Virus record (IMG/VR): IMGVR_UViG_3300030333_006991
Strand: one strand, 5' to 3'
DNA: 64,000 nucleotides
Origin: an uncultured virus (IMG/VR IMGVR_UViG_3300030333_006991)
Taxonomy: Duplodnaviria; Heunggongvirae; Uroviricota; Caudoviricetes
Below the pieces are notes generated by a model. The model was not told where the DNA came from. It did not search any database and was given only the letters and a program-made list of their open reading frames with translations. Positions 1 to 64,000 of this stretch are shown here, piece by piece; position 1 is the stretch's first letter; each line of letters begins with the position of its first letter. Both the position numbers and the translations under genes were made by a program.

Positions 1-234
1 TTCGACACCTTTGATGAAGAGATGGATGAAAGTCACCACTTTTACGATGAGTTTGGTTACAAACAATCTTATGAACAGCCCGAATTCGATGAGGAAACGA
101 TGACTGTTTCCATCTTTGCGGAAGAAAATGAGGATGCAGATAGTTTAAGTGACCAAATCGCAGACGCTCTGAGCGATTCCACAGGATTCTGTGTTTACCA
201 TTTTATGTTTAACGAGGTGTGCTTGGATGGTTGA
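1..234 (+). CDS. Acidic hypothetical protein, 5'-truncated by the window
   Basis: Frame is open from base 1 to TGA at 232-234; overlaps the next start codon. Confidence 0.55.
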   Translation, partial: FDTFDEEMDESHHFYDEFGYKQSYEQPEFDEETMTVSIFAEENEDADSLSDQIADALSDSTGFCVYHFMFNEVCLDG

Positions 235-850
235 AGAACACACATGGTTAAGAAAGACGGCTTGGAATGAGAAAGATGAGTATTACACCCCATCCATCTT
301 AGTCAAGGCTATTATCCCATATTTACAGAATAATCCTGAAACTTGTGATACACCTTTAGAGAATATCACTATTTGGTGTCCCTTTGATACCGAAAATAGC
401 GAGTTTGTTTTGTGCTTACGAGAAGCAGGTTTCAATGTGATTTACAGTCATTTGTGGGCGGGACAGGACTTCTTTGAGTATGAACCTGATGAAGAATATC
501 ATTACATCGTTTCTAATCCTCCTTTTACGCTCAAGTTGAAGGTTTTTGAAAGATTATTTGAGATAGGTAAACCGTTTGCTATGGTCATGGGGTTGCCCAT
601 TTTGAATTATCAAGAAGTAGGCTCCTTTTTCCTACGACATCAAGATAATGGGAGAAATCTGCAATTATTGATAGTGGATAAGAAAGTTTCCTTTGATGGA
701 AATACGGCTTCTTTTAACAATTCTTACTTCTGTTGGAATGTGCTTGAAAATGATATTGTGTTTCACCATTTAGACAACAATAATTCTCGGAAGCACTATG
801 TTCCAAGTAGAATGTTTCAAGATGCGGAGGGTCATTCACCGCACCATTAA
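227..850 (+). CDS. Phage-type N6-adenine DNA methyltransferase
   Basis: DEYYTP, IWCPFD, GQDFF and catalytic IVSNPPF motifs; ATG at 227 preferred over GTG at 191. Confidence 0.8.
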   Translation: MVEEHTWLRKTAWNEKDEYYTPSILVKAIIPYLQNNPETCDTPLENITIWCPFDTENSEFVLCLREAGFNVIYSHLWAGQDFFEYEPDEEYHYIVSNPPFTLKLKVFERLFEIGKPFAMVMGLPILNYQEVGSFFLRHQDNGRNLQLLIVDKKVSFDGNTASFNNSYFCWNVLENDIVFHHLDNNNSRKHYVPSRMFQDAEGHSPHH

Positions 851-918
851 GGAAAAAAATGACGCAAAAAGGATAAAAGGTTAAATACAACGACCTATGT
901 AGAAGGAATGGTGCGACT

Positions 919-1536
919 ATGATGAACGAACATGAGTGGGATTATTTCCCGACCCTTGAATTACGAAGAAATGTGCTATCGCTTGACCTTGAAAGCACAG
1001 CAGTAAAAGATTTCCGAGATTTGAATGATGTAAAGGCGAATGTGGTTGTAGTATACGACCCATTAACTGAAGAATCTTGGAGATTTGTGCGTGATGAAGC
1101 ACAAGGAGTAGATTTAGAAACTCTTCCTTTAGATTCACTCCGAGATATGTTGCTTGGGTGGTATGAGCAAGGCCGATTTATCGGTGGTCAAAACATTCTT
1201 GGTTTTGATTTTCCTGTTTTAATGGGAGATTCTTCTCTGAATGTTTGTGATATTTTACAGGCATTCATTGATTCACGGCAATATATTGATACGGCACAGT
1301 ATATGAAAAATAAGTTAGGTTTCCGTGTCTCTCTGAAATACATGGTTAATTCGACTCTTGGAGATGATAAAATTATGGATGGGGCAGACGCACCTTCCGA
1401 GTGGTTGAAAGGAAATTACACAGAAGTCATAGAATATTGTGAAAAAGATACCACTCTTTGGTCAAACCTTCATACCTTTGGTGTCCAAAATAGGTTTATC
1501 CTTCTTGGAGGGGCGAAGATACCTGTGGATTGGTGA
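919..1536 (+). CDS. RNase H-fold DEDD 3'-5' exonuclease (YprB/RNase_H_2-like)
   Basis: ExoI LDLES, ExoII GQNILGFDFP, ExoIII EYCEKD; TTAAATA box at 881. Confidence 0.75.
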   Translation: MMNEHEWDYFPTLELRRNVLSLDLESTAVKDFRDLNDVKANVVVVYDPLTEESWRFVRDEAQGVDLETLPLDSLRDMLLGWYEQGRFIGGQNILGFDFPVLMGDSSLNVCDILQAFIDSRQYIDTAQYMKNKLGFRVSLKYMVNSTLGDDKIMDGADAPSEWLKGNYTEVIEYCEKDTTLWSNLHTFGVQNRFILLGGAKIPVDW

Positions 1537-1540
1537 TAAA

Positions 1541-2128
1541 ATGGGAAGATTAGATGGATGTGTAGCATATTTGTGCGGTCCGATTGACCATGCAGACGAT
1601 GATGGTGTAGGATGGCGAAGAGTTTTATCTGCCCAATTAGCAGAAAAGTATGGGATGAAGGTTTTAGACCCTACGGATAAACCCTTCAAATCACACACCC
1701 ATAATTTTGAAGAGATTGGTGATGAAAAGGTAAACGCTCTCAGGTTGCGAGATGAAAAGAAGTTTGATGTTCTTGCATCTAAAATGCGAGAGATTGTAAG
1801 GGCAGACCTGCGTTGTGTAGATTTATCTGATATACTGATTGCGTATATTCCAAAAGACACGCATCTTTGTGGGACTATACATGAAATTGTAGTCGCCTCA
1901 GAGAGTAAGAAACCAACCCTTCTTGTTGTAGAAGGTGGGCGGGAAAATGCAAGTAATTGGTTTTGGGGTATGCTACCCACTTCGCCTGATGAAGATGGCC
2001 GTTCAGGATGGATTTTTGATGGTTGGGATGCTTTTTTCACTTACATGGATGAAATTGATAATGTTGAACAAGAGTTTCCCGAACCTAAAGCAAGTAGGTG
2101 GGTTATTCTTGATGTCGGCTCACGATAA
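1541..2128 (+). CDS. Nucleoside 2-deoxyribosyltransferase / dNMP N-glycosidase-like protein
   Basis: AYLCGPI, VLDP, D...SDILIAY and GTIHEI motifs. Confidence 0.7.
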   Translation: MGRLDGCVAYLCGPIDHADDDGVGWRRVLSAQLAEKYGMKVLDPTDKPFKSHTHNFEEIGDEKVNALRLRDEKKFDVLASKMREIVRADLRCVDLSDILIAYIPKDTHLCGTIHEIVVASESKKPTLLVVEGGRENASNWFWGMLPTSPDEDGRSGWIFDGWDAFFTYMDEIDNVEQEFPEPKASRWVILDVGSR

Positions 2129-2148
2129 GAAAATGACGCTTCCCATAG

Positions 2149-2175
2149 AAAGTGTTAAAAGTGACCACCTTTTAG
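2149..2175 (+). promoter_or_regulatory. BRE/TATA-like promoter, copy 1 (AAAGTGTTAAAAGTG-N6-TTTTAG)
   Basis: Repeated at 3156-3182; both copies lie just before an ATG. Confidence 0.6.
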
Positions 2176-2183
2176 GTGTAACC

Positions 2184-3182
2184 ATGCTACGCAATCATAT
2201 CGGCTACGCTTGTATCAACACTACTTTAACCACTCAAGGAGTTTGTTCTAATCGCACTCTGCGATTGAAAACACTTCAAGAAAAAGGTTACGAGTATGTG
2301 GCGGAATTGATAATGAGCAATTTAGATGCTCTGCAAAAGATTCTTGAGTGGAATGCTGAGAATGGTTATCGTCTGTATAGGATGTCGAGTGAGATGTTTC
2401 CCTTCCATTCTCATCTTGAATATGGTTACAAAATCGAAGAGTTGCCTAATGCTCATCTCATCTTAGCAAAATTAAGGGAAATAGGTCGCTTTGCACAGGC
2501 AACACAACAACGACTCTCCTATCACCCAGGCCCATTCAATGTTCTTGCCTCTTCCAATCCTAAAGTGATTGAGAAAACTGTAAATGAATTGAATTGCCAC
2601 TCACATATATTGAATCTTATGGGTTTTACCCCTTCTTATGAGAATAAAATTAACATTCATGTTGGTGGAGCCTATGGTGATAAACAGGCCGCTTTAGCGA
2701 GATTTTGTGCTAATTTTGCTCTTTTAGATTCACATACTCAACAACGCTTGACTGTGGAGAATGATGATAGAGCGAATCTTTACTCTGTTCAAGAATTATA
2801 CGATGGTGTGCATCTCAACATTGGTATACCTATTGTTTTTGATTATCACCATTACAAATTCAACACAGGTGGTCAAACTGAAAAAGAAGCCCTTTTGTTA
2901 GCCCTTAGCACATGGCCTTCCGATGTTACACCTGTATGCCACTATTCAGAAAGTAAAACACTTGAGCAAGGAGAAGATAAAGAAACACCTGCTCATTCAC
3001 AATTCATCGTAGGTGTGTTTGATACATACGAACAAACCTTTGATGTTGTATTTGAGGCTAAACAGAAGGAATTGGCGGTTGAATCCTTTTTCAAAGCGAA
3101 TCCTGAGTGGACTCTGCTTGGTAAGCAGAACGAGGGAAATCTGCTCAAAACAACAAAAGTGTTAAAAGTGGAACCCTTTTAG
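2184..3182 (+). CDS. uvsE: UV damage endonuclease UvsE/UvdE
   Basis: IGYACIN, YRMSSEMFP, RLSYHPGPF, INIHVGGAYGDK, LTVENDD, VFDYHH, HYSES and EAKQKE motifs; start 2184 chosen from the family N-terminus and promoter position. Confidence 0.92.
   Translation: MLRNHIGYACINTTLTTQGVCSNRTLRLKTLQEKGYEYVAELIMSNLDALQKILEWNAENGYRLYRMSSEMFPFHSHLEYGYKIEELPNAHLILAKLREIGRFAQATQQRLSYHPGPFNVLASSNPKVIEKTVNELNCHSHILNLMGFTPSYENKINIHVGGAYGDKQAALARFCANFALLDSHTQQRLTVENDDRANLYSVQELYDGVHLNIGIPIVFDYHHYKFNTGGQTEKEALLLALSTWPSDVTPVCHYSESKTLEQGEDKETPAHSQFIVGVFDTYEQTFDVVFEAKQKELAVESFFKANPEWTLLGKQNEGNLLKTTKVLKVEPF
3156..3182 (+). promoter_or_regulatory. BRE/TATA-like promoter, copy 2, inside the 3' end of uvsE
   Basis: Near-identical to 2149-2175; upstream of ATG 3202. 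Confidence 0.55.
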
Positions 3183-3201
3183 TATAAGATGAGGCGACAT
3201 A

Positions 3202-3924
3202 ATGAGTGTGAGTGCAGAAAAGTGGAAGGCATATCCAAAAGAAATTATCCCTGCTTACGAGGTTTGGAATCTCAAGCAGATTGGAAACATGGAATCTTTT
3301 GACTCCGCTTTTATGTGGAGTCGGCCCAAAACTTTTACAAAAGGAGAACATATCGAAAAATACTTGCGCCATCTCAACGAAAGAGTAAGCAGTATGGTAG
3401 CAGATGATGGGTTTGTGTATATTGGTGTTCAATGGGAGAAAGGAAATTACAAATATGCCCCTCGATTTTTCCGTTTCAAATACAGTGACTTGCCAAAAGG
3501 GGAGGACTTTTTCATTATCGTGAAAGATAAGTGGGGCAATCAGCAACTTTCTGTTCACGCAGGTCTTGATACTTGGATAGTGCAAGAAAATAGGAGACAA
3601 ACTTATAGCGGCAGGAATCAAGGAAGATACTCTGCTCACAAAAGTCATCAACAAGCACAGAATCTAATGAATAAGTTGATGTCGGGACAAACTCTGACCA
3701 CAAAAGAATTGGAATTATTGCAGAACCCCACACATCAAGAACCTGCTGTCGCCTTTATCAGAGAGATGGAAGCAGATAAAAGGCCGAAATGGAATGTGAA
3801 TCTCTCTAAATACTATCGTCAAAGTAAACATAGGGCTTGCTTGAAGATTTTCAAACCCTCCGAAGCAGAAGTTGTGCGTAAAATTGACCTCGGATTGCTC
3901 AATTGGATTAACTTATCAATCTAA
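3202..3924 (+). CDS. Hypothetical protein with C-terminal GLLNW motif
   Basis: Ends ...DLGLLNWINLSI*. Confidence 0.7.
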   Translation: MSVSAEKWKAYPKEIIPAYEVWNLKQIGNMESFDSAFMWSRPKTFTKGEHIEKYLRHLNERVSSMVADDGFVYIGVQWEKGNYKYAPRFFRFKYSDLPKGEDFFIIVKDKWGNQQLSVHAGLDTWIVQENRRQTYSGRNQGRYSAHKSHQQAQNLMNKLMSGQTLTTKELELLQNPTHQEPAVAFIREMEADKRPKWNVNLSKYYRQSKHRACLKIFKPSEAEVVRKIDLGLLNWINLSI

Positions 3925-3973
3925 GCAACAGTTTATAGCATAGTAGGCACTTGTAAAAGTAGGTTGTGTGATT

Positions 3974-4354
3974 ATGGCTAAAAAGGAAAGTGTAATTTCA
4001 GAAGATGAAGCAAAAGAATTGATTGAAGAAACGCAAGAGGCTGCTGACGAAGCAAAGGAAGCGGCAGAAGCAGTTACATCTGCGGCAGAAGAAATTGCCG
4101 ATGTAAAAGATGCGATTGCGGAAAAGGATATTTCTAAAGCAGTTGAAGAAGCAAAAGAGGCTATTGAAGATATTGAAGCAGCCGTGGATGAAGTAGAAGA
4201 TGCGATTGATTCTGCTACTGAAACTGCTAACTCTGCTACTCAATTGTTGAATAGAGTAAAAACAAGGTGGGCTCTTTTAGACCGCAACGGAAAAATCATG
4301 GCCGTTATCTCGACTCTTGCTGTTTTGTCTGCTGTGGCTTACAATTATGTTTGA
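3974..4354 (+). CDS. Acidic coiled-coil protein with C-terminal transmembrane anchor
   Basis: A/E-rich helical repeats, then IMAVISTLAVLSAVAYNYV*. Confidence 0.7.
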   Translation: MAKKESVISEDEAKELIEETQEAADEAKEAAEAVTSAAEEIADVKDAIAEKDISKAVEEAKEAIEDIEAAVDEVEDAIDSATETANSATQLLNRVKTRWALLDRNGKIMAVISTLAVLSAVAYNYV

Positions 4355-4358
4355 TTAG

Positions 4359-5192
4359 GTGAACACTGTGTCTTTTGGGCAACCTTTAGAAGATGCAGTA
4401 GTGTCTAAATTAAAAACTGTAACGGGGAATCAAGCAGGATGGGTATATCCTGTTTCAAATGTAGGTCTTTTGCTTGCTATTCCCATTAGGAAATGGAAAC
4501 GCATAAAGCCGTTCTCGGAATGGCAAGCCAATTTTCTCAGTGAATCAGGACCTATGGTGCAAGGAAATACGGTGAAAAGATTTCGTTTCTCTTTACCGAA
4601 AGGTATGAATCTCGATTCTTCCATTACCAATAATGATAATAGAGCAAGGATAAGAGAAGCGATGGTAAAAAATCAAGTAGGTTCAATTCGTAAAAGTAGT
4701 CCTCGACCTGAAAAAGATTACTACACTTCAATCAACAAAAGTGAACGAGTCGTCACTAATCAGCCGTGGCCTAATCCCTATCAACAATCTCGTTATTCTC
4801 CTAACAATTACAATGCTTCAAGCAATAGCACTTATTGGAATCATCCTGAAGAGTTTAAGGCACATTCACCGTGGGGAAAGGAAACACCTGACGATTACTA
4901 CCGCCAAGTAAGAGATTATTGGCCTCAGCAAAATGAGTTTCTTGTGGATTTAGATATTTCAACTGTAAATAGTTTGATTGACGGGCAGCAACGATTAGGT
5001 TTTCACGCAGAAGGGAGTGAATGGTTGGTTTTACTTATTGACTATCATCTTTTAGCAGGATTGAATAGTTACGACACAAAAGTAGAGCCTGTTTCATTTA
5101 CACCTCGATTCTCACATTTCAAACCTCAAGTGGATTTCTTTGGTATTCTCAATTGGTTGAGCCTCGGCTCACTTCCAAAAAGTCCAAAATGA
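4359..5192 (+). CDS. Hypothetical protein with C-terminal GILNW motif
   Basis: Ends ...FFGILNWLSLGSLPKSPK*. Confidence 0.7.
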   Translation: MNTVSFGQPLEDAVVSKLKTVTGNQAGWVYPVSNVGLLLAIPIRKWKRIKPFSEWQANFLSESGPMVQGNTVKRFRFSLPKGMNLDSSITNNDNRARIREAMVKNQVGSIRKSSPRPEKDYYTSINKSERVVTNQPWPNPYQQSRYSPNNYNASSNSTYWNHPEEFKAHSPWGKETPDDYYRQVRDYWPQQNEFLVDLDISTVNSLIDGQQRLGFHAEGSEWLVLLIDYHLLAGLNSYDTKVEPVSFTPRFSHFKPQVDFFGILNWLSLGSLPKSPK

Positions 5193-5214
5193 CGGGGGTT
5201 ATGGGGCCGCAAGG

Positions 5215-5258
5215 CGAAAGCCTTAAATGCGAATACCCCTATGGGACTATTGTAGGGG
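5215..5258 (+). promoter_or_regulatory. Archaeal BRE+TATA promoter repeat, copy 1 (CGAAAGCCTTAAATGCG...)
   Basis: Imperfect ~44-bp direct repeat with 5371-5414; first 17 bp identical; CGAAA BRE followed by TTAAAT. Confidence 0.65.
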
Positions 5259-5370
5259 CGGTGAAGTAGTTGGCAGAACGAGTCCGATTGGAGGTGCAAA
5301 AAACTCCGAAAAACACCCTTTGGCGTAACCCGAAAATGTTAATTTTTGAGGTTTTGATGATGCAAGGAAC

Positions 5371-5414
5371 CGAAAGCCTTAAATGCGGCTACCCTTATTG
5401 GTATATTGTGGGAG
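5371..5414 (+). promoter_or_regulatory. Archaeal BRE+TATA promoter repeat, copy 2
   Basis: As copy 1; followed by GGAGGT RBS and GTG at 5424. Confidence 0.7.
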
Positions 5415-5423
5415 GTTCCCACT

Positions 5424-5831
5424 GTGAGTGAAAAAAACGAGGAAAATGAGAACGAGGTGCTAAGAATGTTGATAGATGACCATGTATTTGATAGAATGAC
5501 CATTCGTTTAACGGATGTAGAACAGAAGCGTGTTATCCATGCCATTGAAACTAAGTGGAACCGTCTTCAAGACAATATGAAGAAGGATTTCGCCATCATA
5601 GCGATGGACTTAGGCTCGCTTCGTATGACTGACCAAACAAGTTGGGAAAGTAATGGGGATGCAGTAGTCGGCATTGTCCGACATGGTGTTCTCAAGACAG
5701 TCATGTTGCGTAGATTTAATCAACCGATGACGAAGGAGGCTCTACGAGTAGATTCGGTAAAGTGGGCTATCAAGCCCCCACAAGTTGCTCGCCACCAACG
5801 AAGAAAGAACAGAAAGAGGAACAGATATTGA
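5424..5831 (+). CDS. Hypothetical protein with basic C-terminal tail
   Basis: ORF with promoter and RBS. Confidence 0.6.
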   Translation: MSEKNEENENEVLRMLIDDHVFDRMTIRLTDVEQKRVIHAIETKWNRLQDNMKKDFAIIAMDLGSLRMTDQTSWESNGDAVVGIVRHGVLKTVMLRRFNQPMTKEALRVDSVKWAIKPPQVARHQRRKNRKRNRY

Positions 5832-5841
5832 GGTGAAAAAA

Positions 5842-6084
5842 ATGAATAGAATGAATATGAATGGAATGACGCAGATTGAAATGTTGATTCAACATTTCTC
5901 GGAGAACGACAGCATCAGCGATGGTGAGGCACAATTGGTATACCGTATCAGAAGCCTTCCTCGCAGGATTATGGATTTGAAGAATCGAGGTTATGTCTTT
6001 GAACATGAGTGGAATCGTGATGCCACAGGCCAACGATATATTCGCTATGTAATTATCTCGACTCCTGAAGAGCAGGAGGCGTGA
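5842..6084 (+). CDS. Small winged helix-turn-helix protein (HTH_39-like), paralog A
   Basis: TQ..ML..HF....IS..EA...YRIRSLPRRIMDL...GY pattern; GAGGTG RBS; close paralog at 48359. Confidence 0.75.
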   Translation: MNRMNMNGMTQIEMLIQHFSENDSISDGEAQLVYRIRSLPRRIMDLKNRGYVFEHEWNRDATGQRYIRYVIISTPEEQEA

Positions 6085-6090
6085 ATAGAT

Positions 6091-6918
6091 ATGGTGTATA
6101 TGCCTGACCTTTTTGACGAGCAGGGTAATCTGCGTTCTCTCGCAGAGCAAACTGCTCACATGAAAAACATAGAACAAGCAGAAACCACAGTTTCTAAGCA
6201 GAAACCTTCTGCTCCTAAGCAGAAAACAGTAGTCGTTAAGCAGAACACAACCTCTAAGCAGGATGAAGAGGAATACCGCACACGCAACAGACCTATTCCT
6301 GTGGCTCAAGCAGAAGCCGAGGCTAAGGTTCAACAACAGGCTCTTTTGAGTGGTAATTTGACGGAAAGTAATCCCAAGAAGCGAGAAGCAATTCGTGAAG
6401 GAAAAATCGTCAATAAAGTAGTCATCCACGATGACGGACAAATCTACTACTATGGGCCGTGGGGCAATCGTCAAACTTATGCGAGTATTGCTTCCCGAAA
6501 CCGTAACAGAATGTTCATCAATGGACAGTATATTGCGAAGAGTCACCCCTTTTGGAGAGCAGGTCGTTACACTATGACGGCTCAAGAGTTGGATAGTTTC
6601 AATAATCTTGGTTTCCTTCAATTAACGGATTTGGAAAAAGAGGGAACGATTTACATTGTGACTAATCCTGTGTTTGCAGGTTGGGTAAAAGTGGGTATGG
6701 CTATTGATGCTGAACAAAGGTTGAGTAATTACCACACTTACACACCTCAAAAGAAGGGTCAAGGTTACAGAATGGATTACATGGTAGAGGTTGAAGACCG
6801 TCAAAAGGCTGAAAATGAGATTCACCACTTACTTGAAGCGAAATATGAGCGCAGTAAAGAGTGGTTCAAGGCAAGTGTCGAAGACACGATTGCCGTCATT
6901 GAAGCATATTTGGCTTGA
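6091..6918 (+). CDS. GIY-YIG superfamily (T5orf172/MUG113-like) domain protein
   Basis: GTIYIVTNP..GWVKVGM....QRL..Y...AENEIH...EWF in the C-terminal half. Confidence 0.75.
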   Translation: MVYMPDLFDEQGNLRSLAEQTAHMKNIEQAETTVSKQKPSAPKQKTVVVKQNTTSKQDEEEYRTRNRPIPVAQAEAEAKVQQQALLSGNLTESNPKKREAIREGKIVNKVVIHDDGQIYYYGPWGNRQTYASIASRNRNRMFINGQYIAKSHPFWRAGRYTMTAQELDSFNNLGFLQLTDLEKEGTIYIVTNPVFAGWVKVGMAIDAEQRLSNYHTYTPQKKGQGYRMDYMVEVEDRQKAENEIHHLLEAKYERSKEWFKASVEDTIAVIEAYLA

Positions 6919-6967
6919 ATCACCATATTGAAATAGTCGCACACCGCATTAAGGATGGGGGTTTACA

Positions 6968-7453
6968 ATGAGCAAAGTATTTCGATTGCCATTTGAACGA
7001 CTTGGAATCCTGAATTGGGGTAAAGGCGGGCTTGATTGGAGGAGTAAACAATTCCATAATATCCCGCTTGAAAAGCGACCTGACTACCTTGAGTTAGCCG
7101 TGCAAAGATTTGAAGACCACTACAATAGTAGTGCGGGTCATGCACGATATGGAAATGCGAAATTCCGCCTTGTAAAAGGTCGGACAATGGCTAAACTACG
7201 AGTTAGCGAAGGAAATCAGCGTGAAAGGATTTACGCTTTTATAGACATCAATATGAAAGACCCTGAACGCTACGGTGGCATGATGAAACCCGCCACTTAC
7301 AAAGCCCCTGAACCGAAGAAATACATTCGGGCGCACCTGTTTGGAAAAGACCCCTTGCGAGGGGCGACATGGTATGGCCCTGAGTATTACGATGGTGGAA
7401 AGGGTGGTAAGTCGGGCTCAGATTGGTTCCGTGGTGGGGGTCTGAGTGTATGA
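6968..7453 (+). CDS. Conserved phage-type hypothetical protein with N-terminal GILNW motif
   Basis: IYAFID...MKPATYKAP...IR pattern recalled from small phage proteins; LGILNW at residues 12-17. Confidence 0.65.
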   Translation: MSKVFRLPFERLGILNWGKGGLDWRSKQFHNIPLEKRPDYLELAVQRFEDHYNSSAGHARYGNAKFRLVKGRTMAKLRVSEGNQRERIYAFIDINMKDPERYGGMMKPATYKAPEPKKYIRAHLFGKDPLRGATWYGPEYYDGGKGGKSGSDWFRGGGLSV

Positions 7454-8256
7454 GTTACAAATTAAGCGAAAAGGAAAGAGCCCGATACGAGCGACAGATA
7501 GGTGTTGTTGAGCGTTTGAGGAATCGCTTGCCTGAGGAGTTTCGGGTGGGTGATGCCCGAAATGGTGAAATAGACGCAGGACCATACAAAGAGGTAGCAA
7601 CTCTATTTATTCCGCAACTTCTTTACGAGTATCAGGTTCTTTTAGAGAATATGCTAATTCCTGCTCCGTGGGATTATGATAAGAAACCTTCTTGGTGGTT
7701 GTATAAAAGAATGACTGATTTCCTCACCAACAATCCCAAAGAGGCTCCCTTTGTTAATTGGTCTTATCTTTTACACAGTGCGATGTATGGCGAAGTAATT
7801 CCTGATGATATGAGAGATGAACAATATTTCGTTTGGAATAAACTCTTTGCCCAATTGCTTCATATTACAAGACCCATACAAGATTGGTTTAACCTGCAAT
7901 CCACCCGAATCAGTGAGGAATCTTACATTAGTAAGATTTCGGAAAATCCAAACCTCTTATTTTGGAGTTTTTCTCCTTCTTCGGATTGGAGAGAGCAAAG
8001 ATTGGAGTTAGTTTGGGAAGATTCTTTGATGAAAGAAACTTTTTGGATTTCACTTGAGAGTAAAGTGGGTGGGTCAGTGAGATTCCGATTTTATGGTGAT
8101 GAGGATGACGAAGAGTGGGAAGAGCCTGATGATGACGAAACACAACTTTTCACAGATTGGTCTTCCATAGTAAAGAGTTGGGGGGAGCCCTTTTGGATGG
8201 CCGTCATACCTTTGAATGATTTAACACAGTTTGGTTTATTGAATTGGGAGTGGTAA
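7450..8256 (+). CDS. Hypothetical protein, C-terminal GLLNWEW
   Basis: ATGA overlap with the previous gene; ends FGLLNWEW*. Confidence 0.75.
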   Translation: MSYKLSEKERARYERQIGVVERLRNRLPEEFRVGDARNGEIDAGPYKEVATLFIPQLLYEYQVLLENMLIPAPWDYDKKPSWWLYKRMTDFLTNNPKEAPFVNWSYLLHSAMYGEVIPDDMRDEQYFVWNKLFAQLLHITRPIQDWFNLQSTRISEESYISKISENPNLLFWSFSPSSDWREQRLELVWEDSLMKETFWISLESKVGGSVRFRFYGDEDDEEWEEPDDDETQLFTDWSSIVKSWGEPFWMAVIPLNDLTQFGLLNWEW

Positions 8257-8257
8257 A

Positions 8258-9031
8258 ATGAAAAAATACGATTTGACTTTTGGCCCGTTCCAATACCCTG
8301 ATATGGACAAGTCCAAAAAAGAGGCTAATTTCTATGGGCGATATGCAGATTATTTGATAAAGAAAGGGTTTATTCCTTCTTTGTCGGATTCTATTGGCGA
8401 GGGGCGTGATATAGTGGGTCCTGAAATAGCATCTACGGATTTGAAAACAGGACACTTTTACATCAATTACGAAGAATTTGATGGGGGAGGGGGTATTTTT
8501 TCTTTAGCCTACATCAACAACATAGATGCGACAGATTGGGGGATAGAAAACGAGGATGGTAGGAGAATTTCTCTTCAACCTGAAGGAAAGCATCGCATCG
8601 GAATTATCCATCTTTCCTTTCCGTGTCTTAGAAAACTTTCTCAACTCTTAGAAACGGCTCAGGAATGGTCGCTTAAAGACCCAAGTTTACGAAGAGATAC
8701 TGATTTCGTTCAACAAGACGATTGGTGGCCGTTGGTAGATTATTCTTCCATGACCGAAGAGGAGAGGGCAAAAGTGCTAACAAAACTTTTACACAAAATA
8801 GAAAACCACAACGATGACCCGCATGGTTGCCGAATCGGTTGGATGCCTGTTACAGGATTACAATACATGGAAGAATGGAAAGATTTACCTCAAGAGATTG
8901 TAGATGATTTACTTTCAACCCACAAAGATTACTACGGTGATAATGGTCACAAATTCTATGAAATCAATATCCCTCCTTTACGGAGAGTTTACGGAACGAG
9001 CGATTACGGTTTGTTAAATTGGTGGTGGTAA
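8258..9031 (+). CDS. Hypothetical protein, C-terminal GLLNWWW
   Basis: Ends DYGLLNWWW*. Confidence 0.75.
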   Translation: MKKYDLTFGPFQYPDMDKSKKEANFYGRYADYLIKKGFIPSLSDSIGEGRDIVGPEIASTDLKTGHFYINYEEFDGGGGIFSLAYINNIDATDWGIENEDGRRISLQPEGKHRIGIIHLSFPCLRKLSQLLETAQEWSLKDPSLRRDTDFVQQDDWWPLVDYSSMTEEERAKVLTKLLHKIENHNDDPHGCRIGWMPVTGLQYMEEWKDLPQEIVDDLLSTHKDYYGDNGHKFYEINIPPLRRVYGTSDYGLLNWWW

Positions 9032-9032
9032 A

Positions 9033-9860
9033 ATGCACTATATCATGGATGAAGAAGGGGAAAAGGCCATCGCAGAGTTGCTGACTCGTTTCCCACCTGA
9101 TATACCCTCATTCCCCTCAGTGCTTGGAATACAACGAAGTGCTATATCTACAACAAAGGTGATTCCAATGTTACAAGCCATGTTACAGGCTCCCGAAAAC
9201 TTCAATGAATGGTTATGTGATAATATTGGTATCAAAGATTCTTACAGCCGTGGTATGGTTCTCAATCCGAGGTGGAAGAAATATCGTGGCGATAATAAAT
9301 GCCAACTTGTGAGTCGAATCCACGAATCAAAGTTTGCACAAAAGATAGAACATCCTAATGGCCCTAACCGTATTTACCACAATGAAGATAGGTTAAGGTC
9401 GAAGCAGGGATTGATGCTTGACTCCAAACATGGGTGGTGGTTCCCTAAACATTTGGAAGGTCGTCCTGATAAATTGTATTGGATTTTGAAGTTATATCCG
9501 ACTGAGGAACGGGCAGACGGGGGAGGTGATGATGATTGGAGGATGTGGAAAATAATTCTTTTGTGGCATGAAACAGGTATAGGCACTTCAACCTTAGAAG
9601 ACCTTGAAAATCATCAGGCATGGGTGGTGTGGATTGAAGGTGATGAATCGTGCGGAGGGAGAAACGATGGGAGGTCATCTGTTTTTCATGTAGAGAAAGC
9701 AGGTCCTTTTGCATGGAGAAGTATTCGGAATAACCAATTAAACCCTGAAGCGATGGCAGAAATATCAAAAGAAAATAGTGTAATTACTTATGCAGGTGCT
9801 TTTGATTTACTCTCAAGTGGGAAGAATCAAGATTACGGTCTTTTGAATTGGAGGTGGTAA
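9033..9860 (+). CDS. Hypothetical protein, C-terminal GLLNWRW
   Basis: Ends DYGLLNWRW*. Confidence 0.75.
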   Translation: MHYIMDEEGEKAIAELLTRFPPDIPSFPSVLGIQRSAISTTKVIPMLQAMLQAPENFNEWLCDNIGIKDSYSRGMVLNPRWKKYRGDNKCQLVSRIHESKFAQKIEHPNGPNRIYHNEDRLRSKQGLMLDSKHGWWFPKHLEGRPDKLYWILKLYPTEERADGGGDDDWRMWKIILLWHETGIGTSTLEDLENHQAWVVWIEGDESCGGRNDGRSSVFHVEKAGPFAWRSIRNNQLNPEAMAEISKENSVITYAGAFDLLSSGKNQDYGLLNWRW

Positions 9861-9862
9861 AA

Positions 9863-10537
9863 ATGCGGTATGACCTTCGATATGATGCACCGCTCCCTGT
9901 TTTGGGTTGGGGCCAAGTTATGAAGGAGATAGAGCGAGATTTCGTGCTTGAAATCGTTAATCCCTTCATTAACGATAAAAACTTAGGCTCCGCAAAGATG
10001 ATGAAAACTCTTTTAGACGAAAAATTGTCGCCCTTCACAGCCCACTTTTTTAGTCCACTTTCTTATTTGAAAAAAATTGAGCAATTAGAGAATCCTATCT
10101 TTTGGGTGATTACCACTAAACCGTTGTCGGGTATCTATGAAAAGGAATATCCGAGAGAGATTTCTTGGGGGTTTATCATTCCAAAAAATACGGCTGATAT
10201 TACTGCCCATGAAGTAATCATTGATTGGCGAGGCAGCCTTAGGTGGTCCGCTCCGAAAAACCTACTTGAAACAGGAAAGGTTTGGGTTGTAGACCCTTAT
10301 GAAAATGCTGATGCTATCATTTTGGGACAGATAATGGATGAGTCGCATGATTCTCAAGAGCATTTCAACAATTTGTGGGAGAACAGGGAGACAAATGGAT
10401 ATTGGACACGACATAATTTCGGTTATCCGAAAGTGAACCAAAGCACACAATACAAATACAATTCTAAAATGTTAGTCGTGCCTTTAGGAACACATGAGTT
10501 TACTGATACTTTGGGTTTATTGAATTGGGAGTGGTAA
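9863..10537 (+). CDS. Hypothetical protein, C-terminal GLLNWEW
   Basis: ATG 9863 follows GGAGGTGG; ends LGLLNWEW*. Confidence 0.75.
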   Translation: MRYDLRYDAPLPVLGWGQVMKEIERDFVLEIVNPFINDKNLGSAKMMKTLLDEKLSPFTAHFFSPLSYLKKIEQLENPIFWVITTKPLSGIYEKEYPREISWGFIIPKNTADITAHEVIIDWRGSLRWSAPKNLLETGKVWVVDPYENADAIILGQIMDESHDSQEHFNNLWENRETNGYWTRHNFGYPKVNQSTQYKYNSKMLVVPLGTHEFTDTLGLLNWEW

Positions 10538-10538
10538 A

Positions 10539-11579
10539 GTGAGTGAGAAACCAACTAAAATAACTTCAACAGATTTCCTTGACCCTCTTTCGGCTGATAT
10601 GAGGCTTACTCAGCAGTTGATGGAACAACTTCCCGCTTCTCGTAAACAGCAAAGATTGAAAAATAAATCTGCCTTTTTGTATGTTCAATTTTTTCAACAA
10701 TGTAGAAAGCAAATGAAAAATTGGCTTAGTAGTGGTTTTATCTTCAAAGAACCTGAAGTGATACTTCATCCTGAGCGATGGGCCGAGGCTGAGAAGTTTA
10801 CTTTAAGCCAAGAATTTTATCAAATACAAAGTCATGGAGATGTAAATGAAACTCCTCGTAAGGCTCTTTTACAGAGTGCGATTCTACGATGTAAAAGTGT
10901 TCCATTTGAGTTAAACTTAGAACAGTTGGCTCCATATCAAACAAAAGAAGAAAGAATTGAAAACACAGCCTTTTTACCGAAAGATAAGGTAGAAGTATTG
11001 GAAGATTGTCTCAGACGGATAGAAGTGTTCAATCGAGATTTCAGCACAAGAAATCCTTCCGTATGTGTGTTAAAGGAATTCCGACCACGCATAAGGAAAG
11101 AATTAAAGGAAAGTGTATACAAGGATTACGATGGAAGTCCTGATATTCATAGTTTCCGAGGGTCACTGACCATGACGGTATGGTTTTTAACAGCCCGAAA
11201 AACATTCTTTCAAGTGAAAATGGAGTGGAAAAGCGAAAACAATCAAGTGCGTTACACTTTTACAGAGCATGACTCACACCATCTTATAGGTCGTTTCTGT
11301 GATAAATATTTTAACTATCTTCAAGAGCAACTTCGTTATCAAACGAGCCTTGCAGAGAAAATTAACAATGTGGAGGACGATTGGAAGGTCATGGGGGGTG
11401 ATGATGATGATGATGAATGGAGTTTTGAAAGTTTTCTTTTGCCGATTAAGGAACAAAGTGATAAATATTGGGATGAAGCGCATGAACGACAACATTACCC
11501 GTGGAGACAATGGCCTCGGATTCTTCAAGTGCGGCCTGAAAGAGGTGGCTTAGGCTTGTTAAATTGGTTCCAATTGTGA
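10539..11579 (+). CDS. Hypothetical protein, C-terminal GLLNWF
   Basis: Ends LGLLNWFQL*. Confidence 0.75.
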   Translation: MSEKPTKITSTDFLDPLSADMRLTQQLMEQLPASRKQQRLKNKSAFLYVQFFQQCRKQMKNWLSSGFIFKEPEVILHPERWAEAEKFTLSQEFYQIQSHGDVNETPRKALLQSAILRCKSVPFELNLEQLAPYQTKEERIENTAFLPKDKVEVLEDCLRRIEVFNRDFSTRNPSVCVLKEFRPRIRKELKESVYKDYDGSPDIHSFRGSLTMTVWFLTARKTFFQVKMEWKSENNQVRYTFTEHDSHHLIGRFCDKYFNYLQEQLRYQTSLAEKINNVEDDWKVMGGDDDDDEWSFESFLLPIKEQSDKYWDEAHERQHYPWRQWPRILQVRPERGGLGLLNWFQL

Positions 11580-11610
11580 AATGAGCATCTTTTACTTATG
11601 AATACGAGCC

Positions 11611-11620
11611 TTCTTATAGT
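11611..11620 (+). promoter_or_regulatory. TTCTTATAGT promoter motif
   Basis: One of nine YTCTTATAGT copies, each 29-55 nt upstream of a start codon. Confidence 0.7.
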
Positions 11621-11660
11621 TTCGATTACTACTTGTATTAGAGGAAACAGTGGGTTTCCT

Positions 11661-13310
<1,650 letters not shown>

Positions 13311-13321
13311 GAAGCGTGAGT

Positions 13322-13331
13322 TTCTTATAGT
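13322..13331 (+). promoter_or_regulatory. TTCTTATAGT promoter motif
   Basis: 39 nt upstream of ATG 13361; GAGGTG RBS lies between. Confidence 0.75.
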
Positions 13332-13360
13332 CGCCCCTCGTAGTAAGGAGAGGTGACTCT

Positions 13361-14251
13361 ATGCCTTATCAATCTCTTAGTGTGGAACAAGGTGATTTGC
13401 AGTTACAAACAGGTAGTGAAATTATTCAAGAGTTTCAAGACGCTTTGATGGACTCAACAATCATCACTATACCTGATGAACCTTCAGACACCACAGGCGT
13501 ATGGTTGCCTGAATATGTGGTATATCCTTACAAAGAATTAGACGAGTTTTCATTTCCTGTGTCGGTAGAATACAAAGATGAATTAGACGGCTCTGCACTC
13601 AATCGAGATATGAGAAAGAAAAAACCTGATGTCCGAGCAGTTTTGACCGCTTCATTAGCGAATAAATCCGAAGATTGGGAAGACGACCCATTCACAGGTC
13701 CGAGAGACAGAATTGAGTATACTCTTCGCTTTTTCACAAACGATAAAAGAGAATCAAGTGCGTATAAGTGGGAACCCACAGAAACCTTCCTCGATATTAT
13801 TCCTAAAGGAATGATGGAAATAAATGAATTAAGTCCTGAAGGTCGGGAAGCAAATAAATCGTTACGAGAGATGACGGGTGATTTTCAAGGAGGTAAAATG
13901 ACTCCTTATCTGAAAGATACTTTCACAATAAAAAAGAGTTATCAGAGGAACAGTAGGGGAAAAATGGTGTTGGTAGAATCACGCCCTTACGATGGAAGCA
14001 AGCGTATGGTTCATACCGAAATATCTTTCCCACCTCATAATACCCCTTTAACGAGGGAGGTATTCAAATCTGTGATGAATACGGAAAAGGATGAAAAAGA
14101 GGTCTTTGAAATGCAAAATCTCTACACATATCAGAATCCTACTACGGGTTCTTCCCCCCGATTTGTATGGGTTCCTCGGAAAATTACAGGATTGCTTAAT
14201 TGGGTTTCCCTGAGAGGAAGAGGGTTTTCTAACACTGAAAAGGAGATGTAA
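13361..14251 (+). CDS. Hypothetical protein, near-C-terminal GLLNWVSL
   Basis: ITGLLNWVSLRGRGFSNTEKEM*. Confidence 0.7.
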   Translation: MPYQSLSVEQGDLQLQTGSEIIQEFQDALMDSTIITIPDEPSDTTGVWLPEYVVYPYKELDEFSFPVSVEYKDELDGSALNRDMRKKKPDVRAVLTASLANKSEDWEDDPFTGPRDRIEYTLRFFTNDKRESSAYKWEPTETFLDIIPKGMMEINELSPEGREANKSLREMTGDFQGGKMTPYLKDTFTIKKSYQRNSRGKMVLVESRPYDGSKRMVHTEISFPPHNTPLTREVFKSVMNTEKDEKEVFEMQNLYTYQNPTTGSSPRFVWVPRKITGLLNWVSLRGRGFSNTEKEM

Positions 14252-14255
14252 AAGT

Positions 14256-16415
14256 ATGGCAGACCTATTTGGGACTAAAGGGTTAGGCGGATTCGCCTAT
14301 TACGATAGAATGCCCGATTTAGGACGGCCTACTTCTGCTGACTCCGACCAATCAAATATCGCTGCACCTTTCGTAGTCGTATTCGATAAAAGAGGGGTGC
14401 GAAGTATCGCTAATGTCGGCACGGATATGGAAGAAAATCAACAAGGGATAAGCCCTCAAATGAAGATGTCTAAAAGTAAATCAGATATACATTATTTTTT
14501 CATCTTTTTACGACCCACCCAAGCGAGGAAAGCGGAACAATTATGGCTTGATGCCGAGTATTGTGACCTTTACGACTACCTAAAAGAAATCGCTCTTACT
14601 GAAGAAGGGGCTTTTGGGGGGGAAGAGGGAGAGGAATATCCACTTCAAGGAAGCATTAAACACAAATCGTGGAAACACAATGTAGGTGCATGGTTTGTAG
14701 AAAAAGACATCCGAGCCACAGAAGCCGTTATGCAGATTCATTGTGAGCCTGAAGAAGAAGAAGAACCTGAAAAGCCGTCTTTAGGAAGCCTTAATTGGGT
14801 GAGTTTTAGTAGCGAGAATAAAGTGCAAGGTCGGATTGGTCTATTTGGACATGAGTTTTTAGTTTGGGGAGCAAGAGATGGTAGGAGTCGAGTGCTTGGC
14901 TATCCTATGGAGGATTGGATTTGGGATGAGGGAGAATTTGAAGATAAAGAAGAATATATGGAGTTTATACGCCAAGTAGAACAGTTTGGAGCGTATTCTC
15001 TTCACCATGAGATATGGGATGACGAGACAGAGGAGTGGGAATACATAGACAGCATCACAGGAATCGTCCCAAGTGTGGATTACGACCTCATCCAAGCCGC
15101 CCATGAGTTTTTCGATTTGAAAAATCCGATTCTTTTAGGTGGAATGAATTGGATTTCTTTGCGAGCCGAAGATTTTCCTGAAGATGAAATAGGCTTGTTG
15201 AATTGGCGATGGGATGGTTGGAACAGATTGGATGATGAGGATGATTGGCTCCAAATGTGGGAAGATTGGGATTGGGACGATGATGGGTTTGAGAAAATAC
15301 ACACTCCAACCCCTGCTGCGGCTGCGGCTGCTGAAACATTCCAAGCCTACACTATTGGCGACACCTATACTGCTGATGAGGTGTATGAAATTGCTTCTTC
15401 AAGTCAAATGAGAGGACCGCAAAGTTGGGATTATCAACATTATGAAAATCCTGAGGATGACCGTTTGTTGAGAAGCATTCTGCGAACCCCTGAATGGGAA
15501 ATCATCAGATTTGATGAAAGAGTATTGAGGGAAAAACCTATCACTCATGCTGATTGTTGGATTGGGACATTCTATTGGCCTAAACCTATTCGTAGTAACA
15601 CTCCTATCGTTATTCAAAATGGAACCGTAGTTGATGGAAACCATCGTTTAGCGTCTGCTTTGACTTGGGGGCAAAGTGTGTTAGCATTTGTCCCTAAAGG
15701 AGAAGAATGGTGGATTGAGTGGTTCGATGAGGATGAAATGAAAGATTGGAATGATGAGTTGGATGAATTGTTAGGCTCAAGAACACAATCAGGCGTAAAC
15801 TCTAAATACTCCTCCCGAAGTGGGACTGATGTAGAGGAGTTTAGTGTGCCGTTCATAGATATATCAAATCAAGATGCTGATGGCGTTCCAACAGAGGAAA
15901 TCATTTGTGTAGACCATTTGTATCATGGTCAATATTCAATGGGAGGTGAAGAGATTACGGCTCACAGTCCTTATTGGTCGCCTAATCTCGATTTCGCTTT
16001 AGGTCACGCTCTTTTCGGAGCCGAATTAGAGAAAATGGTTCCTGCAACTCGTTGTGAATACTGTTACGAAGGGTGTGATAAGTGTGAAGAGGGGTGGGTG
16101 CTTCTGAATCGAGAAACAGACGATATTATCCCTCAAACAATGCCTATGGTTCTTCAACTTAATTTCGATACCGAAGAAGAGATTTGTTTCGCTCAAGATA
16201 TAGAGCATGAAAAGGGGCAATCCTATGTTCTTTACGGAGAATCTTCGGGATGGGAAATAGTCCCATCAAATCAACTGATTCCAATTCTTGAAAGATGGCT
16301 TGAAGACGAGGAAATACCTGAAGATATTCTTTTCGACACAGGAGCAGGATATGTTTCCGATGACCGAATTGTATGGAACCGAGTGGAACAAGCGATTCAA
16401 CAACTGCAAAATTAG
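14256..16415 (+). CDS. Modular acidic protein: three internal GxxNW motifs, ParB/Srx-like domain, possible ART-like and Zn-ribbon module
   Basis: GSLNWVSF, GGMNWISL, GLLNWRW; PIVIQNGTVVDGNHRLASA; LYHG...YWSPNLDFA; CEYC..GCDKC. Confidence 0.65.
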   Translation: MADLFGTKGLGGFAYYDRMPDLGRPTSADSDQSNIAAPFVVVFDKRGVRSIANVGTDMEENQQGISPQMKMSKSKSDIHYFFIFLRPTQARKAEQLWLDAEYCDLYDYLKEIALTEEGAFGGEEGEEYPLQGSIKHKSWKHNVGAWFVEKDIRATEAVMQIHCEPEEEEEPEKPSLGSLNWVSFSSENKVQGRIGLFGHEFLVWGARDGRSRVLGYPMEDWIWDEGEFEDKEEYMEFIRQVEQFGAYSLHHEIWDDETEEWEYIDSITGIVPSVDYDLIQAAHEFFDLKNPILLGGMNWISLRAEDFPEDEIGLLNWRWDGWNRLDDEDDWLQMWEDWDWDDDGFEKIHTPTPAAAAAAETFQAYTIGDTYTADEVYEIASSSQMRGPQSWDYQHYENPEDDRLLRSILRTPEWEIIRFDERVLREKPITHADCWIGTFYWPKPIRSNTPIVIQNGTVVDGNHRLASALTWGQSVLAFVPKGEEWWIEWFDEDEMKDWNDELDELLGSRTQSGVNSKYSSRSGTDVEEFSVPFIDISNQDADGVPTEEIICVDHLYHGQYSMGGEEITAHSPYWSPNLDFALGHALFGAELEKMVPATRCEYCYEGCDKCEEGWVLLNRETDDIIPQTMPMVLQLNFDTEEEICFAQDIEHEKGQSYVLYGESSGWEIVPSNQLIPILERWLEDEEIPEDILFDTGAGYVSDDRIVWNRVEQAIQQLQN

Positions 16416-16482
16416 GTAAAAAGGACGCAATCAAAGCATACATTCAAATGGTCGTTTACATTATTTAGAGGTGGAGATACAC

Positions 16483-17007
16483 ATGGGAGAAATCATGGAT
16501 GAATTGTTTGCCCTTGTAATGGAAAATGATTACCGTAATATTGAAAGATTTACCGCTCAATTGATTTCCGAGTCATTTGAGAACCCTATGTTTGCATGGG
16601 AATGGAAAGACGACCCTCGGAGAGAAGCGATAATTTTTTCCCTGACTTATTTGTATACTCGCCCCAATGATGAAATGATTCAAGATGTGGGGGATATATT
16701 CACATTTATGTCGAATACAGAAGCCTTCATTGAATACATTCGCTTCATCGAAACTTCGGAAGGAATAACAGGATGGATTAGGCTTTACAATGAGTTGGCC
16801 GAGTATCACCATGTAGATATTGAAATCCCTGATACCCTACTTGCAGGTTACGAAGCGTTTGTGGAAATGAACGATTTTCAGCACCCTCTTTTAGATGCCA
16901 TGTCTCACTTTTTCGTGAACACGGAAAAAGACGAAGATTTTGAAGTTGTAGAAGTGGCTGAAACCGAAGAAGTTTTCGGAGAAGGGTTTGCGGAAGAGTG
17001 GGCATAA
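16483..17007 (+). CDS. Acidic hypothetical protein
   Basis: ORF with GGTGGAG RBS. Confidence 0.6.
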   Translation: MGEIMDELFALVMENDYRNIERFTAQLISESFENPMFAWEWKDDPRREAIIFSLTYLYTRPNDEMIQDVGDIFTFMSNTEAFIEYIRFIETSEGITGWIRLYNELAEYHHVDIEIPDTLLAGYEAFVEMNDFQHPLLDAMSHFFVNTEKDEDFEVVEVAETEEVFGEGFAEEWA

Positions 17008-17048
17008 CTCTAAATACTAAATGTGTGAAGTAAGATTAGTGATTTACT

Positions 17049-17369
17049 ATGTGGGAAGATGATTGGTTTACATGGAGTTTGATGCCGACCCGAAGAACAA
17101 GACAGATGCCGTTTGGAATGACGAATTTCAATGATATTTTCAACCGTCTTGAAAAAATACTCAATGAGGCTACTGTGGAAAGACGCAGGACGCTAACTTT
17201 AACAGTTACAGAAGGCGATAATGACGCTATTGATAAGGCTATTGAAATGCTTGAATCAATGCGAGTTTCTGAGGAAAAGGAAGAAGTTAAGGATTCAAAT
17301 GAAGTGAGTGTCGAGGCTTCGGAAACCCAAGAAAACTTCAATGAAGATTTCAAGGAAGACAACGCATGA
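17049..17369 (+). CDS. Hypothetical protein
   Basis: ORF; start uncertain; CTAAATA box near 17009. Confidence 0.5.
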   Translation: MWEDDWFTWSLMPTRRTRQMPFGMTNFNDIFNRLEKILNEATVERRRTLTLTVTEGDNDAIDKAIEMLESMRVSEEKEEVKDSNEVSVEASETQENFNEDFKEDNA

Positions 17370-17602
17370 TGTTAAGCCTTTCAAGGCGGGATATTCTTCG
17401 ACCCATCTTTGGGTTTGTGGCTGTTCAACCCGCTCTTTTACTGTTTTTCATAGTAGTTTCGGATGATTGGTGGTCTGATTATCTTGCTATTGGATGGCCT
17501 ATGAATATCGTGATTACGATTTGGTTAATTCCATGTTACGCCATATACGAGCGTTTTTGGAACCGAATAGAACAGCGTTCTTATAGTCAATCCGCATCAT
17601 AG
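17366..17602 (+). CDS. Small membrane protein (2 TM)
   Basis: Two hydrophobic segments; ATGA overlap with the previous gene. Confidence 0.55.
   Translation: MMLSLSRRDILRPIFGFVAVQPALLLFFIVVSDDWWSDYLAIGWPMNIVITIWLIPCYAIYERFWNRIEQRSYSQSAS
17578..17587 (+). promoter_or_regulatory. TTCTTATAGT promoter motif
   Basis: 38 nt upstream of ATG 17616. Confidence 0.7.
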
Positions 17603-17615
17603 TGGTGGGATTACT

Positions 17616-19553
17616 ATGGCAGACCCTTATTTCCATAAATTACTATTGCCTAAAGATTTGTTGGGTTTACAATGGAAAAGAGTGGTAATAGGTGAAGAAC
17701 AACTATTGCAGAAAACCTTCTTCACGAAAAATGCCGACAATTTCGCAGAATTGATTACACTTGTTGATGAATTGGAATTAACTCTCGGACATCTTGCTAC
17801 GGTTGTGGCAGATGAAGAACAATACACTGTAACCGTGAGATTGACGACTCACAAATACAAGGTTCCAACAATTATAGATTTCCTTTTCGCTCGCAGATTA
17901 GAGGTTCGTTACCTTAATTCACAAAAAAAAGGGGAAGAACGCCCGTTTTTGTTTATTGATTTTGACGGAACAGTGCGTTGTGTAGTGCAAACTCCTGATG
18001 ACGAGAGTGGAAAATTGGCACGGGCTCCTATCGAATGTGAAGAAGTCGAAGTGTTCCCACAGGTTCGTGAAATCTTACAAAAGGCACGAAATGAAGGCTA
18101 CACTATTATCGGAGTAACCAATCAATCAGGAATTACTCGGAGAGGAATACCGAAAGAAAAAATTGAAGCCTGTATCGAAGAAACGAAACGACAAATAGGG
18201 TTGGAGTTTCCTGTCTACTTTTCCCAAGACCGAGGTGCGCTCTACAAACCTCAGATTGGTATGGGTATTGAAGCCATTACGGAACACGGGCCGATGGATT
18301 TTTCAGAATCTTTAATGGTAGGAGATAACCACAGAGGAGGAGATTGGGGGTTTGCTGAAGGAATGGGTATTCGATTTGAATGGGCGCAAGATTATTTCAA
18401 CTTAACCGATGAGCAAATCGCTTGTTCTACGGTTCCTAAACAAGCATCAATCAAAGGTCGAACCCAAGAAGATAGTCATGCGGAAACAGAACCTCCTCTG
18501 AAAGGAGAAACCACTGAAGCCCCTTACGAGGTGAAAGTGTATGTGCCTTCGACACGCCTCGATGAGGAGATACCCAAAGAGGAATATCGTGAGCGGATTA
18601 AGGAAACACAGGCATTCCTCGCAGATTTGTTTGGAGGTTACACATCTTTAGGTGCTAAAGGTGGTTATGTAAGTGATGTGGAAGGTTTGATTTCTGAGCC
18701 TGTTGTTTTAGTGACTTGTTGGGCAGGACGGCAAGCGTATGAAGATAATTTACCACGCTTGGAAGAGTTTTTGAAGGCTAAAAGAGAAGATTGGGGTCAA
18801 GAAGTGATTGGTTTTGAGTTTGAAAATGATTTCTTCATGTTCCCTGAGTATCAAGAATCATCCTCAGAATTTTTTTTAGCGGAAACTGAGGATAACGCTT
18901 CATGGTATGATGAAGCCGAAAATGGAATTAAGTCGTGGATAAACACTATGCTGACTTTGAGAAATAAAACAGTAGAAGTGGATGGAGAAGTTGTTTTCAA
19001 AGGGTGGGGGTCTGCTGAAGACCACGCTATCGCTGCCGACTATGAAAAATGGTTGTTTGAAAATTGTGAACGATTTGATGTGGAAAAAGGAGAATATTTC
19101 ACTTGCACGATGAGGCATAAGGCTGAGATGAAACAATGCTACCATAATTCCTTGATGTATTCATGGGAAGATTCCGATTCTCAATACTATGAGGGATGGG
19201 TGGTGACTGATGGGCTCAGTATGCCTATTCGACACGCATGGATTGTGAAGGATGGTCAAGTATTTGACCCTACTTTCGATGTATTGAGAGAACAATATGG
19301 TAGAAAAAGAGATGAAAGAATCTGCTACTATGGTGTAGAGATTCCTGAAATGTTTATTTTGCGTTACATTAGTGCTTTTGAGATTTCAGGGCCTTTCTTG
19401 TTTGATTATTATTTTTCACTGAAGGAGGAATATGCACACCGTAGAGATGGCTTCATTTTGAAACAAACACCTGAGAATAGGACTCTTCAAGCCATAACCA
19501 ATTCTTTTATGGGTGAAAGTGTAGACAGGCAACACATTCATAGGTTGAATTGA
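17616..19553 (+). CDS. Fusion protein: pterin-4a-carbinolamine dehydratase-like domain + HAD-IIIA phosphatase (PNKP/GmhB-like) + two further domains
   Basis: LQKTF...H...VTVRLTTH...DFLFARRLE; FIDFDGT, GVTNQSG, KPQIGM and LMVGD HAD motifs; C-terminal QCYHNS...EGW...HAW..DPT module. Confidence 0.75.
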   Translation: MADPYFHKLLLPKDLLGLQWKRVVIGEEQLLQKTFFTKNADNFAELITLVDELELTLGHLATVVADEEQYTVTVRLTTHKYKVPTIIDFLFARRLEVRYLNSQKKGEERPFLFIDFDGTVRCVVQTPDDESGKLARAPIECEEVEVFPQVREILQKARNEGYTIIGVTNQSGITRRGIPKEKIEACIEETKRQIGLEFPVYFSQDRGALYKPQIGMGIEAITEHGPMDFSESLMVGDNHRGGDWGFAEGMGIRFEWAQDYFNLTDEQIACSTVPKQASIKGRTQEDSHAETEPPLKGETTEAPYEVKVYVPSTRLDEEIPKEEYRERIKETQAFLADLFGGYTSLGAKGGYVSDVEGLISEPVVLVTCWAGRQAYEDNLPRLEEFLKAKREDWGQEVIGFEFENDFFMFPEYQESSSEFFLAETEDNASWYDEAENGIKSWINTMLTLRNKTVEVDGEVVFKGWGSAEDHAIAADYEKWLFENCERFDVEKGEYFTCTMRHKAEMKQCYHNSLMYSWEDSDSQYYEGWVVTDGLSMPIRHAWIVKDGQVFDPTFDVLREQYGRKRDERICYYGVEIPEMFILRYISAFEISGPFLFDYYFSLKEEYAHRRDGFILKQTPENRTLQAITNSFMGESVDRQHIHRLN

Positions 19554-19590
19554 TATAGTGGCACGGTTACATTAAGGAGAGGCGGTATTT

Positions 19591-19959
19591 ATGGAACAGA
19601 TTAACAATCCTTTCAGTAATTTAGGACCTATGGTTCTTTTAGGAGCGGTAGTAGGGTCTGTGGGTGCAGAAATTGTTGCCCCTCACGCCTATGGTTTACA
19701 TCTTTTTCAATCCACATATATGACTTTGGATGATGGTTCTCGCATTCATATACACCATTGGGTGTGGGCTCTAATGGGGATGGGTCTTTACGCTATCCGA
19801 CCTTTTACGACTCGATGGCTTAATTCAATGGTCGTTGGGGTTCTTTTAGGAATATTTGCACAAGGAGTTTCCTACTCTACAAGTCACTTGATGCTTTACG
19901 ACCCTGAGGGTTTCCGTGACTATCGTGCGGAGACAGTAGGGGGAGAGGCTCATGGTTGA
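19591..19959 (+). CDS. Small membrane protein (HIHHW motif)
   Basis: Three hydrophobic segments; GGAGAGG RBS. Confidence 0.6.
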   Translation: MEQINNPFSNLGPMVLLGAVVGSVGAEIVAPHAYGLHLFQSTYMTLDDGSRIHIHHWVWALMGMGLYAIRPFTTRWLNSMVVGVLLGIFAQGVSYSTSHLMLYDPEGFRDYRAETVGGEAHG

Positions 19960-20533
19960 AGCGGAAGACATTCATTTTTCTCGTAAAGGAGTGTTGAATT
20001 GGTGGGCTCAAGATGAGTTGGCTGAGTTGATAAGAGAAACAATGATTTCCAAATTGAGAGAAGGGCCGTTGCCCCACATAGAAGATAGAGCATACATTAA
20101 GCAAAGTCATGCAGACGCATTAGTGGAGGCAGAAAGGTCTTTGGAGGAAGAGTATCGTGCATGGTTCGATGCAAATGTGAGAGTGACCCTTCCTGAAGTA
20201 GTGTCTTCAACCGTAAGGCTAAAAGATGGCACTCCTATCAGTAAACAGTATCGAGGACGCATCAAAGCGAGAGTGCCTCTTTATGATGGCAACCTTGATT
20301 CCGTTTACTACCAACTATTCCAAAGTTTATTGAAATTAGAAGGATATTTTTCTGTGAGGACAGGCTCATACGGCACTTGGAGTATGGAAGTAGTCGCAGA
20401 AGGAAAAAGTAATTTTCATATAGGACAAGAGGTTCAAGATGAATCAATTTATTGGGTTTACGAAGCCGAGAAGGAGGGCGGATTTGGAAGTTTGGGGGAT
20501 TTATTCGGAGCGGAGAATGAGGTGAGGAAATGA
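19952..20533 (+). CDS. Hypothetical protein, N-terminal GVLNWW; paralog of 21539
   Basis: HFSRKGVLNWW...EYRAWFDANVRV...VPLYD. Confidence 0.7.
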   Translation: MVEAEDIHFSRKGVLNWWAQDELAELIRETMISKLREGPLPHIEDRAYIKQSHADALVEAERSLEEEYRAWFDANVRVTLPEVVSSTVRLKDGTPISKQYRGRIKARVPLYDGNLDSVYYQLFQSLLKLEGYFSVRTGSYGTWSMEVVAEGKSNFHIGQEVQDESIYWVYEAEKEGGFGSLGDLFGAENEVRK

Positions 20534-20994
20534 CTCAAGACAGTTTAGAAACACCTGTTTTTCTCGATGGATGGTCTGTCCAACATTTTACGGGTGGAGC
20601 CGTCATTGGTAGTTGGGGAGTAGTTAATTTTTGGCAGTATATTCTTTTACACACTTTGTTTGAAGTGTGGGAAAATACTATTGGGATTGCGGATTGGCAG
20701 AGTTGGGGTTGGAAAAAATATCGTGGCGATTCCATTCTCAACATGATAGGAGATACTGTGAGTGGAGGTGCAGGATTTTATCTGATGGATAGAGCATTAG
20801 GTGGTAAGAGAGCCTCGACACCTATTCTTTTAGGTATACTTGCATTGGGAGCGTTAGTAGCCTACAATCACCCTGAACCCGCAGATGAGGAGTTTTTCGC
20901 TGATAAAGTGCGAAAAGCGATGGTCACAGTCGGAGTAGTAGGGCTTGGAAGTGTGGGTGGTTACTTGTTATTCAAGAGAGAGGTGGAACAATGA
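20530..20994 (+). CDS. Membrane protein, DUF2585-like
   Basis: DGWSVQHF, FEVWEN and GDSILNMIGD motifs plus TM helices. Confidence 0.6.
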   Translation: MTQDSLETPVFLDGWSVQHFTGGAVIGSWGVVNFWQYILLHTLFEVWENTIGIADWQSWGWKKYRGDSILNMIGDTVSGGAGFYLMDRALGGKRASTPILLGILALGALVAYNHPEPADEEFFADKVRKAMVTVGVVGLGSVGGYLLFKREVEQ

Positions 20995-21542
20995 GTATAA
21001 GTTTAGGCTTGTTGAATTGGGAGGCTGCTTTGGATTATCCACAGTGGATGAAACTGTTAAATCCTCACTATGTAAAGAGCAAAACTCTGAGTGCTGCAAG
21101 AGAAATCCTTTGGGAGCAAGAGTTTAACCACTATGATGAAAAGGGATATGAAACACGCATTTTACTTGAACCTATGATTGAGCAACTCTTGAAGAGGGGG
21201 CAAATCCCATCTCAGACGGAAGAAATTGGAGGGAGTATAATCCCTAAAAGATGGCGGCCTGATAAGCAAAGACCTAAATGGATTCATGGTAGACAAATGA
21301 TGCAATCCTATGTGTTCCCTTTCCATGTTTTTTACCACGACCCACGAAACGATTCCTATGAGGACATCACTCCAAGAGGAACAGTGCAATTAGAAAAAAC
21401 AGCAAAAGAATTATTCAAGGACATAGACAAGGAAAAAATTCATTATCAAGGGTTGGAGGATGGAACCTATTATCGGATGATGATTACTCTCACACCTGAA
21501 GACCTCGACAAATGGTTTGGATTATGGAGGGATGAAGCGTGA
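20991..21542 (+). CDS. Hypothetical protein, N-terminal GLLNW
   Basis: Starts MSISLGLLNWE. Confidence 0.7.
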   Translation: MSISLGLLNWEAALDYPQWMKLLNPHYVKSKTLSAAREILWEQEFNHYDEKGYETRILLEPMIEQLLKRGQIPSQTEEIGGSIIPKRWRPDKQRPKWIHGRQMMQSYVFPFHVFYHDPRNDSYEDITPRGTVQLEKTAKELFKDIDKEKIHYQGLEDGTYYRMMITLTPEDLDKWFGLWRDEA

Positions 21543-22273
21543 CGAATGAATGGCTTTTTCACAACAAAGGAATCTTGAATTGGTGGTTTACCGATAAGTG
21601 GGGCGAAGAGATTAGAGATACTTTGAAAGCCCGATTGAGAAATATTGCTTGGGTTGCTCCTTTACAGAAGCAAATGCAAGACGAATTTATGAAAGTGGAC
21701 GCAAAGAAACCACTTCGACCAATTCGGAAACATCTCATTCACCATGAGTATAATCGTTCAAACATAGTAGAGTTGGCAAAAGAGGATTACTTGCCGTGGT
21801 TTGACGAGAATGTTAAAATCGGAGAAGCCAAAAAAACAGGATTGTATAATCGAGCGGCACAATTTGACGCTCCGATTTACGAAATTACCATCACTTTACC
21901 TCGTTATGATTGGAATAGGTGGAGTCGTTTGTGGAATCAACCATCTTTGTTCCGAGATTTACGAATAACTGAAGAATGGTTTTTCTTGATGAATATGCAC
22001 ACAATACTTCACTTGCCCCTCTCAGAAGATGAAACTCTGAGTGCAAGGTATCGGGAGATTCTTCGTAGCGTAGAAGAGAAGATACTCCTCACCGAACCGA
22101 TAACTCCTTTCGTGGAATATTTCGATTTAGCCCGTGTAGGAACCCACAAAAACATTGTTTATCAGGCTACCTTAGAAAGGAAAGGTGTGCCGAGTGGGAC
22201 GCAAATATTGGAATGGACGCTCCGCATCACACCGAAGACAGGGCAAAACTACACTTCAGGGGTGGAAGAATGA
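21539..22273 (+). CDS. Hypothetical protein, N-terminal GILNWW; paralog of 19952
   Basis: LFHNKGILNWW...DYLPWFDENVKI...LPRYD. Confidence 0.7.
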   Translation: MTNEWLFHNKGILNWWFTDKWGEEIRDTLKARLRNIAWVAPLQKQMQDEFMKVDAKKPLRPIRKHLIHHEYNRSNIVELAKEDYLPWFDENVKIGEAKKTGLYNRAAQFDAPIYEITITLPRYDWNRWSRLWNQPSLFRDLRITEEWFFLMNMHTILHLPLSEDETLSARYREILRSVEEKILLTEPITPFVEYFDLARVGTHKNIVYQATLERKGVPSGTQILEWTLRITPKTGQNYTSGVEE

Positions 22274-23364
22274 CTTTGAAAATCGCTTACGCTCTTTCAG
22301 GAGAAGGTAGAGGCCATACTATGCGAGCCTCGGCTCTCGGACAACGCCTCTTAGATTCAGGTTACGATGTCCAATTCTTTTCGTGTGGTGACGCTATTGA
22401 ACCTTTAACGGAAAAATTCGGTGCTAAAAGAATCCACGATTTACCCACTCCGAGATTTGTCTACAAGAAAAACGGTCAATTTCACCTTTGGAAAACCTCA
22501 ACTGATTTCGTGAAATTCATGTTTGGCGAAAGACGGAGAATCTTGCGTCTTTCACAGATGCTCCGAGATGAAAACTACGATGTTGTGATTTCCGACTTTG
22601 AACCGTTAATGAGTCGGGCGGCAAACAACGCAGGAATCCCATTAGTTTCCTTTAATTCTCAAAACTTCGTCAATGTTTGTAAACTTCCCTCTAAATACAA
22701 ATCACTTGCACTTCAAATCCTTCTTGTGAATCAGTTAATTGTAGCAGATTCCGCTTTTACCATAGTTTCCAAACCTGTGAAACTTCCTATCCGAGAGCAA
22801 GTTGGTTGTCTTGTAGGGCCGATTATCCGTGACCACATCATCGGAAGACGGTGGCGAGGAGGAGGAAAGTTTATTCTTCTCTATTACCGCCCTTCAATTT
22901 CTAAAACACTTCCTGATGTTCTTGAGTGGGCTGAACAGAAAGGTTGGAAGGTTCACTTATACGGACGACTTCATCCTTCAGAAAGGGCTCTACTTGACCA
23001 CGACAGCGTAGTGGAACGCCCGATTTCAGAAACAAAATTCATTGATGATATGATTGATTCCGAATTAGTCATTGGAACCGCAGGAACGCAAATGATAGGA
23101 GAAATTGCTTATTTAGGTGCGCCCGCCATTCTTGTCCCTGAATCAGGTCAAAAAGAGCAATTATTGAACGCTCAATTAGCCTCCGCAGATTTCCCTAATG
23201 TAACTTGGCTACCTCCTCACAAGGTTCGCTATGATTATCTTGAAGAGGCTGTGAATAATTTAAGTGATACAGGTGTAAGACACATTGAAAATGGTTCGGA
23301 TGACGCTTTTGAAGCCTTTGTAAAGTGGGCTGAAAACTTACCTAAAAGGAGTGGGTATCGGTGA
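22270..23364 (+). CDS. GT-B glycosyltransferase (MJ1255 / Glyco_trans_1_3-like)
   Basis: SGEGRGHTMR, DVVISDFEP, VGPIIR, VIGTAG...IGE and GQKEQ.LNA motifs. Confidence 0.85.
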   Translation: MTLKIAYALSGEGRGHTMRASALGQRLLDSGYDVQFFSCGDAIEPLTEKFGAKRIHDLPTPRFVYKKNGQFHLWKTSTDFVKFMFGERRRILRLSQMLRDENYDVVISDFEPLMSRAANNAGIPLVSFNSQNFVNVCKLPSKYKSLALQILLVNQLIVADSAFTIVSKPVKLPIREQVGCLVGPIIRDHIIGRRWRGGGKFILLYYRPSISKTLPDVLEWAEQKGWKVHLYGRLHPSERALLDHDSVVERPISETKFIDDMIDSELVIGTAGTQMIGEIAYLGAPAILVPESGQKEQLLNAQLASADFPNVTWLPPHKVRYDYLEEAVNNLSDTGVRHIENGSDDAFEAFVKWAENLPKRSGYR

Positions 23365-24413
23365 GATATGGTATTTTGAATTGGTGGTGGGGTGAAAACA
23401 ATATCCAAGATGAAATAAGAAAACAATGGGTTACATGGATGAGAGGACTCTTTTGGCAAAACGAAGCAATAGAATTGAAAAAACTCTCTGACGATGATTA
23501 TTACAATATTGAGGATGCAGAGGCTAAGTGGAACCCTGAGGATGGAAAATACCTTGTTGTTGCCGATTCAGAAAATAATGTTCCTGTCCACCATAATGTA
23601 TCACCAGGTGATAGATGGTTTACCTTTGAAAGAAGATTCCGATTCAGTGTGAAAGGTGACTCTGCTCTATTTCTAACTCCTTATCCTCATATTCCAAAGT
23701 CAGAAAGAAACAAGAAACAACATCTATTTGAGAATTCTACTGTTTGGGAAGACACTTTGTTAGAATTGGAATGGAGTCGGAGCGATATTTACACCCGTAG
23801 ATTCGCTTTTGAGTATTTGAAGGAATTATATCCTGAAACAGCGTATGGAGATATTTTTGCTTATTCTTCCGACAATGAGGGCCTTTTCCTCAGTTTGTTG
23901 AATTGGGATAATCCTATGAATAAGTTTTTCTATACAGTAGTGGGTGAAGGTATAGACCCTTTGCAGGACGAAAAAGGCGCACGAAAGTTGTGGGTTGAGT
24001 TTGTGCGAAATAATTTTGTGTGTGTTCTTGATTCTCGGCCTTCGCAGCCTGTGATACAGGCATTATCTGACCACTACGACATAGATTTATTGGAGTTTTG
24101 GCCTGATTTGGGGGACACGATACAATACCAACAGGTGGCTATGGCGGATGAATCAGTTGTGGTGAACAAAGGAGAAGAGATAGAGTTGTTCGACCTTGAC
24201 GAGGCACTTAGTTTGGACAACATAATAGCCCTTCATCCACGCTTGATTGAGTGTATCATTCGTTCACTATACATTGACGGAGACACATCTGAAAAGGAAA
24301 AATTGGATTGGTTCCTAAAAGATATAACAGAAAGTGGCTCTGCCAACGCATCTAACTACCTTACTCCATTTACACAATTTTTGGTTAATCTAAAATTGGA
24401 GGGTAAAATATGA
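23361..24413 (+). CDS. Hypothetical protein, N-terminal GILNWWW
   Basis: Starts MRYGILNWWWGE; second degenerate SLLNW internally. Confidence 0.7.
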   Translation: MRYGILNWWWGENNIQDEIRKQWVTWMRGLFWQNEAIELKKLSDDDYYNIEDAEAKWNPEDGKYLVVADSENNVPVHHNVSPGDRWFTFERRFRFSVKGDSALFLTPYPHIPKSERNKKQHLFENSTVWEDTLLELEWSRSDIYTRRFAFEYLKELYPETAYGDIFAYSSDNEGLFLSLLNWDNPMNKFFYTVVGEGIDPLQDEKGARKLWVEFVRNNFVCVLDSRPSQPVIQALSDHYDIDLLEFWPDLGDTIQYQQVAMADESVVVNKGEEIELFDLDEALSLDNIIALHPRLIECIIRSLYIDGDTSEKEKLDWFLKDITESGSANASNYLTPFTQFLVNLKLEGKI

Positions 24414-25738
24414 GTTTAGGATTTTTGAATTGGGAAGGATTCCTTGAGTGTCCTACTTGTGATTACAAGTGGTTCACATCTTACCCTGTTGAATGGTCGA
24501 AACGGCTCTACCCTGTTGAGATGCAAACTACGCATTGGGACAAGCACTCCTTCACCATCGAGAAGTATGAGCCTGTATCTGAGAACGCCTTCGCTCTCGA
24601 TGAGAATACTCGGTTTCAACATTACTTGGAATATATTGCTAATTTGGAAACTGTGAATTATGATGACTCCACAACAACAGGACCTATATTGGATAACCGT
24701 TACTACCATCCTTCTTCATTTCGGCTTTGGTGGGGTAAGGAACAGTGTTGGAAGTGCAAAAATTGGTATCATCATACAGAGTTACTACATCAAAGAGATT
24801 GGAACGATGAGGATTCCACAGGTTTCTGCCCCAATCCTGAATGTGGAGTGGCCCAAGAAGTAGCAGAAGAAAAAATCTATGAAGAGCGAGCAAATCAGCC
24901 GTATGGTATGTTCCATGAAGAAGAATTAGTGCTATTGGGAGAGTTAATTCAATATCCTGATTTATTCGACTCTGAGGGACGAGTTAAACCTGAGTGGTAT
25001 CAAAGAACAGGTTACAGTAGTTGGATTCAGGGCGTGATTAACAAATATCAAAAAGAGTGGTTCAAAGGTTTTGAAGACATTCACCGAACAAATCCTTCGG
25101 TTTTAGCCTCTCCTGTTATTGTTATTCCTGCCGCCCCACAATTACTCAGATATTTTGATTACAAATCTTCATCAGTTACCGATTATGCACCACTTTACAG
25201 TGATGCTCTTGAGATGAATCTCAGTGAGTTTTTCCGTTCAAAATTGAAGTATTTTTCAAGGAGTCGCCCTGAAAGCGAAATCACAAGGCAAGTTACTAAC
25301 CTCATACACGATTTCACATTGGAGTGCGAAGAATGGGAACATCGAAATCAGGCTTGGAAACAAATGTGTGGTGAAGATTACTTGGAGAATTTCCAACTTT
25401 TACAAGGTGTTCCTACCCCTACCACAAGTTTCTCGGAAGGAATACCTGATAACGAATGGATTATGGAATTACAAGAGGCGTGGGATGAGGAAGGACACAA
25501 AGGAACCTACCTAAACAATTCCCACATTTGGAATCAAGCCATAAAAGGTGGTCAAGATTATTGGGTTTGTGTGAATACTGCCTTAAATCGTGCCGTTCAA
25601 TCCCACCTCACCACACCTCTTGATAGATTCGGAAGAAATCCTTTTACATTAACTAACTTAGCCAAGATGACTGAAAAAGAAGTGTCTTCTACTCCAATGG
25701 AGTTGGGGGTGTTTTTCACAAAAGGGGAGGGGATGTAA
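24410..25738 (+). CDS. Hypothetical protein, N-terminal GFLNW, with CxxC motifs
   Basis: MSLGFLNWEG; CPTC, CWKC, CPNPEC. Confidence 0.7.
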   Translation: MSLGFLNWEGFLECPTCDYKWFTSYPVEWSKRLYPVEMQTTHWDKHSFTIEKYEPVSENAFALDENTRFQHYLEYIANLETVNYDDSTTTGPILDNRYYHPSSFRLWWGKEQCWKCKNWYHHTELLHQRDWNDEDSTGFCPNPECGVAQEVAEEKIYEERANQPYGMFHEEELVLLGELIQYPDLFDSEGRVKPEWYQRTGYSSWIQGVINKYQKEWFKGFEDIHRTNPSVLASPVIVIPAAPQLLRYFDYKSSSVTDYAPLYSDALEMNLSEFFRSKLKYFSRSRPESEITRQVTNLIHDFTLECEEWEHRNQAWKQMCGEDYLENFQLLQGVPTPTTSFSEGIPDNEWIMELQEAWDEEGHKGTYLNNSHIWNQAIKGGQDYWVCVNTALNRAVQSHLTTPLDRFGRNPFTLTNLAKMTEKEVSSTPMELGVFFTKGEGM

Positions 25739-25739
25739 G

Positions 25740-25814
25740 ATGAGTTTAGGACTTCTAAATTGGTGGGGTTATCTTGATGACTCAGAACCCTTAATCGCCC
25801 TTTTGCGAGGATAA
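25740..25814 (+). CDS. 24-aa micro-ORF consisting mostly of the GLLNW tag
   Basis: MSLGLLNWWGYLDDSEPLIALLRG*; GGGGAGGGG RBS; starts 2 nt after the previous stop; not in the ORF track. Confidence 0.6.
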   Translation: MSLGLLNWWGYLDDSEPLIALLRG

Positions 25815-25851
25815 AGTAGTGTTTATACGGTTAATGGCGGCATAAAAGGGT

Positions 25852-26328
25852 ATGAACGCCCGAATACTGCCTACTGTATTGTTGTGTTTCGTCTTGATGG
25901 CGGGATGTATTGGACAAGAGCCTGTTGAGAATCAGATTGATACGACCTACACCGTAGAGTCGGAATCTCGTATTTATCAACATAATTTTACTGAAGTAAT
26001 GGGGTCTGAGATGATGATGAAGGATGTGTGGGGGTTGAATAACACTACAAGTGCTGTTGCCGAAATCCAATTCGGCTACCAAAAGTCACCCTTTTCGGAT
26101 GGATGGGTAAACATTACTTTAACACAGAACGATACCGTTATCTTTCACACCAATGAAACGGAAATGGGAGGTAAGGATTTTACCAATATCACTTACGACC
26201 CTTTGTTTACTAATTGGACGCTAACTATCCACGCTCAAGGCTCTGACCACACACATGATGATATGTGGAATTTTCACGATAGATTCTACCTTAATATGAC
26301 TACGACTTATACAAATGAAACAATGTGA
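25852..26328 (+). CDS. Archaeal-type lipoprotein, probably N-glycosylated
   Basis: Signal peptide with LMAGC lipobox; many N-x-T sequons. Confidence 0.75.
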   Translation: MNARILPTVLLCFVLMAGCIGQEPVENQIDTTYTVESESRIYQHNFTEVMGSEMMMKDVWGLNNTTSAVAEIQFGYQKSPFSDGWVNITLTQNDTVIFHTNETEMGGKDFTNITYDPLFTNWTLTIHAQGSDHTHDDMWNFHDRFYLNMTTTYTNETM

Positions 26329-26615
26329 TTCTTATGTCGAGGCCGTTAAGTGAAAAAGTGATAGATTCTCTATCCATACAAAATCCTGAAGCCCTTTTCT
26401 GTGACGGCTTAAACGAGGCTCTTATAGGGTGGTGCTTTAGAGCAACGAAACCCGAAGTTGCGGTTTACGACCATGATAAATGTCTTGAAATCTTCATGGA
26501 AAGGGATGGTATGGACTTGGATGAAGCGATGGAACATTTACACTACAATGTTATCGGTGCGTGGGTGGGAGAAAACACACCTGTTTTTATGGTGCGATGC
26601 GAGGAGTTACCATGA
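26325..26615 (+). CDS. Conserved phage hypothetical protein
   Basis: DGLNEALIG..AVYD..KC..EAMEH..YNVIGAWVGENTP pattern common in phages. Confidence 0.7.
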   Translation: MILMSRPLSEKVIDSLSIQNPEALFCDGLNEALIGWCFRATKPEVAVYDHDKCLEIFMERDGMDLDEAMEHLHYNVIGAWVGENTPVFMVRCEELP

Positions 26616-27433
26616 CTTATCAAACTTATACAGGAGAAGGCGATGTGGGTGAAGCCCACCAATCTCTAATGCGTAAAGAATCGGCAGAAAAGGAAAGAGC
26701 AGGGCTCGGTTTCCACCCTGAAGATTTACTCCTTTCCGAGGCTGTAATCCGCCCGATAGAAAGAAAGGATGCTAAACCCGTAATTGAGCAGTATGAGTAT
26801 CTCAAATGTATGCCCGCCATTTCCACACACCATTTTGGAATCTTTTTTCCTACCTCGGAAGGGGAGCGATTGGGCGGGGTTTTGGTTTACGGTCCTGATT
26901 ACGCTAAAAATCTTGGTCATTGGGATAAATACGGTTACACCGATAATATGCTTCTTTTATCGAGAGGTGTTTGCTTATGGTGGACTCCTCACAATACGGC
27001 TTCCTTTTTCATCAGCCGAGCCAATCGTTGGTTACGAGAGAATACCGACATTAGAGTGATTACTGCTACCGTAGATGCTATGGCAGGAGAAGTAGGGACT
27101 ATTTATCAGTCATTGAATTGGGCGTATGTAGGTTCAATGCGGAGAGCCAATCCAAATATCAAGGCTAAAACACGCTCTCGTTTTGGAGTTATCATTGATG
27201 GGAAATTGTATGGTTCAAGGGCAATTCGTTCTAAAATCGGTTCACAGCGCAAGGCTGAGATATTGAAGAGATGGCCTGATGCTCAATTTGTTAAACAGCG
27301 AGAGAAGGAACGGTATTTCACCTTTCTTGGGACTAAAAGAGAGAAAAGAGATTTACGCAAATCTATTGAACACTTAATTTTACCTTATCCCAAAAGAGAT
27401 ATACCATCCACGCATAATGAGAAGGAGGACTAA
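26612..27433 (+). CDS. Mom-like (GNAT-fold) adenine-modification protein
   Basis: IEQYEYL, GVLVYG, LSRG.C....PHNTASFFIS, ATVD...GEVGTIYQSLNWAYVG. Confidence 0.65.
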   Translation: MTYQTYTGEGDVGEAHQSLMRKESAEKERAGLGFHPEDLLLSEAVIRPIERKDAKPVIEQYEYLKCMPAISTHHFGIFFPTSEGERLGGVLVYGPDYAKNLGHWDKYGYTDNMLLLSRGVCLWWTPHNTASFFISRANRWLRENTDIRVITATVDAMAGEVGTIYQSLNWAYVGSMRRANPNIKAKTRSRFGVIIDGKLYGSRAIRSKIGSQRKAEILKRWPDAQFVKQREKERYFTFLGTKREKRDLRKSIEHLILPYPKRDIPSTHNEKED

Positions 27434-27435
27434 GT

Positions 27436-27561
27436 GTGGGATGGGAGACATACGACCCTTCAGACGGGGATGATGATGATGATATATTCATTACAAGAAT
27501 GCTTGTGTTGGCGATGTTTACTATGTCGGGACTGATTGGCCTGTATTTCTACTTACAGTAG
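27436..27561 (+). CDS. 41-aa acidic peptide with C-terminal TM helix
   Basis: GGAGG RBS; MGWETYDPSDGDDDDDIFITRMLVLAMFTMSGLIGLYFYLQ*. Confidence 0.5.
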   Translation: MGWETYDPSDGDDDDDIFITRMLVLAMFTMSGLIGLYFYLQ

Positions 27562-27588
27562 AGTGAAAGATAAAGGGTCGGCAAGTGT

Positions 27589-27687
27589 ATGAAAAGATGG
27601 CGGTTTCCTTCTTTCAATCATCTTTTGGCTCGTTTTTTTCTTTTTTTCACCATTCTATTTGCATTTATCTTGGTTATGATGGCTTGA
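27589..27687 (+). CDS. 32-aa membrane peptide
   Basis: MKRWRFPSFNHLLARFFLFFTILFAFILVMMA*. Confidence 0.4.
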   Translation: MKRWRFPSFNHLLARFFLFFTILFAFILVMMA

Positions 27688-27692
27688 TAAAC

Positions 27693-27702
27693 CTCTTATA
27701 GT
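27693..27702 (+). promoter_or_regulatory. CTCTTATAGT promoter motif
   Basis: 29 nt upstream of ATG 27722. Confidence 0.7.
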
Positions 27703-27721
27703 CCGACTGAGAGTTAATGGT

Positions 27722-28372
27722 ATGGTTAAGGATTACTACTACTTGGAATACCATGATGACGCTAAAAACAGTCATAAATTCTACATCGGTTTAGAAACTG
27801 ATGCCGATATAGGTTTACTTGCTTGGGGGCGTATTGGAGGAAGAGGACAATCAAAAGAGGCTTCAAGGAAATTAGTGGCTAAGATGATGAGGGACAAGTT
27901 GAAAAAGGGGTATGTGGACAAAACGGACGAAATGCCTCAATATCTCAAAGATTTGTATTTTCCGAAGATGAGTAAAATCCTTGAGTTGTGGGGTCGGGAG
28001 AACGGGCAGAGTAAAATGCGAGAATATGCGTGTGGATTTGGAGATACTTACAATCACATGGAGGCCCCCATAGATGAGAATGGAGAATATGAGTTTGAAA
28101 CCTTATGTGTTAAGTGGGACGAACATGGTAATGTCTTAGATATTATCATTGTGGCAGACCCATCAGGAAAAACACGAAAACCAACAATTGATGATTACAG
28201 ATACATTGTTAAAAGCGGTCAATTTGATAATTCTTATTTTGATTACAAACGGAATTACGAGGAAGAGAATCGAGGGCATTGGATTGATAATCTCATGGCA
28301 TATATTCAAAACAGGGCAAAACCTCGTTTAATGAACCGTTACGGACTGTTGAATTGGTGGAATTTTCAATAG
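27722..28372 (+). CDS. WGR-domain protein with C-terminal GLLNWW
   Basis: YLEY..NSHKFY...AWGRIG..GQ...KLKKGY; ends YGLLNWWNFQ*. Confidence 0.8.
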   Translation: MVKDYYYLEYHDDAKNSHKFYIGLETDADIGLLAWGRIGGRGQSKEASRKLVAKMMRDKLKKGYVDKTDEMPQYLKDLYFPKMSKILELWGRENGQSKMREYACGFGDTYNHMEAPIDENGEYEFETLCVKWDEHGNVLDIIIVADPSGKTRKPTIDDYRYIVKSGQFDNSYFDYKRNYEEENRGHWIDNLMAYIQNRAKPRLMNRYGLLNWWNFQ

Positions 28373-28398
28373 TGATTCCTGTTTCCTTGAAGCACATC

Positions 28399-28408
28399 CT
28401 CTTATAGT
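28399..28408 (+). promoter_or_regulatory. CTCTTATAGT promoter motif
   Basis: 40 nt upstream of ATG 28439. Confidence 0.7.
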
Positions 28409-28438
28409 ATCTCGCCTAACTGATAATGAGGGTCGCCC

Positions 28439-31378
28439 ATGTTTCTGCAAGTAGAAATCCCTGCCAAGTATACCATCATGGAGAATCCTAACGACACTAC
28501 CGTTATTGAAGAGGGTGTGATAGGGACAGGGAAAAATGATTACACCCTATTTAGTTTGCGTTCACTTCAAACCCCGTGGACACAATATGATAAAACAAAC
28601 AAGTTTCTTTTTGTGCCTGATGAGGACGCCAATTCTATTCCTGCTTTTTCCACACACCCTAAACTACGAATGAAATCTGTTCCTGATATGCTAAACTTAC
28701 TTGATGAAAGCATAGGTTTTAACTATCAAAACACTTGGAATAAAAAAGTGCCATCTAAAGAAGACCAAGAAAATGCAAAGCAAATCCTCAGTAAAGCCAA
28801 AACACATATCACGGACTTTTACAACAAATACACAAATGTTAGGCAAAAGGGTGTTAGAGATTTCATGGGTTGGGCTGAACAACAGGACGATATTTTCGGC
28901 TTTGAAAACACCATGTTTTTGAGTAAAGACAGTTTATGGGATAATCTAATGCAATCATATCAATTCGACCCTTCTTCTGTGTTTTTCGGAGTGAACAGGA
29001 CAAGCACAGGGGGGTATGATGCAGATGGAATGAATGATGGCGACCCTGATGATACTAAAATAGAGTATGTTGAATATTACAACAACGCCCTTCAAGTCCG
29101 TTGTAAACAAAGAATGTTAGCAGACGCCCCATATAATCTAAAAACTGCGAAGTTTGACCCGAATATGGTTTATCCTGTAAGTATGAAATATCGTTACCGA
29201 AGTGATTATTTAGAAGACGCTGCAAATCTTCGTCATCCTGATGCTACACCTGTGTCTTCAGGTAAAAAAAGCAGTTACTACGCTTCTGATTACAACGCTC
29301 AATACAAACCACCTCTTTTAGATTGGGAAAGTTTAGGATTTCCAAAAATCGCTCAAACTAAATCTCAATCTTTCATCAGGAGAAAACCTATCTTAATTGA
29401 CCAATCATGCCAACTCGCAGGTTTCGTTACTGATGAGGGCGGAGAAAAAATGGAAAATATCTTTTCTCAATCTTTGTTATCTTTAGATGAAATGTTTTCC
29501 GTAAACAACTTCGTGACCGATTATGACGCCTACTATGGCGACTTCATACCAACCCATCAACTCAGTAAGTTAATGGCGGCAAAACTGTATGTGTTGTCCG
29601 ACTTTAATCGGACTTATGTGGGAGATATTTACACTCCTATTGATTTAGAAGACCCTGAAAGAGGAGTGCAAGGCAGCAAAGTAGAGGTTGAAAACTATGG
29701 ATATATCTACTCAGGTTATGGTTGTGAAATCTTCGCAAGCATGGAGGGGGGCTCTCAACACCATAATCCTCAAAAAGTTTCTGATAGTGGGGAAAGTTAC
29801 CCTATCGAGCATCGTAACGATGTGTATTTAGTCAGAAAACGAGGGACAGGAGGTGTAAAACCGTTCTTGGCAGAAGACGGTTATCCAATGGAAGAATTAA
29901 AAACCATGCCTACTACGAGGAAGATTAAAGTTTTTACACACTTGGGTCAAAATGTATGCAATAAACAGACAGCAACAGCCACACGACCTGATTATCAAAA
30001 TTACGCTCAACATGGTGTTATTGTCCAAACAGACCCTTCAGTATGGATGGAAACTATGGGTATTACGCCACAATCTGAAGCGTTGAAGCGTATGTTTATG
30101 GTTGATACACTCACCACAGGAAGAAAATCGTTAGTGAGAGACATTATTGTGTTGTTAGACAAGATAAGTAAAAATCTTGAAGTGGAGGAAGACGATGAGT
30201 ATTTCTCTTTCACTTTAGAAGATATTGTTTATGAAAATATGCTTGCCTTCAAATTAAGAATCACTCGGTATAATGTAAGTTTGCATGACGAAACTCAAGT
30301 AACTGATAAAGCCGTAGAAACTACTGAAATAATTGGGGTTCCTCATTCCGATTTACTTGGTTTTTCCATTTTTCAAACAGGAAATATCCTATTCACAGTA
30401 AGTATGAGTAATTATTCAGGCGGTAGCGTTTACATCCGTAATGACCTACCTCTTATAGACATGGAGTTGAACGATTTGAGAATGGGTGGCGACCCTGCTC
30501 AACACATTTCCGCCACATCTACATCAGGACCCAATATGCTCGCTAAAATAGGTTACAAAGACAGTGCAGATATGAGTAATCGAATTAGAGAATGGATAAA
30601 CAACACCGCTTACGGACAAGCGTATGCTCAAATCCAGCACCAACGCAAAGGTTTAACCATTTCTGATGCTCTTACTCTTCCTATTGAAGAGAGGAAAAAC
30701 AGAATAACTGCAAAGAAGAAATTTTCCTATACTGTTCCATTCCCAAGTGCAGGAGTGGTAAAAACTTCAGATGATGAAGGGAACGATATTCCAATAAATC
30801 AAGATGTGGATTATATTCAATCCGACTATCGCCAAAGAAGTCAAGGTTTTACTGTCGGCACAGTTATCACTTACAATCCTGCTCAAGTAGATTCTATCTC
30901 AGAAGTTACAGATGTAGGTGTAAAACTTTGTGGTAAACAATCATATATGAACAAAATGTGGGTAGATTCAGTAGAACCACCACATTATGTGTATAAGATA
31001 ATGAAAACGAATGCTCGCCATTTGAAATATACGAGAGATAAAAAACAATATGGTCGAGGTGGCCGACCTCAAGATTACACTATATTTACTGATGTATTGC
31101 TCCCGTGGACACCTTTAGTAATAAGTAGAAACGATGAAGATGCTGACCCTACCACCAAATTCAGTGTGGAAGAAATAATGAGATATGGTCAAGAGTGCAG
31201 ATTTACAGAAAAAACTTACGGAGCCTACAATTACGAACCTAAACGAAATCGAGGGCAACGACTACCTGATAATTTCGGCCTTTGGATGGATGGTGTCCCT
31301 GCGGAGTGGTGTCCTGAAACATACAGTTTCTATGGTAGGTCTTATGGTATTCTGAATTGGTGGGGTTCACTCACTTGA
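28439..31378 (+). CDS. Large hypothetical protein (979 aa), C-terminal GILNWW
   Basis: Ends SYGILNWWGSLT*. Confidence 0.8.
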   Translation: MFLQVEIPAKYTIMENPNDTTVIEEGVIGTGKNDYTLFSLRSLQTPWTQYDKTNKFLFVPDEDANSIPAFSTHPKLRMKSVPDMLNLLDESIGFNYQNTWNKKVPSKEDQENAKQILSKAKTHITDFYNKYTNVRQKGVRDFMGWAEQQDDIFGFENTMFLSKDSLWDNLMQSYQFDPSSVFFGVNRTSTGGYDADGMNDGDPDDTKIEYVEYYNNALQVRCKQRMLADAPYNLKTAKFDPNMVYPVSMKYRYRSDYLEDAANLRHPDATPVSSGKKSSYYASDYNAQYKPPLLDWESLGFPKIAQTKSQSFIRRKPILIDQSCQLAGFVTDEGGEKMENIFSQSLLSLDEMFSVNNFVTDYDAYYGDFIPTHQLSKLMAAKLYVLSDFNRTYVGDIYTPIDLEDPERGVQGSKVEVENYGYIYSGYGCEIFASMEGGSQHHNPQKVSDSGESYPIEHRNDVYLVRKRGTGGVKPFLAEDGYPMEELKTMPTTRKIKVFTHLGQNVCNKQTATATRPDYQNYAQHGVIVQTDPSVWMETMGITPQSEALKRMFMVDTLTTGRKSLVRDIIVLLDKISKNLEVEEDDEYFSFTLEDIVYENMLAFKLRITRYNVSLHDETQVTDKAVETTEIIGVPHSDLLGFSIFQTGNILFTVSMSNYSGGSVYIRNDLPLIDMELNDLRMGGDPAQHISATSTSGPNMLAKIGYKDSADMSNRIREWINNTAYGQAYAQIQHQRKGLTISDALTLPIEERKNRITAKKKFSYTVPFPSAGVVKTSDDEGNDIPINQDVDYIQSDYRQRSQGFTVGTVITYNPAQVDSISEVTDVGVKLCGKQSYMNKMWVDSVEPPHYVYKIMKTNARHLKYTRDKKQYGRGGRPQDYTIFTDVLLPWTPLVISRNDEDADPTTKFSVEEIMRYGQECRFTEKTYGAYNYEPKRNRGQRLPDNFGLWMDGVPAEWCPETYSFYGRSYGILNWWGSLT

Positions 31379-31405
31379 GATGATGGCACTCTTCATATAC
31401 GAAGT

Positions 31406-32131
31406 ATGATAAATACAAGTATGGTGGCTCCGAGCGCAGCAGTAGAAGTATTTGTAGATATTTACGAGCCTGATAAGTGGGCGGATGCGTTAGCCACATC
31501 TTTTACAGATGAAACAAAGGGCATCAAACATAATCTCAAAGGTATGGGCTACGATGGAGATATTCTGATTCGGAAACAAGGAGATGAAGAAGTTACTTGG
31601 GGTATAGAACGGAAAACCTTTACGGACGCTTTGAATTCTTGGATGGGAAAAAGATTGATTCGCCAATTAGTAGACCTTTCCGATAAAGTCACTCACCCTA
31701 TTTTAATCGTTATCGAAGAACCTGAAAAACGCCTATCCTCTTCTCAAAACAACCCTTATCGTAAGTTTGCCAAGCATATTCCCAATTTAGAATCTCATTT
31801 GAATAGGATTTCTTTGGAAATATGTCCTGTGATTAGAGCGAAAGATGAACCTACGGCTCTAAAAGAAGTTAGCAAGTTGATAGAACGGATTGAAAATGAT
31901 AATTACTCCACAATTCGTCTTCACCACCATAAGATTTCCAATCCTGACCCTATTATTGAGTTTCTACAAAGTATACCAAGAGTGGGGGTTCAACGGGCTC
32001 AAAAAATCCGTAAGGCTTTTACTTCCTTTCAGAATCTTTTAGGCGACCCCGACAACAAGTTGAAAGATGTAGTAGGAGGAAAACAAGATTACGAAATAAT
32101 TCGTAACTTCCTTGACGAAACATGGAAATAG
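31406..32131 (+). CDS. XPF/ERCC4 structure-specific nuclease with HhH domain
   Basis: VDIYE, GDILI, IERKT..D and C-terminal LQSIPRVG HhH motif; start may be 31421. Confidence 0.85.
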   Translation: MINTSMVAPSAAVEVFVDIYEPDKWADALATSFTDETKGIKHNLKGMGYDGDILIRKQGDEEVTWGIERKTFTDALNSWMGKRLIRQLVDLSDKVTHPILIVIEEPEKRLSSSQNNPYRKFAKHIPNLESHLNRISLEICPVIRAKDEPTALKEVSKLIERIENDNYSTIRLHHHKISNPDPIIEFLQSIPRVGVQRAQKIRKAFTSFQNLLGDPDNKLKDVVGGKQDYEIIRNFLDETWK

Positions 32132-32173
32132 CAAGAGTAATAAGAAAAGACCTCTACATAGTGTTGTGATAAT

Positions 32174-32446
32174 ATGCCGTCCGAATACAATGGTTTAGAA
32201 GACCGTGTTTACTTCATTGAAGATTATGATGACCTGAATGTGTGGAACATTCAAGAAAAATGGTTAGAAGAGTTGCGAGAAGAATATGACTACTACAAGA
32301 AAACTCCTGTGGATGTGCGAATCTACAACATTTTGGAACAAATCAAAATGATGGTTGATTCAAAAGGTGCATGGGTTATTCATCTTCAAAAGGACTTGAG
32401 CCCCGACAGCGAGGAAGGTAGTGATGATGGGATGGTTGGTTGTTAG
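32174..32446 (+). CDS. Hypothetical protein
   Basis: ORF only. Confidence 0.5.
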   Translation: MPSEYNGLEDRVYFIEDYDDLNVWNIQEKWLEELREEYDYYKKTPVDVRIYNILEQIKMMVDSKGAWVIHLQKDLSPDSEEGSDDGMVGC

Positions 32447-32485
32447 GGCGTAAGGCTTAAAGGGTGTGTGTCCTACCATTACAGT

Positions 32486-33226
32486 ATGTCTGATATTCAA
32501 TCTATGACTTTGGCTTGTGGAATCGCACCTTTGAAGGAAATGGTGGCGAATCTTCGTTTGCTGACGGAAGAGTGCGTGTTTACCATTACAGAAGAAGGCA
32601 TTGAAACTTCAGTTGTAGATTCTTCTCATTCGTGTTTATTGTTTTCACATCTACCTGCGAAAACCTTGACTTCCATTGATATTGAGGGTGAAGTTAAAAT
32701 CGCTGTTAATCTTGAATCTCTTGAGTCAGCCTTGAAACTTGGAGATAAAAGTAGTGTTGTAAAAATGACTTTGGGTGAATACGGTTCCTTCTTGAAATTA
32801 GATGTGGGTGGTGTGAAAAAGTCCATTCGACTTTTAGATATTGCTCTTGTTAAAACACCGCCACTCCCTCAAATTGAATTGGATTTACAGGCTGAGGTTG
32901 GCGGGTCTTCATTCAAAAAGGGTGTAGATGCTGTGAAAACCGTAGGTGAAGCGGCCAAGTTGCATTACGATGGTAGTATTTTTACCTTATCAGCCGATTC
33001 TACTATGGAATCTGTGGAAGCCCCCTTAGAAGTTATCAAATTACAAAAGGGCGGTGACGATGCAGTAGCCACCCTATTTTCCACTCCATTCTTGACTAAG
33101 ATGACGAAGAGTTTATCCAAAGAAGTGAAGATTTCATTCGGAGAGCAAAAACCAATACAGTTAGAATCTAACAAAGGAAATTTACTGTTCAATTGGTTTC
33201 TCGCCCCTCGGATTTCCGACATTTAA
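32486..33226 (+). CDS. pcna: PCNA sliding clamp (archaeal type)
   Basis: ECVFTITEEGI...VDSSH, IRLLD..PPLP, FGEQKPI and C-terminal FLAPRI; ~246 aa. Confidence 0.9.
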   Translation: MSDIQSMTLACGIAPLKEMVANLRLLTEECVFTITEEGIETSVVDSSHSCLLFSHLPAKTLTSIDIEGEVKIAVNLESLESALKLGDKSSVVKMTLGEYGSFLKLDVGGVKKSIRLLDIALVKTPPLPQIELDLQAEVGGSSFKKGVDAVKTVGEAAKLHYDGSIFTLSADSTMESVEAPLEVIKLQKGGDDAVATLFSTPFLTKMTKSLSKEVKISFGEQKPIQLESNKGNLLFNWFLAPRISDI

Positions 33227-33341
33227 TTAGGGGTGAAAGGGACTTGATAAAGGCTTGGTTATCATGTGGAGAGTGGAGTAATATTGAGTGCTTTATTTAG
33301 TAGCACTCACTATGGTAACTAACAACAAAGGAGAGAGAAAA

Positions 33342-35198
33342 ATGAAACAAAAAGAAGTCGTCCTGAATGACGAACAACCACTTGCCTCCGATTTTCACCC
33401 TGAAGGTCTTGGAGAAACGATATTTAACCAACGATATGCTCACCGTGATGGCGAATCATGGGAAACTGCTTGTCGCAGAGTCGCCAACCATGTTGCTCAA
33501 GCCGAAAACGGTTCACGACCTAAATGGGAAGGCCGCTTTTACGAGAAACTCAGCGAATCTTTATTCGTAGCAGGAGGCCGCATTTGGTATGGCTCAGGAA
33601 GGGCGAAGGGGCAACTATTGAATTGTTTTGTTGTGCCGACTGATGACTCAAGAGAAGGATGGGGGCAAACCATCAAAGATATGCTGATTATTTCAGGAAC
33701 AGGTGGAGGTGTGGGAATCAATTGTTCTCCTGTTCGCCCAAGAGGAACCCCTATTAGAGGCACAGGTGGAGAAGCCACAGGTGCAGTATCGCTCATGGAA
33801 ATCATCAATCAGACAGGTGAAGTAATAAAAGCGGGCGGAGGTCGAAGAACCGCACTTATGTTGTGTCTCGACTACAATCATGGAGATATTATGGAATTCC
33901 TTGATGCTAAATTGGATTTGGGAAGGTTGAACAACGCTAATGTTTCAGTCCTTGTAGACCAAGATTTCTTCGATGCCGTAGAAAATAATGAAGACATCAC
34001 TTTGAAATTCCGTGGTCAAGCAATATCAGAAGGAAAGGTGGAAGTGGATGAGAAGGGCGAGCCTATTGGTGCGGTGGAAACACGCACCGTTTCTGCTCGT
34101 ATGCTATGGGATAGAATTATTGAAAATAGTTACAACTCAGCCGAACCAGGTATTTTGAATGTAGGTTTAGCCAATAAGATGAATAACATCCATTACTACA
34201 AGCCTTTGATTTCTACCAATCCTTGTGGAGAGATTTGGCTTGAAGAATATGGTTGCTGTTGCTTAGGAGCCATCAATTTGAGCCGTCATATCACGGATGG
34301 TAAATTGGATTGGGACTTGCTTTCCGATAGTGTGACCGTAGGTGTTAGATTCCTTGATAATGTGTTGGATGTAAACCAATACCCTCTAAAAGAAATTGAA
34401 GAAAATTGCCGCAGAGTTAGAAGAATCGGTTTAGGAGTTATGGGGCTCGGCCACGCTCTTGTGAAGATGGGAGTAAAATACGGCTCGGATGAAGGGAATG
34501 AAGTAGTGGAGAAAATAATGAAATTCATCAAAGAGCGAGCGTATGAAGCGTCTATTTTCCTTGCGGTGGAACGAGGGTCTTTTGAGGCTTACGATGAACA
34601 GTTTCTACAATCAGGATTCGTAAAAACTCTGCCTCGGAGAATCAAAGGCTACCTAAAAGAACACGGAATTAGAAATTGTGCAATTTTGACTATCGCTCCA
34701 ACAGGAACAACCTCGATTATGGCAGGAACATCATCAGGAATTGAACCTGTCTTTGCAGCAGGTTATGTTCGCAGATATTACGATTCTGACCCGACTTCCA
34801 ATAAAAGAGTGCTAAAGAAAGAAGTGGTTATTGACCCTCTCTTCCAACAGTTGTATGAAGAAGGAGCCGATATGTCGGCCTTTGTTTCAAGTCGAGATTT
34901 AACTGTTGAAGACCACATGAAGGTTCAGGCGATTTGCCAAAAACATATTGATAATTCCATCTCAAAAACTATCAATATTCCTGCTGATTATCCAATAGAC
35001 GATTATGGAAATCTGATGTTGAAGTATGGACCTCTTCTAAAAGGGCTCACAGTTTACAGGTCAGGCTCAAGAGGCGATGAACCGTTGAGTCCAATCACAG
35101 TAGAAGAAGCAATTAAGCATCTGAATAAGAATGGTGTGAAAATTGGAGCCGCTCAAAGTGATTGTCCGAGTGGTGTTTGTTCCATTTCAGACGCTTGA
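33342..35198 (+). CDS. nrdJ: Adenosylcobalamin-dependent (class II) ribonucleotide reductase
   Basis: LLNCFV, GGGRRTA, TNPCGE, CCLGAINL, TIAPTGT, SGIEP, SISKTIN and C-terminal CPSGVC. Confidence 0.92.
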   Translation: MKQKEVVLNDEQPLASDFHPEGLGETIFNQRYAHRDGESWETACRRVANHVAQAENGSRPKWEGRFYEKLSESLFVAGGRIWYGSGRAKGQLLNCFVVPTDDSREGWGQTIKDMLIISGTGGGVGINCSPVRPRGTPIRGTGGEATGAVSLMEIINQTGEVIKAGGGRRTALMLCLDYNHGDIMEFLDAKLDLGRLNNANVSVLVDQDFFDAVENNEDITLKFRGQAISEGKVEVDEKGEPIGAVETRTVSARMLWDRIIENSYNSAEPGILNVGLANKMNNIHYYKPLISTNPCGEIWLEEYGCCCLGAINLSRHITDGKLDWDLLSDSVTVGVRFLDNVLDVNQYPLKEIEENCRRVRRIGLGVMGLGHALVKMGVKYGSDEGNEVVEKIMKFIKERAYEASIFLAVERGSFEAYDEQFLQSGFVKTLPRRIKGYLKEHGIRNCAILTIAPTGTTSIMAGTSSGIEPVFAAGYVRRYYDSDPTSNKRVLKKEVVIDPLFQQLYEEGADMSAFVSSRDLTVEDHMKVQAICQKHIDNSISKTINIPADYPIDDYGNLMLKYGPLLKGLTVYRSGSRGDEPLSPITVEEAIKHLNKNGVKIGAAQSDCPSGVCSISDA

Positions 35199-35228
35199 CT
35201 TAAAATAGTTGCTACGCTACTTGAAATT

Positions 35229-36866
35229 ATGACTTGGCATCCTATTCATATCAAAATGGATGTGATTGCACCTATTGAGTTGCATCCTCCAAATCAAGAC
35301 AGTTTCACGACACGGAATTGGGATAGGCCGATAGTGACGCCACACCCCACAGAGTTTCAAGTAGCAGGACTTGATATGGTGGAATGGGTAAAAAAGATTT
35401 ACACCACTTCACCCAACGGGTTCGCTGCACGATTCCGATATATGATGAAGGACCGTTATAGTGAGGCACACGGGTTGAAAGGTCTTGCTATGAATTGGAA
35501 GTGGGAAACTTCTTCCTCCAAAGACACCGTAAGAAGTCGTATGCACTATGTTGATGCCGACCCTGATGATGAAGATAATACCGATGTGGTGGGTTATCTT
35601 GTTCCCGAAAAATTATGGGAGTGGGATGGACAATCTTATCACTTCGATGGTAAACACCCTTTGACTGAGATAAAGTCAGAAGGAGAATTATCAGATGAAG
35701 AGTGGGAATCGTGGGTTAGTTTTGACGCCCTCATGCAGGTTCAAGAGTTATGGAAAATGCAAGAAAACCTGCACAAGAGCGTTCCTGAGGCTCACATTAT
35801 TGGATATTACAATCCTTTACTTCTTGATATTGCCAAGCGTTTTCCTGAAATAGGGATGCCGCTTTCTGAATGGCATATCAGCAAAAACAAGATAGGAGAT
35901 AAATACCACCCACAATTATCAGCAAACGAGGAAGTCAATAGAAAAAACATGGCTCTCCTTTTCCATAAAATTGTGTCGGCACTTGAAAGACGCAAACCTT
36001 TCATCATAGTGGATGTATCAATTGATGGATTGAGAGTTGCTAACGAGCAAATTGACCATAGAGATTATGATGGTAATTGGGAATCATCGGAAGTAGTAGG
36101 AAGACGGATTAAATTATGGAATAAATATGATGGAAATTACTTCGGTTTGAAAATGTATAGGAAAAGTTTTGGCCCGCACATGACTTTAGATTCATTAGAA
36201 AATAAAGATGGCTATGCTATCAACCCGCTCAAGACAGGTTATGTGAATCACACCGCCATATATTTTCCTATTTACACTGTTACCGAAGAGGGTGAACCTT
36301 GTATTTACATTTCCGCAATAAGCCGAGATGAGAAAGGACGACTCGTAGACCAATTGGCTTGGGGTCCATATTTCCCTAAAAGAATGGCAGCGAGTATTGA
36401 AGTAGATGCTGCTGCTCAACAGATGGTTGAAATGGGAGCGTCTATGGCCGTAGGAAGTAATGAGGCTCCTGAATACATGGTTGATGCTTTGAAAGCCGCA
36501 GGATTAACGACAGGAGAAGATTGGCGGGATGAAGTAAAGCAAGATTACGAAGAAAGTATCGAATATATTGTAAAAGAGGTGTTCTTTCCTGATGTATGGT
36601 CAGGATATGATGTGAAGCAATTGAATATCAGAGCCATGATGCTAAGACAACAAATGGAGAACAAAAAAGTAGATAGCAGCAAACTAAAAGAAATGTATGA
36701 CCAACAAACTTTCAAAAAATACAAGTTTCCGAGTGAAGAACCCTTGATGGAAACCCCTGCCGAGGAATTAGGATTTGAGATGTTCGATAGAAATGGAGTA
36801 AGTTACCAAATGGGTATTTTCGGGCGGCCTGAAATGGGACTTTTGAATTGGGATTTCCGTTTTTGA
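35229..36866 (+). CDS. Hypothetical protein, C-terminal GLLNWDF
   Basis: Ends EMGLLNWDFRF*. Confidence 0.75.
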   Translation: MTWHPIHIKMDVIAPIELHPPNQDSFTTRNWDRPIVTPHPTEFQVAGLDMVEWVKKIYTTSPNGFAARFRYMMKDRYSEAHGLKGLAMNWKWETSSSKDTVRSRMHYVDADPDDEDNTDVVGYLVPEKLWEWDGQSYHFDGKHPLTEIKSEGELSDEEWESWVSFDALMQVQELWKMQENLHKSVPEAHIIGYYNPLLLDIAKRFPEIGMPLSEWHISKNKIGDKYHPQLSANEEVNRKNMALLFHKIVSALERRKPFIIVDVSIDGLRVANEQIDHRDYDGNWESSEVVGRRIKLWNKYDGNYFGLKMYRKSFGPHMTLDSLENKDGYAINPLKTGYVNHTAIYFPIYTVTEEGEPCIYISAISRDEKGRLVDQLAWGPYFPKRMAASIEVDAAAQQMVEMGASMAVGSNEAPEYMVDALKAAGLTTGEDWRDEVKQDYEESIEYIVKEVFFPDVWSGYDVKQLNIRAMMLRQQMENKKVDSSKLKEMYDQQTFKKYKFPSEEPLMETPAEELGFEMFDRNGVSYQMGIFGRPEMGLLNWDFRF

Positions 36867-36875
36867 GGTGATTCG

Positions 36876-37901
36876 ATGGTTGTTAAATCTGCTACTAAAA
36901 AGAAACTCATGGATTTGGGTGTGTATGAGTATCACGCTCATCTTTTAGCCGATGACCGTAAGTGGGACGATGTAAAGAAATTATCTATCTTGGATATTGG
37001 AACAATTATCTTTGGCGATATGGATGTGGCTTCTGCCAATGCAGATGATTGGCTATCCAAAGGAGAGAAGATATTCTATCTCATACATCCGTATAGACGA
37101 CCTATTCCTAATCCTCCACCTACAAGAAAGAAATTAGGTATATTGAATTGGTGGTGGGGAGAAGGTAACGAATCGAGTTTACTTGATAGAGGGGTCGAGG
37201 ACATCTTTTACACGCTTCTTACTGATAGTGTGGGAAGGGCGTCAATAGATGTGGATGACGATGTAGAACCTCCTAATGATTCATCAATGGATTTGTGGTT
37301 CAGAGAAAATATTAGGGAAGACACTATTCTCTTCTACATGGAAAACAGGTTCAGTAGTTTAGCCGAGGAGCGGCACTTTGTTAAAAGGAAGGAAGGAATC
37401 AATGACCATGTTCGCCACAAGAAATTGCATGACTCAATAGCAGAGAAAATTGGAAACGATGGGTGGAGTGAGAGCATTTATTCGTTACTCGCCCTGATAA
37501 TCTTGGAGTGGGATTCTCTTGATTTGAGCAAACCGTTTATGCTTATCCCAAGTGAGGAGGTTATGAAGTGGCTTGTAAATTCTTTTGTAGAGGGCTTGAA
37601 TAAGGAGGTCGAAGGTTGGGAAGCGAAGATAAAATACGAGATGTTCTCAACTGAGCAGCCCATAGGTGATTTCATCAACCCTGAGGTGATTAAACCTGAG
37701 AATTATGAAACTCCTTCATACAAGGTCGTAGGAATAAGAACGACAGATGGTAAAAAGAAGCAAAATCTGTTAGTTTCATTCAATAATTTGTCTTCTGAAG
37801 GTTATTATTGTGTTTCCCCTTTGATGAATGCGTGGGCTGCACACTATTGCTCTCAAAGATGGCCTGACTTGTGGAAGCAATTCTTACATTTGGAGGGATA
37901 G
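36876..37901 (+). CDS. Chimeric protein: N-terminal host-like segment, Pro linker, internal GILNWWW, unknown domain
   Basis: MVVKSATKKKLMDLGV..HLLADDRKWDDVK; PIPNPPPT; LGILNWWWGE. Confidence 0.7.
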   Translation: MVVKSATKKKLMDLGVYEYHAHLLADDRKWDDVKKLSILDIGTIIFGDMDVASANADDWLSKGEKIFYLIHPYRRPIPNPPPTRKKLGILNWWWGEGNESSLLDRGVEDIFYTLLTDSVGRASIDVDDDVEPPNDSSMDLWFRENIREDTILFYMENRFSSLAEERHFVKRKEGINDHVRHKKLHDSIAEKIGNDGWSESIYSLLALIILEWDSLDLSKPFMLIPSEEVMKWLVNSFVEGLNKEVEGWEAKIKYEMFSTEQPIGDFINPEVIKPENYETPSYKVVGIRTTDGKKKQNLLVSFNNLSSEGYYCVSPLMNAWAAHYCSQRWPDLWKQFLHLEG

Positions 37902-38809
37902 TGTTGAGAGAAAACTGTAAAAAAGAGAGGACTCCTAAAGCAACCTTTGTTTGGGAATGTGAATCTGAAGTAGAGCAAGGAGGCTCTATGGGGCTTTTGA
38001 ATTGGGATTGGGATAATTCAATTCCCATTACGCAATATGAAGGCGGGATTTTGGCTGCTTACGAGGATGATAATTGTTGTAGTAATTCTATGGGAATGGT
38101 CTTAGAAGAGGCGGTAACAGAGTTGTATAATTTTCACTATGAACAACAAGGAGATTCTCATGCACCTTTTCCTTCGTGGTTCCCCAAAGAATACCTTCCT
38201 GTTATGGTGGATTTAGAAAGGTTTGAAAGAGCGTTCAAAGAGAAGGAGAGAATTCCATCACTATCCGACTATCACCCACACCGAGAGTTGTTTCCTGTAT
38301 GGGATTCAGAAGACAAATATTTGGATTGGGTAATCATACCCTCGCTCCCATACGATACGGAGCCCTATCCTTTAATGATGGAAACTTTGGAGGGATTAGG
38401 TGAGTTGGGACGGAGGAATCGAGAAAATTTCCTTCGGCACTTTGATTTTACGGATGATATGCTTAACATGGAAGGAGCGGTTGGTGGAATAGTGCTTCAT
38501 GTGGAAGTCACACCCACCAAAACGAGTTACAACGATTTCCCTCAAGATGATGGTTTTTTTACTGTGGCTCCCTCACGGTTCCAGCGTGTCGAGCCTGTAA
38601 TCAGAGTGATTTTCCTTGATGAAAACCGTGAACGGGTAGAGAATGAAGAAATAGTATGGATGGCTCCGTATTTTTCTTATTACAAGGTCGAAAAGCGACA
38701 ATGGTGGCTCCCTGTTTTAGTCAAGATGTTCGCTCCTTCTTTGGGAGCATACAAAAGATGGGCCTTCAAACATCTCCCTTATGTTTTGGAAGAAGGATAT
38801 TCCGTCTAA
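37901..38809 (+). CDS. Hypothetical protein, N-terminal GLLNWDW
   Basis: GTG 37901 or ATG 37988, both with GGAGG; the latter gives MGLLNWDW. Confidence 0.7.
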   Translation: MLRENCKKERTPKATFVWECESEVEQGGSMGLLNWDWDNSIPITQYEGGILAAYEDDNCCSNSMGMVLEEAVTELYNFHYEQQGDSHAPFPSWFPKEYLPVMVDLERFERAFKEKERIPSLSDYHPHRELFPVWDSEDKYLDWVIIPSLPYDTEPYPLMMETLEGLGELGRRNRENFLRHFDFTDDMLNMEGAVGGIVLHVEVTPTKTSYNDFPQDDGFFTVAPSRFQRVEPVIRVIFLDENRERVENEEIVWMAPYFSYYKVEKRQWWLPVLVKMFAPSLGAYKRWAFKHLPYVLEEGYSV

Positions 38810-38871
38810 CCACGAATCCATAGGAAGCAAACCTTTTTACCTTATGTGAGACAAGTTAAGATTGGTCGCCT

Positions 38872-39061
38872 GACGGGGCGGCTCTGAGGTGGCTGAATGA
38901 ATTCCCGCAAGAGAATTAAGGCGACACAGATGAGTTGTAGTGACTCCACCAACGGCCAAGTGGCTGAGGTGCGGCTTAACAGTCGAGATGTGGGCAGTTG
39001 TCGGATGCACAAGGTATCTTGTCGGCAACTTGATGGTGAACCCTATTCCATCCCTCGTCCA
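38872..39061 (+). ncRNA. Putative structured non-coding RNA (~190 nt) with tRNA-like terminal domain
   Basis: GC-richer intergenic region; closing stem GACGGGG/CCTCGTC; internal stems AGTTGTCG/CGGCAACT, GATGC/GTATC, GAGTT/GACTC, GATGG/CCATC, AATTC/GAATT; TTTTTA box near 38834. Confidence 0.6.
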
Positions 39062-39152
39062 TTCTATTCTTTGCAGATTACTGCAATAACCAACGCTGCA
39101 AAAATGCCCTATTATGGAGAATTTATCGGTGAATAAGTTAAACCGCTTTCTT

Positions 39153-39227
39153 GGGTGTATGGTGTAACGGATAGCATTTTGGCCTTCTAAGCCGAAGATA
39201 GGGGTTCGATTCCTCTTACGCCCGCCA
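39153..39227 (+). tRNA. tRNA-Arg (anticodon TCT), intronless, encoded CCA
   Basis: Acceptor GGGTGTA/TACGCCC, anticodon arm TTGGC-CTTCTAA-GCCGA, GGTTCGATTCC T arm, GCCA end. Confidence 0.95.
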
Positions 39228-39229
39228 AC

Positions 39230-39239
39230 TTCTTATAGT
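39230..39239 (+). promoter_or_regulatory. TTCTTATAGT promoter motif
   Basis: 38 nt upstream of ATG 39268. Confidence 0.7.
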
Positions 39240-39267
39240 TAATCCAACACATAGTAGTGGTTTTACC

Positions 39268-40497
39268 ATGTTGTGGGAACATCCTTTGCTTGCTGAATCT
39301 TTGCGGAAAAGTTTCCGTAGCAGCGTAGTAGCCGAAAGAAGCCTTGATGATTCTCTTTTACAAACGCTAAATCGAAGTGCATACTTACGAGATTTTGCTT
39401 TCACAGACGATACAATCACAGAAGCAGGACATACGACTTATCTCAATGCCCGTAATACTCTTTCAGCCACTCGCAACTATGAGGATAGGGGATATAATCT
39501 GACGCAAAGGAAGTTTGCAGAAAATCCTCCTGATTTGATGCAACCTCATACCTTTTCGTGGGATGTGGATTGTTGGGTTGGCACAGGGGCTTCTGAAGGA
39601 AATTGGTTCAGCGTTCAATATTGGAGGGTTGATAGTTGGTGGAACATTGGTGCAAACGCACCCATTGGGAGAGTGTGGGAAGGCAACAGTTATGATGGCA
39701 ACCCTACTTACGATAAATTAACTGAGTGGGATAAATGGATTTACGATGACCACCATGAGTGTTGTGATGAGTCGGAATTATCTTGTCTCGGTTTTGATAT
39801 TCGTAATCATGTGAGAGTCCGATACCGTGCCAAGATTACTCCTGACCCTTTATCTTCCACATATTATGAACCTACAACAGGAGCGAATATGGGAGAAATT
39901 TACGGGTCTGATTCCACAAGTGCAGGTATTATTCCTCATCAACTCGTAATAGAAGCAGATGTGGCTACCACAAGAGGAGATTTAGGTTGGTTCGGTTTAG
40001 GTGAAGAAGGTTACACTGATGAGATGATAGCCGATTTTGGCATCATCATCAAGAATCTCACCACAGGAGAAGACACTTATCTTGATTTATCTATTGTTGG
40101 AGGTTCCTCGTCAGGTTCTTTGACTTACGCTCTACCTTCCTCAGGATTATACTATGTATTCGTTTATCTGAAAAATGCAGGTCCTTCTGCTATTACAGTT
40201 TCCACACCACTAAGAGATTTTTTGAAAAGGAAAGGAGTTAGTAGCGGTCACACTATCAAAGCCTCTCATCCGATGCGAATGATGTTGTATGTTTCTCCTA
40301 CACCCACTCAAGAAGAGTTTACTTTTGTGCCTGTTACCGATACCATTCCTGAAGAGAGTATGGAACAATCAGAAGAAGAGTATATCCTAATAAATGATGA
40401 GGAAGAAAACGGCCAAGATAAAGAAGACAATAAGTGGGTGGCTTATGTGGTCGGAGGTCTTATCATTGGGTCATTGGTTATGTTGGGGGGCTCATAA
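39268..40497 (+). CDS. Hypothetical protein with acidic linker and C-terminal TM anchor
   Basis: Ends KWVAYVVGGLIIGSLVMLGGS*; no N-terminal signal peptide. Confidence 0.75.
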   Translation: MLWEHPLLAESLRKSFRSSVVAERSLDDSLLQTLNRSAYLRDFAFTDDTITEAGHTTYLNARNTLSATRNYEDRGYNLTQRKFAENPPDLMQPHTFSWDVDCWVGTGASEGNWFSVQYWRVDSWWNIGANAPIGRVWEGNSYDGNPTYDKLTEWDKWIYDDHHECCDESELSCLGFDIRNHVRVRYRAKITPDPLSSTYYEPTTGANMGEIYGSDSTSAGIIPHQLVIEADVATTRGDLGWFGLGEEGYTDEMIADFGIIIKNLTTGEDTYLDLSIVGGSSSGSLTYALPSSGLYYVFVYLKNAGPSAITVSTPLRDFLKRKGVSSGHTIKASHPMRMMLYVSPTPTQEEFTFVPVTDTIPEESMEQSEEEYILINDEEENGQDKEDNKWVAYVVGGLIIGSLVMLGGS

Positions 40498-41960
40498 TGG
40501 ATTATTTCGATATTTTCAATACTATATCTTCCAACTCCTTGAAAAAGGAGGAATACAAAGCAGATGAGAGTCCTACACCGACCTACACGAAAACAAGCGA
40601 CAATCATATCTACGCCCAATCCTCCTATAATGCGGCAGGGTTCGCTTGTAATGTAGCCTTGATGACGGAAATCACTATTGAGAATCCTGAACACGCTAAA
40701 ATGAGTCGTATTGAACAAACTACTATTGGTGATGGAACGCAATCGTGGACTTTATGGGTTCCCGTAGGCACACGACTTACTTTACGAGCATACCCGATGG
40801 ATGATGGAGCCGAACAAGGCGGATTTTTGGACTCGGCTTCTAAATGGGTTAGAGATTCATTCCCTGCCAATATGCACTTGGCTGACGAACCTAATTCCAC
40901 TAATTCAGGTATGGGTGGAGTAGATTTACACCGATACTATTATGACCGAGACAAGTTGATTCTTTTATCCGTAGCCGCAGCAAAAGAAGACCGCCCCGAT
41001 TTATTTGAACCTCCAAATTGGGATGAATTAGACATATCTAATGAATCAGATTGGGATAAAGTCATAGAAAAAATGCAAGCCGCTACCGCATTAGCAGTAG
41101 AGAAATTACCTGCCATCGCACAGAATAATTTTGAAACACTTCAAACCGTGGAATACACTTCTAAATTATACACTCCTTATGGACACCCTGTTCGGGGAGA
41201 TATTGAAAAGTTTGACCGAGCAGGAACACATTTGCTCAGTTTCCGTTATGGATATGATTGGGCGGGGGAAACCGAAAACATGGTATGGGGGTTGGATGCT
41301 CCGTGGTATTGGTATACAGTAAGAATTGCTATTGAGATTCCGTTAATGATTTTTGGAGGTAAAATAGGACACGCTCTGTTCCGAAAAACCTTTGCTAAAA
41401 ATCTCGCTAAAAATATTAGTCAAAAAGAATTACGAGAACAATTAGTGAAACAATGGGGGAAAATGAGATATTATTTCACCGCAGGAACCTTTTCTGCCGC
41501 CTTTATGACGACTGAAATGGCAGGGTGGATTGCTCCTATGATTACTCCAATGTTCACAGGAGCAACAGATAGTAGAAACTCTTGTAGATTCCCTCTCGCA
41601 GGACTTCAACATCATTACACGGTTCAAGTTTACGACCCTACTAAGACGGACGCCTACGGTAAGGTAGTTTGTGCAGAAGGCTCTTATCGGCCTCTTGAAC
41701 AGATTTACCCTCCTAAATTAAGTGAAACTATCCCTTGCTGTCCTGATGGAACCGTTTACGATAGTAGCAAAGATGAGTGTCTAAATGAGGACGGAGAATC
41801 AGAATGGGAATGGAATACATGGATAGAAGGTTTAGAAGGTAAAGGAAACAACTTATTGAATCACCTTGATGATGATATTAACGAAGATAACGCTCAAGAA
41901 ATGTGGACTTATTTCCTTGTAAGCCTTATCGGTGTGGGTATTTTAGGTAGTATTCTTTAG
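40497..41960 (+). CDS. Hypothetical protein with Cys-rich module and C-terminal TM anchor
   Basis: TAATG coupling; CCPDGTVYD..KDEC; ends WTYFLVSLIGVGILGSIL*. Confidence 0.75.
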   Translation: MDYFDIFNTISSNSLKKEEYKADESPTPTYTKTSDNHIYAQSSYNAAGFACNVALMTEITIENPEHAKMSRIEQTTIGDGTQSWTLWVPVGTRLTLRAYPMDDGAEQGGFLDSASKWVRDSFPANMHLADEPNSTNSGMGGVDLHRYYYDRDKLILLSVAAAKEDRPDLFEPPNWDELDISNESDWDKVIEKMQAATALAVEKLPAIAQNNFETLQTVEYTSKLYTPYGHPVRGDIEKFDRAGTHLLSFRYGYDWAGETENMVWGLDAPWYWYTVRIAIEIPLMIFGGKIGHALFRKTFAKNLAKNISQKELREQLVKQWGKMRYYFTAGTFSAAFMTTEMAGWIAPMITPMFTGATDSRNSCRFPLAGLQHHYTVQVYDPTKTDAYGKVVCAEGSYRPLEQIYPPKLSETIPCCPDGTVYDSSKDECLNEDGESEWEWNTWIEGLEGKGNNLLNHLDDDINEDNAQEMWTYFLVSLIGVGILGSIL

Positions 41961-42078
41961 GAAAAGGTGCATTGAAATAGCATGGCTGCTAAATACAAGT
42001 GGTGTTACTCTGCCGTTTGATGGTTCAGCCGATGATTTCAAAGATTGGGATGCTTGGGAATGTTCTTTTTTCGGAAAG

Positions 42079-42504
42079 ATGCCTACGCTTCAAGCCGAGT
42101 CCGAAGGTTCCTTAGTTTTGCCGTCTGATGTTCACATGGATAGCATTGTGTGGAAGTTTCCCCCTTTAACAGGAAAAGAATGGTCATTTATGTGTTTGTT
42201 GGATGACCGAGTTATCTTTGATACCAACCCCACCTTAGACCCTGTTGGCGAGGTGAGGTTTGCGGATGAGGGAGATACTCTTGTCGCTGTAAAAGGGACG
42301 GTTTTGGCGACAATGGTTCGCTACACAGGAGAATCCGATGATATGCCCTCTTTTTACGCAGCACAGCATGGTGATGAGGGATATTCTGTGGTTGTTAAAG
42401 GGTATTCTCTACGAGAGAATCGGCCTCAAACTCTCCATGATTACTTGTTTCGGGAGCCTCCTGAAAACAAGATACACAATGATTGGCAAGAAGAAAACGC
42501 ATAA
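42079..42504 (+). CDS. Hypothetical protein
   Basis: ORF; frame stays open upstream, so the start is uncertain. Confidence 0.55.
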   Translation: MPTLQAESEGSLVLPSDVHMDSIVWKFPPLTGKEWSFMCLLDDRVIFDTNPTLDPVGEVRFADEGDTLVAVKGTVLATMVRYTGESDDMPSFYAAQHGDEGYSVVVKGYSLRENRPQTLHDYLFREPPENKIHNDWQEENA

Positions 42505-42528
42505 AGCCTAAGTGTGTGAGGTAATAGT

Positions 42529-43449
42529 ATGACGGAATTATTCATGGTTACAGGCAAAGGGGGTGTAGGTAAATCTACTACTGCTGCTGCAACTGCTCTT
42601 CAACACGCAGACGCAGGGAAGAAAGTTTTGTTGATGTCGAGCGACCCTGCACATAATCTTGGTGATTTGTTTGAAAAAACTTTAGGAAACGAACCGATTG
42701 CTGTGGCTAATCGTCTATGGGCTTTAGAGATTGATGCTACTAAAAGGGCTCTCGATTTTATGAACGCTCTAAATGATGTCTTCAAATCTATTTTCAAAAA
42801 GAGTGCGGGTGTAGATATTGACTTGTTTAACGATATGATTTTACCTGGTTTAGATGAAATCTTTTTCTGTGAAACTGTGTTGGCTGAATGGGATTCAGGA
42901 AAATGGGATGTTATTATTGCAGATACACCTCCAAGTGGTCAAGCGTTGCGGGCTTTGACGACTCCTGATATTCTTGATGCGTGGTTAAGCCGAGTAATCG
43001 CTTTGAAACGCAAGTTTGAGGTGATGAAAGGAGCGATTTTCAAGAAAAAGGTAGATTCCGAGATGGAAAAAACCGTAGGGCGCATGAAGGAAGACATCGC
43101 TCGTTTCAAATCCATTGTGGCCTCACCTCAATGCCATTTAATTCTTGTAACGATTCCTGAGCGATTGAGCGTTATGGAAACCCACAGAACCGTTCAATTC
43201 TTGAATCATTTAGGGCTTGGAGTTTGGGGTGTCGTTGTGAATCGAATTATTCCTGATTTTGGTGAGGATTGGGAGCATGATTCACCTGCGGTAAAACTTT
43301 TACACAATCAACATCAGATTCATGTGGAATCTCTTGATTTGGCGGCTAACTTGCTTGGTAATTTGAATGTAAAACAGGTTCCAATGGTGGCTTACGCTCC
43401 TGTCGGTGTGGAAAATCTACGAAAATTCAGTCAATTGATATGGGGATAA
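42529..43449 (+). CDS. Single-domain ArsA/Get3 (TRC40)-family ATPase
   Basis: GKGGVGKST, SSDPAHNLGD, LEID, PGLDE, DTPPSG, LVTIPE.LSVMET, VVNRI. Confidence 0.9.
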   Translation: MTELFMVTGKGGVGKSTTAAATALQHADAGKKVLLMSSDPAHNLGDLFEKTLGNEPIAVANRLWALEIDATKRALDFMNALNDVFKSIFKKSAGVDIDLFNDMILPGLDEIFFCETVLAEWDSGKWDVIIADTPPSGQALRALTTPDILDAWLSRVIALKRKFEVMKGAIFKKKVDSEMEKTVGRMKEDIARFKSIVASPQCHLILVTIPERLSVMETHRTVQFLNHLGLGVWGVVVNRIIPDFGEDWEHDSPAVKLLHNQHQIHVESLDLAANLLGNLNVKQVPMVAYAPVGVENLRKFSQLIWG

Positions 43450-43459
43450 TTCTTATAGT
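43450..43459 (+). promoter_or_regulatory. TTCTTATAGT promoter motif
   Basis: 42 nt upstream of ATG 43492. Confidence 0.7.
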
Positions 43460-43491
43460 CCTTCCGCCACTTTACGGTGAGAGTGACGGTT

Positions 43492-44082
43492 ATGGTGAAA
43501 ATACAGTTGCTTGATGAAAACCCGTTTGTGACTAATTTCAAACAAAGATGCTATGAAATATGTGTTTTTTACAATCACACTCCTTCAGATGAAAAATTGG
43601 ATGACCCTACTTTTTTGATGAAATTGCCTGAAGGGTGGAAAAAAGATGAAGAAGAACAAGGTTTATTCACCTTTTTCTATCATAATATCCGACAATTGGA
43701 TTGGAATAAGTTGAGTATTCCTAAATGGGAAATGGGCGCAGGTTGGTGGTTATTGAAAGGTTTGGAGGGGAATAGAGACAGATTCTTTTTGCTGTGGATT
43801 TACCCCTTTACGATAGATTTAGAAGGTTATGATGATTATGAAATTGAAACTTTGATTTACTACTACGCACCTTTACATATCAGCAACAAAGGCACTAACT
43901 TGGGATTCCAAAATTTCACATTGGCTAACGAAGAAAGACCGAATTACGGTTATCTGTGGGAGGATGGAGATGGTTGGGCTAAAGGTAATGCCCAATGGCG
44001 AGGTATATTTTTAGGTAAAAACGGACGCTCTCTCCCTACACCGAAGCCTCCTATGTTGAATTGGATAGGGTGGGATTTCTAA
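43492..44082 (+). CDS. Hypothetical protein, degenerate C-terminal PMLNW motif
   Basis: Ends GIFLGKNG...PPMLNWIGWDF*. Confidence 0.7.
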   Translation: MVKIQLLDENPFVTNFKQRCYEICVFYNHTPSDEKLDDPTFLMKLPEGWKKDEEEQGLFTFFYHNIRQLDWNKLSIPKWEMGAGWWLLKGLEGNRDRFFLLWIYPFTIDLEGYDDYEIETLIYYYAPLHISNKGTNLGFQNFTLANEERPNYGYLWEDGDGWAKGNAQWRGIFLGKNGRSLPTPKPPMLNWIGWDF

Positions 44083-44927
44083 TGAAAAAGGAAGAGTTTG
44101 ACCCTGTAAAAATATCATCAAGAATCTATGAAAAACTCAAGATTCATCATTACAACTTGACGGGTTTCTTAGGCTACCACCAAGATTTCGACCTCGGTAT
44201 CAACGAAACAATAGATACCTTTGAAACAGGGATTTCAGAAATAGAGAGAGAAACAAAAGGTAATTATGATTGGGCGGGAGAAACCGACAGTAAATGGAGT
44301 GACCTATTACCCTTTGTGGAAGAGAATTGGAAAAATCTCTCAATTTTGAAAACCGTTGCCGAGAATGAAAGTTTTAGCGGTCACAATGATTTCTTAGATT
44401 TATCAGCCCAAAACCTTCCTTCTACGGACGAAAGTGGTGAACCACTTTTCCCTTACTATGAGAAAGAAGAATTTGCCCAACTTGTAGACCCTGAAAAAGA
44501 CATAGGATGGTTTTTATTCATACCGAATTCGGTTAGAGACAACCTTACCCCCGACAATCATCATAAGTTGATTAACCGACAAGGAATATACTTTCCTGAT
44601 ACTCATTTTGGTATCTTTTATGTGTTCTTTAATTGGAATACGGAAGAATGGCATTATGGAGGGTGGTATTTTGCTACTCCGCCTGAAATATCGAATGATG
44701 CTTCAGCACTTGATATGTGGGGTTCTCCGAGGTTTCCTTTTAACCACTTCAATTGGTATGGCGCATGGATAAATGAACCTGAAACAACTATGCCGTGGAG
44801 GAATGGAGAGAATTTCCATGTAGCAGGAGGAGGCTTTTACTTAGGTCCTAATGCCGAGATATTACTTGATTTACAATCTACTAAACAGTTAGGAATATTG
44901 AATTGGTGGACATCTTTACAAAAGTAA
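44082..44927 (+). CDS. Hypothetical protein, C-terminal GILNWW
   Basis: TAATG coupling; ends GFYLGPN...LGILNWWTSLQK*. Confidence 0.7.
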   Translation: MKKEEFDPVKISSRIYEKLKIHHYNLTGFLGYHQDFDLGINETIDTFETGISEIERETKGNYDWAGETDSKWSDLLPFVEENWKNLSILKTVAENESFSGHNDFLDLSAQNLPSTDESGEPLFPYYEKEEFAQLVDPEKDIGWFLFIPNSVRDNLTPDNHHKLINRQGIYFPDTHFGIFYVFFNWNTEEWHYGGWYFATPPEISNDASALDMWGSPRFPFNHFNWYGAWINEPETTMPWRNGENFHVAGGGFYLGPNAEILLDLQSTKQLGILNWWTSLQK

Positions 44928-44975
44928 GCATAAGAGATGCAATCCTTCTTATACTGAATGCTCCCATGAAATATC

Positions 44976-45311
44976 ATGCCCGTAAATCCCGACCTTACAG
45001 AAAGTGAAATGAAGACCTTAGCCGAAGACATCCGAAACGACAGAGTTTTCACATCAGGACACATACCACTTGAACACGCTGATATGACGAATCAAGTATT
45101 CATGGATTTTCTATGGGTGGGTGTGAAAAGAGAGGCCGCAATTGAAGAAGAGGGCGGAGTCGGAATGGTCTATCAGTATCTTGACCAAGCCATGCCCTCT
45201 CATACCGTAGCGGGCTTACCTCGTTTCCAAGAAAGTTTTTGGCTCACTCCTAAGCAGACGCTTGCTTTGAATCAATACATCTTCAAATGGAAGCCCTCAA
45301 ATACCAAGTGA
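44976..45311 (+). CDS. Hypothetical protein
   Basis: ORF with TTCTTATACT variant upstream at 44946. Confidence 0.6.
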   Translation: MPVNPDLTESEMKTLAEDIRNDRVFTSGHIPLEHADMTNQVFMDFLWVGVKREAAIEEEGGVGMVYQYLDQAMPSHTVAGLPRFQESFWLTPKQTLALNQYIFKWKPSNTK

Positions 45312-45332
45312 CTCACATAAGGGCGTGATACC

Positions 45333-45608
45333 ATGCCTTACATTAAGCAAGAAGACCGTGAGCCTTTAGATGAGATAGTGGCGGCTTTAACCACAGAATT
45401 ACGCAACGGTGACTTTCGTGGCCGCTTAAACTACGCTATTTCCTCGGTTTTAGCGGGCTTGATTGAAGCCAACGGAACCTCTTACCGACTTATCAATGAT
45501 TTCATTGGCGTTTTAGAGTGTGCCAAGTTAGAAGCCTATCGAAGAGTAGCCTCTCCTTACGAAGATGGTAAAATTGATGAAAACGGTGATGTTTTCAACA
45601 TCGAATGA
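45333..45608 (+). CDS. Conserved phage protein (DUF6899-like)
   Basis: MPYIKQEDR..G.LNY..GVLECAKLE.YRR...PYED.KI.ENGD. Confidence 0.75.
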   Translation: MPYIKQEDREPLDEIVAALTTELRNGDFRGRLNYAISSVLAGLIEANGTSYRLINDFIGVLECAKLEAYRRVASPYEDGKIDENGDVFNIE

Positions 45609-46194
45609 TGGCGTGAGATTTATCTTCATCATAGGATTTCAATTCAAGGTCGCCCTTGAGGATGTCGCCTATTCTTTCCGCCACTTTTAACTCATGTTCA
45701 CGCTCACAATCATCCACCACAAAGTTTTTCCCTTGAAATCGAGCCTTATTTTTTTCTACGAAAGTGATTAACCCTGAGCGACCAATACAACCCTCTACTT
45801 CTATGTGAGGATAATGGTGGGTTGAACCTGAACAAGGACCATCCACAAGGACTAAATCAAAATCCCATTCTATTTCTTCCAACGAGGCTTGTAATATTTC
45901 GGAATCATACCATACATCTTCCTCTTCAAACCCTTCTACAATTTCAGTTTTCACTAAAGGTGCATAAATGTATCTACTCTCATTTTCAGTTAAATTAAAC
46001 CGAGCCGCTAAACCCACCCATTGAGGATTATCCTCTACGGAAATAACGGAGTAGTGTTTCAAAAGAATTTGAGTCCCGTGACCACTTCCGAATTCTAAAA
46101 TTTTTCCTCCCGTGGGTAAAAGATTTCTGATGTCCTCATATAGTGGTTCAGAAATAGCCCATCCTCCATAATTTACAAAATCACTCATATTCAT
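45595..46194 (-). CDS. Class I SAM-dependent methyltransferase-like protein
   Basis: ILEFGSGHGT, ISVED, FDLVLVDGP, VVDD. Confidence 0.75.
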   Translation of the reverse strand: MNMSDFVNYGGWAISEPLYEDIRNLLPTGGKILEFGSGHGTQILLKHYSVISVEDNPQWVGLAARFNLTENESRYIYAPLVKTEIVEGFEEEDVWYDSEILQASLEEIEWDFDLVLVDGPCSGSTHHYPHIEVEGCIGRSGLITFVEKNKARFQGKNFVVDDCEREHELKVAERIGDILKGDLELKSYDEDKSHAIIRC

Positions 46195-46241
46195 AATTCT
46201 CTTCGTTCTCTTATAGGGTTAAGCCCCTTGCGAGGTATAGA

Positions 46242-46658
46242 TTGATATATTGGATGATGGGAAATGGGAGTATGCGAGCAACTCTCACTTTCGACCTTGA
46301 TGATGTGGAAGATATTGACGAATTCAAGATTTTCGTCCGTGGTGTGATGAGTGCTTTCGATAATGTATGGGTAAGAAGGTCGAGTAGTGGAGAAGGGTTT
46401 CATTTGAAGATTTCCGATGTTCCTGAGTTTGATTTAGTTACAGGGAAACTTCTTATCAAAGACCGCTTGTTTGAGGCTTCTGAGGCTATCGAGATACGCA
46501 CCAACACAGAAGAAGAGTGTAGAGGCCGTTTAACGGGCGATAGAGGCCGTTTACAGGCAGGTTTGCAGGTTGGGCGACTCTTTGTAGTGAAATCGGGTAA
46601 AGTGGCGGGAGAATGGATTCCTGCTGAAGCGTTCATGGCGGATGAGAATATCTTGTAA
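46242..46658 (+). CDS. Hypothetical protein
   Basis: TFDLD..RRSSSGEGFHL; CTCTTATAGG variant at 46208; start uncertain. Confidence 0.55.
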   Translation: MIYWMMGNGSMRATLTFDLDDVEDIDEFKIFVRGVMSAFDNVWVRRSSSGEGFHLKISDVPEFDLVTGKLLIKDRLFEASEAIEIRTNTEEECRGRLTGDRGRLQAGLQVGRLFVVKSGKVAGEWIPAEAFMADENIL

Positions 46659-46858
46659 TAGCCAAACACCTAAATACTCGTTGGCCGTATGATAAAATAG
46701 AGGGATTACATGAAACTAACTGACTTCGGATTAACACTATCCACCCAACCAATAGAAACACGGGTGACTTTTCAAACAACTTTGCTTCAATGGGGTTTGA
46801 AGTTTGAAACGCCAAAGAATCAAACCACTTTAGATACTTTCTCACAGGAGGGATAAGA

Positions 46859-46993
46859 ATGATTGAATATGTAACACTTGCAGGTGTCTGTCTTGTGGGT
46901 GTTGGTGTTGCGTTACAAGGGTGGTTCATCTTAGATTTGAATAAAAGAATTACACGCTTGATGGTTTTTATGTTGAAGGATGGTGAAGAATAA
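46859..46993 (+). CDS. 44-aa membrane peptide
   Basis: GGAGGG RBS; MIEYVTLAGVCLVGVGVALQGW...; TAATG coupling to the next gene. Confidence 0.55.
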   Translation: MIEYVTLAGVCLVGVGVALQGWFILDLNKRITRLMVFMLKDGEE

Positions 46994-47286
46994 TGGGTTA
47001 TAGTTTAGGAGATGCTCATGCTGAACAATGGCAAGAGGAAAAGGATAATCTATGGGATATGGCTGAAGATGCACGAAAACATTTGTGTGAAGTTAATCCT
47101 TCTGATAGGTTTGCACAGGCTGTTTACCACTTTTACCTTGTTGCCCGCCTTCAATATTTTGAGAGTAAGGAAAATTGCGATGGATTGACTGACGAAGAAT
47201 GGGATGATTACGAGTGGTTTCTAAGAGAAATGGATTCTTTTACAGATGAGGGAACATTTCAATGTTGTGAAACGGAGGAGGAGTGA
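46993..47286 (+). CDS. Acidic hypothetical protein
   Basis: ORF in operon-like run. Confidence 0.6.
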   Translation: MGYSLGDAHAEQWQEEKDNLWDMAEDARKHLCEVNPSDRFAQAVYHFYLVARLQYFESKENCDGLTDEEWDDYEWFLREMDSFTDEGTFQCCETEEE

Positions 47287-47289
47287 ACA

Positions 47290-47646
47290 ATGAGTTTCAA
47301 AGAGGTGTTGCAGAAGGTTACTTCTCCTATTTTGGTTCCGATGAGGAGAATTGTCGCTTGGTTCGACCAAACTCTCGGTGTTTGCGACCACACATTAGTA
47401 GTCATGCCAAGAGATTCAGAATATCCTGAAGAAGATGACGGGTTGATGAAAAACTTAGGTAATTTGATTGTGGTAATGGGGTGTTATGTGTTTACTCTCC
47501 TTGCTTTGTTCACCTTGAGCGTTCTTTTGGTAGCAGCCGTGAATCAAGAAGGTAAAGATGAATTATGGCTTCTTTCTTTGAGTGCGGCTTTGAATACCAC
47601 GCTTGCTGCTATGTGTATTGGGATTCACAGGATTGTGAAATCTTGA
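47290..47646 (+). CDS. Membrane protein (2 TM)
   Basis: GGAGGAG RBS; hydrophobic C-terminal half. Confidence 0.6.
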   Translation: MSFKEVLQKVTSPILVPMRRIVAWFDQTLGVCDHTLVVMPRDSEYPEEDDGLMKNLGNLIVVMGCYVFTLLALFTLSVLLVAAVNQEGKDELWLLSLSAALNTTLAAMCIGIHRIVKS

Positions 47647-47768
47647 TGCAGAAAAGAGGTAATTTAATCAAATAGAACCTAACAATAAGGGTGTGAGCCC
47701 ATGTTGGTTTTGAAACTTCGTCTTGAACATGAAGAATGGGTCTACGAAGAATATGTTGAGGGGTGAGA

Positions 47769-48029
47769 ATGGATTTTGATGCAGATTTACTGATTCAAGT
47801 GTTATCAGGTTTCTTACTATTTTTGTTAGGGTTTTATTTGGGGCAAAGGAAAAAATACCGTCCACCTAAAAAGGAATCCATTTGGCAACCACCTGTTCAG
47901 AATATTGGATGGATGCCTCCCCCTCAACCACCTAAGGTTCAACCTTATCAACCACCCCCTCCGCAATCTTTTCAGCGAGAAAACAGGGTAAAACCTGATT
48001 TGATATTGGATGACTTATACCGTTTGTGA
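47769..48029 (+). CDS. Small protein with N-terminal TM and Pro-rich tail
   Basis: LLIQVLSGFLLFLLGFYLG; PPPQPP. Confidence 0.6.
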   Translation: MDFDADLLIQVLSGFLLFLLGFYLGQRKKYRPPKKESIWQPPVQNIGWMPPPQPPKVQPYQPPPPQSFQRENRVKPDLILDDLYRL

Positions 48030-48345
48030 CCTTAACAGGGTTATGAGAGGTTGTCGAATCTGTGGAGAGGGGCCTGATGAGGATGGAGGACCTTCTTGTG
48101 ATTGCCATATTGAGAGGATATATTGTGAGTGTTGCGGAGATGCTGTGAGAGAAGATTTGGCTTTGACCTTTTACAAATACAATTACGAAGAAGTTATTCA
48201 TTGTGAATCCTGTTTAGATTATCTCGTTGAAGAAGATGAAATATGGTGGGCAGAATTAGCGGAAGAGTATTTTCTCATCCACGATAGTATTCAAGAAAAT
48301 CGGACAAATGACCGAAAGTGTTTTATAGGGGGAGCCCCTCCGTAG
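48010..48345 (+). CDS. Cys-rich (Zn-finger-like) protein
   Basis: CRIC, CDC, CECC, CESC. Confidence 0.55.
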   Translation: MTYTVCDLNRVMRGCRICGEGPDEDGGPSCDCHIERIYCECCGDAVREDLALTFYKYNYEEVIHCESCLDYLVEEDEIWWAELAEEYFLIHDSIQENRTNDRKCFIGGAPP

Positions 48346-48358
48346 TATTGGTGATAGC

Positions 48359-48607
48359 ATGGTAGCACTGAATAGAATGAATATCAATGGAATGAGTCAA
48401 GTAGATATGCTCGTTAGGCATTTTGAAGAATATGAATCAATTAGTAGTGGAGAGGCACAGATGGTTTATCGCATCCGAAGCCTTCCTCGTAGGATTATGG
48501 ATTTGAAGGAGAGAGGTTACGATTTCCGACATGAATGGAACCGTGATGCAACAGGGCAACGCTATATCCGTTATTTCCTGACGGCTACACCTAATTCGGG
48601 TGAGTAA
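48359..48607 (+). CDS. Small winged helix-turn-helix protein (HTH_39-like), paralog B
   Basis: Shares YRIRSLPRRIMDLK and HEWNRDATGQRYIRY with 5842; CGAAAG-TTTTATA promoter upstream. Confidence 0.8.
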   Translation: MVALNRMNINGMSQVDMLVRHFEEYESISSGEAQMVYRIRSLPRRIMDLKERGYDFRHEWNRDATGQRYIRYFLTATPNSGE

Positions 48608-48698
48608 ATGTCTGCGATTCACGCTGAAATGGCTTGTTGGCGTAAACATTTGAGAGAATGCCGTCTTGAAAGAGAAAGTAAGAAGAAGAAGTGATTTT

Positions 48699-48839
48699 AT
48701 GATACCGATTTGTAGCCACTGTCGTTCTCCTAATGTTCGTTTGCATCAAAGACGAGGACAAATGTTGCTATTATGCCTCACTTGCGGTAAAACCACAGAT
48801 TTTTCGGATAGTGATGGTGGTATCGCTCCTGTGATGTGA
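48699..48839 (+). CDS. 46-aa Zn-ribbon protein
   Basis: MIPICSHCRSPNVRLHQRRGQMLLLCLTCGK...; not in the ORF track. Confidence 0.55.
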   Translation: MIPICSHCRSPNVRLHQRRGQMLLLCLTCGKTTDFSDSDGGIAPVM

Positions 48840-48845
48840 TATGGT

Positions 48846-49301
48846 ATGACGCTCAAGGAATTACTTTCTAAGACGGAATCGGATGATTATGAGGCTGATT
48901 TTCACTCTCTGAGAAAGGAAGCCTTAACGCTACTAAACCAATTGGCAAATGAAAATTCTCAATTGAAAAAATCACTTGAAGAAAAAACATCCGAAACGAT
49001 TGGGATAAATGCGATTTCTCAATTGGAAACTTCATGGCCTGAGGGATTTGAAGGTCATCCTATGAATGAAAACATTCCTATCCGAAAAATCGGACGGAAC
49101 GGAAGAAAATGGGAACATTATCAGGAAATGATGGAAACTGCTTTGTATAGGGAACAGATTCAAGAAATCTTTTGTATGATGGCAGAACAAGGATTCTTAG
49201 ACACTGATATGTTGGATGCTTTATTCGCTTGCGCTGATGGTTCTCGGAGATTATCACTCCATAACTACAACGCTTTGATTGGAGTGAGAAAGGATGAGTA
49301 A
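48846..49301 (+). CDS. Hypothetical protein
   Basis: ORF with N-terminal coiled coil. Confidence 0.6.
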   Translation: MTLKELLSKTESDDYEADFHSLRKEALTLLNQLANENSQLKKSLEEKTSETIGINAISQLETSWPEGFEGHPMNENIPIRKIGRNGRKWEHYQEMMETALYREQIQEIFCMMAEQGFLDTDMLDALFACADGSRRLSLHNYNALIGVRKDE

Positions 49302-49506
49302 TGGGGAAGAAGAGCCTTTAAGTCCGTGTGAATCCGACCCGATGATACGAGAGTTGTTATTGAAATCGGTTCTTTTAGATTTAAGTCAAGGTTACAGATT
49401 TTTGATTGAATATGATACGGAAGACAATCCTGAAATGGTTCACGATGCAGAAAGTATTGTTCAAGCGATATGTGCTGAAAGGCGAGTAATACGCCTTGCA
49501 CCGTAA
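49294..49506 (+). CDS. Hypothetical protein
   Basis: Overlapping start/stop with the previous gene. Confidence 0.5.
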   Translation: MSNGEEEPLSPCESDPMIRELLLKSVLLDLSQGYRFLIEYDTEDNPEMVHDAESIVQAICAERRVIRLAP

Positions 49507-49578
49507 GGTCTTTGTATATGAGAATAGCCCAATGTTTATACGGGAAGAGTGTGGAATGACTTTGAAGGTGTGGTTAGA

Positions 49579-50082
49579 ATGGCCGAAGAAACACGATATT
49601 GGAAAAGAATTGGAATGAGAGTAACAAAGAAAATGGCTTTGCAGTTTGCAGAAAAGATGAACCTTGCAGCCACATTTCTCGATGAAGACATAGAAGAGTT
49701 TACGGCTGTTAGTAGCACTGAAGATATGGCTCTCGATGAAATTGAAAAGTTGTTTGAGAGTCCCGATGAGTATACTGATGGCGACCCTGAAGATGCTTCT
49801 GTTAAACTTATTCGTCAAGCCCAAGTTTGGCATAAGGAACGCAAGCCTCGTTTAATGGAATTGAGAGGTATAATCGAAGAAGAGTTTTTGGCTGCTCGCA
49901 CGGAGGATGTCGCTGCTATGGTTGCAGAAGGCATGAGTGAAGATGATGCGAACAAAGAATGGGATGAAAAACTTAAATCGAGAACATTGGAAGAGGCAAA
50001 AATCCGATGGGATGAGGAATACACCGCAAGAGTGGAAAGTTTACAAGAAGAATTGGGGCTCGCTTCTCCTAACGAAGATTAG
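49579..50082 (+). CDS. Acidic helical hypothetical protein
   Basis: ORF with GGTGTGG RBS. Confidence 0.65.
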   Translation: MAEETRYWKRIGMRVTKKMALQFAEKMNLAATFLDEDIEEFTAVSSTEDMALDEIEKLFESPDEYTDGDPEDASVKLIRQAQVWHKERKPRLMELRGIIEEEFLAARTEDVAAMVAEGMSEDDANKEWDEKLKSRTLEEAKIRWDEEYTARVESLQEELGLASPNED

Positions 50083-50093
50083 GGGGCGAATCT

Positions 50094-50579
50094 ATGACGG
50101 ATTCCGACAAAGAAGAAGTGAAACCTAAACCTAAAGGAAGATTTCATTCTTTACCTGCTACCGAAGCCTTGATTTTTGATATTGTGAAATATCTTTTAGA
50201 GGGTAACGGTTCTTCAAGTAGTCGAGAAATTGTAGAATACATTTCTTTTACTTTGAATAAAAGTCGGAGACACACCGCTCCTGAAATTGTAGGAGTATTA
50301 CGCAATAGAAAGATGTTCTGTCCTACTTCAGGTTACAAAAAACACAGTGGAAATAGATGGAGATTAGATTTGAATGAATTGGAACGCTATATTTCCTCTA
50401 AAAAATATACGGAACGAGCCGAAGCCGCAGATTTACCCCAAATGATATTGCGCTTGAAAAGACGAAACATCAGTGAAACGATTTCTTTGCTTAATTCCGT
50501 CCTTTCTGCCGAGTCGAAAATGGAAGATGATGAATTGATTCACTCTATCCATGATGGTTTACTCCAATTATGGGGGTAA
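50094..50579 (+). CDS. Putative winged-helix DNA-binding protein
   Basis: IVKYLLE..SSREIVEYI...EIVGVLR...RWRL pattern. Confidence 0.5.
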   Translation: MTDSDKEEVKPKPKGRFHSLPATEALIFDIVKYLLEGNGSSSSREIVEYISFTLNKSRRHTAPEIVGVLRNRKMFCPTSGYKKHSGNRWRLDLNELERYISSKKYTERAEAADLPQMILRLKRRNISETISLLNSVLSAESKMEDDELIHSIHDGLLQLWG

Positions 50580-50586
50580 GCCAATC

Positions 50587-50596
50587 TTCTTATAGT
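50587..50596 (+). promoter_or_regulatory. TTCTTATAGT promoter motif
   Basis: Intergenic; 55 nt upstream of ATG 50642. Confidence 0.65.
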
Positions 50597-50641
50597 CCCA
50601 CCGTTACATTCGGATAGGTTATCCGATAGGGGTCTGATTAA

Positions 50642-50818
50642 ATGGGTGCAATTACTAATGATTTGAAGGCTCTTGTGGCTTTAGATACAATCTTGATTGG
50701 AGCCAAGTATTTTTACTTGATTCCTGCTTCTTTTTTCGTGGGTTCTAAATTTGCTACGGCTTGTGCTTTGATAGTATTGACGATAATGAGTAAAGGTTTG
50801 GATATTAGGAATGCTTGA
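50642..50818 (+). CDS. 58-aa membrane protein
   Basis: MGAITNDLKALVALDTILIGAKYFLLIPASFF...; follows the promoter motif. Confidence 0.5.
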   Translation: MGAITNDLKALVALDTILIGAKYFYLIPASFFVGSKFATACALIVLTIMSKGLDIRNA

Positions 50819-50827
50819 GGTGAAACA

Positions 50828-51637
50828 ATGGTTTACGCAGTTAGAAGATATGTAAAAGGAGTTAAAAACTCAGGAACCCGTGATATATGGGTTGGAGATT
50901 ATCTTCCTACCGAGCAAGAAATCACAAGTGATTTTGGTCGTGATGGAAAGTATGTCGTTATTCAACGAGGCAAAGGAATTAGAGGTTTTCGTAAGGTAGC
51001 CGAATACGGACCTTATGAGGTTTCTAATTCTTTTAGCGGTCAGGATTCTTACAAGAGGTCTTCCGAGTGGATGCCGAAATCTTTTGCCGCAGAAGAACAT
51101 TCTATCAATGTAAAGAAACAGATTAACATTCAGGATATTTCCGATGAAGAGTTAGACAAATTATGGGGTTCAATGCTTGATACTCCTGTGGAATCTGAAG
51201 ATGATTTCGATAGGTTTTCCCATGATACTCAAAAAATTAGGTCGGAAATCAACAGGCGATTGAATGAGAGAAGTAATCTCATCAAGGAAATGTCGGAAGA
51301 CGGTGTAGTGGCGGAATCTGCCCTTGCTGAAAATGAACATTTAGCAGAGGCTCTGAGTGCAGCACAGTTGGCGGCTGAAGAAAAGGGAGGACACTCAACG
51401 ATTGCCGTAGTTATGGCAGGAGTGACGGGGCTCGTTATTGGTGGCGTGGCTCAAGAAGTCAGATGGAGTAGAAAGATGACTGAAGCAGAAGAACGAATGG
51501 CTCGTTTGGAATCGCAAATAAATCAACTTATGGAAAAGGAAGAAGAGCGAGCAGCCGAAGAAAAGGCAGCCCCAAAAGAAAATCCACTTTCTACAAGTAA
51601 TCTACTTCGCCACTTTAACGCCAATAACATGAGGTGA
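50828..51637 (+). CDS. Hypothetical protein with TM helix and coiled coil
   Basis: GAGGTG RBS; IAVVMAGVTGLVIGGVA. Confidence 0.7.
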   Translation: MVYAVRRYVKGVKNSGTRDIWVGDYLPTEQEITSDFGRDGKYVVIQRGKGIRGFRKVAEYGPYEVSNSFSGQDSYKRSSEWMPKSFAAEEHSINVKKQINIQDISDEELDKLWGSMLDTPVESEDDFDRFSHDTQKIRSEINRRLNERSNLIKEMSEDGVVAESALAENEHLAEALSAAQLAAEEKGGHSTIAVVMAGVTGLVIGGVAQEVRWSRKMTEAEERMARLESQINQLMEKEEERAAEEKAAPKENPLSTSNLLRHFNANNMR

Positions 51638-51641
51638 AAGT

Positions 51642-52157
51642 GTGAGTAGTGAACAACCGACAGAAGATTTAGACGCTTTACGCAATAATCTTCGGGAATT
51701 GAAAAAAACTCTTGATAAACAAAGAGAAGAAGCGCAAAACGAGTTATTCAACAACTTTTTGGATGAAATAATGAAACTTGATTTGAATGATAAGAAAGCA
51801 GAATCGCTTCGTAAAGAATACCTCGATTCTCTTCAACATCTTTCCGATGAAGAACGACCTCTTGGTGAAAGAGTTTCGGAATTTATTGAATCGGATTTCC
51901 TGTATGGTGTTCTCACACATAAAAATCTTCGTTATGAAAGAGAAATCAAACGCTTTCTGAACCACCTCAATGATTTGTTGTCTTCGGCAAGTCAAGAAGG
52001 GGCTACAAAAGAATCCAAGTTTATTGAAAGATATTTTTCCAATGCTCTAAGTGGGGTGTTAGACATCATTGAGCCTGAAGAAGCCGAGGGCAATAAACAG
52101 ATGGCAGAAATGATTGTAGGAGCGTTACAAGAGCCTTTGAAAAATTGGTTCCGTTAG
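51642..52157 (+). CDS. Helical hypothetical protein
   Basis: GAGGTG RBS. Confidence 0.65.
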   Translation: MSSEQPTEDLDALRNNLRELKKTLDKQREEAQNELFNNFLDEIMKLDLNDKKAESLRKEYLDSLQHLSDEERPLGERVSEFIESDFLYGVLTHKNLRYEREIKRFLNHLNDLLSSASQEGATKESKFIERYFSNALSGVLDIIEPEEAEGNKQMAEMIVGALQEPLKNWFR

Positions 52158-52200
52158 AAGAAGTTAAATATCATCCTTGTATAGTAGATATGGTGTAACT

Positions 52201-53628
52201 ATGGCGTTTGATGATATTCTTGAACCAAATCGAAAACCTGTTGAAATTCCGAAACCTACTTCGCAACCCAAAGTGGCGAAAAAACCCGTAGATAATCTTT
52301 TAGGCAATCTTAATGCTGCTGATTTGGCAAAACGACTTGGATTGAATGAAGAATTGTCGCAGCAAGTCATTATCCCTTTGATGGCTCTTTTAGACAAACA
52401 CGGAGGGAAAATCATCGAAGAAGATGGCCCTACTGCGAATACGATTGGAACAGTATCAAATCTTATGCAGGAGTTTGGACCGCTTATTCAAGGAGCCTAC
52501 AAGTATTTTTCAGGGGTGAAAACTCAATTAAATGAAGCCGATGCTGCGCTTCTTGAGGCTAATGCTGCGGCATTGTCGGCTACGGAATTAAACTCTCTTT
52601 TCGGGTCTACTGCCGACATCGTGGACGCCACAGAAGAATCTGAAGCAGAAATCGTTACTTCCACTCGTAATAACCCCAATCTGAATCCTGTTCCCTTTGA
52701 GATGAAAACTATTTCATCCGCTCCGAAAAACCTACTTGAAACAGGTAAGGTAGATTACTATGAATTGTTAGGAGTCACACCTTCTTCAGGAAATCAAAAA
52801 GCAGACAGCGATATTTATTCACGCCAACAAGAAAATCTTGAAATCTCTAAAAGAGGAAATACAGGATGGAAGGTCTTAGGTCCGAAGGAATCTACGGTGG
52901 TGAGTAATGAAACATTGGCCGAAGAAAATGGGTTTACCTCGCAAGAAGTGAGAAACTCTGATGCGAATTATCAAATGAGTGGTGGTGATGTAACTGATTT
53001 CTCAATGGATTTACATGAAGCGACACCTGCACAATTAGAAGAAGGAGTTTCTGATATTTTACAAATGATGGAACAAGAGAAAACACAAAGGTCGTTTGAG
53101 TCGAAAAATCCTGAAGACGCATACCCTACTATGACGGCAGAAGAATTAGTAGGTCACATTAGAAATCAAGCCCGTGTAGGAGCAGGAGGTCAAACCTCCT
53201 CAGACGATGAAGGCTTCAAGAGGAAGAAAATTTCTAACTATGGAGATTGGCAACCCCCTCAAGATACTTTCAATATTCGTGGAGGAGAACAATTAGTCCG
53301 AAACGCCTTCAACATCGGAGGTCTTGCTGAAGCGATGGCAGAAGAGAACGAGCAAAGAAAACGAGAAAGTAAGGGCGAATACAACGATTCAAGAACCCCT
53401 GATACTTTACGAATAGAAGGTCTTGACGAAGCGATGACCTCGCAAAATGAAGCCTATCAAGACGAAAGTAAGTTAGATTTAGATTCTGTTGATTCCAAAG
53501 AGTGGTCTATGGGCTCTCTAAGTGATTTAAGTCCTGAAGAATTAGGTCTTGAAGATTATGAATTAGGTCCCACAGGTTCCGACCCCGAAGCAGCATCAAG
53601 AGAACCTAAAAAAGGACAAGTAAGATAG
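52201..53628 (+). CDS. Hypothetical protein, largely acidic/disordered
   Basis: Long ORF; TTAAATA box at 52165. Confidence 0.7.
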   Translation: MAFDDILEPNRKPVEIPKPTSQPKVAKKPVDNLLGNLNAADLAKRLGLNEELSQQVIIPLMALLDKHGGKIIEEDGPTANTIGTVSNLMQEFGPLIQGAYKYFSGVKTQLNEADAALLEANAAALSATELNSLFGSTADIVDATEESEAEIVTSTRNNPNLNPVPFEMKTISSAPKNLLETGKVDYYELLGVTPSSGNQKADSDIYSRQQENLEISKRGNTGWKVLGPKESTVVSNETLAEENGFTSQEVRNSDANYQMSGGDVTDFSMDLHEATPAQLEEGVSDILQMMEQEKTQRSFESKNPEDAYPTMTAEELVGHIRNQARVGAGGQTSSDDEGFKRKKISNYGDWQPPQDTFNIRGGEQLVRNAFNIGGLAEAMAEENEQRKRESKGEYNDSRTPDTLRIEGLDEAMTSQNEAYQDESKLDLDSVDSKEWSMGSLSDLSPEELGLEDYELGPTGSDPEAASREPKKGQVR

Positions 53629-53650
53629 ATACACATAAAGAGGGATTTGT

Positions 53651-54106
53651 GTGGGTCTAAAAGGTGGTAACGAGATTTGGAGGCGATTCATCGTCAATCA
53701 AATGCCTCAATGGTTAGAATGGTTAAAATCTATACACCTTCCCTCTCATATTCGTCTTTGGAATAGGTATCTCGACCTTACACCCCCTAAAAAAGCCTAC
53801 TCTTCGCTTGGAGGTTCCTCTGATGAAGAACAACTCCTTTCACACTTTTTCGTGCCGTCAGATGACTTTTGGGAACAGATGGAGAGAGAAGTAGGAGAAC
53901 AGAATGCGACTAAGATGTATCGTTTATCTTTATCTCTCACGATGGACGATTTTCTCCACGATTTAACTCTTTACGCTCAACAATTCCCTGAAATCCGAAG
54001 TATCTACGCTTTTATGGTGCAAAGAAAAGATTGGTTTGATATTCTTTTGAATCACTTGCGTTCAGGACTCTACTATAAGTGGAAACAAGAAGAACGATTA
54101 AGTTAG
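53651..54106 (+). CDS. Hypothetical protein
   Basis: ORF. Confidence 0.6.
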   Translation: MGLKGGNEIWRRFIVNQMPQWLEWLKSIHLPSHIRLWNRYLDLTPPKKAYSSLGGSSDEEQLLSHFFVPSDDFWEQMEREVGEQNATKMYRLSLSLTMDDFLHDLTLYAQQFPEIRSIYAFMVQRKDWFDILLNHLRSGLYYKWKQEERLS

Positions 54107-54202
54107 TGTTCAACTTTTACAGCCTCTAACTCGTTTAAGCAGAACCAAGCAGAAAACTAAGCAGACCTTGATACCTGTGTAAAAGGTCTTGAAGGGCGAG
54201 CA

Positions 54203-54212
54203 TTCTTATAGT
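54203..54212 (+). promoter_or_regulatory. TTCTTATAGT promoter motif
   Basis: 43 nt upstream of ATG 54246. Confidence 0.7.
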
Positions 54213-54245
54213 GGTTCTGTGAGATAATTGTTAGAGGTGTTCCCT

Positions 54246-56315
54246 ATGGTAAAAGTGGACGACATTATTGAAATCACCGACTCTGCTTACGAAAAAAACG
54301 GTATCAAATTGGAAGGTAGACGGTATTGGGTAAGAAAAGTCAAAAAAGATGGTGGCGTAAATGCTGCCCCTATTGTTCCTGAAAACTCGTTATACAAACA
54401 AGAAGCAAGTGGAGTTAATTGGGACACACTTGGATTGTCTGATAAAGGCCGCCCTCGTAGCCTACCTAAGAATGTATACTCAATCATCGGAACCATGCAA
54501 GGCGATAAAGACGGTAAAGCAATCAATAATACGGCTACTTTAACGACTTCCGCTACTACGACTCCTACTTCAACCACACAAGATGATGACGATGAAGAAC
54601 CTTCTGAAGTCCCTTCTGACGAGGATGAGGAGATAGAGGAGATTGAGATTGTTGCGGATGTTGTGGAACCTGAGGCGAAAAAGGAACAGAGTAAAACACG
54701 GTATAGTGGGAAAGTCGCCACTTCTATGAGTAAAAGTGGGTTGTGTTTTAACACTGATTTACTGATACCTTTTGAGCAAGCCCGTGAAATAGATGTAGAT
54801 AAGATACCTATTGTTGGAGGAACCACAAGAGGTTTGGTCTTGGATAAAAAGAACGGGGCTGATTTCCGTGTGCGAGTTTGTTTCAGCGCACCTGTTAATT
54901 TCCTGAATCCTACGGCTTACAAATCACAGAAAGATTTAGACGCCTCTTTGGAAAAGAACACAACAAAAGAGTTTATGGTTCTTCGACAATATCAGATTGG
55001 TAAGAAGGTCGTGGATGTGTTAGGCTCTAAGGCAAAGGAAACTCAATCCATTCAATGGCACACAAACAATCAACCGTTCAATATGGAGGCAGAAGTTGTT
55101 TCTATTCGTATGGATTGGGAAGATACTGCATCTTGGGATGCACCCCCTACCAAAATAGTAGTTGGTTTGGTAGATAGCGAAGGCGAGTCCTTTTCATTAG
55201 AACATATCGTTCAAACAGTAGATTTCGTAGGAAGTCAATCTGCCGCAGGAACAACAACTTCGGCTTCTCCTTTTGGCGCATCAATGACGACCAACACAGG
55301 GGCGAAGGGACTTCCCACATCAGATACACAATCTTCTTCACCGTTTGGTTCAGGTGTTGTAACAGGTGGTGATGCTTCACCTGCTGCTACTCCTGATAAA
55401 AAAACATCTATTAAACCTGAAGAGTTGCCTGTAAATAGATTCCCGTCTACTCAAAAGGGCGATGCTCCTGCTTTGTATGCTTTGAGGTCTATCCTTGCGA
55501 TGTCTTATGACCAAGATTTTGACGCTTTTGCACCGTTTGAAAAGGAATATGTGGTTGATTGGGATAAACAACCTTCGCTTACTTCTAAAGATACGGGTTA
55601 TGTTCAAATTGTTCTTGAAGTTAAGGATGGTCAAGGATATGTAACGAATAGGTTCCCAGGTAAGTGGGAGAACAGTGATATGTTGAAGAAACAACCTGAT
55701 ATGTGGCCTCAATATCCTCGTAGAGTTATTTTGATTCTTCCGCAAGCAGATTCTCAATATCTTTACTGTCCCGTAGATGAAATTACTCCTGATAAGGAAA
55801 CGGGTGTGAGTGCTTTAGGAAATGAAACGCTTGATTTTTCCAATCCAAATCGTGAACATTGGATTGATGAGGTTCAAGAAGTAAAATATTACGAAGCCAA
55901 AGGAATCATCAAAGATATTCAACTTTTACAATCTTACACTAAGACCACAATTGCGGGAATAGGGCAGAAGGAAACTTCAGAAGAAACTCTTGTTAAAACA
56001 TTGAAAGTAGGAGAAACCTATGAATTCGGAGTTAAGGAACCTGCATCTTCGACTATTGCACCTCTAAAAGGAAAACTTGCTAAGGTAGAAGTAATGAAAG
56101 ATGGGAGTAGAGAGAACATCTTTTTGGCGGCTGAATCTGAAAGAAGGAGCCTGAGAGTTATTGAAGATTACGAAGTATTCTTCGCTACGGAAAAGGATGA
56201 TAAAAATAATCCTCAATTCCTTATCGTTCTCGCTAACGAAAAAGGAAAAGAGAATTCAGGACAGATTATTCGGATTGATTTGAGTAAGAGCAAGGAAGAA
56301 GAAGGGAGTGATTAA
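54246..56315 (+). CDS. Multidomain hypothetical protein with T/S-rich linkers
   Basis: GAGGTG RBS; first gene of the AAA/vWA operon. Confidence 0.75.
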   Translation: MVKVDDIIEITDSAYEKNGIKLEGRRYWVRKVKKDGGVNAAPIVPENSLYKQEASGVNWDTLGLSDKGRPRSLPKNVYSIIGTMQGDKDGKAINNTATLTTSATTTPTSTTQDDDDEEPSEVPSDEDEEIEEIEIVADVVEPEAKKEQSKTRYSGKVATSMSKSGLCFNTDLLIPFEQAREIDVDKIPIVGGTTRGLVLDKKNGADFRVRVCFSAPVNFLNPTAYKSQKDLDASLEKNTTKEFMVLRQYQIGKKVVDVLGSKAKETQSIQWHTNNQPFNMEAEVVSIRMDWEDTASWDAPPTKIVVGLVDSEGESFSLEHIVQTVDFVGSQSAAGTTTSASPFGASMTTNTGAKGLPTSDTQSSSPFGSGVVTGGDASPAATPDKKTSIKPEELPVNRFPSTQKGDAPALYALRSILAMSYDQDFDAFAPFEKEYVVDWDKQPSLTSKDTGYVQIVLEVKDGQGYVTNRFPGKWENSDMLKKQPDMWPQYPRRVILILPQADSQYLYCPVDEITPDKETGVSALGNETLDFSNPNREHWIDEVQEVKYYEAKGIIKDIQLLQSYTKTTIAGIGQKETSEETLVKTLKVGETYEFGVKEPASSTIAPLKGKLAKVEVMKDGSRENIFLAAESERRSLRVIEDYEVFFATEKDDKNNPQFLIVLANEKGKENSGQIIRIDLSKSKEEEGSD

Positions 56316-56316
56316 G

Positions 56317-59300
56317 ATGGCAGAAGGAGATATTAACCTGATAGACCCTCGATTGAGTAATATCAAAGAAGTCCTTGAATGGGCGACTGAAAAATACGGT
56401 GCGGATATTCTTTCCGTAACGACTGATGTGGACATTAACACCATTACAGGTTTGTGTGGATTTGATGGAAATAAAAAGTCCCGTAAATATTTGGAGTTTC
56501 TAAACTCAGAAAATCAAGGAAAGGTGGAGAGTGTAGACGCTTCAGGAAACAGAGAAGAAGTGCCTGTATTCCTAAATCGTGAAATTAGTAACGGATTGAT
56601 TAAGGCGTCTGAAGGGCGTGTAGGAACAGCCGATGAAATGGTGAAGTCCATTGACCGCTTGAAGGAACAACTAAACAATTACTTTACAGGAGGAGGAAAC
56701 CCTACTGCAAAGGCTCTAAATGCTAAGGAATTGGCTAAAGTGCGAAGTTTCATGGGTGTAATGAGTGAAGTTTTCGGTTTCAATTCAGCCGAACAATTAG
56801 AAATGTTCATCGCTGCATGGCTCGCCCCTGATACGACCACAAGATTGAGTGGTATTCCAGGCACAGGTAAGACCACATTGATTGAGTGTGCAGCGTTAAT
56901 GTTTGGAAACTCCTATGGTTTTACATCTGATAGTGATAATCCACAGAATCAAGTTTGGGACAGTTTAAGGAGTGAAGCATTGAGGAGAGAATGGGAAGAT
57001 AGAAGATTCCAAGAACAATCTTACCGTTATCCCTTCAATTATCTTTTGAGAGATATTTACATTCCTTCTCAATTTGTTAGCGCACAAGATGGAAACAAAA
57101 CCAATTTCACTCTTTCAGAATTCAAATCCAAAACGAAGGATTTTGTGAAAGGCGAATACGGTATTGGTGGGCGTTTATTGAACGACTATTTCCATATAGC
57201 ACAAAAGGCACTTCAAGATAATGGCATCATCTTATTCGCTGATGAAAAGGGCATAATTCCTCATGTTAGTGGGGCAAGCCTACAAGATTACACCGAATAC
57301 ACTACGACTAATGGTTGGTATAAGCACCCTCCTCTTACAGACCAAGAAATGTCTGAAGGCGTAGATTTCGCTTTCTACGAAGGTATCACTACAAACAATT
57401 TCAAGAATCTGTATAACGCTTATCGAGCGGCCTATGATGCAGCCTCAAAAGGAGAAAGAGGAGAGCCACTTTCCGTTGGAAACGATAATGCGGCTGATTT
57501 AGAGAAGGCGTTACTTTACTACAATAATCAAACCGTTGTTGAATCAGTTATGAATATGATTAAGCAATTTGAAAGTGGGAAAAGAAGTGCAAGAAGGTTC
57601 ATTTCTAAGGTTTACTATGATGCACGAACCGAAAATGATGCAGGGCTGAAAAGAATAGACAGCGAAATGCGTAGAGAAATTGGTATCGCAAAGGTGGATA
57701 AAGATAAGAGAGCCGAACAACTTCTTTACGGTGTGGATATTACTGCACAGGAAAGAGGGGAGCGAACAGGTTTAACGCAGTATGAGTTTACTCCTTACCC
57801 CCGTGAAATCGTGACGCAACCTATCAAATTCTTCAACGAAGTAAATCGTTCTCAGGCGTCAGTAGAAGACGCTATTCTCGGTTTGATTGCGGAAAAGGAA
57901 GTTGAATACCGTGGACAGGTTTTCTCTTCGCCTAACTTTACAGCGTTTATGGACACCAACCCCCATGTAGGAGGTAACGATTTAGCATTTACAGACCGTA
58001 TTGATATGGAATTGATGTTCCCGTCAGCATTACTTGACCAAAGGTATAAGATTCTAAAAGGTAGCCTTAGTGCAGAATCTCAAGCGAAGGCTACGCAAGG
58101 AGTCGAAAAGCCAACACCTCGTAGAAGAGTGCTTAGAAAGATTCTTGATGGGGAAATCACCCCTCTGCGATATGAGGAATTGAAGCGTATTTGGCAAGAC
58201 ACGAAAATGGTGAGTTATGAAACTTCAGGATATAATGCTCTGATGGATATTGCTATTGTTTCAATGTTGTTTGCACAACGCTACGGTGTGCATGAACCTT
58301 TGGCAGAAGTTAGTTTGGATTTCGCTGTGCCGTTCAAGGCTGAAAATCCTAACATGATTACTCACGATAGAAACTCAGGTGACTTTCAATCATCTTTGAA
58401 GCCGTTGAATTCTTCAGGATATTTCATTGACGCATCTATTTCAGAAAGTAAGGCTTATCGAAATGATTTGACTAAAAGTATTCAAGCCATCAGTCGTGGT
58501 CATGGTGCTATGGCTTTGATGGATAGAGTGCTTGCTTTCCGTTTCACAAATAGCCTTGCTAAACTGAGTAGGGCTCTTGCTTATTTGCGAGGAAACGCTT
58601 ATGTTACTCGTAAGGAAATCATGGATGTTCTACCGTATGTGGTTGGACATCGTATTGGCCGTTCTAAGGGTGACGGAGGAAACATGGAATATGGTATCAA
58701 GAGTGAGGCTGCGAGTCAATTCGCTTCAGGTCAAGAGTTTGTAAGAGAAGTTATCGTCAGTGGTTATCTTGAAAGAGATGTGGATTCTTTTGGAGCAAGA
58801 GAAATGGGACGCACAGGAGATTGGTCACAAAGTCGTTGGGTTGAATGGGATTCAACGATTGCTCAGGCTCGTAGAGATTTAGCGTCAGCCCGAACCTATG
58901 CAGAATATGAAATGAAAATGTGGGCTATGGCTCGGTTGGCGTCAGGAGATGGAAACCCTGAAACACAATCAGGAACAGGCGACCCTATGCCATATCTGAT
59001 TTATCGTTTGGTCTTGATGGAGGAAATGGCCGCCACGGAACCCAATAAAATGTTGCATCCTTTCATCAATCCTGAAAATGAAACCCGAATCCCTGAGGTC
59101 TACGACAAACGAGTAGAATATTATCAGAATAAAATAAGTGACTTCCTTACTTCAACGGAAAATTATGCGGCTGCTGATGCTGCTATCCTTAGAAGAAAGG
59201 TGGCTCTTGAAAGATGGTTGTCTATCGAAGATAAATTGGCCTTATTGAACCAAGTAGATTCGTTAATTGATGGTATCACAGGCTCTCAATTACCTGATAA

Positions 59301-60252
59301 TTTCGGTCCTGAAATGACTTCAGGAGATGCCGAAGACGCTCAAGCAGGTGGCAACCTTAAATTGTGGGGTCTTTATGGGGCTTGCACAGATGAATTACCT
59401 GAATCTTTCAAGGAAATTGACTTGGATGATATACGAACCTATCTTGGATTCCCTACCAATTCTTTCATTAGAGGTCACACATGGTATGGGGGTAGCAATA
59501 CAGGAAGAGCCTCACAAATTCTTTATCAAGGAAATACCGATTGGCTAATGGAAGACGCATACAGAGGTATCAAGAACGCAGGAGGTTCAGATGGAGATGC
59601 GCTTTCAGAAGGCACGGCTATCTACCCGACAGCAAGTAAAAGAAATGTCCAACAAAGTATTATTTTGCGAGGTTCTGTAAGAACGGATGAAGAGGTTCAA
59701 AACATGAGAGATAAAATTGAAAATCTTCTCAATGAAATAGACCAATCATTTGAATTCTATGCAGGTTGTGAATTAGAAGTTGGAGCCGCAGGAAAACCTT
59801 CAGAGATGGGGCTTAGTGAATTGATTGCGGAGATAAATGATATGGTAACAGAGATGAATGTTGCCACGATTGATACAGATGTTGAAAAGGCTTACATTTG
59901 TGAAGTCGGCAATCGTGAAAGAGAGTTTGAGAATCCTGTCCGTGACCTTGATATGTGGGATGAAACCGCTTTGAAGATACTCGGAACGGATGAAGATAGA
60001 TTACGATTATACATTGATTTCACAGGAGATAGTGCAGGAAAATATGTTGAAATCAATTTCTGTCTTGCGTCCACTTTCGTTCACTTGTCGGAAGAAAACA
60101 ATCTTGAAGTTGTAAGCATTACAGATAACGACCCGTTGCGAGCCGCTACTCTTGGAGCCACATATCAAAACCGTAACACTTTCTTCGATTTAGGTAACAT
60201 GACTCGGTATGCTGCTTTGCTATTCGACATCCTCGCAGAAAAATATGCGTGA
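56317..60252 (+). CDS. Large MoxR-like AAA+ ATPase with long insertion
   Basis: Walker A LSGIPGTGKTT; Walker B-like FFNEVNR; FMDTNP; AFTDRID; ALAYLRG..YVT...VLPYVVGHR lid. Confidence 0.85.
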   Translation: MAEGDINLIDPRLSNIKEVLEWATEKYGADILSVTTDVDINTITGLCGFDGNKKSRKYLEFLNSENQGKVESVDASGNREEVPVFLNREISNGLIKASEGRVGTADEMVKSIDRLKEQLNNYFTGGGNPTAKALNAKELAKVRSFMGVMSEVFGFNSAEQLEMFIAAWLAPDTTTRLSGIPGTGKTTLIECAALMFGNSYGFTSDSDNPQNQVWDSLRSEALRREWEDRRFQEQSYRYPFNYLLRDIYIPSQFVSAQDGNKTNFTLSEFKSKTKDFVKGEYGIGGRLLNDYFHIAQKALQDNGIILFADEKGIIPHVSGASLQDYTEYTTTNGWYKHPPLTDQEMSEGVDFAFYEGITTNNFKNLYNAYRAAYDAASKGERGEPLSVGNDNAADLEKALLYYNNQTVVESVMNMIKQFESGKRSARRFISKVYYDARTENDAGLKRIDSEMRREIGIAKVDKDKRAEQLLYGVDITAQERGERTGLTQYEFTPYPREIVTQPIKFFNEVNRSQASVEDAILGLIAEKEVEYRGQVFSSPNFTAFMDTNPHVGGNDLAFTDRIDMELMFPSALLDQRYKILKGSLSAESQAKATQGVEKPTPRRRVLRKILDGEITPLRYEELKRIWQDTKMVSYETSGYNALMDIAIVSMLFAQRYGVHEPLAEVSLDFAVPFKAENPNMITHDRNSGDFQSSLKPLNSSGYFIDASISESKAYRNDLTKSIQAISRGHGAMALMDRVLAFRFTNSLAKLSRALAYLRGNAYVTRKEIMDVLPYVVGHRIGRSKGDGGNMEYGIKSEAASQFASGQEFVREVIVSGYLERDVDSFGAREMGRTGDWSQSRWVEWDSTIAQARRDLASARTYAEYEMKMWAMARLASGDGNPETQSGTGDPMPYLIYRLVLMEEMAATEPNKMLHPFINPENETRIPEVYDKRVEYYQNKISDFLTSTENYAAADAAILRRKVALERWLSIEDKLALLNQVDSLIDGITGSQLPDNFGPEMTSGDAEDAQAGGNLKLWGLYGACTDELPESFKEIDLDDIRTYLGFPTNSFIRGHTWYGGSNTGRASQILYQGNTDWLMEDAYRGIKNAGGSDGDALSEGTAIYPTASKRNVQQSIILRGSVRTDEEVQNMRDKIENLLNEIDQSFEFYAGCELEVGAAGKPSEMGLSELIAEINDMVTEMNVATIDTDVEKAYICEVGNREREFENPVRDLDMWDETALKILGTDEDRLRLYIDFTGDSAGKYVEINFCLASTFVHLSEENNLEVVSITDNDPLRAATLGATYQNRNTFFDLGNMTRYAALLFDILAEKYA

Positions 60253-60300
60253 ATGGGCAAACTGAAATAGCAGGACAGATAAGTGTATACAGGGATTACA

Positions 60301-63288
60301 ATGCCACATGATTCTCAGGCCACAAAAATCTTGGGTGCGCTCAATTATGAAGTGACGAGTGAGGTTTACGGTTCCACTGACTCCTTGAAAAAACTCGCTC
60401 GGAATCAATTGCTCTTACCGCCTTTGATGTGGTCGGCTTGCGATTTGAATAACTTACATTTTAGTGGAATTATCAACGCTGAACCTTTAGATTTTGCAGA
60501 AGGTTTGTTGTCTGAGGCAAAGGCGTTTCAAGAAATATGGCCTAAATCACAATCAGTATACAAAGCAACTATGACTTCGTGGGTAAACTCAAAGGTCAAT
60601 CTTCTTTTAGGACAGCAAAGTGTCCCTGAGTGGGTGGCCGTAGCCAATCTGTTCACAAAAATGGATGACTTGGCAAATCCTCAGTATCTTAGGCAGATTC
60701 AGGCTCGATGGTGGGGTTTAGTGAGTCCTTACCGCACAGAATATGAGGCTAAAGGAAAAGCCGTAACTGATGAAATCACTACTTTTTTCGATAGATTTAG
60801 TGGTTACGGAAGAGGAATGCAGTATTATCCTTCTTTAGTTGAAAGTTTGATTTCGGGAAAAACAGACACGCTAAGTGTAATTTCCATTGATGGAACGAAA
60901 AGAGGTGTGATTAAACAAGCCTACGACACAAAAGGGCAACCTTGTAGTAATGCTATGCAAGCCCCCTTCACAGTGGATGTTACATGGGATGATGGCTCGA
61001 CAGAGCAGATTAGTTATCTCGGTGTGCGTCAATTAGACCCAATTCTTGGTAAACCAATGGAATGCAGGGCTCAATGGACTTTAAGCCCAATAGACGATAT
61101 TGGTGTTCCTCGACAAACCAATGACTTCGTTAGAAAAATGGGTGCTATTATCTTGATTAGTGGACTTGAAATGAAAGATGGCCGAGGTCTACCTCTAACG
61201 GAAAGAATAGCGAAATGGTCTTCAATGGCAGGACAGTATCTTCAAGAGGCTGCTAAAAGTGAAACCTATATGAGGATGCAAGAAACAAATGCAAGTGGAG
61301 ATACTGTTCACGGTTTGGAAACCACTCTTGGGAAAAGAATAATGGAAGAGATTGGAGAGTATCTTCGCTCACACCCTGCTAACATTCAAGCCATAGGTCC
61401 AAAAATAGCGGCCTTTTTAGATGATGAAGAAGTTTATCCTTTAGGCTCTGTGAAAGATTCAGGCTTGGTTCTATGTCCACATTGTAAATATTGTGAAAAC
61501 ATTAGCGAGGCAGATTGGCAAGATTTTGGTATTCAATGCTTCGGTGAATCAGATGCTATGATGTCTGTGAGATGGAATTTAATGAATCAGAAAAGAGGTT
61601 ATGGTTTCCAAGCCGTAGGAAGGCTCGCTTGTAAATCATGCCACAAGGATTACTACCGTAAATTCTATCCTGTTTACAAAACTTTCAATAACCAATTACC
61701 CCTTAATTCAATTTCTACCTATCTTACACCTAATGTGTTGATTGATGATAGTAGAAACGGTGGCACTTGTGGGCAAGGAGCAGTAGCCGCATACACCTTT
61801 TTGATGCCTGTGAATAAGGGATATAGTGATGAAACAGGATTGCCTCGGTTGCGAATCTTTTCCCGACTTGGAAATCTGTATAGGGCTAATGATTTACCTT
61901 TGGAAGTTGGAAGTCAATCAAGAGCATTACAGCGTGTGACCTTTTGTTCAGGAAAAAGTATTGTTAAAAGTGCAAGAATGGCTTCTCATGCCTATTATGA
62001 CGCCTTTTTAGCCCCTAAAGGAAGAGGTTTGAACATGGAAGATTACACAGGGTTGAATCGAACAGATTTCAACACAGGAGCGTTAGGCAATCGAGAATGT
62101 GCTTGGTGCGAAAGTGTAGGTAGAAGTGTAGGAGAAGAGGTTCCCACTACCTTAACGGAAGGTTCTTATTTCACAGGAGATTCATCTTTCCTTTCAATTG
62201 AAAGACGAGGAGATGGAGGTAGAAAATTTGACCGTATTGATAAAGATTACGATGCCGATGTGTTTGAAACAATGGACCCCTTTACAGGAATGATGATTCA
62301 AGAAGAACACATTAACTACTATAAAATCCGCTTAGTAGGCAATAATATCATCCGTTATTTGCACATTAAACCTGATGATTTAGGTATTGCTATTCCCGTT
62401 CCTGATAAAACCCTCGCTCAGAATATTACTTACGCTGAACCTCCTTGTCCTAACGAAGAAGCCAATCTTTTATTCCCTGCTAAATCCTTGTATACAAAAT
62501 ATTTGATGGCGAAAGCAAAACAAGAAATGTCTACACCTCAAGTAACAGTATGTGAACAACTCGCATATTCCGCTCGCTTAGGAGAAAATGGGTGGGAACC
62601 TGCGGTTTGTCCTGACCGTTATCAAGAAAGCCTGTCTTTTTCCTTCGGCCATCCTCTCTTCACGAAAACAGGAGAAGACATCCAAATTGAAACTTGGGCA
62701 GAGGGGAATAAAGCGTGTTGGACTCCTTCAGGCTCAATCGAAAGATTCCCTACTCCTCCTTTCACTCTTCAATCGGCTTCGTTAATCATCACTCCTTATG
62801 CAGATAATAGAAGGTCTACAAAATTGAAATCTTATCATATTCTTACTCAAGTGGGAAGCGAGTCGGAAGAAGTGATACTTGCTTCAGGGGAAACTTGTAT
62901 CAAAACCACTCCTTATTTGTGGTGTAGAGAATGTGAAAACAGTTATCATGGTGCGCCTAACTTAACTGAAGGTAAAGAGTGGGCTCTACCCAATGCTGTC
63001 GGTAATGAATACAAACGCCCCGATAGCGAGGTAGAACGGAGAGATGATACGGGAGGAGGATATAGTCCAACTTCAAAATGGAATTACACTTTGCCTGTGT
63101 ATCAGTGGACTGAAGGGAAGAGTATTCAAGATGCTATAATGGAGAATCCTTCTAAATGGACTAATATGTTTCCTCAAGAAGTCATCGAGTGGGTTCAAAA
63201 TGGACAGATATTACCTGATGTAGACACACAAGATGATGCGGATGAAGCAGAGATTGAATCTGTAAGTGATGATGAGAGTGGAGATTAA
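60301..63288 (+). CDS. Large hypothetical protein with several CxxC motifs
   Basis: CPHC, CKSC, CAWC, CREC; lies between the AAA and vWA genes. Confidence 0.75.
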   Translation: MPHDSQATKILGALNYEVTSEVYGSTDSLKKLARNQLLLPPLMWSACDLNNLHFSGIINAEPLDFAEGLLSEAKAFQEIWPKSQSVYKATMTSWVNSKVNLLLGQQSVPEWVAVANLFTKMDDLANPQYLRQIQARWWGLVSPYRTEYEAKGKAVTDEITTFFDRFSGYGRGMQYYPSLVESLISGKTDTLSVISIDGTKRGVIKQAYDTKGQPCSNAMQAPFTVDVTWDDGSTEQISYLGVRQLDPILGKPMECRAQWTLSPIDDIGVPRQTNDFVRKMGAIILISGLEMKDGRGLPLTERIAKWSSMAGQYLQEAAKSETYMRMQETNASGDTVHGLETTLGKRIMEEIGEYLRSHPANIQAIGPKIAAFLDDEEVYPLGSVKDSGLVLCPHCKYCENISEADWQDFGIQCFGESDAMMSVRWNLMNQKRGYGFQAVGRLACKSCHKDYYRKFYPVYKTFNNQLPLNSISTYLTPNVLIDDSRNGGTCGQGAVAAYTFLMPVNKGYSDETGLPRLRIFSRLGNLYRANDLPLEVGSQSRALQRVTFCSGKSIVKSARMASHAYYDAFLAPKGRGLNMEDYTGLNRTDFNTGALGNRECAWCESVGRSVGEEVPTTLTEGSYFTGDSSFLSIERRGDGGRKFDRIDKDYDADVFETMDPFTGMMIQEEHINYYKIRLVGNNIIRYLHIKPDDLGIAIPVPDKTLAQNITYAEPPCPNEEANLLFPAKSLYTKYLMAKAKQEMSTPQVTVCEQLAYSARLGENGWEPAVCPDRYQESLSFSFGHPLFTKTGEDIQIETWAEGNKACWTPSGSIERFPTPPFTLQSASLIITPYADNRRSTKLKSYHILTQVGSESEEVILASGETCIKTTPYLWCRECENSYHGAPNLTEGKEWALPNAVGNEYKRPDSEVERRDDTGGGYSPTSKWNYTLPVYQWTEGKSIQDAIMENPSKWTNMFPQEVIEWVQNGQILPDVDTQDDADEAEIESVSDDESGD

Positions 63289-63297
63289 GGAGGTGCT

Positions 63298-64000
63298 ATG
63301 ATGAGTGACGAAGAAGAGAAAAAGGAAGTAGCGGAAGAAGAGAAACTTGTAGATGCTACTGAGGCGGCTTCTGTTGCGTTGCCTGATGAATGGTGGCGTA
63401 ATAGTGCATTCGTCATCAAGGGTGGAGAAGAAATTAGTTGTAGCCCTCCACCCCCTGAAAGTATGGGTGATTTGTATGCGATTTTGAAGGATTTGTTACC
63501 TGCACTCCGTTCCGAAGGTGAATTGAAATTAAGGGGAAGAGTTTTGCGAGGTTTAACTGAATGGATTCCTGGTGTAGACCCTTTGGGTGACTTGATACCT
63601 GAAACATGGTTGCCTCCTCTACCTCCTGCTATTACAACTTTGATGAAAGTATACGAAGACGAAGTAGGAGATGAACCTGGTGGTGGAGGCCACCTTAATA
63701 TCATGGTGGACTTATCAGGGTCTATGGGCGCACGAATCGGGAAAACGAGTAGTGGGATGGACACAACTATTGTTACGGCTGCTATGTGTTTGGCTATGAT
63801 TATGATTAACGGTTGTGAATCGGGAGGTCACACTTTTGCGATAAACGCCTTTGGCTCAGGAGGAGGAAGTAACACCTTATGGTCAATTCCGAATCCTGAA
63901 GGCGATAGTTTCATCCAAGAGTTGAACAATTACACTCGTATGATTTGGGGTGAAAATCCTGCTCAGAGAAAGGATTACAGAGGGGCTATCGCTTCTATGA
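63298..64000 (+). CDS. von Willebrand factor A (vWA) domain protein, 3'-truncated
   Basis: GGAGGTG RBS; frame open to the window end; MIDAS motif LNIMVDLSGSM. Confidence 0.8.
   Translation, partial: MMSDEEEKKEVAEEEKLVDATEAASVALPDEWWRNSAFVIKGGEEISCSPPPPESMGDLYAILKDLLPALRSEGELKLRGRVLRGLTEWIPGVDPLGDLIPETWLPPLPPAITTLMKVYEDEVGDEPGGGGHLNIMVDLSGSMGARIGKTSSGMDTTIVTAAMCLAMIMINGCESGGHTFAINAFGSGGGSNTLWSIPNPEGDSFIQELNNYTRMIWGENPAQRKDYRGAIASM

Follow-up and report, generated by a model that had tools for sequence, protein, structure and literature searches.

Why does the same short peptide recur in otherwise unrelated proteins encoded by about half of the genes along 42 kb of the genome of an uncultured marine virus, whose host is probably an archaeon, and what might that peptide bind? 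We approached this question by analyzing the window (the whole 64,000-nucleotide stretch of viral DNA available to us) with 65 curated plus-strand open reading frames (ORFs), holding 23 sites, for the placement of the peptide (the tag), 69 ORFs for Pfam domain scans, and, for comparison, five related metagenome contigs that supplied orthologues (about 55 kb in total). The window also encodes a Mom-like DNA modification gene, and seven palindromic 4-mers are wholly absent from it.

A recurrent peptide concentrated at protein termini

The motif G-x-[LM]-N-W was found at each of the 24 Gly-codon coordinates listed in the initial annotation of this DNA, always on the plus strand and in frame with a long ORF (Table 1), and the synonymous codons reported there were recovered as the same sets (GGA, GGT, GGC, and GGG for Gly; TTG, TTA, CTC, CTT, CTG, and CTA for Leu). 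A six-frame scan of the window yielded no matches in the three minus-strand frames, and 100 mononucleotide shuffles gave on average 0.1 matches and never more than 2 per six-frame translation. The check for enrichment at termini over background, proposed in that annotation, gave a clear result: at 18 of the 23 sites the tag is no more than 15 residues away from a protein end versus 2.5 such sites expected under uniform placement, and none of 100,000 simulations reached 18; the tag is nonterminal at the other five. The exact tallies had to be revised, from 13 C-terminal, 8 N-terminal, and 2 internal occurrences on 23 carriers to 24 sites in 22 carrier ORFs (12 C-terminal, 7 N-terminal with a remnant included, one at residue 41, and two internal); of the reported size range of 24 to 979 aa, the upper end stands and the 24-aa carrier is that remnant, left by a deletion.

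N-terminal tags start exactly at residue 4 in 13 cases in the relatives and three in the window, and as few as 2 residues separate a C-terminal tag from the stop codon. At all 23 sites, at least two residues follow the Trp and at least three precede the Gly. The minimal unit spans about nine residues (x-hydrophobic-G-[LIV]-[LFM]-N-W-x-[W/hydrophobic]), and tags that start at residue 4 or end 2 residues before the stop are thus as near the free end as such a unit permits.

Table 1. Tag-carrying ORFs of the window and the position of the tag in each
Feature	Coordinates	Strand	Tag and remarks
Carrier ORF, 240 aa	3202..3924	+	C-terminal GLLNW at 3892-3906, 5 residues before stop
Carrier ORF, 277 aa	4359..5192	+	C-terminal GILNW at 5142-5156, 11 residues before stop
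Carrier ORF, 161 aa	6968..7453	+	N-terminal GILNW at 7004-7018 (residue 13)
Tandem carrier, first of five, 277 aa	7423..8256	+	GLLNW-EW-stop at 8233-8247
Tandem carrier, 257 aa	8258..9031	+	GLLNW-WW-stop at 9008-9022
Tandem carrier, 275 aa	9033..9860	+	GLLNW-RW-stop at 9837-9851
Tandem carrier, 229 aa	9848..10537	+	GLLNW-EW-stop at 10514-10528
Tandem carrier, 346 aa	10539..11579	+	GLLNW-FQL-stop at 11553-11567
Carrier ORF, 296 aa	13361..14251	+	C-terminal GLLNW at 14189-14203, 15 residues before stop
Multi-tag protein, 719 aa	14256..16415	+	Three tags in acidic linkers: GSLNW at 14784, GGMNW at 15138, GLLNW at 15192
Carrier ORF, 193 aa	19952..20533	+	N-terminal GVLNW at 19988 (residue 13); paralogue of 21539-22273
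Carrier ORF, 183 aa	20991..21542	+	N-terminal GLLNW at 21006 (residue 6)
Carrier ORF, 244 aa	21539..22273	+	N-terminal GILNW at 21569 (residue 11)
Carrier ORF, 350 aa	23361..24413	+	N-terminal GILNWWWGE at 23370 (residue 4)
Carrier ORF, 442 aa, Cys-rich	24410..25738	+	N-terminal GFLNW at 24419 (residue 4)
Remnant, 24 aa (MSLGLLNWWGYLDDSE...)	25740..25814	+	Intact N-tagged gene, 231-260 aa, in L002 (577-1272) and L003 (1877-2659)
WGR-domain carrier, 216 aa	27722..28372	+	C-terminal GLLNWWNFQ at 28343
Carrier ORF, 979 aa	28439..31378	+	C-terminal GILNWWGSLT at 31346
Carrier ORF, 545 aa	35229..36866	+	C-terminal GLLNWDFRF at 36837; kept in L002 orthologue
Carrier ORF, 341 aa	36876..37901	+	Internal GILNWWWGE at 37137 (residue 88)
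Carrier ORF, 312 aa by longest ORF	37871..38809	+	GLLNWDWD at 37991 (residue 41)
Possible decayed tag	43477..44082	+	ORF ends PPMLNWIGWDF-stop, no Gly
Carrier ORF, 288 aa	44061..44927	+	C-terminal GILNWWTSLQK at 44892

Selection on the peptide and its placement outside folded domains

Selection acts on the peptide, as the initial annotation had surmised, because its codons turn over synonymously, its copies are always in frame, and it is kept while the flanks diverge. Comparison of the codons of orthologous tags gave 61 synonymous differences and 32 conservative replacements, the latter at positions 2 and 3, with no change in the Gly, Asn, or Trp, and only 147 of 420 residues are identical in the 10-residue segments upstream. 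The search of related contigs proposed earlier found the tag kept in orthologues from all five. For example, it is present in 4/4 orthologues of the 979-aa protein (as GLFNW in the relatives L004 and L005), in 5/5 relatives compared for the 341-aa protein, in the L004 orthologues of the 244-aa protein (as GLMNW and GLFNW), and at residue 31 in the L002 orthologue of the 312-aa ORF. In the WGR family, all six orthologues have the order domain, linker of variable length and sequence, and tag.

AlphaFold2 models of two carriers place the tag outside folded domains, in low-confidence tails. In the WGR model, the domain has a pLDDT of 72 to 80 and the tagged tail (residues 81 to 105) one of <50; in a member of an N-tagged family (pTM 0.68), residues 1 to 13, which hold the tag, likewise have a pLDDT of <50. 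The portability that had been proposed for the tag is borne out by its N-terminal, C-terminal, and linker sites on about 25 sequence families.

A further pattern concerns tag position 3, which is Phe in 12 of 14 tags of L004 versus none of 24 in the window (Fisher test, 3e-8). Between L005 and L004, Leu/Met became Phe in four of five tags versus 11 of 405 aligned Leu/Met positions elsewhere. This shift spans unrelated genes and is seen mainly in one relative, L004. Such a concerted change across unrelated carriers points to a single common reader whose specificity would have shifted in the L004 lineage.

Diversity of the carriers

Masking the tag separates the 53 carriers of the window and its relatives into 26 families by BLASTP or 25 by phmmer, although orphan carriers may still be kin at the fold level. 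The window holds two paralogous pairs of carriers and three carriers that belong to one paralogous family, and in one multigene family, to which the Cys-rich 442-aa protein belongs, an N-terminal tag and a C-terminal W-[IV]-C...N-R motif are both common to members. Judged by these similarities, part of the spread of the tag is due to paralogy, and the independence of the carriers was overstated in the earlier description. Carriers are gained and lost between relatives, and they evolve faster (34 to 55% identity between the window and L002) than core genes (77 to 95% for Mom, RNR, PCNA, ERCC4, and a 90-aa ORF).

The domains recognized in carriers include a WGR domain above threshold, as annotated, and a SAP domain just below the Pfam cutoff. 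The 341-aa protein combines an N-terminal domain that appears HhH-like by eye, with no Pfam match, a Pro-rich linker, the tag, and the C-terminal domain of the multigene family. Several carriers look DNA binding, and this agrees equally well with a DNA-bound hub and with packaging. The supposed common phage-type protein among the carriers (161 aa) has only weak, subthreshold matches to DUF7717 and phrog_818, downstream of the tag. Relatives of the multi-tag protein (P0015, P0016, and P0024) have three or four tags each. Of two degenerate copies noted initially, the one near 44050 is a possible decayed tag, and the one near 23892 (SLLNW in 23361-24413) is not kept in orthologues. None of the replication and metabolism enzymes named as lacking the tag (PCNA, RNR, ERCC4, UvdE, GT, and an ArsA/Get3-like ATPase) was found to carry it.

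A probable docking peptide and its possible destinations

We consider the motif to be probably a lineage-specific short linear docking peptide, borne on disordered ends and linkers of fast-evolving, variable accessory proteins. All carriers would plug into one common receptor site, which would gather them at one place. Our leading guess for that place, a tentative one, is the virion interior, in which case the carriers would be proteins that are internal to the particle or ejected from it and that travel with the DNA, in the manner of the T4 internal proteins, which bear a capsid targeting sequence (CTS). A DNA-bound or replication hub that recruits the carriers is almost equally likely. Searches of the window against Pfam, PHROGs, NCBIfam, and PDB sequences recognized no gene for a capsid, portal, scaffold, or protease, and no other receptor was identified there, which counts against virion loading.

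The closest known kinds of address peptide appear to be the T4 CTS, the PIP box, and encapsulin-type loading peptides; text searches of the literature for this peptide itself returned nothing relevant in print. The T4 CTS is known only from N termini, is cleaved off by the head protease, and occurs on a handful of proteins. As described previously, the T4 internal proteins are diverse and have only the CTS in common, and it addresses fast-evolving proteins to the prohead scaffolding core and is portable to foreign proteins (PMC3012670). The tag is like the CTS in being a short terminal peptide that is the sole shared part of diverse, fast-evolving proteins. Unlike the CTS, it occurs at N termini, C termini, and linkers of some 21 to 22 ORFs in 42 kb; in place of an N-terminal peptide with a head-protease site, 12 of the 22 carrier ORFs have a C-terminal tag, and neither a protease gene nor a conserved cleavage motif was recognized in the window. 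Loading peptides of encapsulins and bacterial microcompartments (BMCs) occur at either terminus. They are short, joined by disordered linkers, and send unrelated proteins into a protein shell (PMC12339742 and PMC11866011). The tag shares the flexible linkage and the use of either terminus; those peptides differ in being helices of about 10 to 20 residues or of the GSL type, encoded beside a shell gene, and unrelated to the tag in sequence. Pfam searches recognized no BMC (BMC-H/BMC-P) or encapsulin (HK97-fold) shell gene among the 69 ORFs of the window, which covers 64 kb of an element of roughly 166 kb.

The same docking peptide could instead be read by a DNA-bound hub, such as the PCNA-type clamp of the virus, a different ring, or a replication protein of the host, a version that we regard as rather doubtful. 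The tag would then keep a tool belt of proteins that bind or process DNA tethered to the DNA of the virus or the host, like PIP boxes or the tails by which T4 gp43, gp33, and gp55 bind the clamp gp45. In the PIP boxes of archaeal and eukaryotic PCNA partners, position 4 is hydrophobic and positions 7 and 8 are aromatic, and the peptide binds the inter-domain connector loop pocket of PCNA. The tag has a partly comparable spacing (L/I/V/F at position 4 in 21 of 23 and Trp at position 7 in all 23), although Trp fills position 8 in only 8. PIP motifs have been described as lying in disordered N or C termini or linkers, with the Gln at position 1 inserting into a Q pocket (PMC6881253). The tag shares the disordered terminal or linker location, as judged from its placement and the AlphaFold2 models, but has Gln at position 1 (two before the Gly) in only 2 of 23 cases, and its invariant Gly and Asn are foreign to PIP. 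A PCNA homologue is encoded at 32468-33226, the multi-tag proteins would suit a multimeric ring, and carriers with WGR, subthreshold SAP, HhH-like, and Cys-rich regions (the last two by eye) suit a hub. However, most carriers have no recognizable DNA-related domain, and known clamps have far fewer clients than the roughly half of all genes in 42 kb that encode the tag here. Archaeal XPF-type nucleases usually end in a clamp-binding tail, yet the ERCC4 nuclease here has no tag.

Readings beyond a hub or a virion fare less well. We think it unlikely that the tag acts as a degron or as a handle gripped by an AAA+ unfoldase or protease: variable adaptors or substrates would dock on the giant MoxR-like ATPase (56308-60252; 1,314 aa, AAA_5/AAA-lid) or on host PAN, Cdc48, or Lon, for target delivery or scheduled clearance. 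The domain-linker-tag layout resembles that of SspB-type adaptors, which have a terminal ClpX-binding peptide, but neither the tag nor a mimic of it occurs in any window protein that has an ATPase or protease domain, no evidence links the tag to the ATPase, and tags in interdomain linkers are atypical of degrons. Still less probable is a cleavage site of a viral maturation protease that trims short end propeptides and cuts multidomain precursors at linkers, as the proteases of adenovirus and poxvirus and the head proteases of giant phages do. The shortness and strictness of the motif, its placement close to both ends and in linkers of multidomain proteins, and the residues always left on either side of it would fit this; trimming 2 to 5 residues off 9 proteins has no obvious use, five (near-)invariant residues plus flanks exceed what proteases usually need, the window has no recognized protease, and the concerted shift to Phe is compatible with docking and cleavage alike. 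Finally, a nucleotide element at gene borders (a promoter, a recombination boundary, or translational coupling) or the core of one divergent family is largely refuted and most improbable. The motif does lie at gene borders, the tandem genes end in codons that overlap the Shine-Dalgarno-like GGAG/GGTGG of the next gene, and the Asn codon is AAT before TGG in all 24 tags. However, the other 19 Asn-Trp pairs in window genes are likewise all AAT-TGG, and xxC-TGG codon pairs are missing altogether from these genes; the invariance thus follows from genome-wide avoidance of CTGG, is not specific to the motif, and carries no DNA signal. Moreover, the gap to the neighboring gene start ranges from 10 to >1,000 nucleotides. 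Conservation at the DNA level regardless of frame is contradicted by the pattern GGNNTNYTNAATTGG, whose 22 plus-strand copies are all in frame and which has no copy on the minus strand, and by the variation at third codon positions and between TTR and CTN Leu codons. As for a single homologous family with the motif as its structural core, a real multigene family does bear the tag, but the 25 to 26 families obtained with the tag masked and its pLDDT of <50 outside the confidently folded part in both models argue against this.

Implications for the virus

Returning to the docking peptide, its most specific form, which we advance tentatively, is an addressing code of an archaeal-type virus: a nine-residue label at either end or in a linker would load at least 20 fast-evolving effectors, many of them DNA binding, into the virion, to be delivered together with the genome, and the multi-tag protein would be a multivalent organizer. 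If so, it would be the first cargo-loading system known from an archaeal virus and, with the total avoidance of seven restriction-type 4-mers and the Mom-like gene, would form part of an unusually elaborate counterdefense package. Being short, usable at either end, and situated outside folded domains, the tag is also a potential portable targeting handle. If one receptor reads it, about half of the dark-matter genes of this region would be one functional set rather than unrelated orphans, and finding the reader would give the destination of more than 20 proteins.

Occurrence and placement of the tag

A six-frame scan of the window for G-x-[LM]-N-W, a form of the pentapeptide G-hydrophobic-[LFM]-N-W (hereafter, the tag), returned matches at exactly the 24 positions that the initial annotation had listed, all 24 on the plus strand and none in the three minus-strand frames. 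This is above chance, as 100 shuffles of the window gave a mean of 0.1 hits and a maximum of 2, and a long ORF is in frame with every match. Among 65 curated plus-strand ORFs, 21 carry 23 of the sites. All of these lie between 3.2 and 45 kb, where they account for 21 of 44 ORFs; none of the 21 ORFs outside this stretch is tagged. The 24th site lies in a 24-codon ORF. The proposed concentration of the tag at protein ends was borne out: 18 of the 23 sites lie at most 15 residues from an end, where 2.5 are expected under uniform placement of each site within its own protein, and 18 was reached in none of 100,000 simulations. Three N-terminal tags in the window and 13 in relatives start at exactly residue 4 (M-S-[LY]-G...). 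In the tandem C-tagged genes, the codons before the stop are TGG-GAG-TGG, TGG-TGG-TGG, or TGG-AGG-TGG, and these endings read as Shine-Dalgarno-like GGAG, GGTGG, or GGAGG a few bases upstream of the next gene start. As the last two codons thus resemble the Shine-Dalgarno sequence of the following gene, the x-W ending of the tandem tags is dual-coded.

Features of the window, with nucleotide positions
Position	Feature	Observation
191-850	DNA methyltransferase fragment
3968-4354, 39268-40497, 40434-41960, 42529-43449	Three tail-anchored-looking proteins near an ArsA/Get3-type ATPase	Single hydrophobic segment at the extreme C terminus
6968-7453	Carrier, 161 aa
8242-8258, 9017-9033, 9846-9862, 10523-10539	Endings of tandem C-tagged genes
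8258-9031	Carrier, 257 aa
14256-16415	Carrier, 719 aa, multi-tag	No Pfam hit
19952-20533, 21539-22273	Linked protein pair	Sole BLASTP link among window proteins
24410-25738	Carrier, 442 aa	N-tagged family; Cys-rich
25740-25814	24-aa ORF
25740-25851	Deletion scar
25852-26328	Conserved 158-aa protein	Lipoprotein-like signal start (...LMAGC); 55-86% identical in four relatives
26612-27433	Mom-like gene
27722-28372	Carrier with WGR domain
28439-31378	Carrier, 979 aa
32468-33226	PCNA homologue
35229-36866	Carrier, 545 aa
36876-37901	Carrier, 341 aa	C-terminal part belongs to N-tagged family
37871-38809	Carrier, 312 aa
56308-60252	1,314-aa protein	AAA_5 and AAA-lid matches (MoxR/dynein-like); untagged
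60283-63288	1,001-aa orphan after the AAA protein	Untagged; no match in PDB sequence search

Carriers and their predicted structures

The description of the tagged proteins (carriers) as mostly unrelated stood for the set as a whole, since 53 tag-masked carriers from the window and related loci fell into 26 families by BLASTP and 25 by phmmer; it did not extend to a paralogous pair and one multigene family. In the latter (hereafter, the N-tagged family), the tag stands at the N terminus, the middle is variable, and a W-[IV]-C...N-R-[IV] motif stands at the C terminus; window members of this family include a remnant at 25740. In AlphaFold2 models built from family alignments, the WGR family has a domain of pLDDT 72 to 80 followed by a linker and tag (residues 81 to 105) below 50, and the N-tagged family (pTM, 0.68; mean pLDDT, 74.7) likewise has its tag-bearing residues 1 to 13 below 50. 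Because the tag falls in such regions of both models, it is, as modeled, an appendage and not a core element of the fold. Comparison of the N-tagged family model with solved folds gave no match, the top values being a Foldseek E of 2.7 and a VIA-align Z of 3.9.

Nearly all carriers are orphans with respect to Pfam, PHROGs, NCBIfam, and the ESM Atlas: the first three gave almost no matches, and the ESM Atlas gave no usable match for the 979- and 257-aa carriers. The 979- and 161-aa carriers had no tblastn match among phages, and a PDB sequence search with four ORFs gave no match below E 0.4. Judged from sequence, the non-orphan carriers suggest a connection with DNA. One family has a WGR domain; a SAP match in short forms of 149 to 156 aa scores 21.4 to 21.7 bits, slightly under the Pfam cutoff of 23.9; we read the N-terminal domain of the 341-aa family by eye as HhH-like, with no Pfam hit; and the 442-aa carrier is rich in Cys. 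The 719-aa protein and its relatives have three to four tags each, in acidic linkers. In one 880-aa relative (P0016), an insert matches DUF5872 slightly under the cutoff (27.1 bits; cutoff, 27.5), and a ParB-like D-G-x-H-R stretch can be discerned by eye.

Conservation in related loci and a concerted substitution

Five metagenome loci (L002 to L006, ~55 kb in total), identified through homologues of the WGR carrier, show synteny with the window. Their core genes (Mom, RNR, PCNA, and ERCC4) are 53 to 96% identical to those of the window and their carriers 25 to 55%, and the tag is retained in all orthologues examined (WGR, 6/6; 979 aa, 4/4; 545 aa, 2/2; 341-aa family, 5/5; 312 aa, 2/2), while the adjoining linkers vary in sequence and length. 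As Phe or Met may stand for Leu at position 3 in more distant relatives, the motif becomes G-[LIV]-[LFM]-N-W. With Phe allowed at that position and the internal GEMNW of RNR left out, tagged ORFs make up 7 of the 14 ORFs of at least 80 aa in L002, 3 of 7 in L003, 14 of 25 in L004, 7 of 16 in L005, and 1 of 3 in L006. Carriers are gained and lost: L002 has an extra N-tagged gene, and the 24-aa ORF, initially counted as a carrier, proved to be a deletion remnant in which only the first 16 codons survive of an N-tagged gene that is intact in L002 (231 aa) and L003 (260 aa). IMG/VR yielded no relatives to queries with carriers or the WGR protein or to a DNA pattern for G-x-L-N-W-W-W-G-[DE]; a Mom query recovered three loci that lack tags and have nothing in common with the window except Mom and a distant RNR. 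No WGR-tag relative was found in GTDB genomes.

Phe occupies position 3 in 12 of 14 tags of L004, 2 of 7 of L005, and 0 of 24 of the window (Fisher, 3e-8, L004 versus window). Between L005 and L004 orthologues, Leu or Met is replaced by Phe in four of five tags, as opposed to 11 of 405 aligned Leu/Met residues outside the tags (14 orthologue pairs). Parallel change of this kind in unrelated proteins would be expected if all of them dock on one receptor whose specificity has shifted, and it is seen mainly in one relative, L004.

The element and its avoidance of restriction sites

In tblastn against a phage collection, the PCNA homologue matched only nine records, from tailed viruses of haloarchaea and methanogens, and contigs in cluster records reach 165,862 bp and come from marine-type sources; the element is thus probably a large virus infecting marine archaea. 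The RNR matches in GTDB (~35% identical) come from Thaumarchaeota, Woesearchaeota, Nanoarchaeia, and one bacterial MAG and hence give no host call. Neither a capsid nor a portal, terminase, or protease was recognized within the 64-kb window; genes for the capsid and for replication may lie in the remaining ~100 kb of the element. The ArsA/Get3-type ATPase is full length (Pfam ArsA_ATPase; E, 1.8e-63) and may serve as a virus-encoded factor for tail-anchor insertion, with clients encoded alongside.

ACGT, AGCT, CTAG, GATC, and GTAC (229 expected each) and CCGG and CGCG (111 expected each) do not occur in the window, and CCAG (7 versus 146 expected) and GCGC (24 versus 111) are depleted. The seven absent palindromes are also missing from all five relatives (~55 kb), but two unrelated phage loci that encode Mom have 0 to 124 copies of each. 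This absence is extreme restriction-site avoidance, in a window that also encodes a Mom-like protein and a DNA methyltransferase fragment.

Peptide or DNA signal, and the proposed reader of the tag

That the tag is a DNA-level signal was considered and dropped as less likely. The DNA pattern GGNNTNYTNAATTGG has 22 copies on the plus strand of the window, each an in-frame tag, and none on the minus strand, and the tag Asn is AAT in 24 of 24 cases, against an AAT share of 67% among all Asn codons. This invariance is not specific to the tag, because the genome avoids CTGG (3 copies in 64 kb versus 174 expected) and the tag follows the same rule: xxC-TGG codon pairs are entirely missing from window genes, and the remaining 19 Asn-Trp pairs are also AAT-TGG. 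Synonymous variation was confirmed, with all four Gly codons in use and Leu alternating between TTR and CTN. Among orthologous tag codons, differences are synonymous in 61 cases; a further 32 are conservative replacements, found only at positions 2 and 3. In comparison, 147 of 420 residues are identical in the ten positions upstream of the tag.

We consider it fairly probable that a single partner reads the tag as a short linear docking motif. With a slight lean, the carriers would be loaded into the virion, by analogy with the T4 internal anti-restriction proteins, which passages of PMC3012670 describe as diverse and fast evolving, with only a capsid targeting sequence in common, and in view of further indications that the element is engaged in an intense arms race with restriction systems. 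Nearly as likely is recruitment of the carriers to a DNA-bound hub, as favored by the carriers that look DNA-binding and a PIP-like spacing of the tag (compare passages of PMC6881253). The C-terminal LLFNWF of the viral PCNA was rejected as a tag, being F-E-W-F in relatives and aligning with the conserved C-terminal strand of PCNA. Co-folding of the viral PCNA with residues 66 to 105 of the short WGR protein, which include its tag, scored 0.22 (mark, 0.32) in a run without controls, a value that speaks neither for nor against binding. Less likely are a handle for an AAA+ machine and a protease site. An N-glycosylation sequon was discarded, as Ser or Thr is rare two residues after the Asn, and so was a membrane anchor, as transmembrane segments were predicted in none of the carriers and the invariant Gly and Asn favor a stereospecific reader.

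A full-text search of the literature found no relevant report of the tag peptide. A profile search of a word-indexed set of 5.8 billion proteins gave 11 at an E of ≤10, with the tag in all 7 inspected, and the proteins listed are tied to the virus group of the window by identity, shared contigs, or a WGR hit; an exhaustive profile search of 1.84 billion representatives gave four at an E of ≤0.001, namely, three tandem-repeat translations and a relative of the 719-aa protein (P0015). Neither search gave a significant tag outside this virus group, a single tag (~24 to 27 bits) being too short to exclude others. As a general idea, terminal peptides that several proteins share for targeting or docking are already known, from the T4 capsid targeting sequence (CTS), clamp-binding tails, and encapsulin and microcompartment peptides; what is notable in this tag is the use of both protein ends and linkers, the coverage of about half of the genes of the region, the archaeal-type setting, and the concerted shift.

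What the first reader, a model, noticed from the sequence alone, without database searches (positions are those of the whole stretch)
25740..25814. Tag-only 24-aa micro-ORF
Seen: MSLGLLNWWGYLDDSEPLIALLRG* with a strong RBS, directly after the tagged gene at 24410. The 5' DNA of the two is nearly the same (ATGAGTTTAGGACTTCTAAATTGG vs ATGAGTTTAGGATTTTTGAATTGG). Inference: an empty cassette, a truncated remnant, or a free peptide that competes for or regulates the tag receptor. It would define the minimal functional unit.
Basis: partly seen in the sequence, partly recalled or inferred. Interest (0 to 1): 0.7.

Follow-up and report, generated by a model that had tools for sequence, protein, structure and literature searches.

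The report
Deletion scar of a tagged gene
The 24-codon reading frame is what is left of a roughly 250-codon virus gene after an internal deletion of about 700 bases, so it is an ordinary gene remnant and not a purpose-built "tag-only" peptide gene.

Summary
The ORF is real: 25740-25814, MSLGLLNWWGYLDDSEPLIALLRG*, a GGGGAGGGG ribosome-binding site 7 nt upstream, starting 1 nt after the stop of the tagged gene 24410-25738.

It is a deletion remnant. A related metagenome contig (L001) carries a 260-aa gene at the same position, starting MSLGLLNWWGYLDDSEYSW... and lying just upstream of the same lipoprotein gene. Window 25740-25787 matches that gene's first 48 nt, and window 25777 onwards matches its last 18 nt plus everything downstream. 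The two matches overlap in an 11-nt microhomology, ATGACTCAGAA.

The missing 728 nt (L001 coordinates) shift the frame. The old stop codon (25792-25794) is read through, and the tail PLIALLRG* comes from the out-of-frame gene end plus former intergenic DNA.

A contig from a roughly 96%-identical strain (run X5) bridges the site with 714 other letters. Five full-length homologue clusters of 231-260 aa, at 49-99% identity, keep the same N-terminus.

The deleted form also occurs in a second record, L002. Nothing shows the remnant is conserved or functional. The surrounding G-h-L-N-W tag system is real and is the more interesting feature: 23 copies against 0.38 expected.

The parts
24410..25738 (+). 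Upstream tagged gene, 442 aa, N-terminus MSLGFLNWEGFLECPTCDY. No Pfam or PHROG family.
   Evidence: Homologues P0001 (97%, 441 aa) and P0002 (41%, 381 aa, starts MKLGLLNWWGSL).
25724..25732 (+). Ribosome-binding site GGGGAGGGG inherited by the remnant. It lies inside the last codons of the upstream gene.
   Evidence: L001 has GAGGGGGG at the equivalent place before its full-length gene.
25740..25787 (+). Retained 5' end of the ancestral gene: codons 1-16, MSLGLLNWWGYLDDSE, which carry the tag.
   Evidence: 46 of 48 nt identical to L001 1877-1924 (95.8%). The 2 differences are synonymous (GGT/GGC, TCA/TCG). The same N-terminus is found in five homologue clusters.
25777..25787 (+). Deletion junction: the 11-nt microhomology ATGACTCAGAA. 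In full-length relatives it is present both in codons 13-16 and, in another frame, in the last codons (..DMTQNP*).
   Evidence: The two BLAST segments overlap: L001 1877-1924 = window 25740-25787, and L001 2642-4624 = window 25777-27759. Alignment A1. The L001 copies start at 1914 and 2642, a distance of 728 nt.
25788..25814 (+). Frame-shifted tail. It holds the last bases of the old gene with its bypassed stop (TAA, 25792-25794), then former intergenic DNA up to the new stop TAA at 25812-25814. It encodes PLIALLRG*.
   Evidence: In L001 the same DNA is the gene end ...CAG AAC CCT TAA followed by spacer.
25822..25827 (+). TTTATA, a possible archaeal TATA box about 27 nt before the ATG of the next gene. 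It is conserved in L001. This is an inference only.
   Evidence: sequence. The promoter reading rests on recalled knowledge of archaeal promoters and was not tested.
25852..26328 (+). Downstream gene, 158 aa: signal peptide with a lipobox-like LMAGC and many N-x-T sequons. It is the conserved right-hand neighbour in all forms.
   Evidence: Same gene at L001 2717-3193. The flank is 89.7% identical over 1986 nt.

Best explanation
The micro-ORF is a recent deletion scar. The ancestor carried, between the 442-aa tagged gene and the lipoprotein gene, a further tagged gene of about 247-260 codons of unknown function. An illegitimate, microhomology-mediated deletion between two copies of ATGACTCAGAA removed about 690-730 nt. 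One copy lay in codons 13-16 (D-D-S-E). The other lay in a different frame in the last codons (D-M-T-Q-N). The join leaves codons 1-16 with their start codon and RBS, shifts the frame, skips the old stop and runs 8 further codons to a chance TAA in the old spacer. SHOWN: the collinearity, the junction, the frame shift, full-length genes in relatives, and the presence of the deleted form in two records. INFERRED: that slippage or illegitimate recombination was the mechanism, and that the remnant has no selected function. It may still be translated as a by-product, because its initiation signals are intact.
For: (1) L001 has a 260-aa ORF at 1877-2659 that starts with the same 16 residues and is followed by the same lipoprotein, 96-aa and Mom-like genes. 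(2) BLAST gives L001 1877-1924 = window 25740-25787 (95.8%) and L001 2642-4624 = window 25777-27759 (89.7%), with an 11-nt overlap. The repeat distance is 728 nt, which is 2 mod 3 (alignment). (3) Run X5 holds a 3385-nt contig covering 24240-25787 and 25814-26947, with 714 letters in place of the window's 26 (tables 5 and 8). So a strain that also has the 442-aa gene upstream carries a long insert here. (4) Five homologue clusters of 231-260 aa at 49-99% identity all start MSLGLLNWWG[YW][LI]DDS. No form of 30-142 aa was found: 0 of 7 candidates passed. (5) The tail is not conserved as coding. In L001 the same frame has no stop at that place and differs by a substitution and a 1-nt indel.
Against: No read-level data were examined for the window's own sample, so allele frequency is unknown. 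Only one relative (L001) gave actual DNA across the full-length gene. The X5 insert's letters were not shown, so its identity with the P0004/P0005-type gene rests on length arithmetic. The start codon and a strong RBS are intact, so expression of the peptide is not excluded. The function of the lost gene is unknown: Pfam gave nothing meaningful, the AlphaFold model had mean pLDDT 37, and the Atlas search gave no hit at 0.9 or above.
Confidence: 0.9

Rival explanations
1. The remnant is translated and the free 24-aa peptide, carrying the G-L-L-N-W-W tag, acts as a decoy or regulator that competes with tagged proteins for whatever reads the tag.
For: ATG and GGGGAGGGG RBS are intact. The retained 16 residues are the most conserved part of the parent family. 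The deleted allele is seen in two records that differ at 3 of 10033 positions.
Against: The ORF's structure is fully explained by a frame-shifting deletion. The last 8 residues are filler from non-coding or out-of-frame DNA. No diverged relative keeps a short form. It is the only tag-only ORF among 23 tag copies in 64 kb. The two RNA contigs of run X20 that were laid lie at 26499-26892 and 27285-27400, not on the ORF, which is no evidence either way.
Confidence: 0.06
2. Assembly artefact: the assembler collapsed a full-length gene into a short one.
For: Contigs of run X2 (99-100% identical strain) stop at 25786 and restart at 25814 (table 8), which would fit a branch in the assembly graph.
Against: The shared repeat is only 11 nt, shorter than the word sizes assemblers usually use (recalled knowledge). 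The same junction is present in a second public record, L002, which differs from the window at 3 positions. Run X1 holds 0.99 of the sampled words of 23400-27400.
Confidence: 0.03
3. Reverse direction: the short ORF is the ancestral empty site, and the long gene was inserted in relatives.
For: Neighbouring cassettes do differ between strains: 442-aa gene in the window against an unrelated 277-aa gene in L001.
Against: An insertion would have to create a coherent 231-260-aa ORF whose first 16 codons and last 6 codons pre-existed in two different frames. Full-length forms exist down to 49% identity, whereas the short form is known only from near-identical records.
Confidence: 0.01

Closest known systems
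Gene remnants left by microhomology-mediated (illegitimate) deletion in phage and virus genomes
   Same: Short direct repeat at the junction (11 nt). Loss of the gene body with retention of start signals. A frame-shifted tail that ends at a chance stop. The event is strain-specific and recent.
   Different: Nothing essential. The only special point is that the retained piece happens to be a shared terminal tag.
Phage T4 capsid targeting sequence (CTS) on internal-protein cassettes of T-even phages
   Same: A short shared leader on otherwise unrelated, fast-changing accessory genes arranged in tandem. Between the window and L001, homology stops right after the tag codons of one gene (24433) and resumes at the ATG of the next tagged gene (25740), as if tags bound exchangeable cassettes.
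   Different: Here the tag sits at the C-terminus in 12 of 23 copies and at the N-terminus in 8 of 23. No prohead protease, cleavage motif or capsid gene was identified in the window. No packaging is shown.
PCNA-interacting peptide (PIP box, Q-x-x-[ILM]-x-x-[FYW]-[FYWL]; consensus recalled)
   Same: A terminal location and a hydrophobic residue followed two positions later by aromatic residues ([ILV]-L-N-W-W). The virus encodes its own PCNA at 32468-33226.
   Different: Q at the first position occurs in only 2 of 23 copies. The recognisable repair and replication enzymes in the window (UvdE, ERCC4, RNR) lack the tag.
Earlier scan note e1-6073230: N-terminal MSWxxILK tag on about 25 proteins of a marine archaeal tailed virus
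   Same: A marine archaeal-type virus in which many unrelated proteins share a short terminal peptide.
   Different: A different motif and a different genome. That note is an unchecked AI reading, and no sequence relation was found here (one search found no look-alike windows).

Membership tests
Deletion remnant (pseudogene fragment) of a full-length gene | An orthologous full-length gene at the same position in relatives | tested here: met
   L001 1877-2659 encodes 260 aa between tagged genes and the same lipoprotein gene. An X5 contig carries 714 letters at the site.
Deletion remnant (pseudogene fragment) of a full-length gene | Both ends of the short ORF map to the two ends of the long gene, with a definable junction | tested here: met
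   The BLAST segments overlap by the 11 nt ATGACTCAGAA, and 728 nt are missing.
Deletion remnant (pseudogene fragment) of a full-length gene | The short form is not conserved among diverged relatives | tested here: met
   It is seen only in the window and L002, which differ at 3 of 10033 positions. Five homologue clusters are 231-260 aa long. None of 30-142 aa was found. ORFs under 30 aa could not be searched.
Functional small-peptide gene (decoy or regulator) | Conservation of the short ORF, including its C-terminal part, under purifying selection | tested here: not met
   The tail derives from out-of-frame and intergenic DNA. In L001 the equivalent frame differs and has no stop at that place.
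Functional small-peptide gene (decoy or regulator) | Evidence of translation or transcription | not testable with these tools
   Only assembled RNA contigs were available, and none lies on the ORF. This says nothing either way.
PIP-box PCNA-binding peptide (applies to the tag itself) | Q-x-x-h-x-x-a-a consensus | tested here: inconclusive
   The h-x-x-W-(W) core is present in all copies, but Q at position 1 in only 2 of 23.
PIP-box PCNA-binding peptide (applies to the tag itself) | Binding to the clamp | not testable with these tools
The PCNA alignment A4 was prepared.
T4-type capsid targeting sequence (applies to the tag itself) | N-terminal only, and removed by a prohead protease encoded nearby | tested here: not met
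   12 of 23 tags are C-terminal. No protease or capsid family was found in the window.

The most novel reading that the evidence does not exclude
The deletion allele persists because the leftover peptide is made and is useful. As a free G-L-L-N-W-W tag it would titrate the unknown tag reader and so tune how much of some 20 tagged accessory proteins is docked or delivered. It would then be a natural 'tag-only' competitor, and it would show that 16 residues suffice for recognition.
Probability: 0.05. Interest if true: 0.6.

Novelty: already known. Interest (0 to 1): 0.2.

Why it matters
Taken alone, the micro-ORF is an ordinary gene remnant and should not be used to define a minimal tag unit. 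It is useful in two modest ways. First, it dates a gene loss to within about 4% sequence divergence and shows that the tagged accessory genes of this virus turn over quickly. Second, the comparison that resolved it shows tagged genes being exchanged between strains, with breakpoints at the tag-coding sequence. That is relevant to whoever studies the tag system itself.

Tried and rejected
**Searches that could not run or were not usable**
- No whole genome is held for this window.
I used a DNA pattern scan instead.
I therefore could not check whether P0001 and P0005 lie on the same contig; both list a longest contig of 30136 nt.
- Complex prediction (viral PCNA with the N-terminal 40 residues of the full-length family) was unavailable, so no binding test was made.
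- Earlier scan notes: none for this genome or sequence.

**Collections with no relatives**
- IMG/VR holds no relatives of the 442-aa gene, of the micro-ORF pattern or of the full-length family (51 pattern matches, none confirmed).
- The GTDB genomes hold none either (19 pattern matches, none confirmed).
- The GLLNWWG DNA pattern in IMG/VR gave 21 loci. None has 3 or more [GAS][ILVFM]LNW motifs: 1 has 2, 16 have 1 and 4 have 0. I read these as chance matches.
- Three loci found through the Mom-like neighbour (56-66% identity) carry no tag. The one whose ORFs I listed (L024) has a different gene set, so these loci are not informative for synteny.

**Function of the lost gene**
- Pfam gave only a sub-threshold hit.
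- The AlphaFold model had mean pLDDT 37 and was unusable, so no fold search was made.
- The ESM Atlas best score was 0.89, a lead only.

**Read and contig data that count as no evidence**
- X2 contigs end at 25786 and restart at 25814. This is compatible with both alleles co-occurring, but a gap in contig cover is not evidence.
- The X20 RNA contigs do not cover the ORF.

**Literature**
- The strings GLLNWW, GILNWW, LLNWW and ILNWW gave 1 irrelevant paper.
- 'archaeal virus' + 'PIP-box' + 'PCNA' + 'viral proteins' gave 0 papers.
- 'magroviruses' + 'PCNA' + 'capsid' gave 1 paper, the ICTV profile PMC10768690. I read it in full; it mentions no such tag.

Full report
**Observation**

The window carries an ORF at 25740-25814 (+) that encodes MSLGLLNWWGYLDDSEPLIALLRG*. 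A GGGGAGGGG stretch lies at 25724-25732, 7 nt before the ATG. The upstream gene 24410-25738 (442 aa, starting MSLGFLNWEGFLE) stops at 25736-25738, one base before the micro-ORF. The first 24 nt of the two genes agree at 21 of 24 positions.

**Context**

The window has 41% G+C, and nearly all long ORFs lie on the + strand. It encodes:
- PCNA (32468-33226)
- an ERCC4 nuclease
- UvdE
- a class II-type ribonucleotide reductase
- an ArsA/Get3-like ATPase
- a Mom-like protein
- a glycosyltransferase
- one tRNA-Arg

Most other proteins match no family. No host genome is held. The runs that contain this DNA are almost all labelled marine, seawater, marine-sediment or sponge metagenomes, plus one with a coded organism name. 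I read it as an uncultured marine virus with archaeal-type replication and repair genes. That assignment is an inference.

**The tag**

The motif [GAS][ILVFM]LNW occurs 23 times in the six-frame translation.
- All 23 copies are on the + strand and in frame with ORFs.
- Eight copies lie within 42 codons after an upstream stop, so they are N-terminal.
- Twelve copies lie within 20 codons of the ORF's stop, so they are C-terminal.
- Three copies are internal.
- Nucleotide shuffles give a mean of 0.38 copies. Residue shuffles of the 47 long ORFs give 0.05 against 22 observed.
- The Gly and Leu/Ile codons vary among copies, so selection acts on the peptide.
- Tagged proteins are otherwise unrelated: among 21 tagged ORFs, only 1 pair (19952 and 21539) matches by BLASTP at E below 1e-3.

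So the tag is a real, shared terminal peptide. The micro-ORF is the only copy that sits in a short ORF.

**What the micro-ORF is**

A degenerate DNA pattern for residues 4-14 found two metagenome contigs.

L002 is the same virus. It is collinear with the window at an offset of 20748, differs at 3 of 10033 positions, and has the identical micro-ORF.

L001 is a relative whose right flank is 89.7% identical over 1986 nt. At the same position, L001 has a 260-aa ORF (1877-2659) that starts MSLGLLNWWGYLDDSEYSWVKGFF and ends AGCDMTQNP*. It is followed by the same lipoprotein gene, 96-aa gene, Mom-like gene and WGR gene.

BLAST maps the two ends of the micro-ORF to the two ends of that gene:
- L001 1877-1924 matches window 25740-25787 (46 of 48 nt; both differences are synonymous).
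- L001 2642-4624 matches window 25777-27759.
- The two segments overlap on the window in ATGACTCAGAA (25777-25787).

L001 has this word twice, at 1914 (with one mismatch) and at 2642, 728 nt apart.

- In the 5' copy it encodes (D)-D-S-E in frame.
- In the 3' copy it encodes M-T-Q-(N) in another frame.

Because 728 is 2 mod 3, the join shifts the frame. The old stop (TAA, 25792-25794) is bypassed, and eight codons (PLIALLRG) are read from the old gene end and spacer until a TAA at 25812-25814.

**Independent support**

In run X5, one 3385-nt contig lies on 24240-25787 and on 25814-26947, with 714 other letters in place of the window's 26 (tables 5 and 8). It shows 59 and 48 other letters on the two parts. 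So a strain that has the 442-aa gene upstream also has a long insert at this spot. The letters themselves were not shown. Their number fits a gene of about 247 codons if the spacer has the same 1-nt indel as L001. That is arithmetic, not observation.

The large protein collection holds five homologue clusters of the L001 gene:
- P0003: 99% identity, 260 aa
- P0004: 81%, 248 aa, on 10 contigs, the longest 132545 nt
- P0005: 77%, 255 aa
- P0006: 49%, 232 aa
- P0007: 49%, 231 aa

All start MSLGLLNWWG[YW][LI]DDS. No homologue of 30-142 aa was found: 0 of 7 candidates passed. Proteins under 30 aa cannot be searched.

P0001, the 97% homologue of the upstream gene, and P0005 both list a longest contig of 30136 nt. 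This hints that they are neighbours. I could not check it.

**Direction and artefact**

An insertion that created a coherent, conserved ORF from a 24-codon ORF is not credible. The full-length form is the diverse one. The short form is known only from two near-identical records. An assembly collapse is unlikely, because the repeat is only 11 nt and a second record shares the junction. Read-level confirmation was not possible. X2 contigs stop at 25786 and restart at 25814. This may mean that both alleles co-occur, but a gap in contig cover is not evidence.

**Function**

The lost gene has no recognisable family, no usable model (mean pLDDT 37) and no convincing Atlas neighbour (best 0.89). It shares with the upstream 442-aa protein only two things:
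- the tag (E = 0.002);
- a short C-terminal motif, DWWICIDSDINKAVQ against DYWVCVNTALNRAVQ (E = 3e-4).

It may therefore be a distant tandem paralogue. The remnant keeps its ATG and RBS, so a 24-aa peptide could be made. Nothing indicates selection for it.

What reads the tag remains open. The motif has a PIP-like core (h-x-x-W-W), and the virus has its own PCNA. However, Q occurs at position 1 in only 2 of 23 copies, and the recognisable repair enzymes are untagged. A cargo or address-label role, as suggested for other viruses in the earlier scan note e1-6073230, is equally possible. The planned PCNA-tag complex prediction could not be run.

**Comparison with what is known**

The micro-ORF is an ordinary product of microhomology-mediated deletion.

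The wider pattern is a set of tandem, unrelated accessory genes that share a terminal peptide. The homology between strains ends right after the tag codons (window 24433) and resumes at the next tagged gene's ATG (25740), while the gene between differs: 442 aa in the window against an unrelated 277 aa in L001. This recalls the internal-protein cassettes of T-even phages with their capsid targeting sequence. That comparison is recalled and was not read here. It differs in that tags here occur at either terminus, and no protease or capsid link is seen.

Literature searches found no description of this motif. The ICTV profile of Aoguangviridae, read in full, does not mention one.

**Verdict**

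The 'truncated remnant' reading is supported, and the 'minimal functional unit or regulatory peptide' reading is not. The micro-ORF itself is of low interest. The tag system around it deserves its own study.

Noticed in passing
window 3892-44909 (23 sites; list): A shared terminal peptide G-[ILVF]-L-N-W-(W/x)-(W) sits on about 21 otherwise unrelated ORFs: 8 N-terminal, 12 C-terminal and 3 internal copies. There is none in the last 19 kb of the window. All 23 Asn codons in the motif are AAT, against 68% AAT in the long ORFs, and 15 of 23 copies read TTGAATTGG. This may point to an added DNA-level constraint or to gene conversion.
   Followed up: partly
window 24410-25738 versus L001 1047-1880: Cassette swap between strains. 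The window has a 442-aa gene with CxxC motifs, while L001 has an unrelated 277-aa gene at the same place. Both start MSLGFLNW. DNA homology ends at window 24433 (the last tag codon) and resumes at 25740 (the ATG of the next tagged gene). The tag-coding DNA may therefore serve as a recombination site.
   Followed up: partly
window 27722-28372 versus L001 4587-4904: The WGR-domain protein is 216 aa in the window and 105 aa in L001. Both end ...PRLMNRYGLLNWWNFQ*, so about 110 residues between the WGR domain and the tag are gained or lost while the tag is kept.
   Followed up: no
window 14256-16415: A 719-aa ORF has three tag-like segments inside it: SLGSLNWVSF, GGMNWISL and IGLLNWRWDGW, the last near residue 313. 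It is possibly a fusion of formerly separate tagged genes.
   Followed up: no
window 37871-38809: The likely true start is the ATG at 37988, preceded by a GGAGG-containing stretch a few nt upstream. That gives an N-terminal MGLLNWDW tag. The longer GTG-started ORF overlaps the previous gene.
   Followed up: no
window 25822-26328: The 158-aa protein has a signal peptide with a lipobox-like LMAGC and about 10 N-x-T/S sequons. TTTATA lies about 27 nt before its ATG and is conserved in L001, which suggests an archaeal-type promoter and a leaderless mRNA. A glycosyltransferase gene lies at 22213-23364.
   Followed up: no
window 42529-43449 and 56308-60252: The virus encodes an ArsA/Get3-type ATPase (Pfam E = 1.8e-63) and a 1314-aa protein with AAA_5/AAA_lid_2 matches. 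Their roles are unknown. I did not examine whether either relates to handling of the tagged proteins.
   Followed up: no
L024, L025, L026 (IMG/VR): The Mom-like gene (window 26612-27433) has 56-66% identical copies on low-G+C contigs (32-36% G+C) that carry no tag. ORFs were listed only for L024: its long ORFs look to me like a family A DNA polymerase and a primase-helicase (read by eye; no family scan was run). This looks like gene exchange across virus groups.
   Followed up: partly
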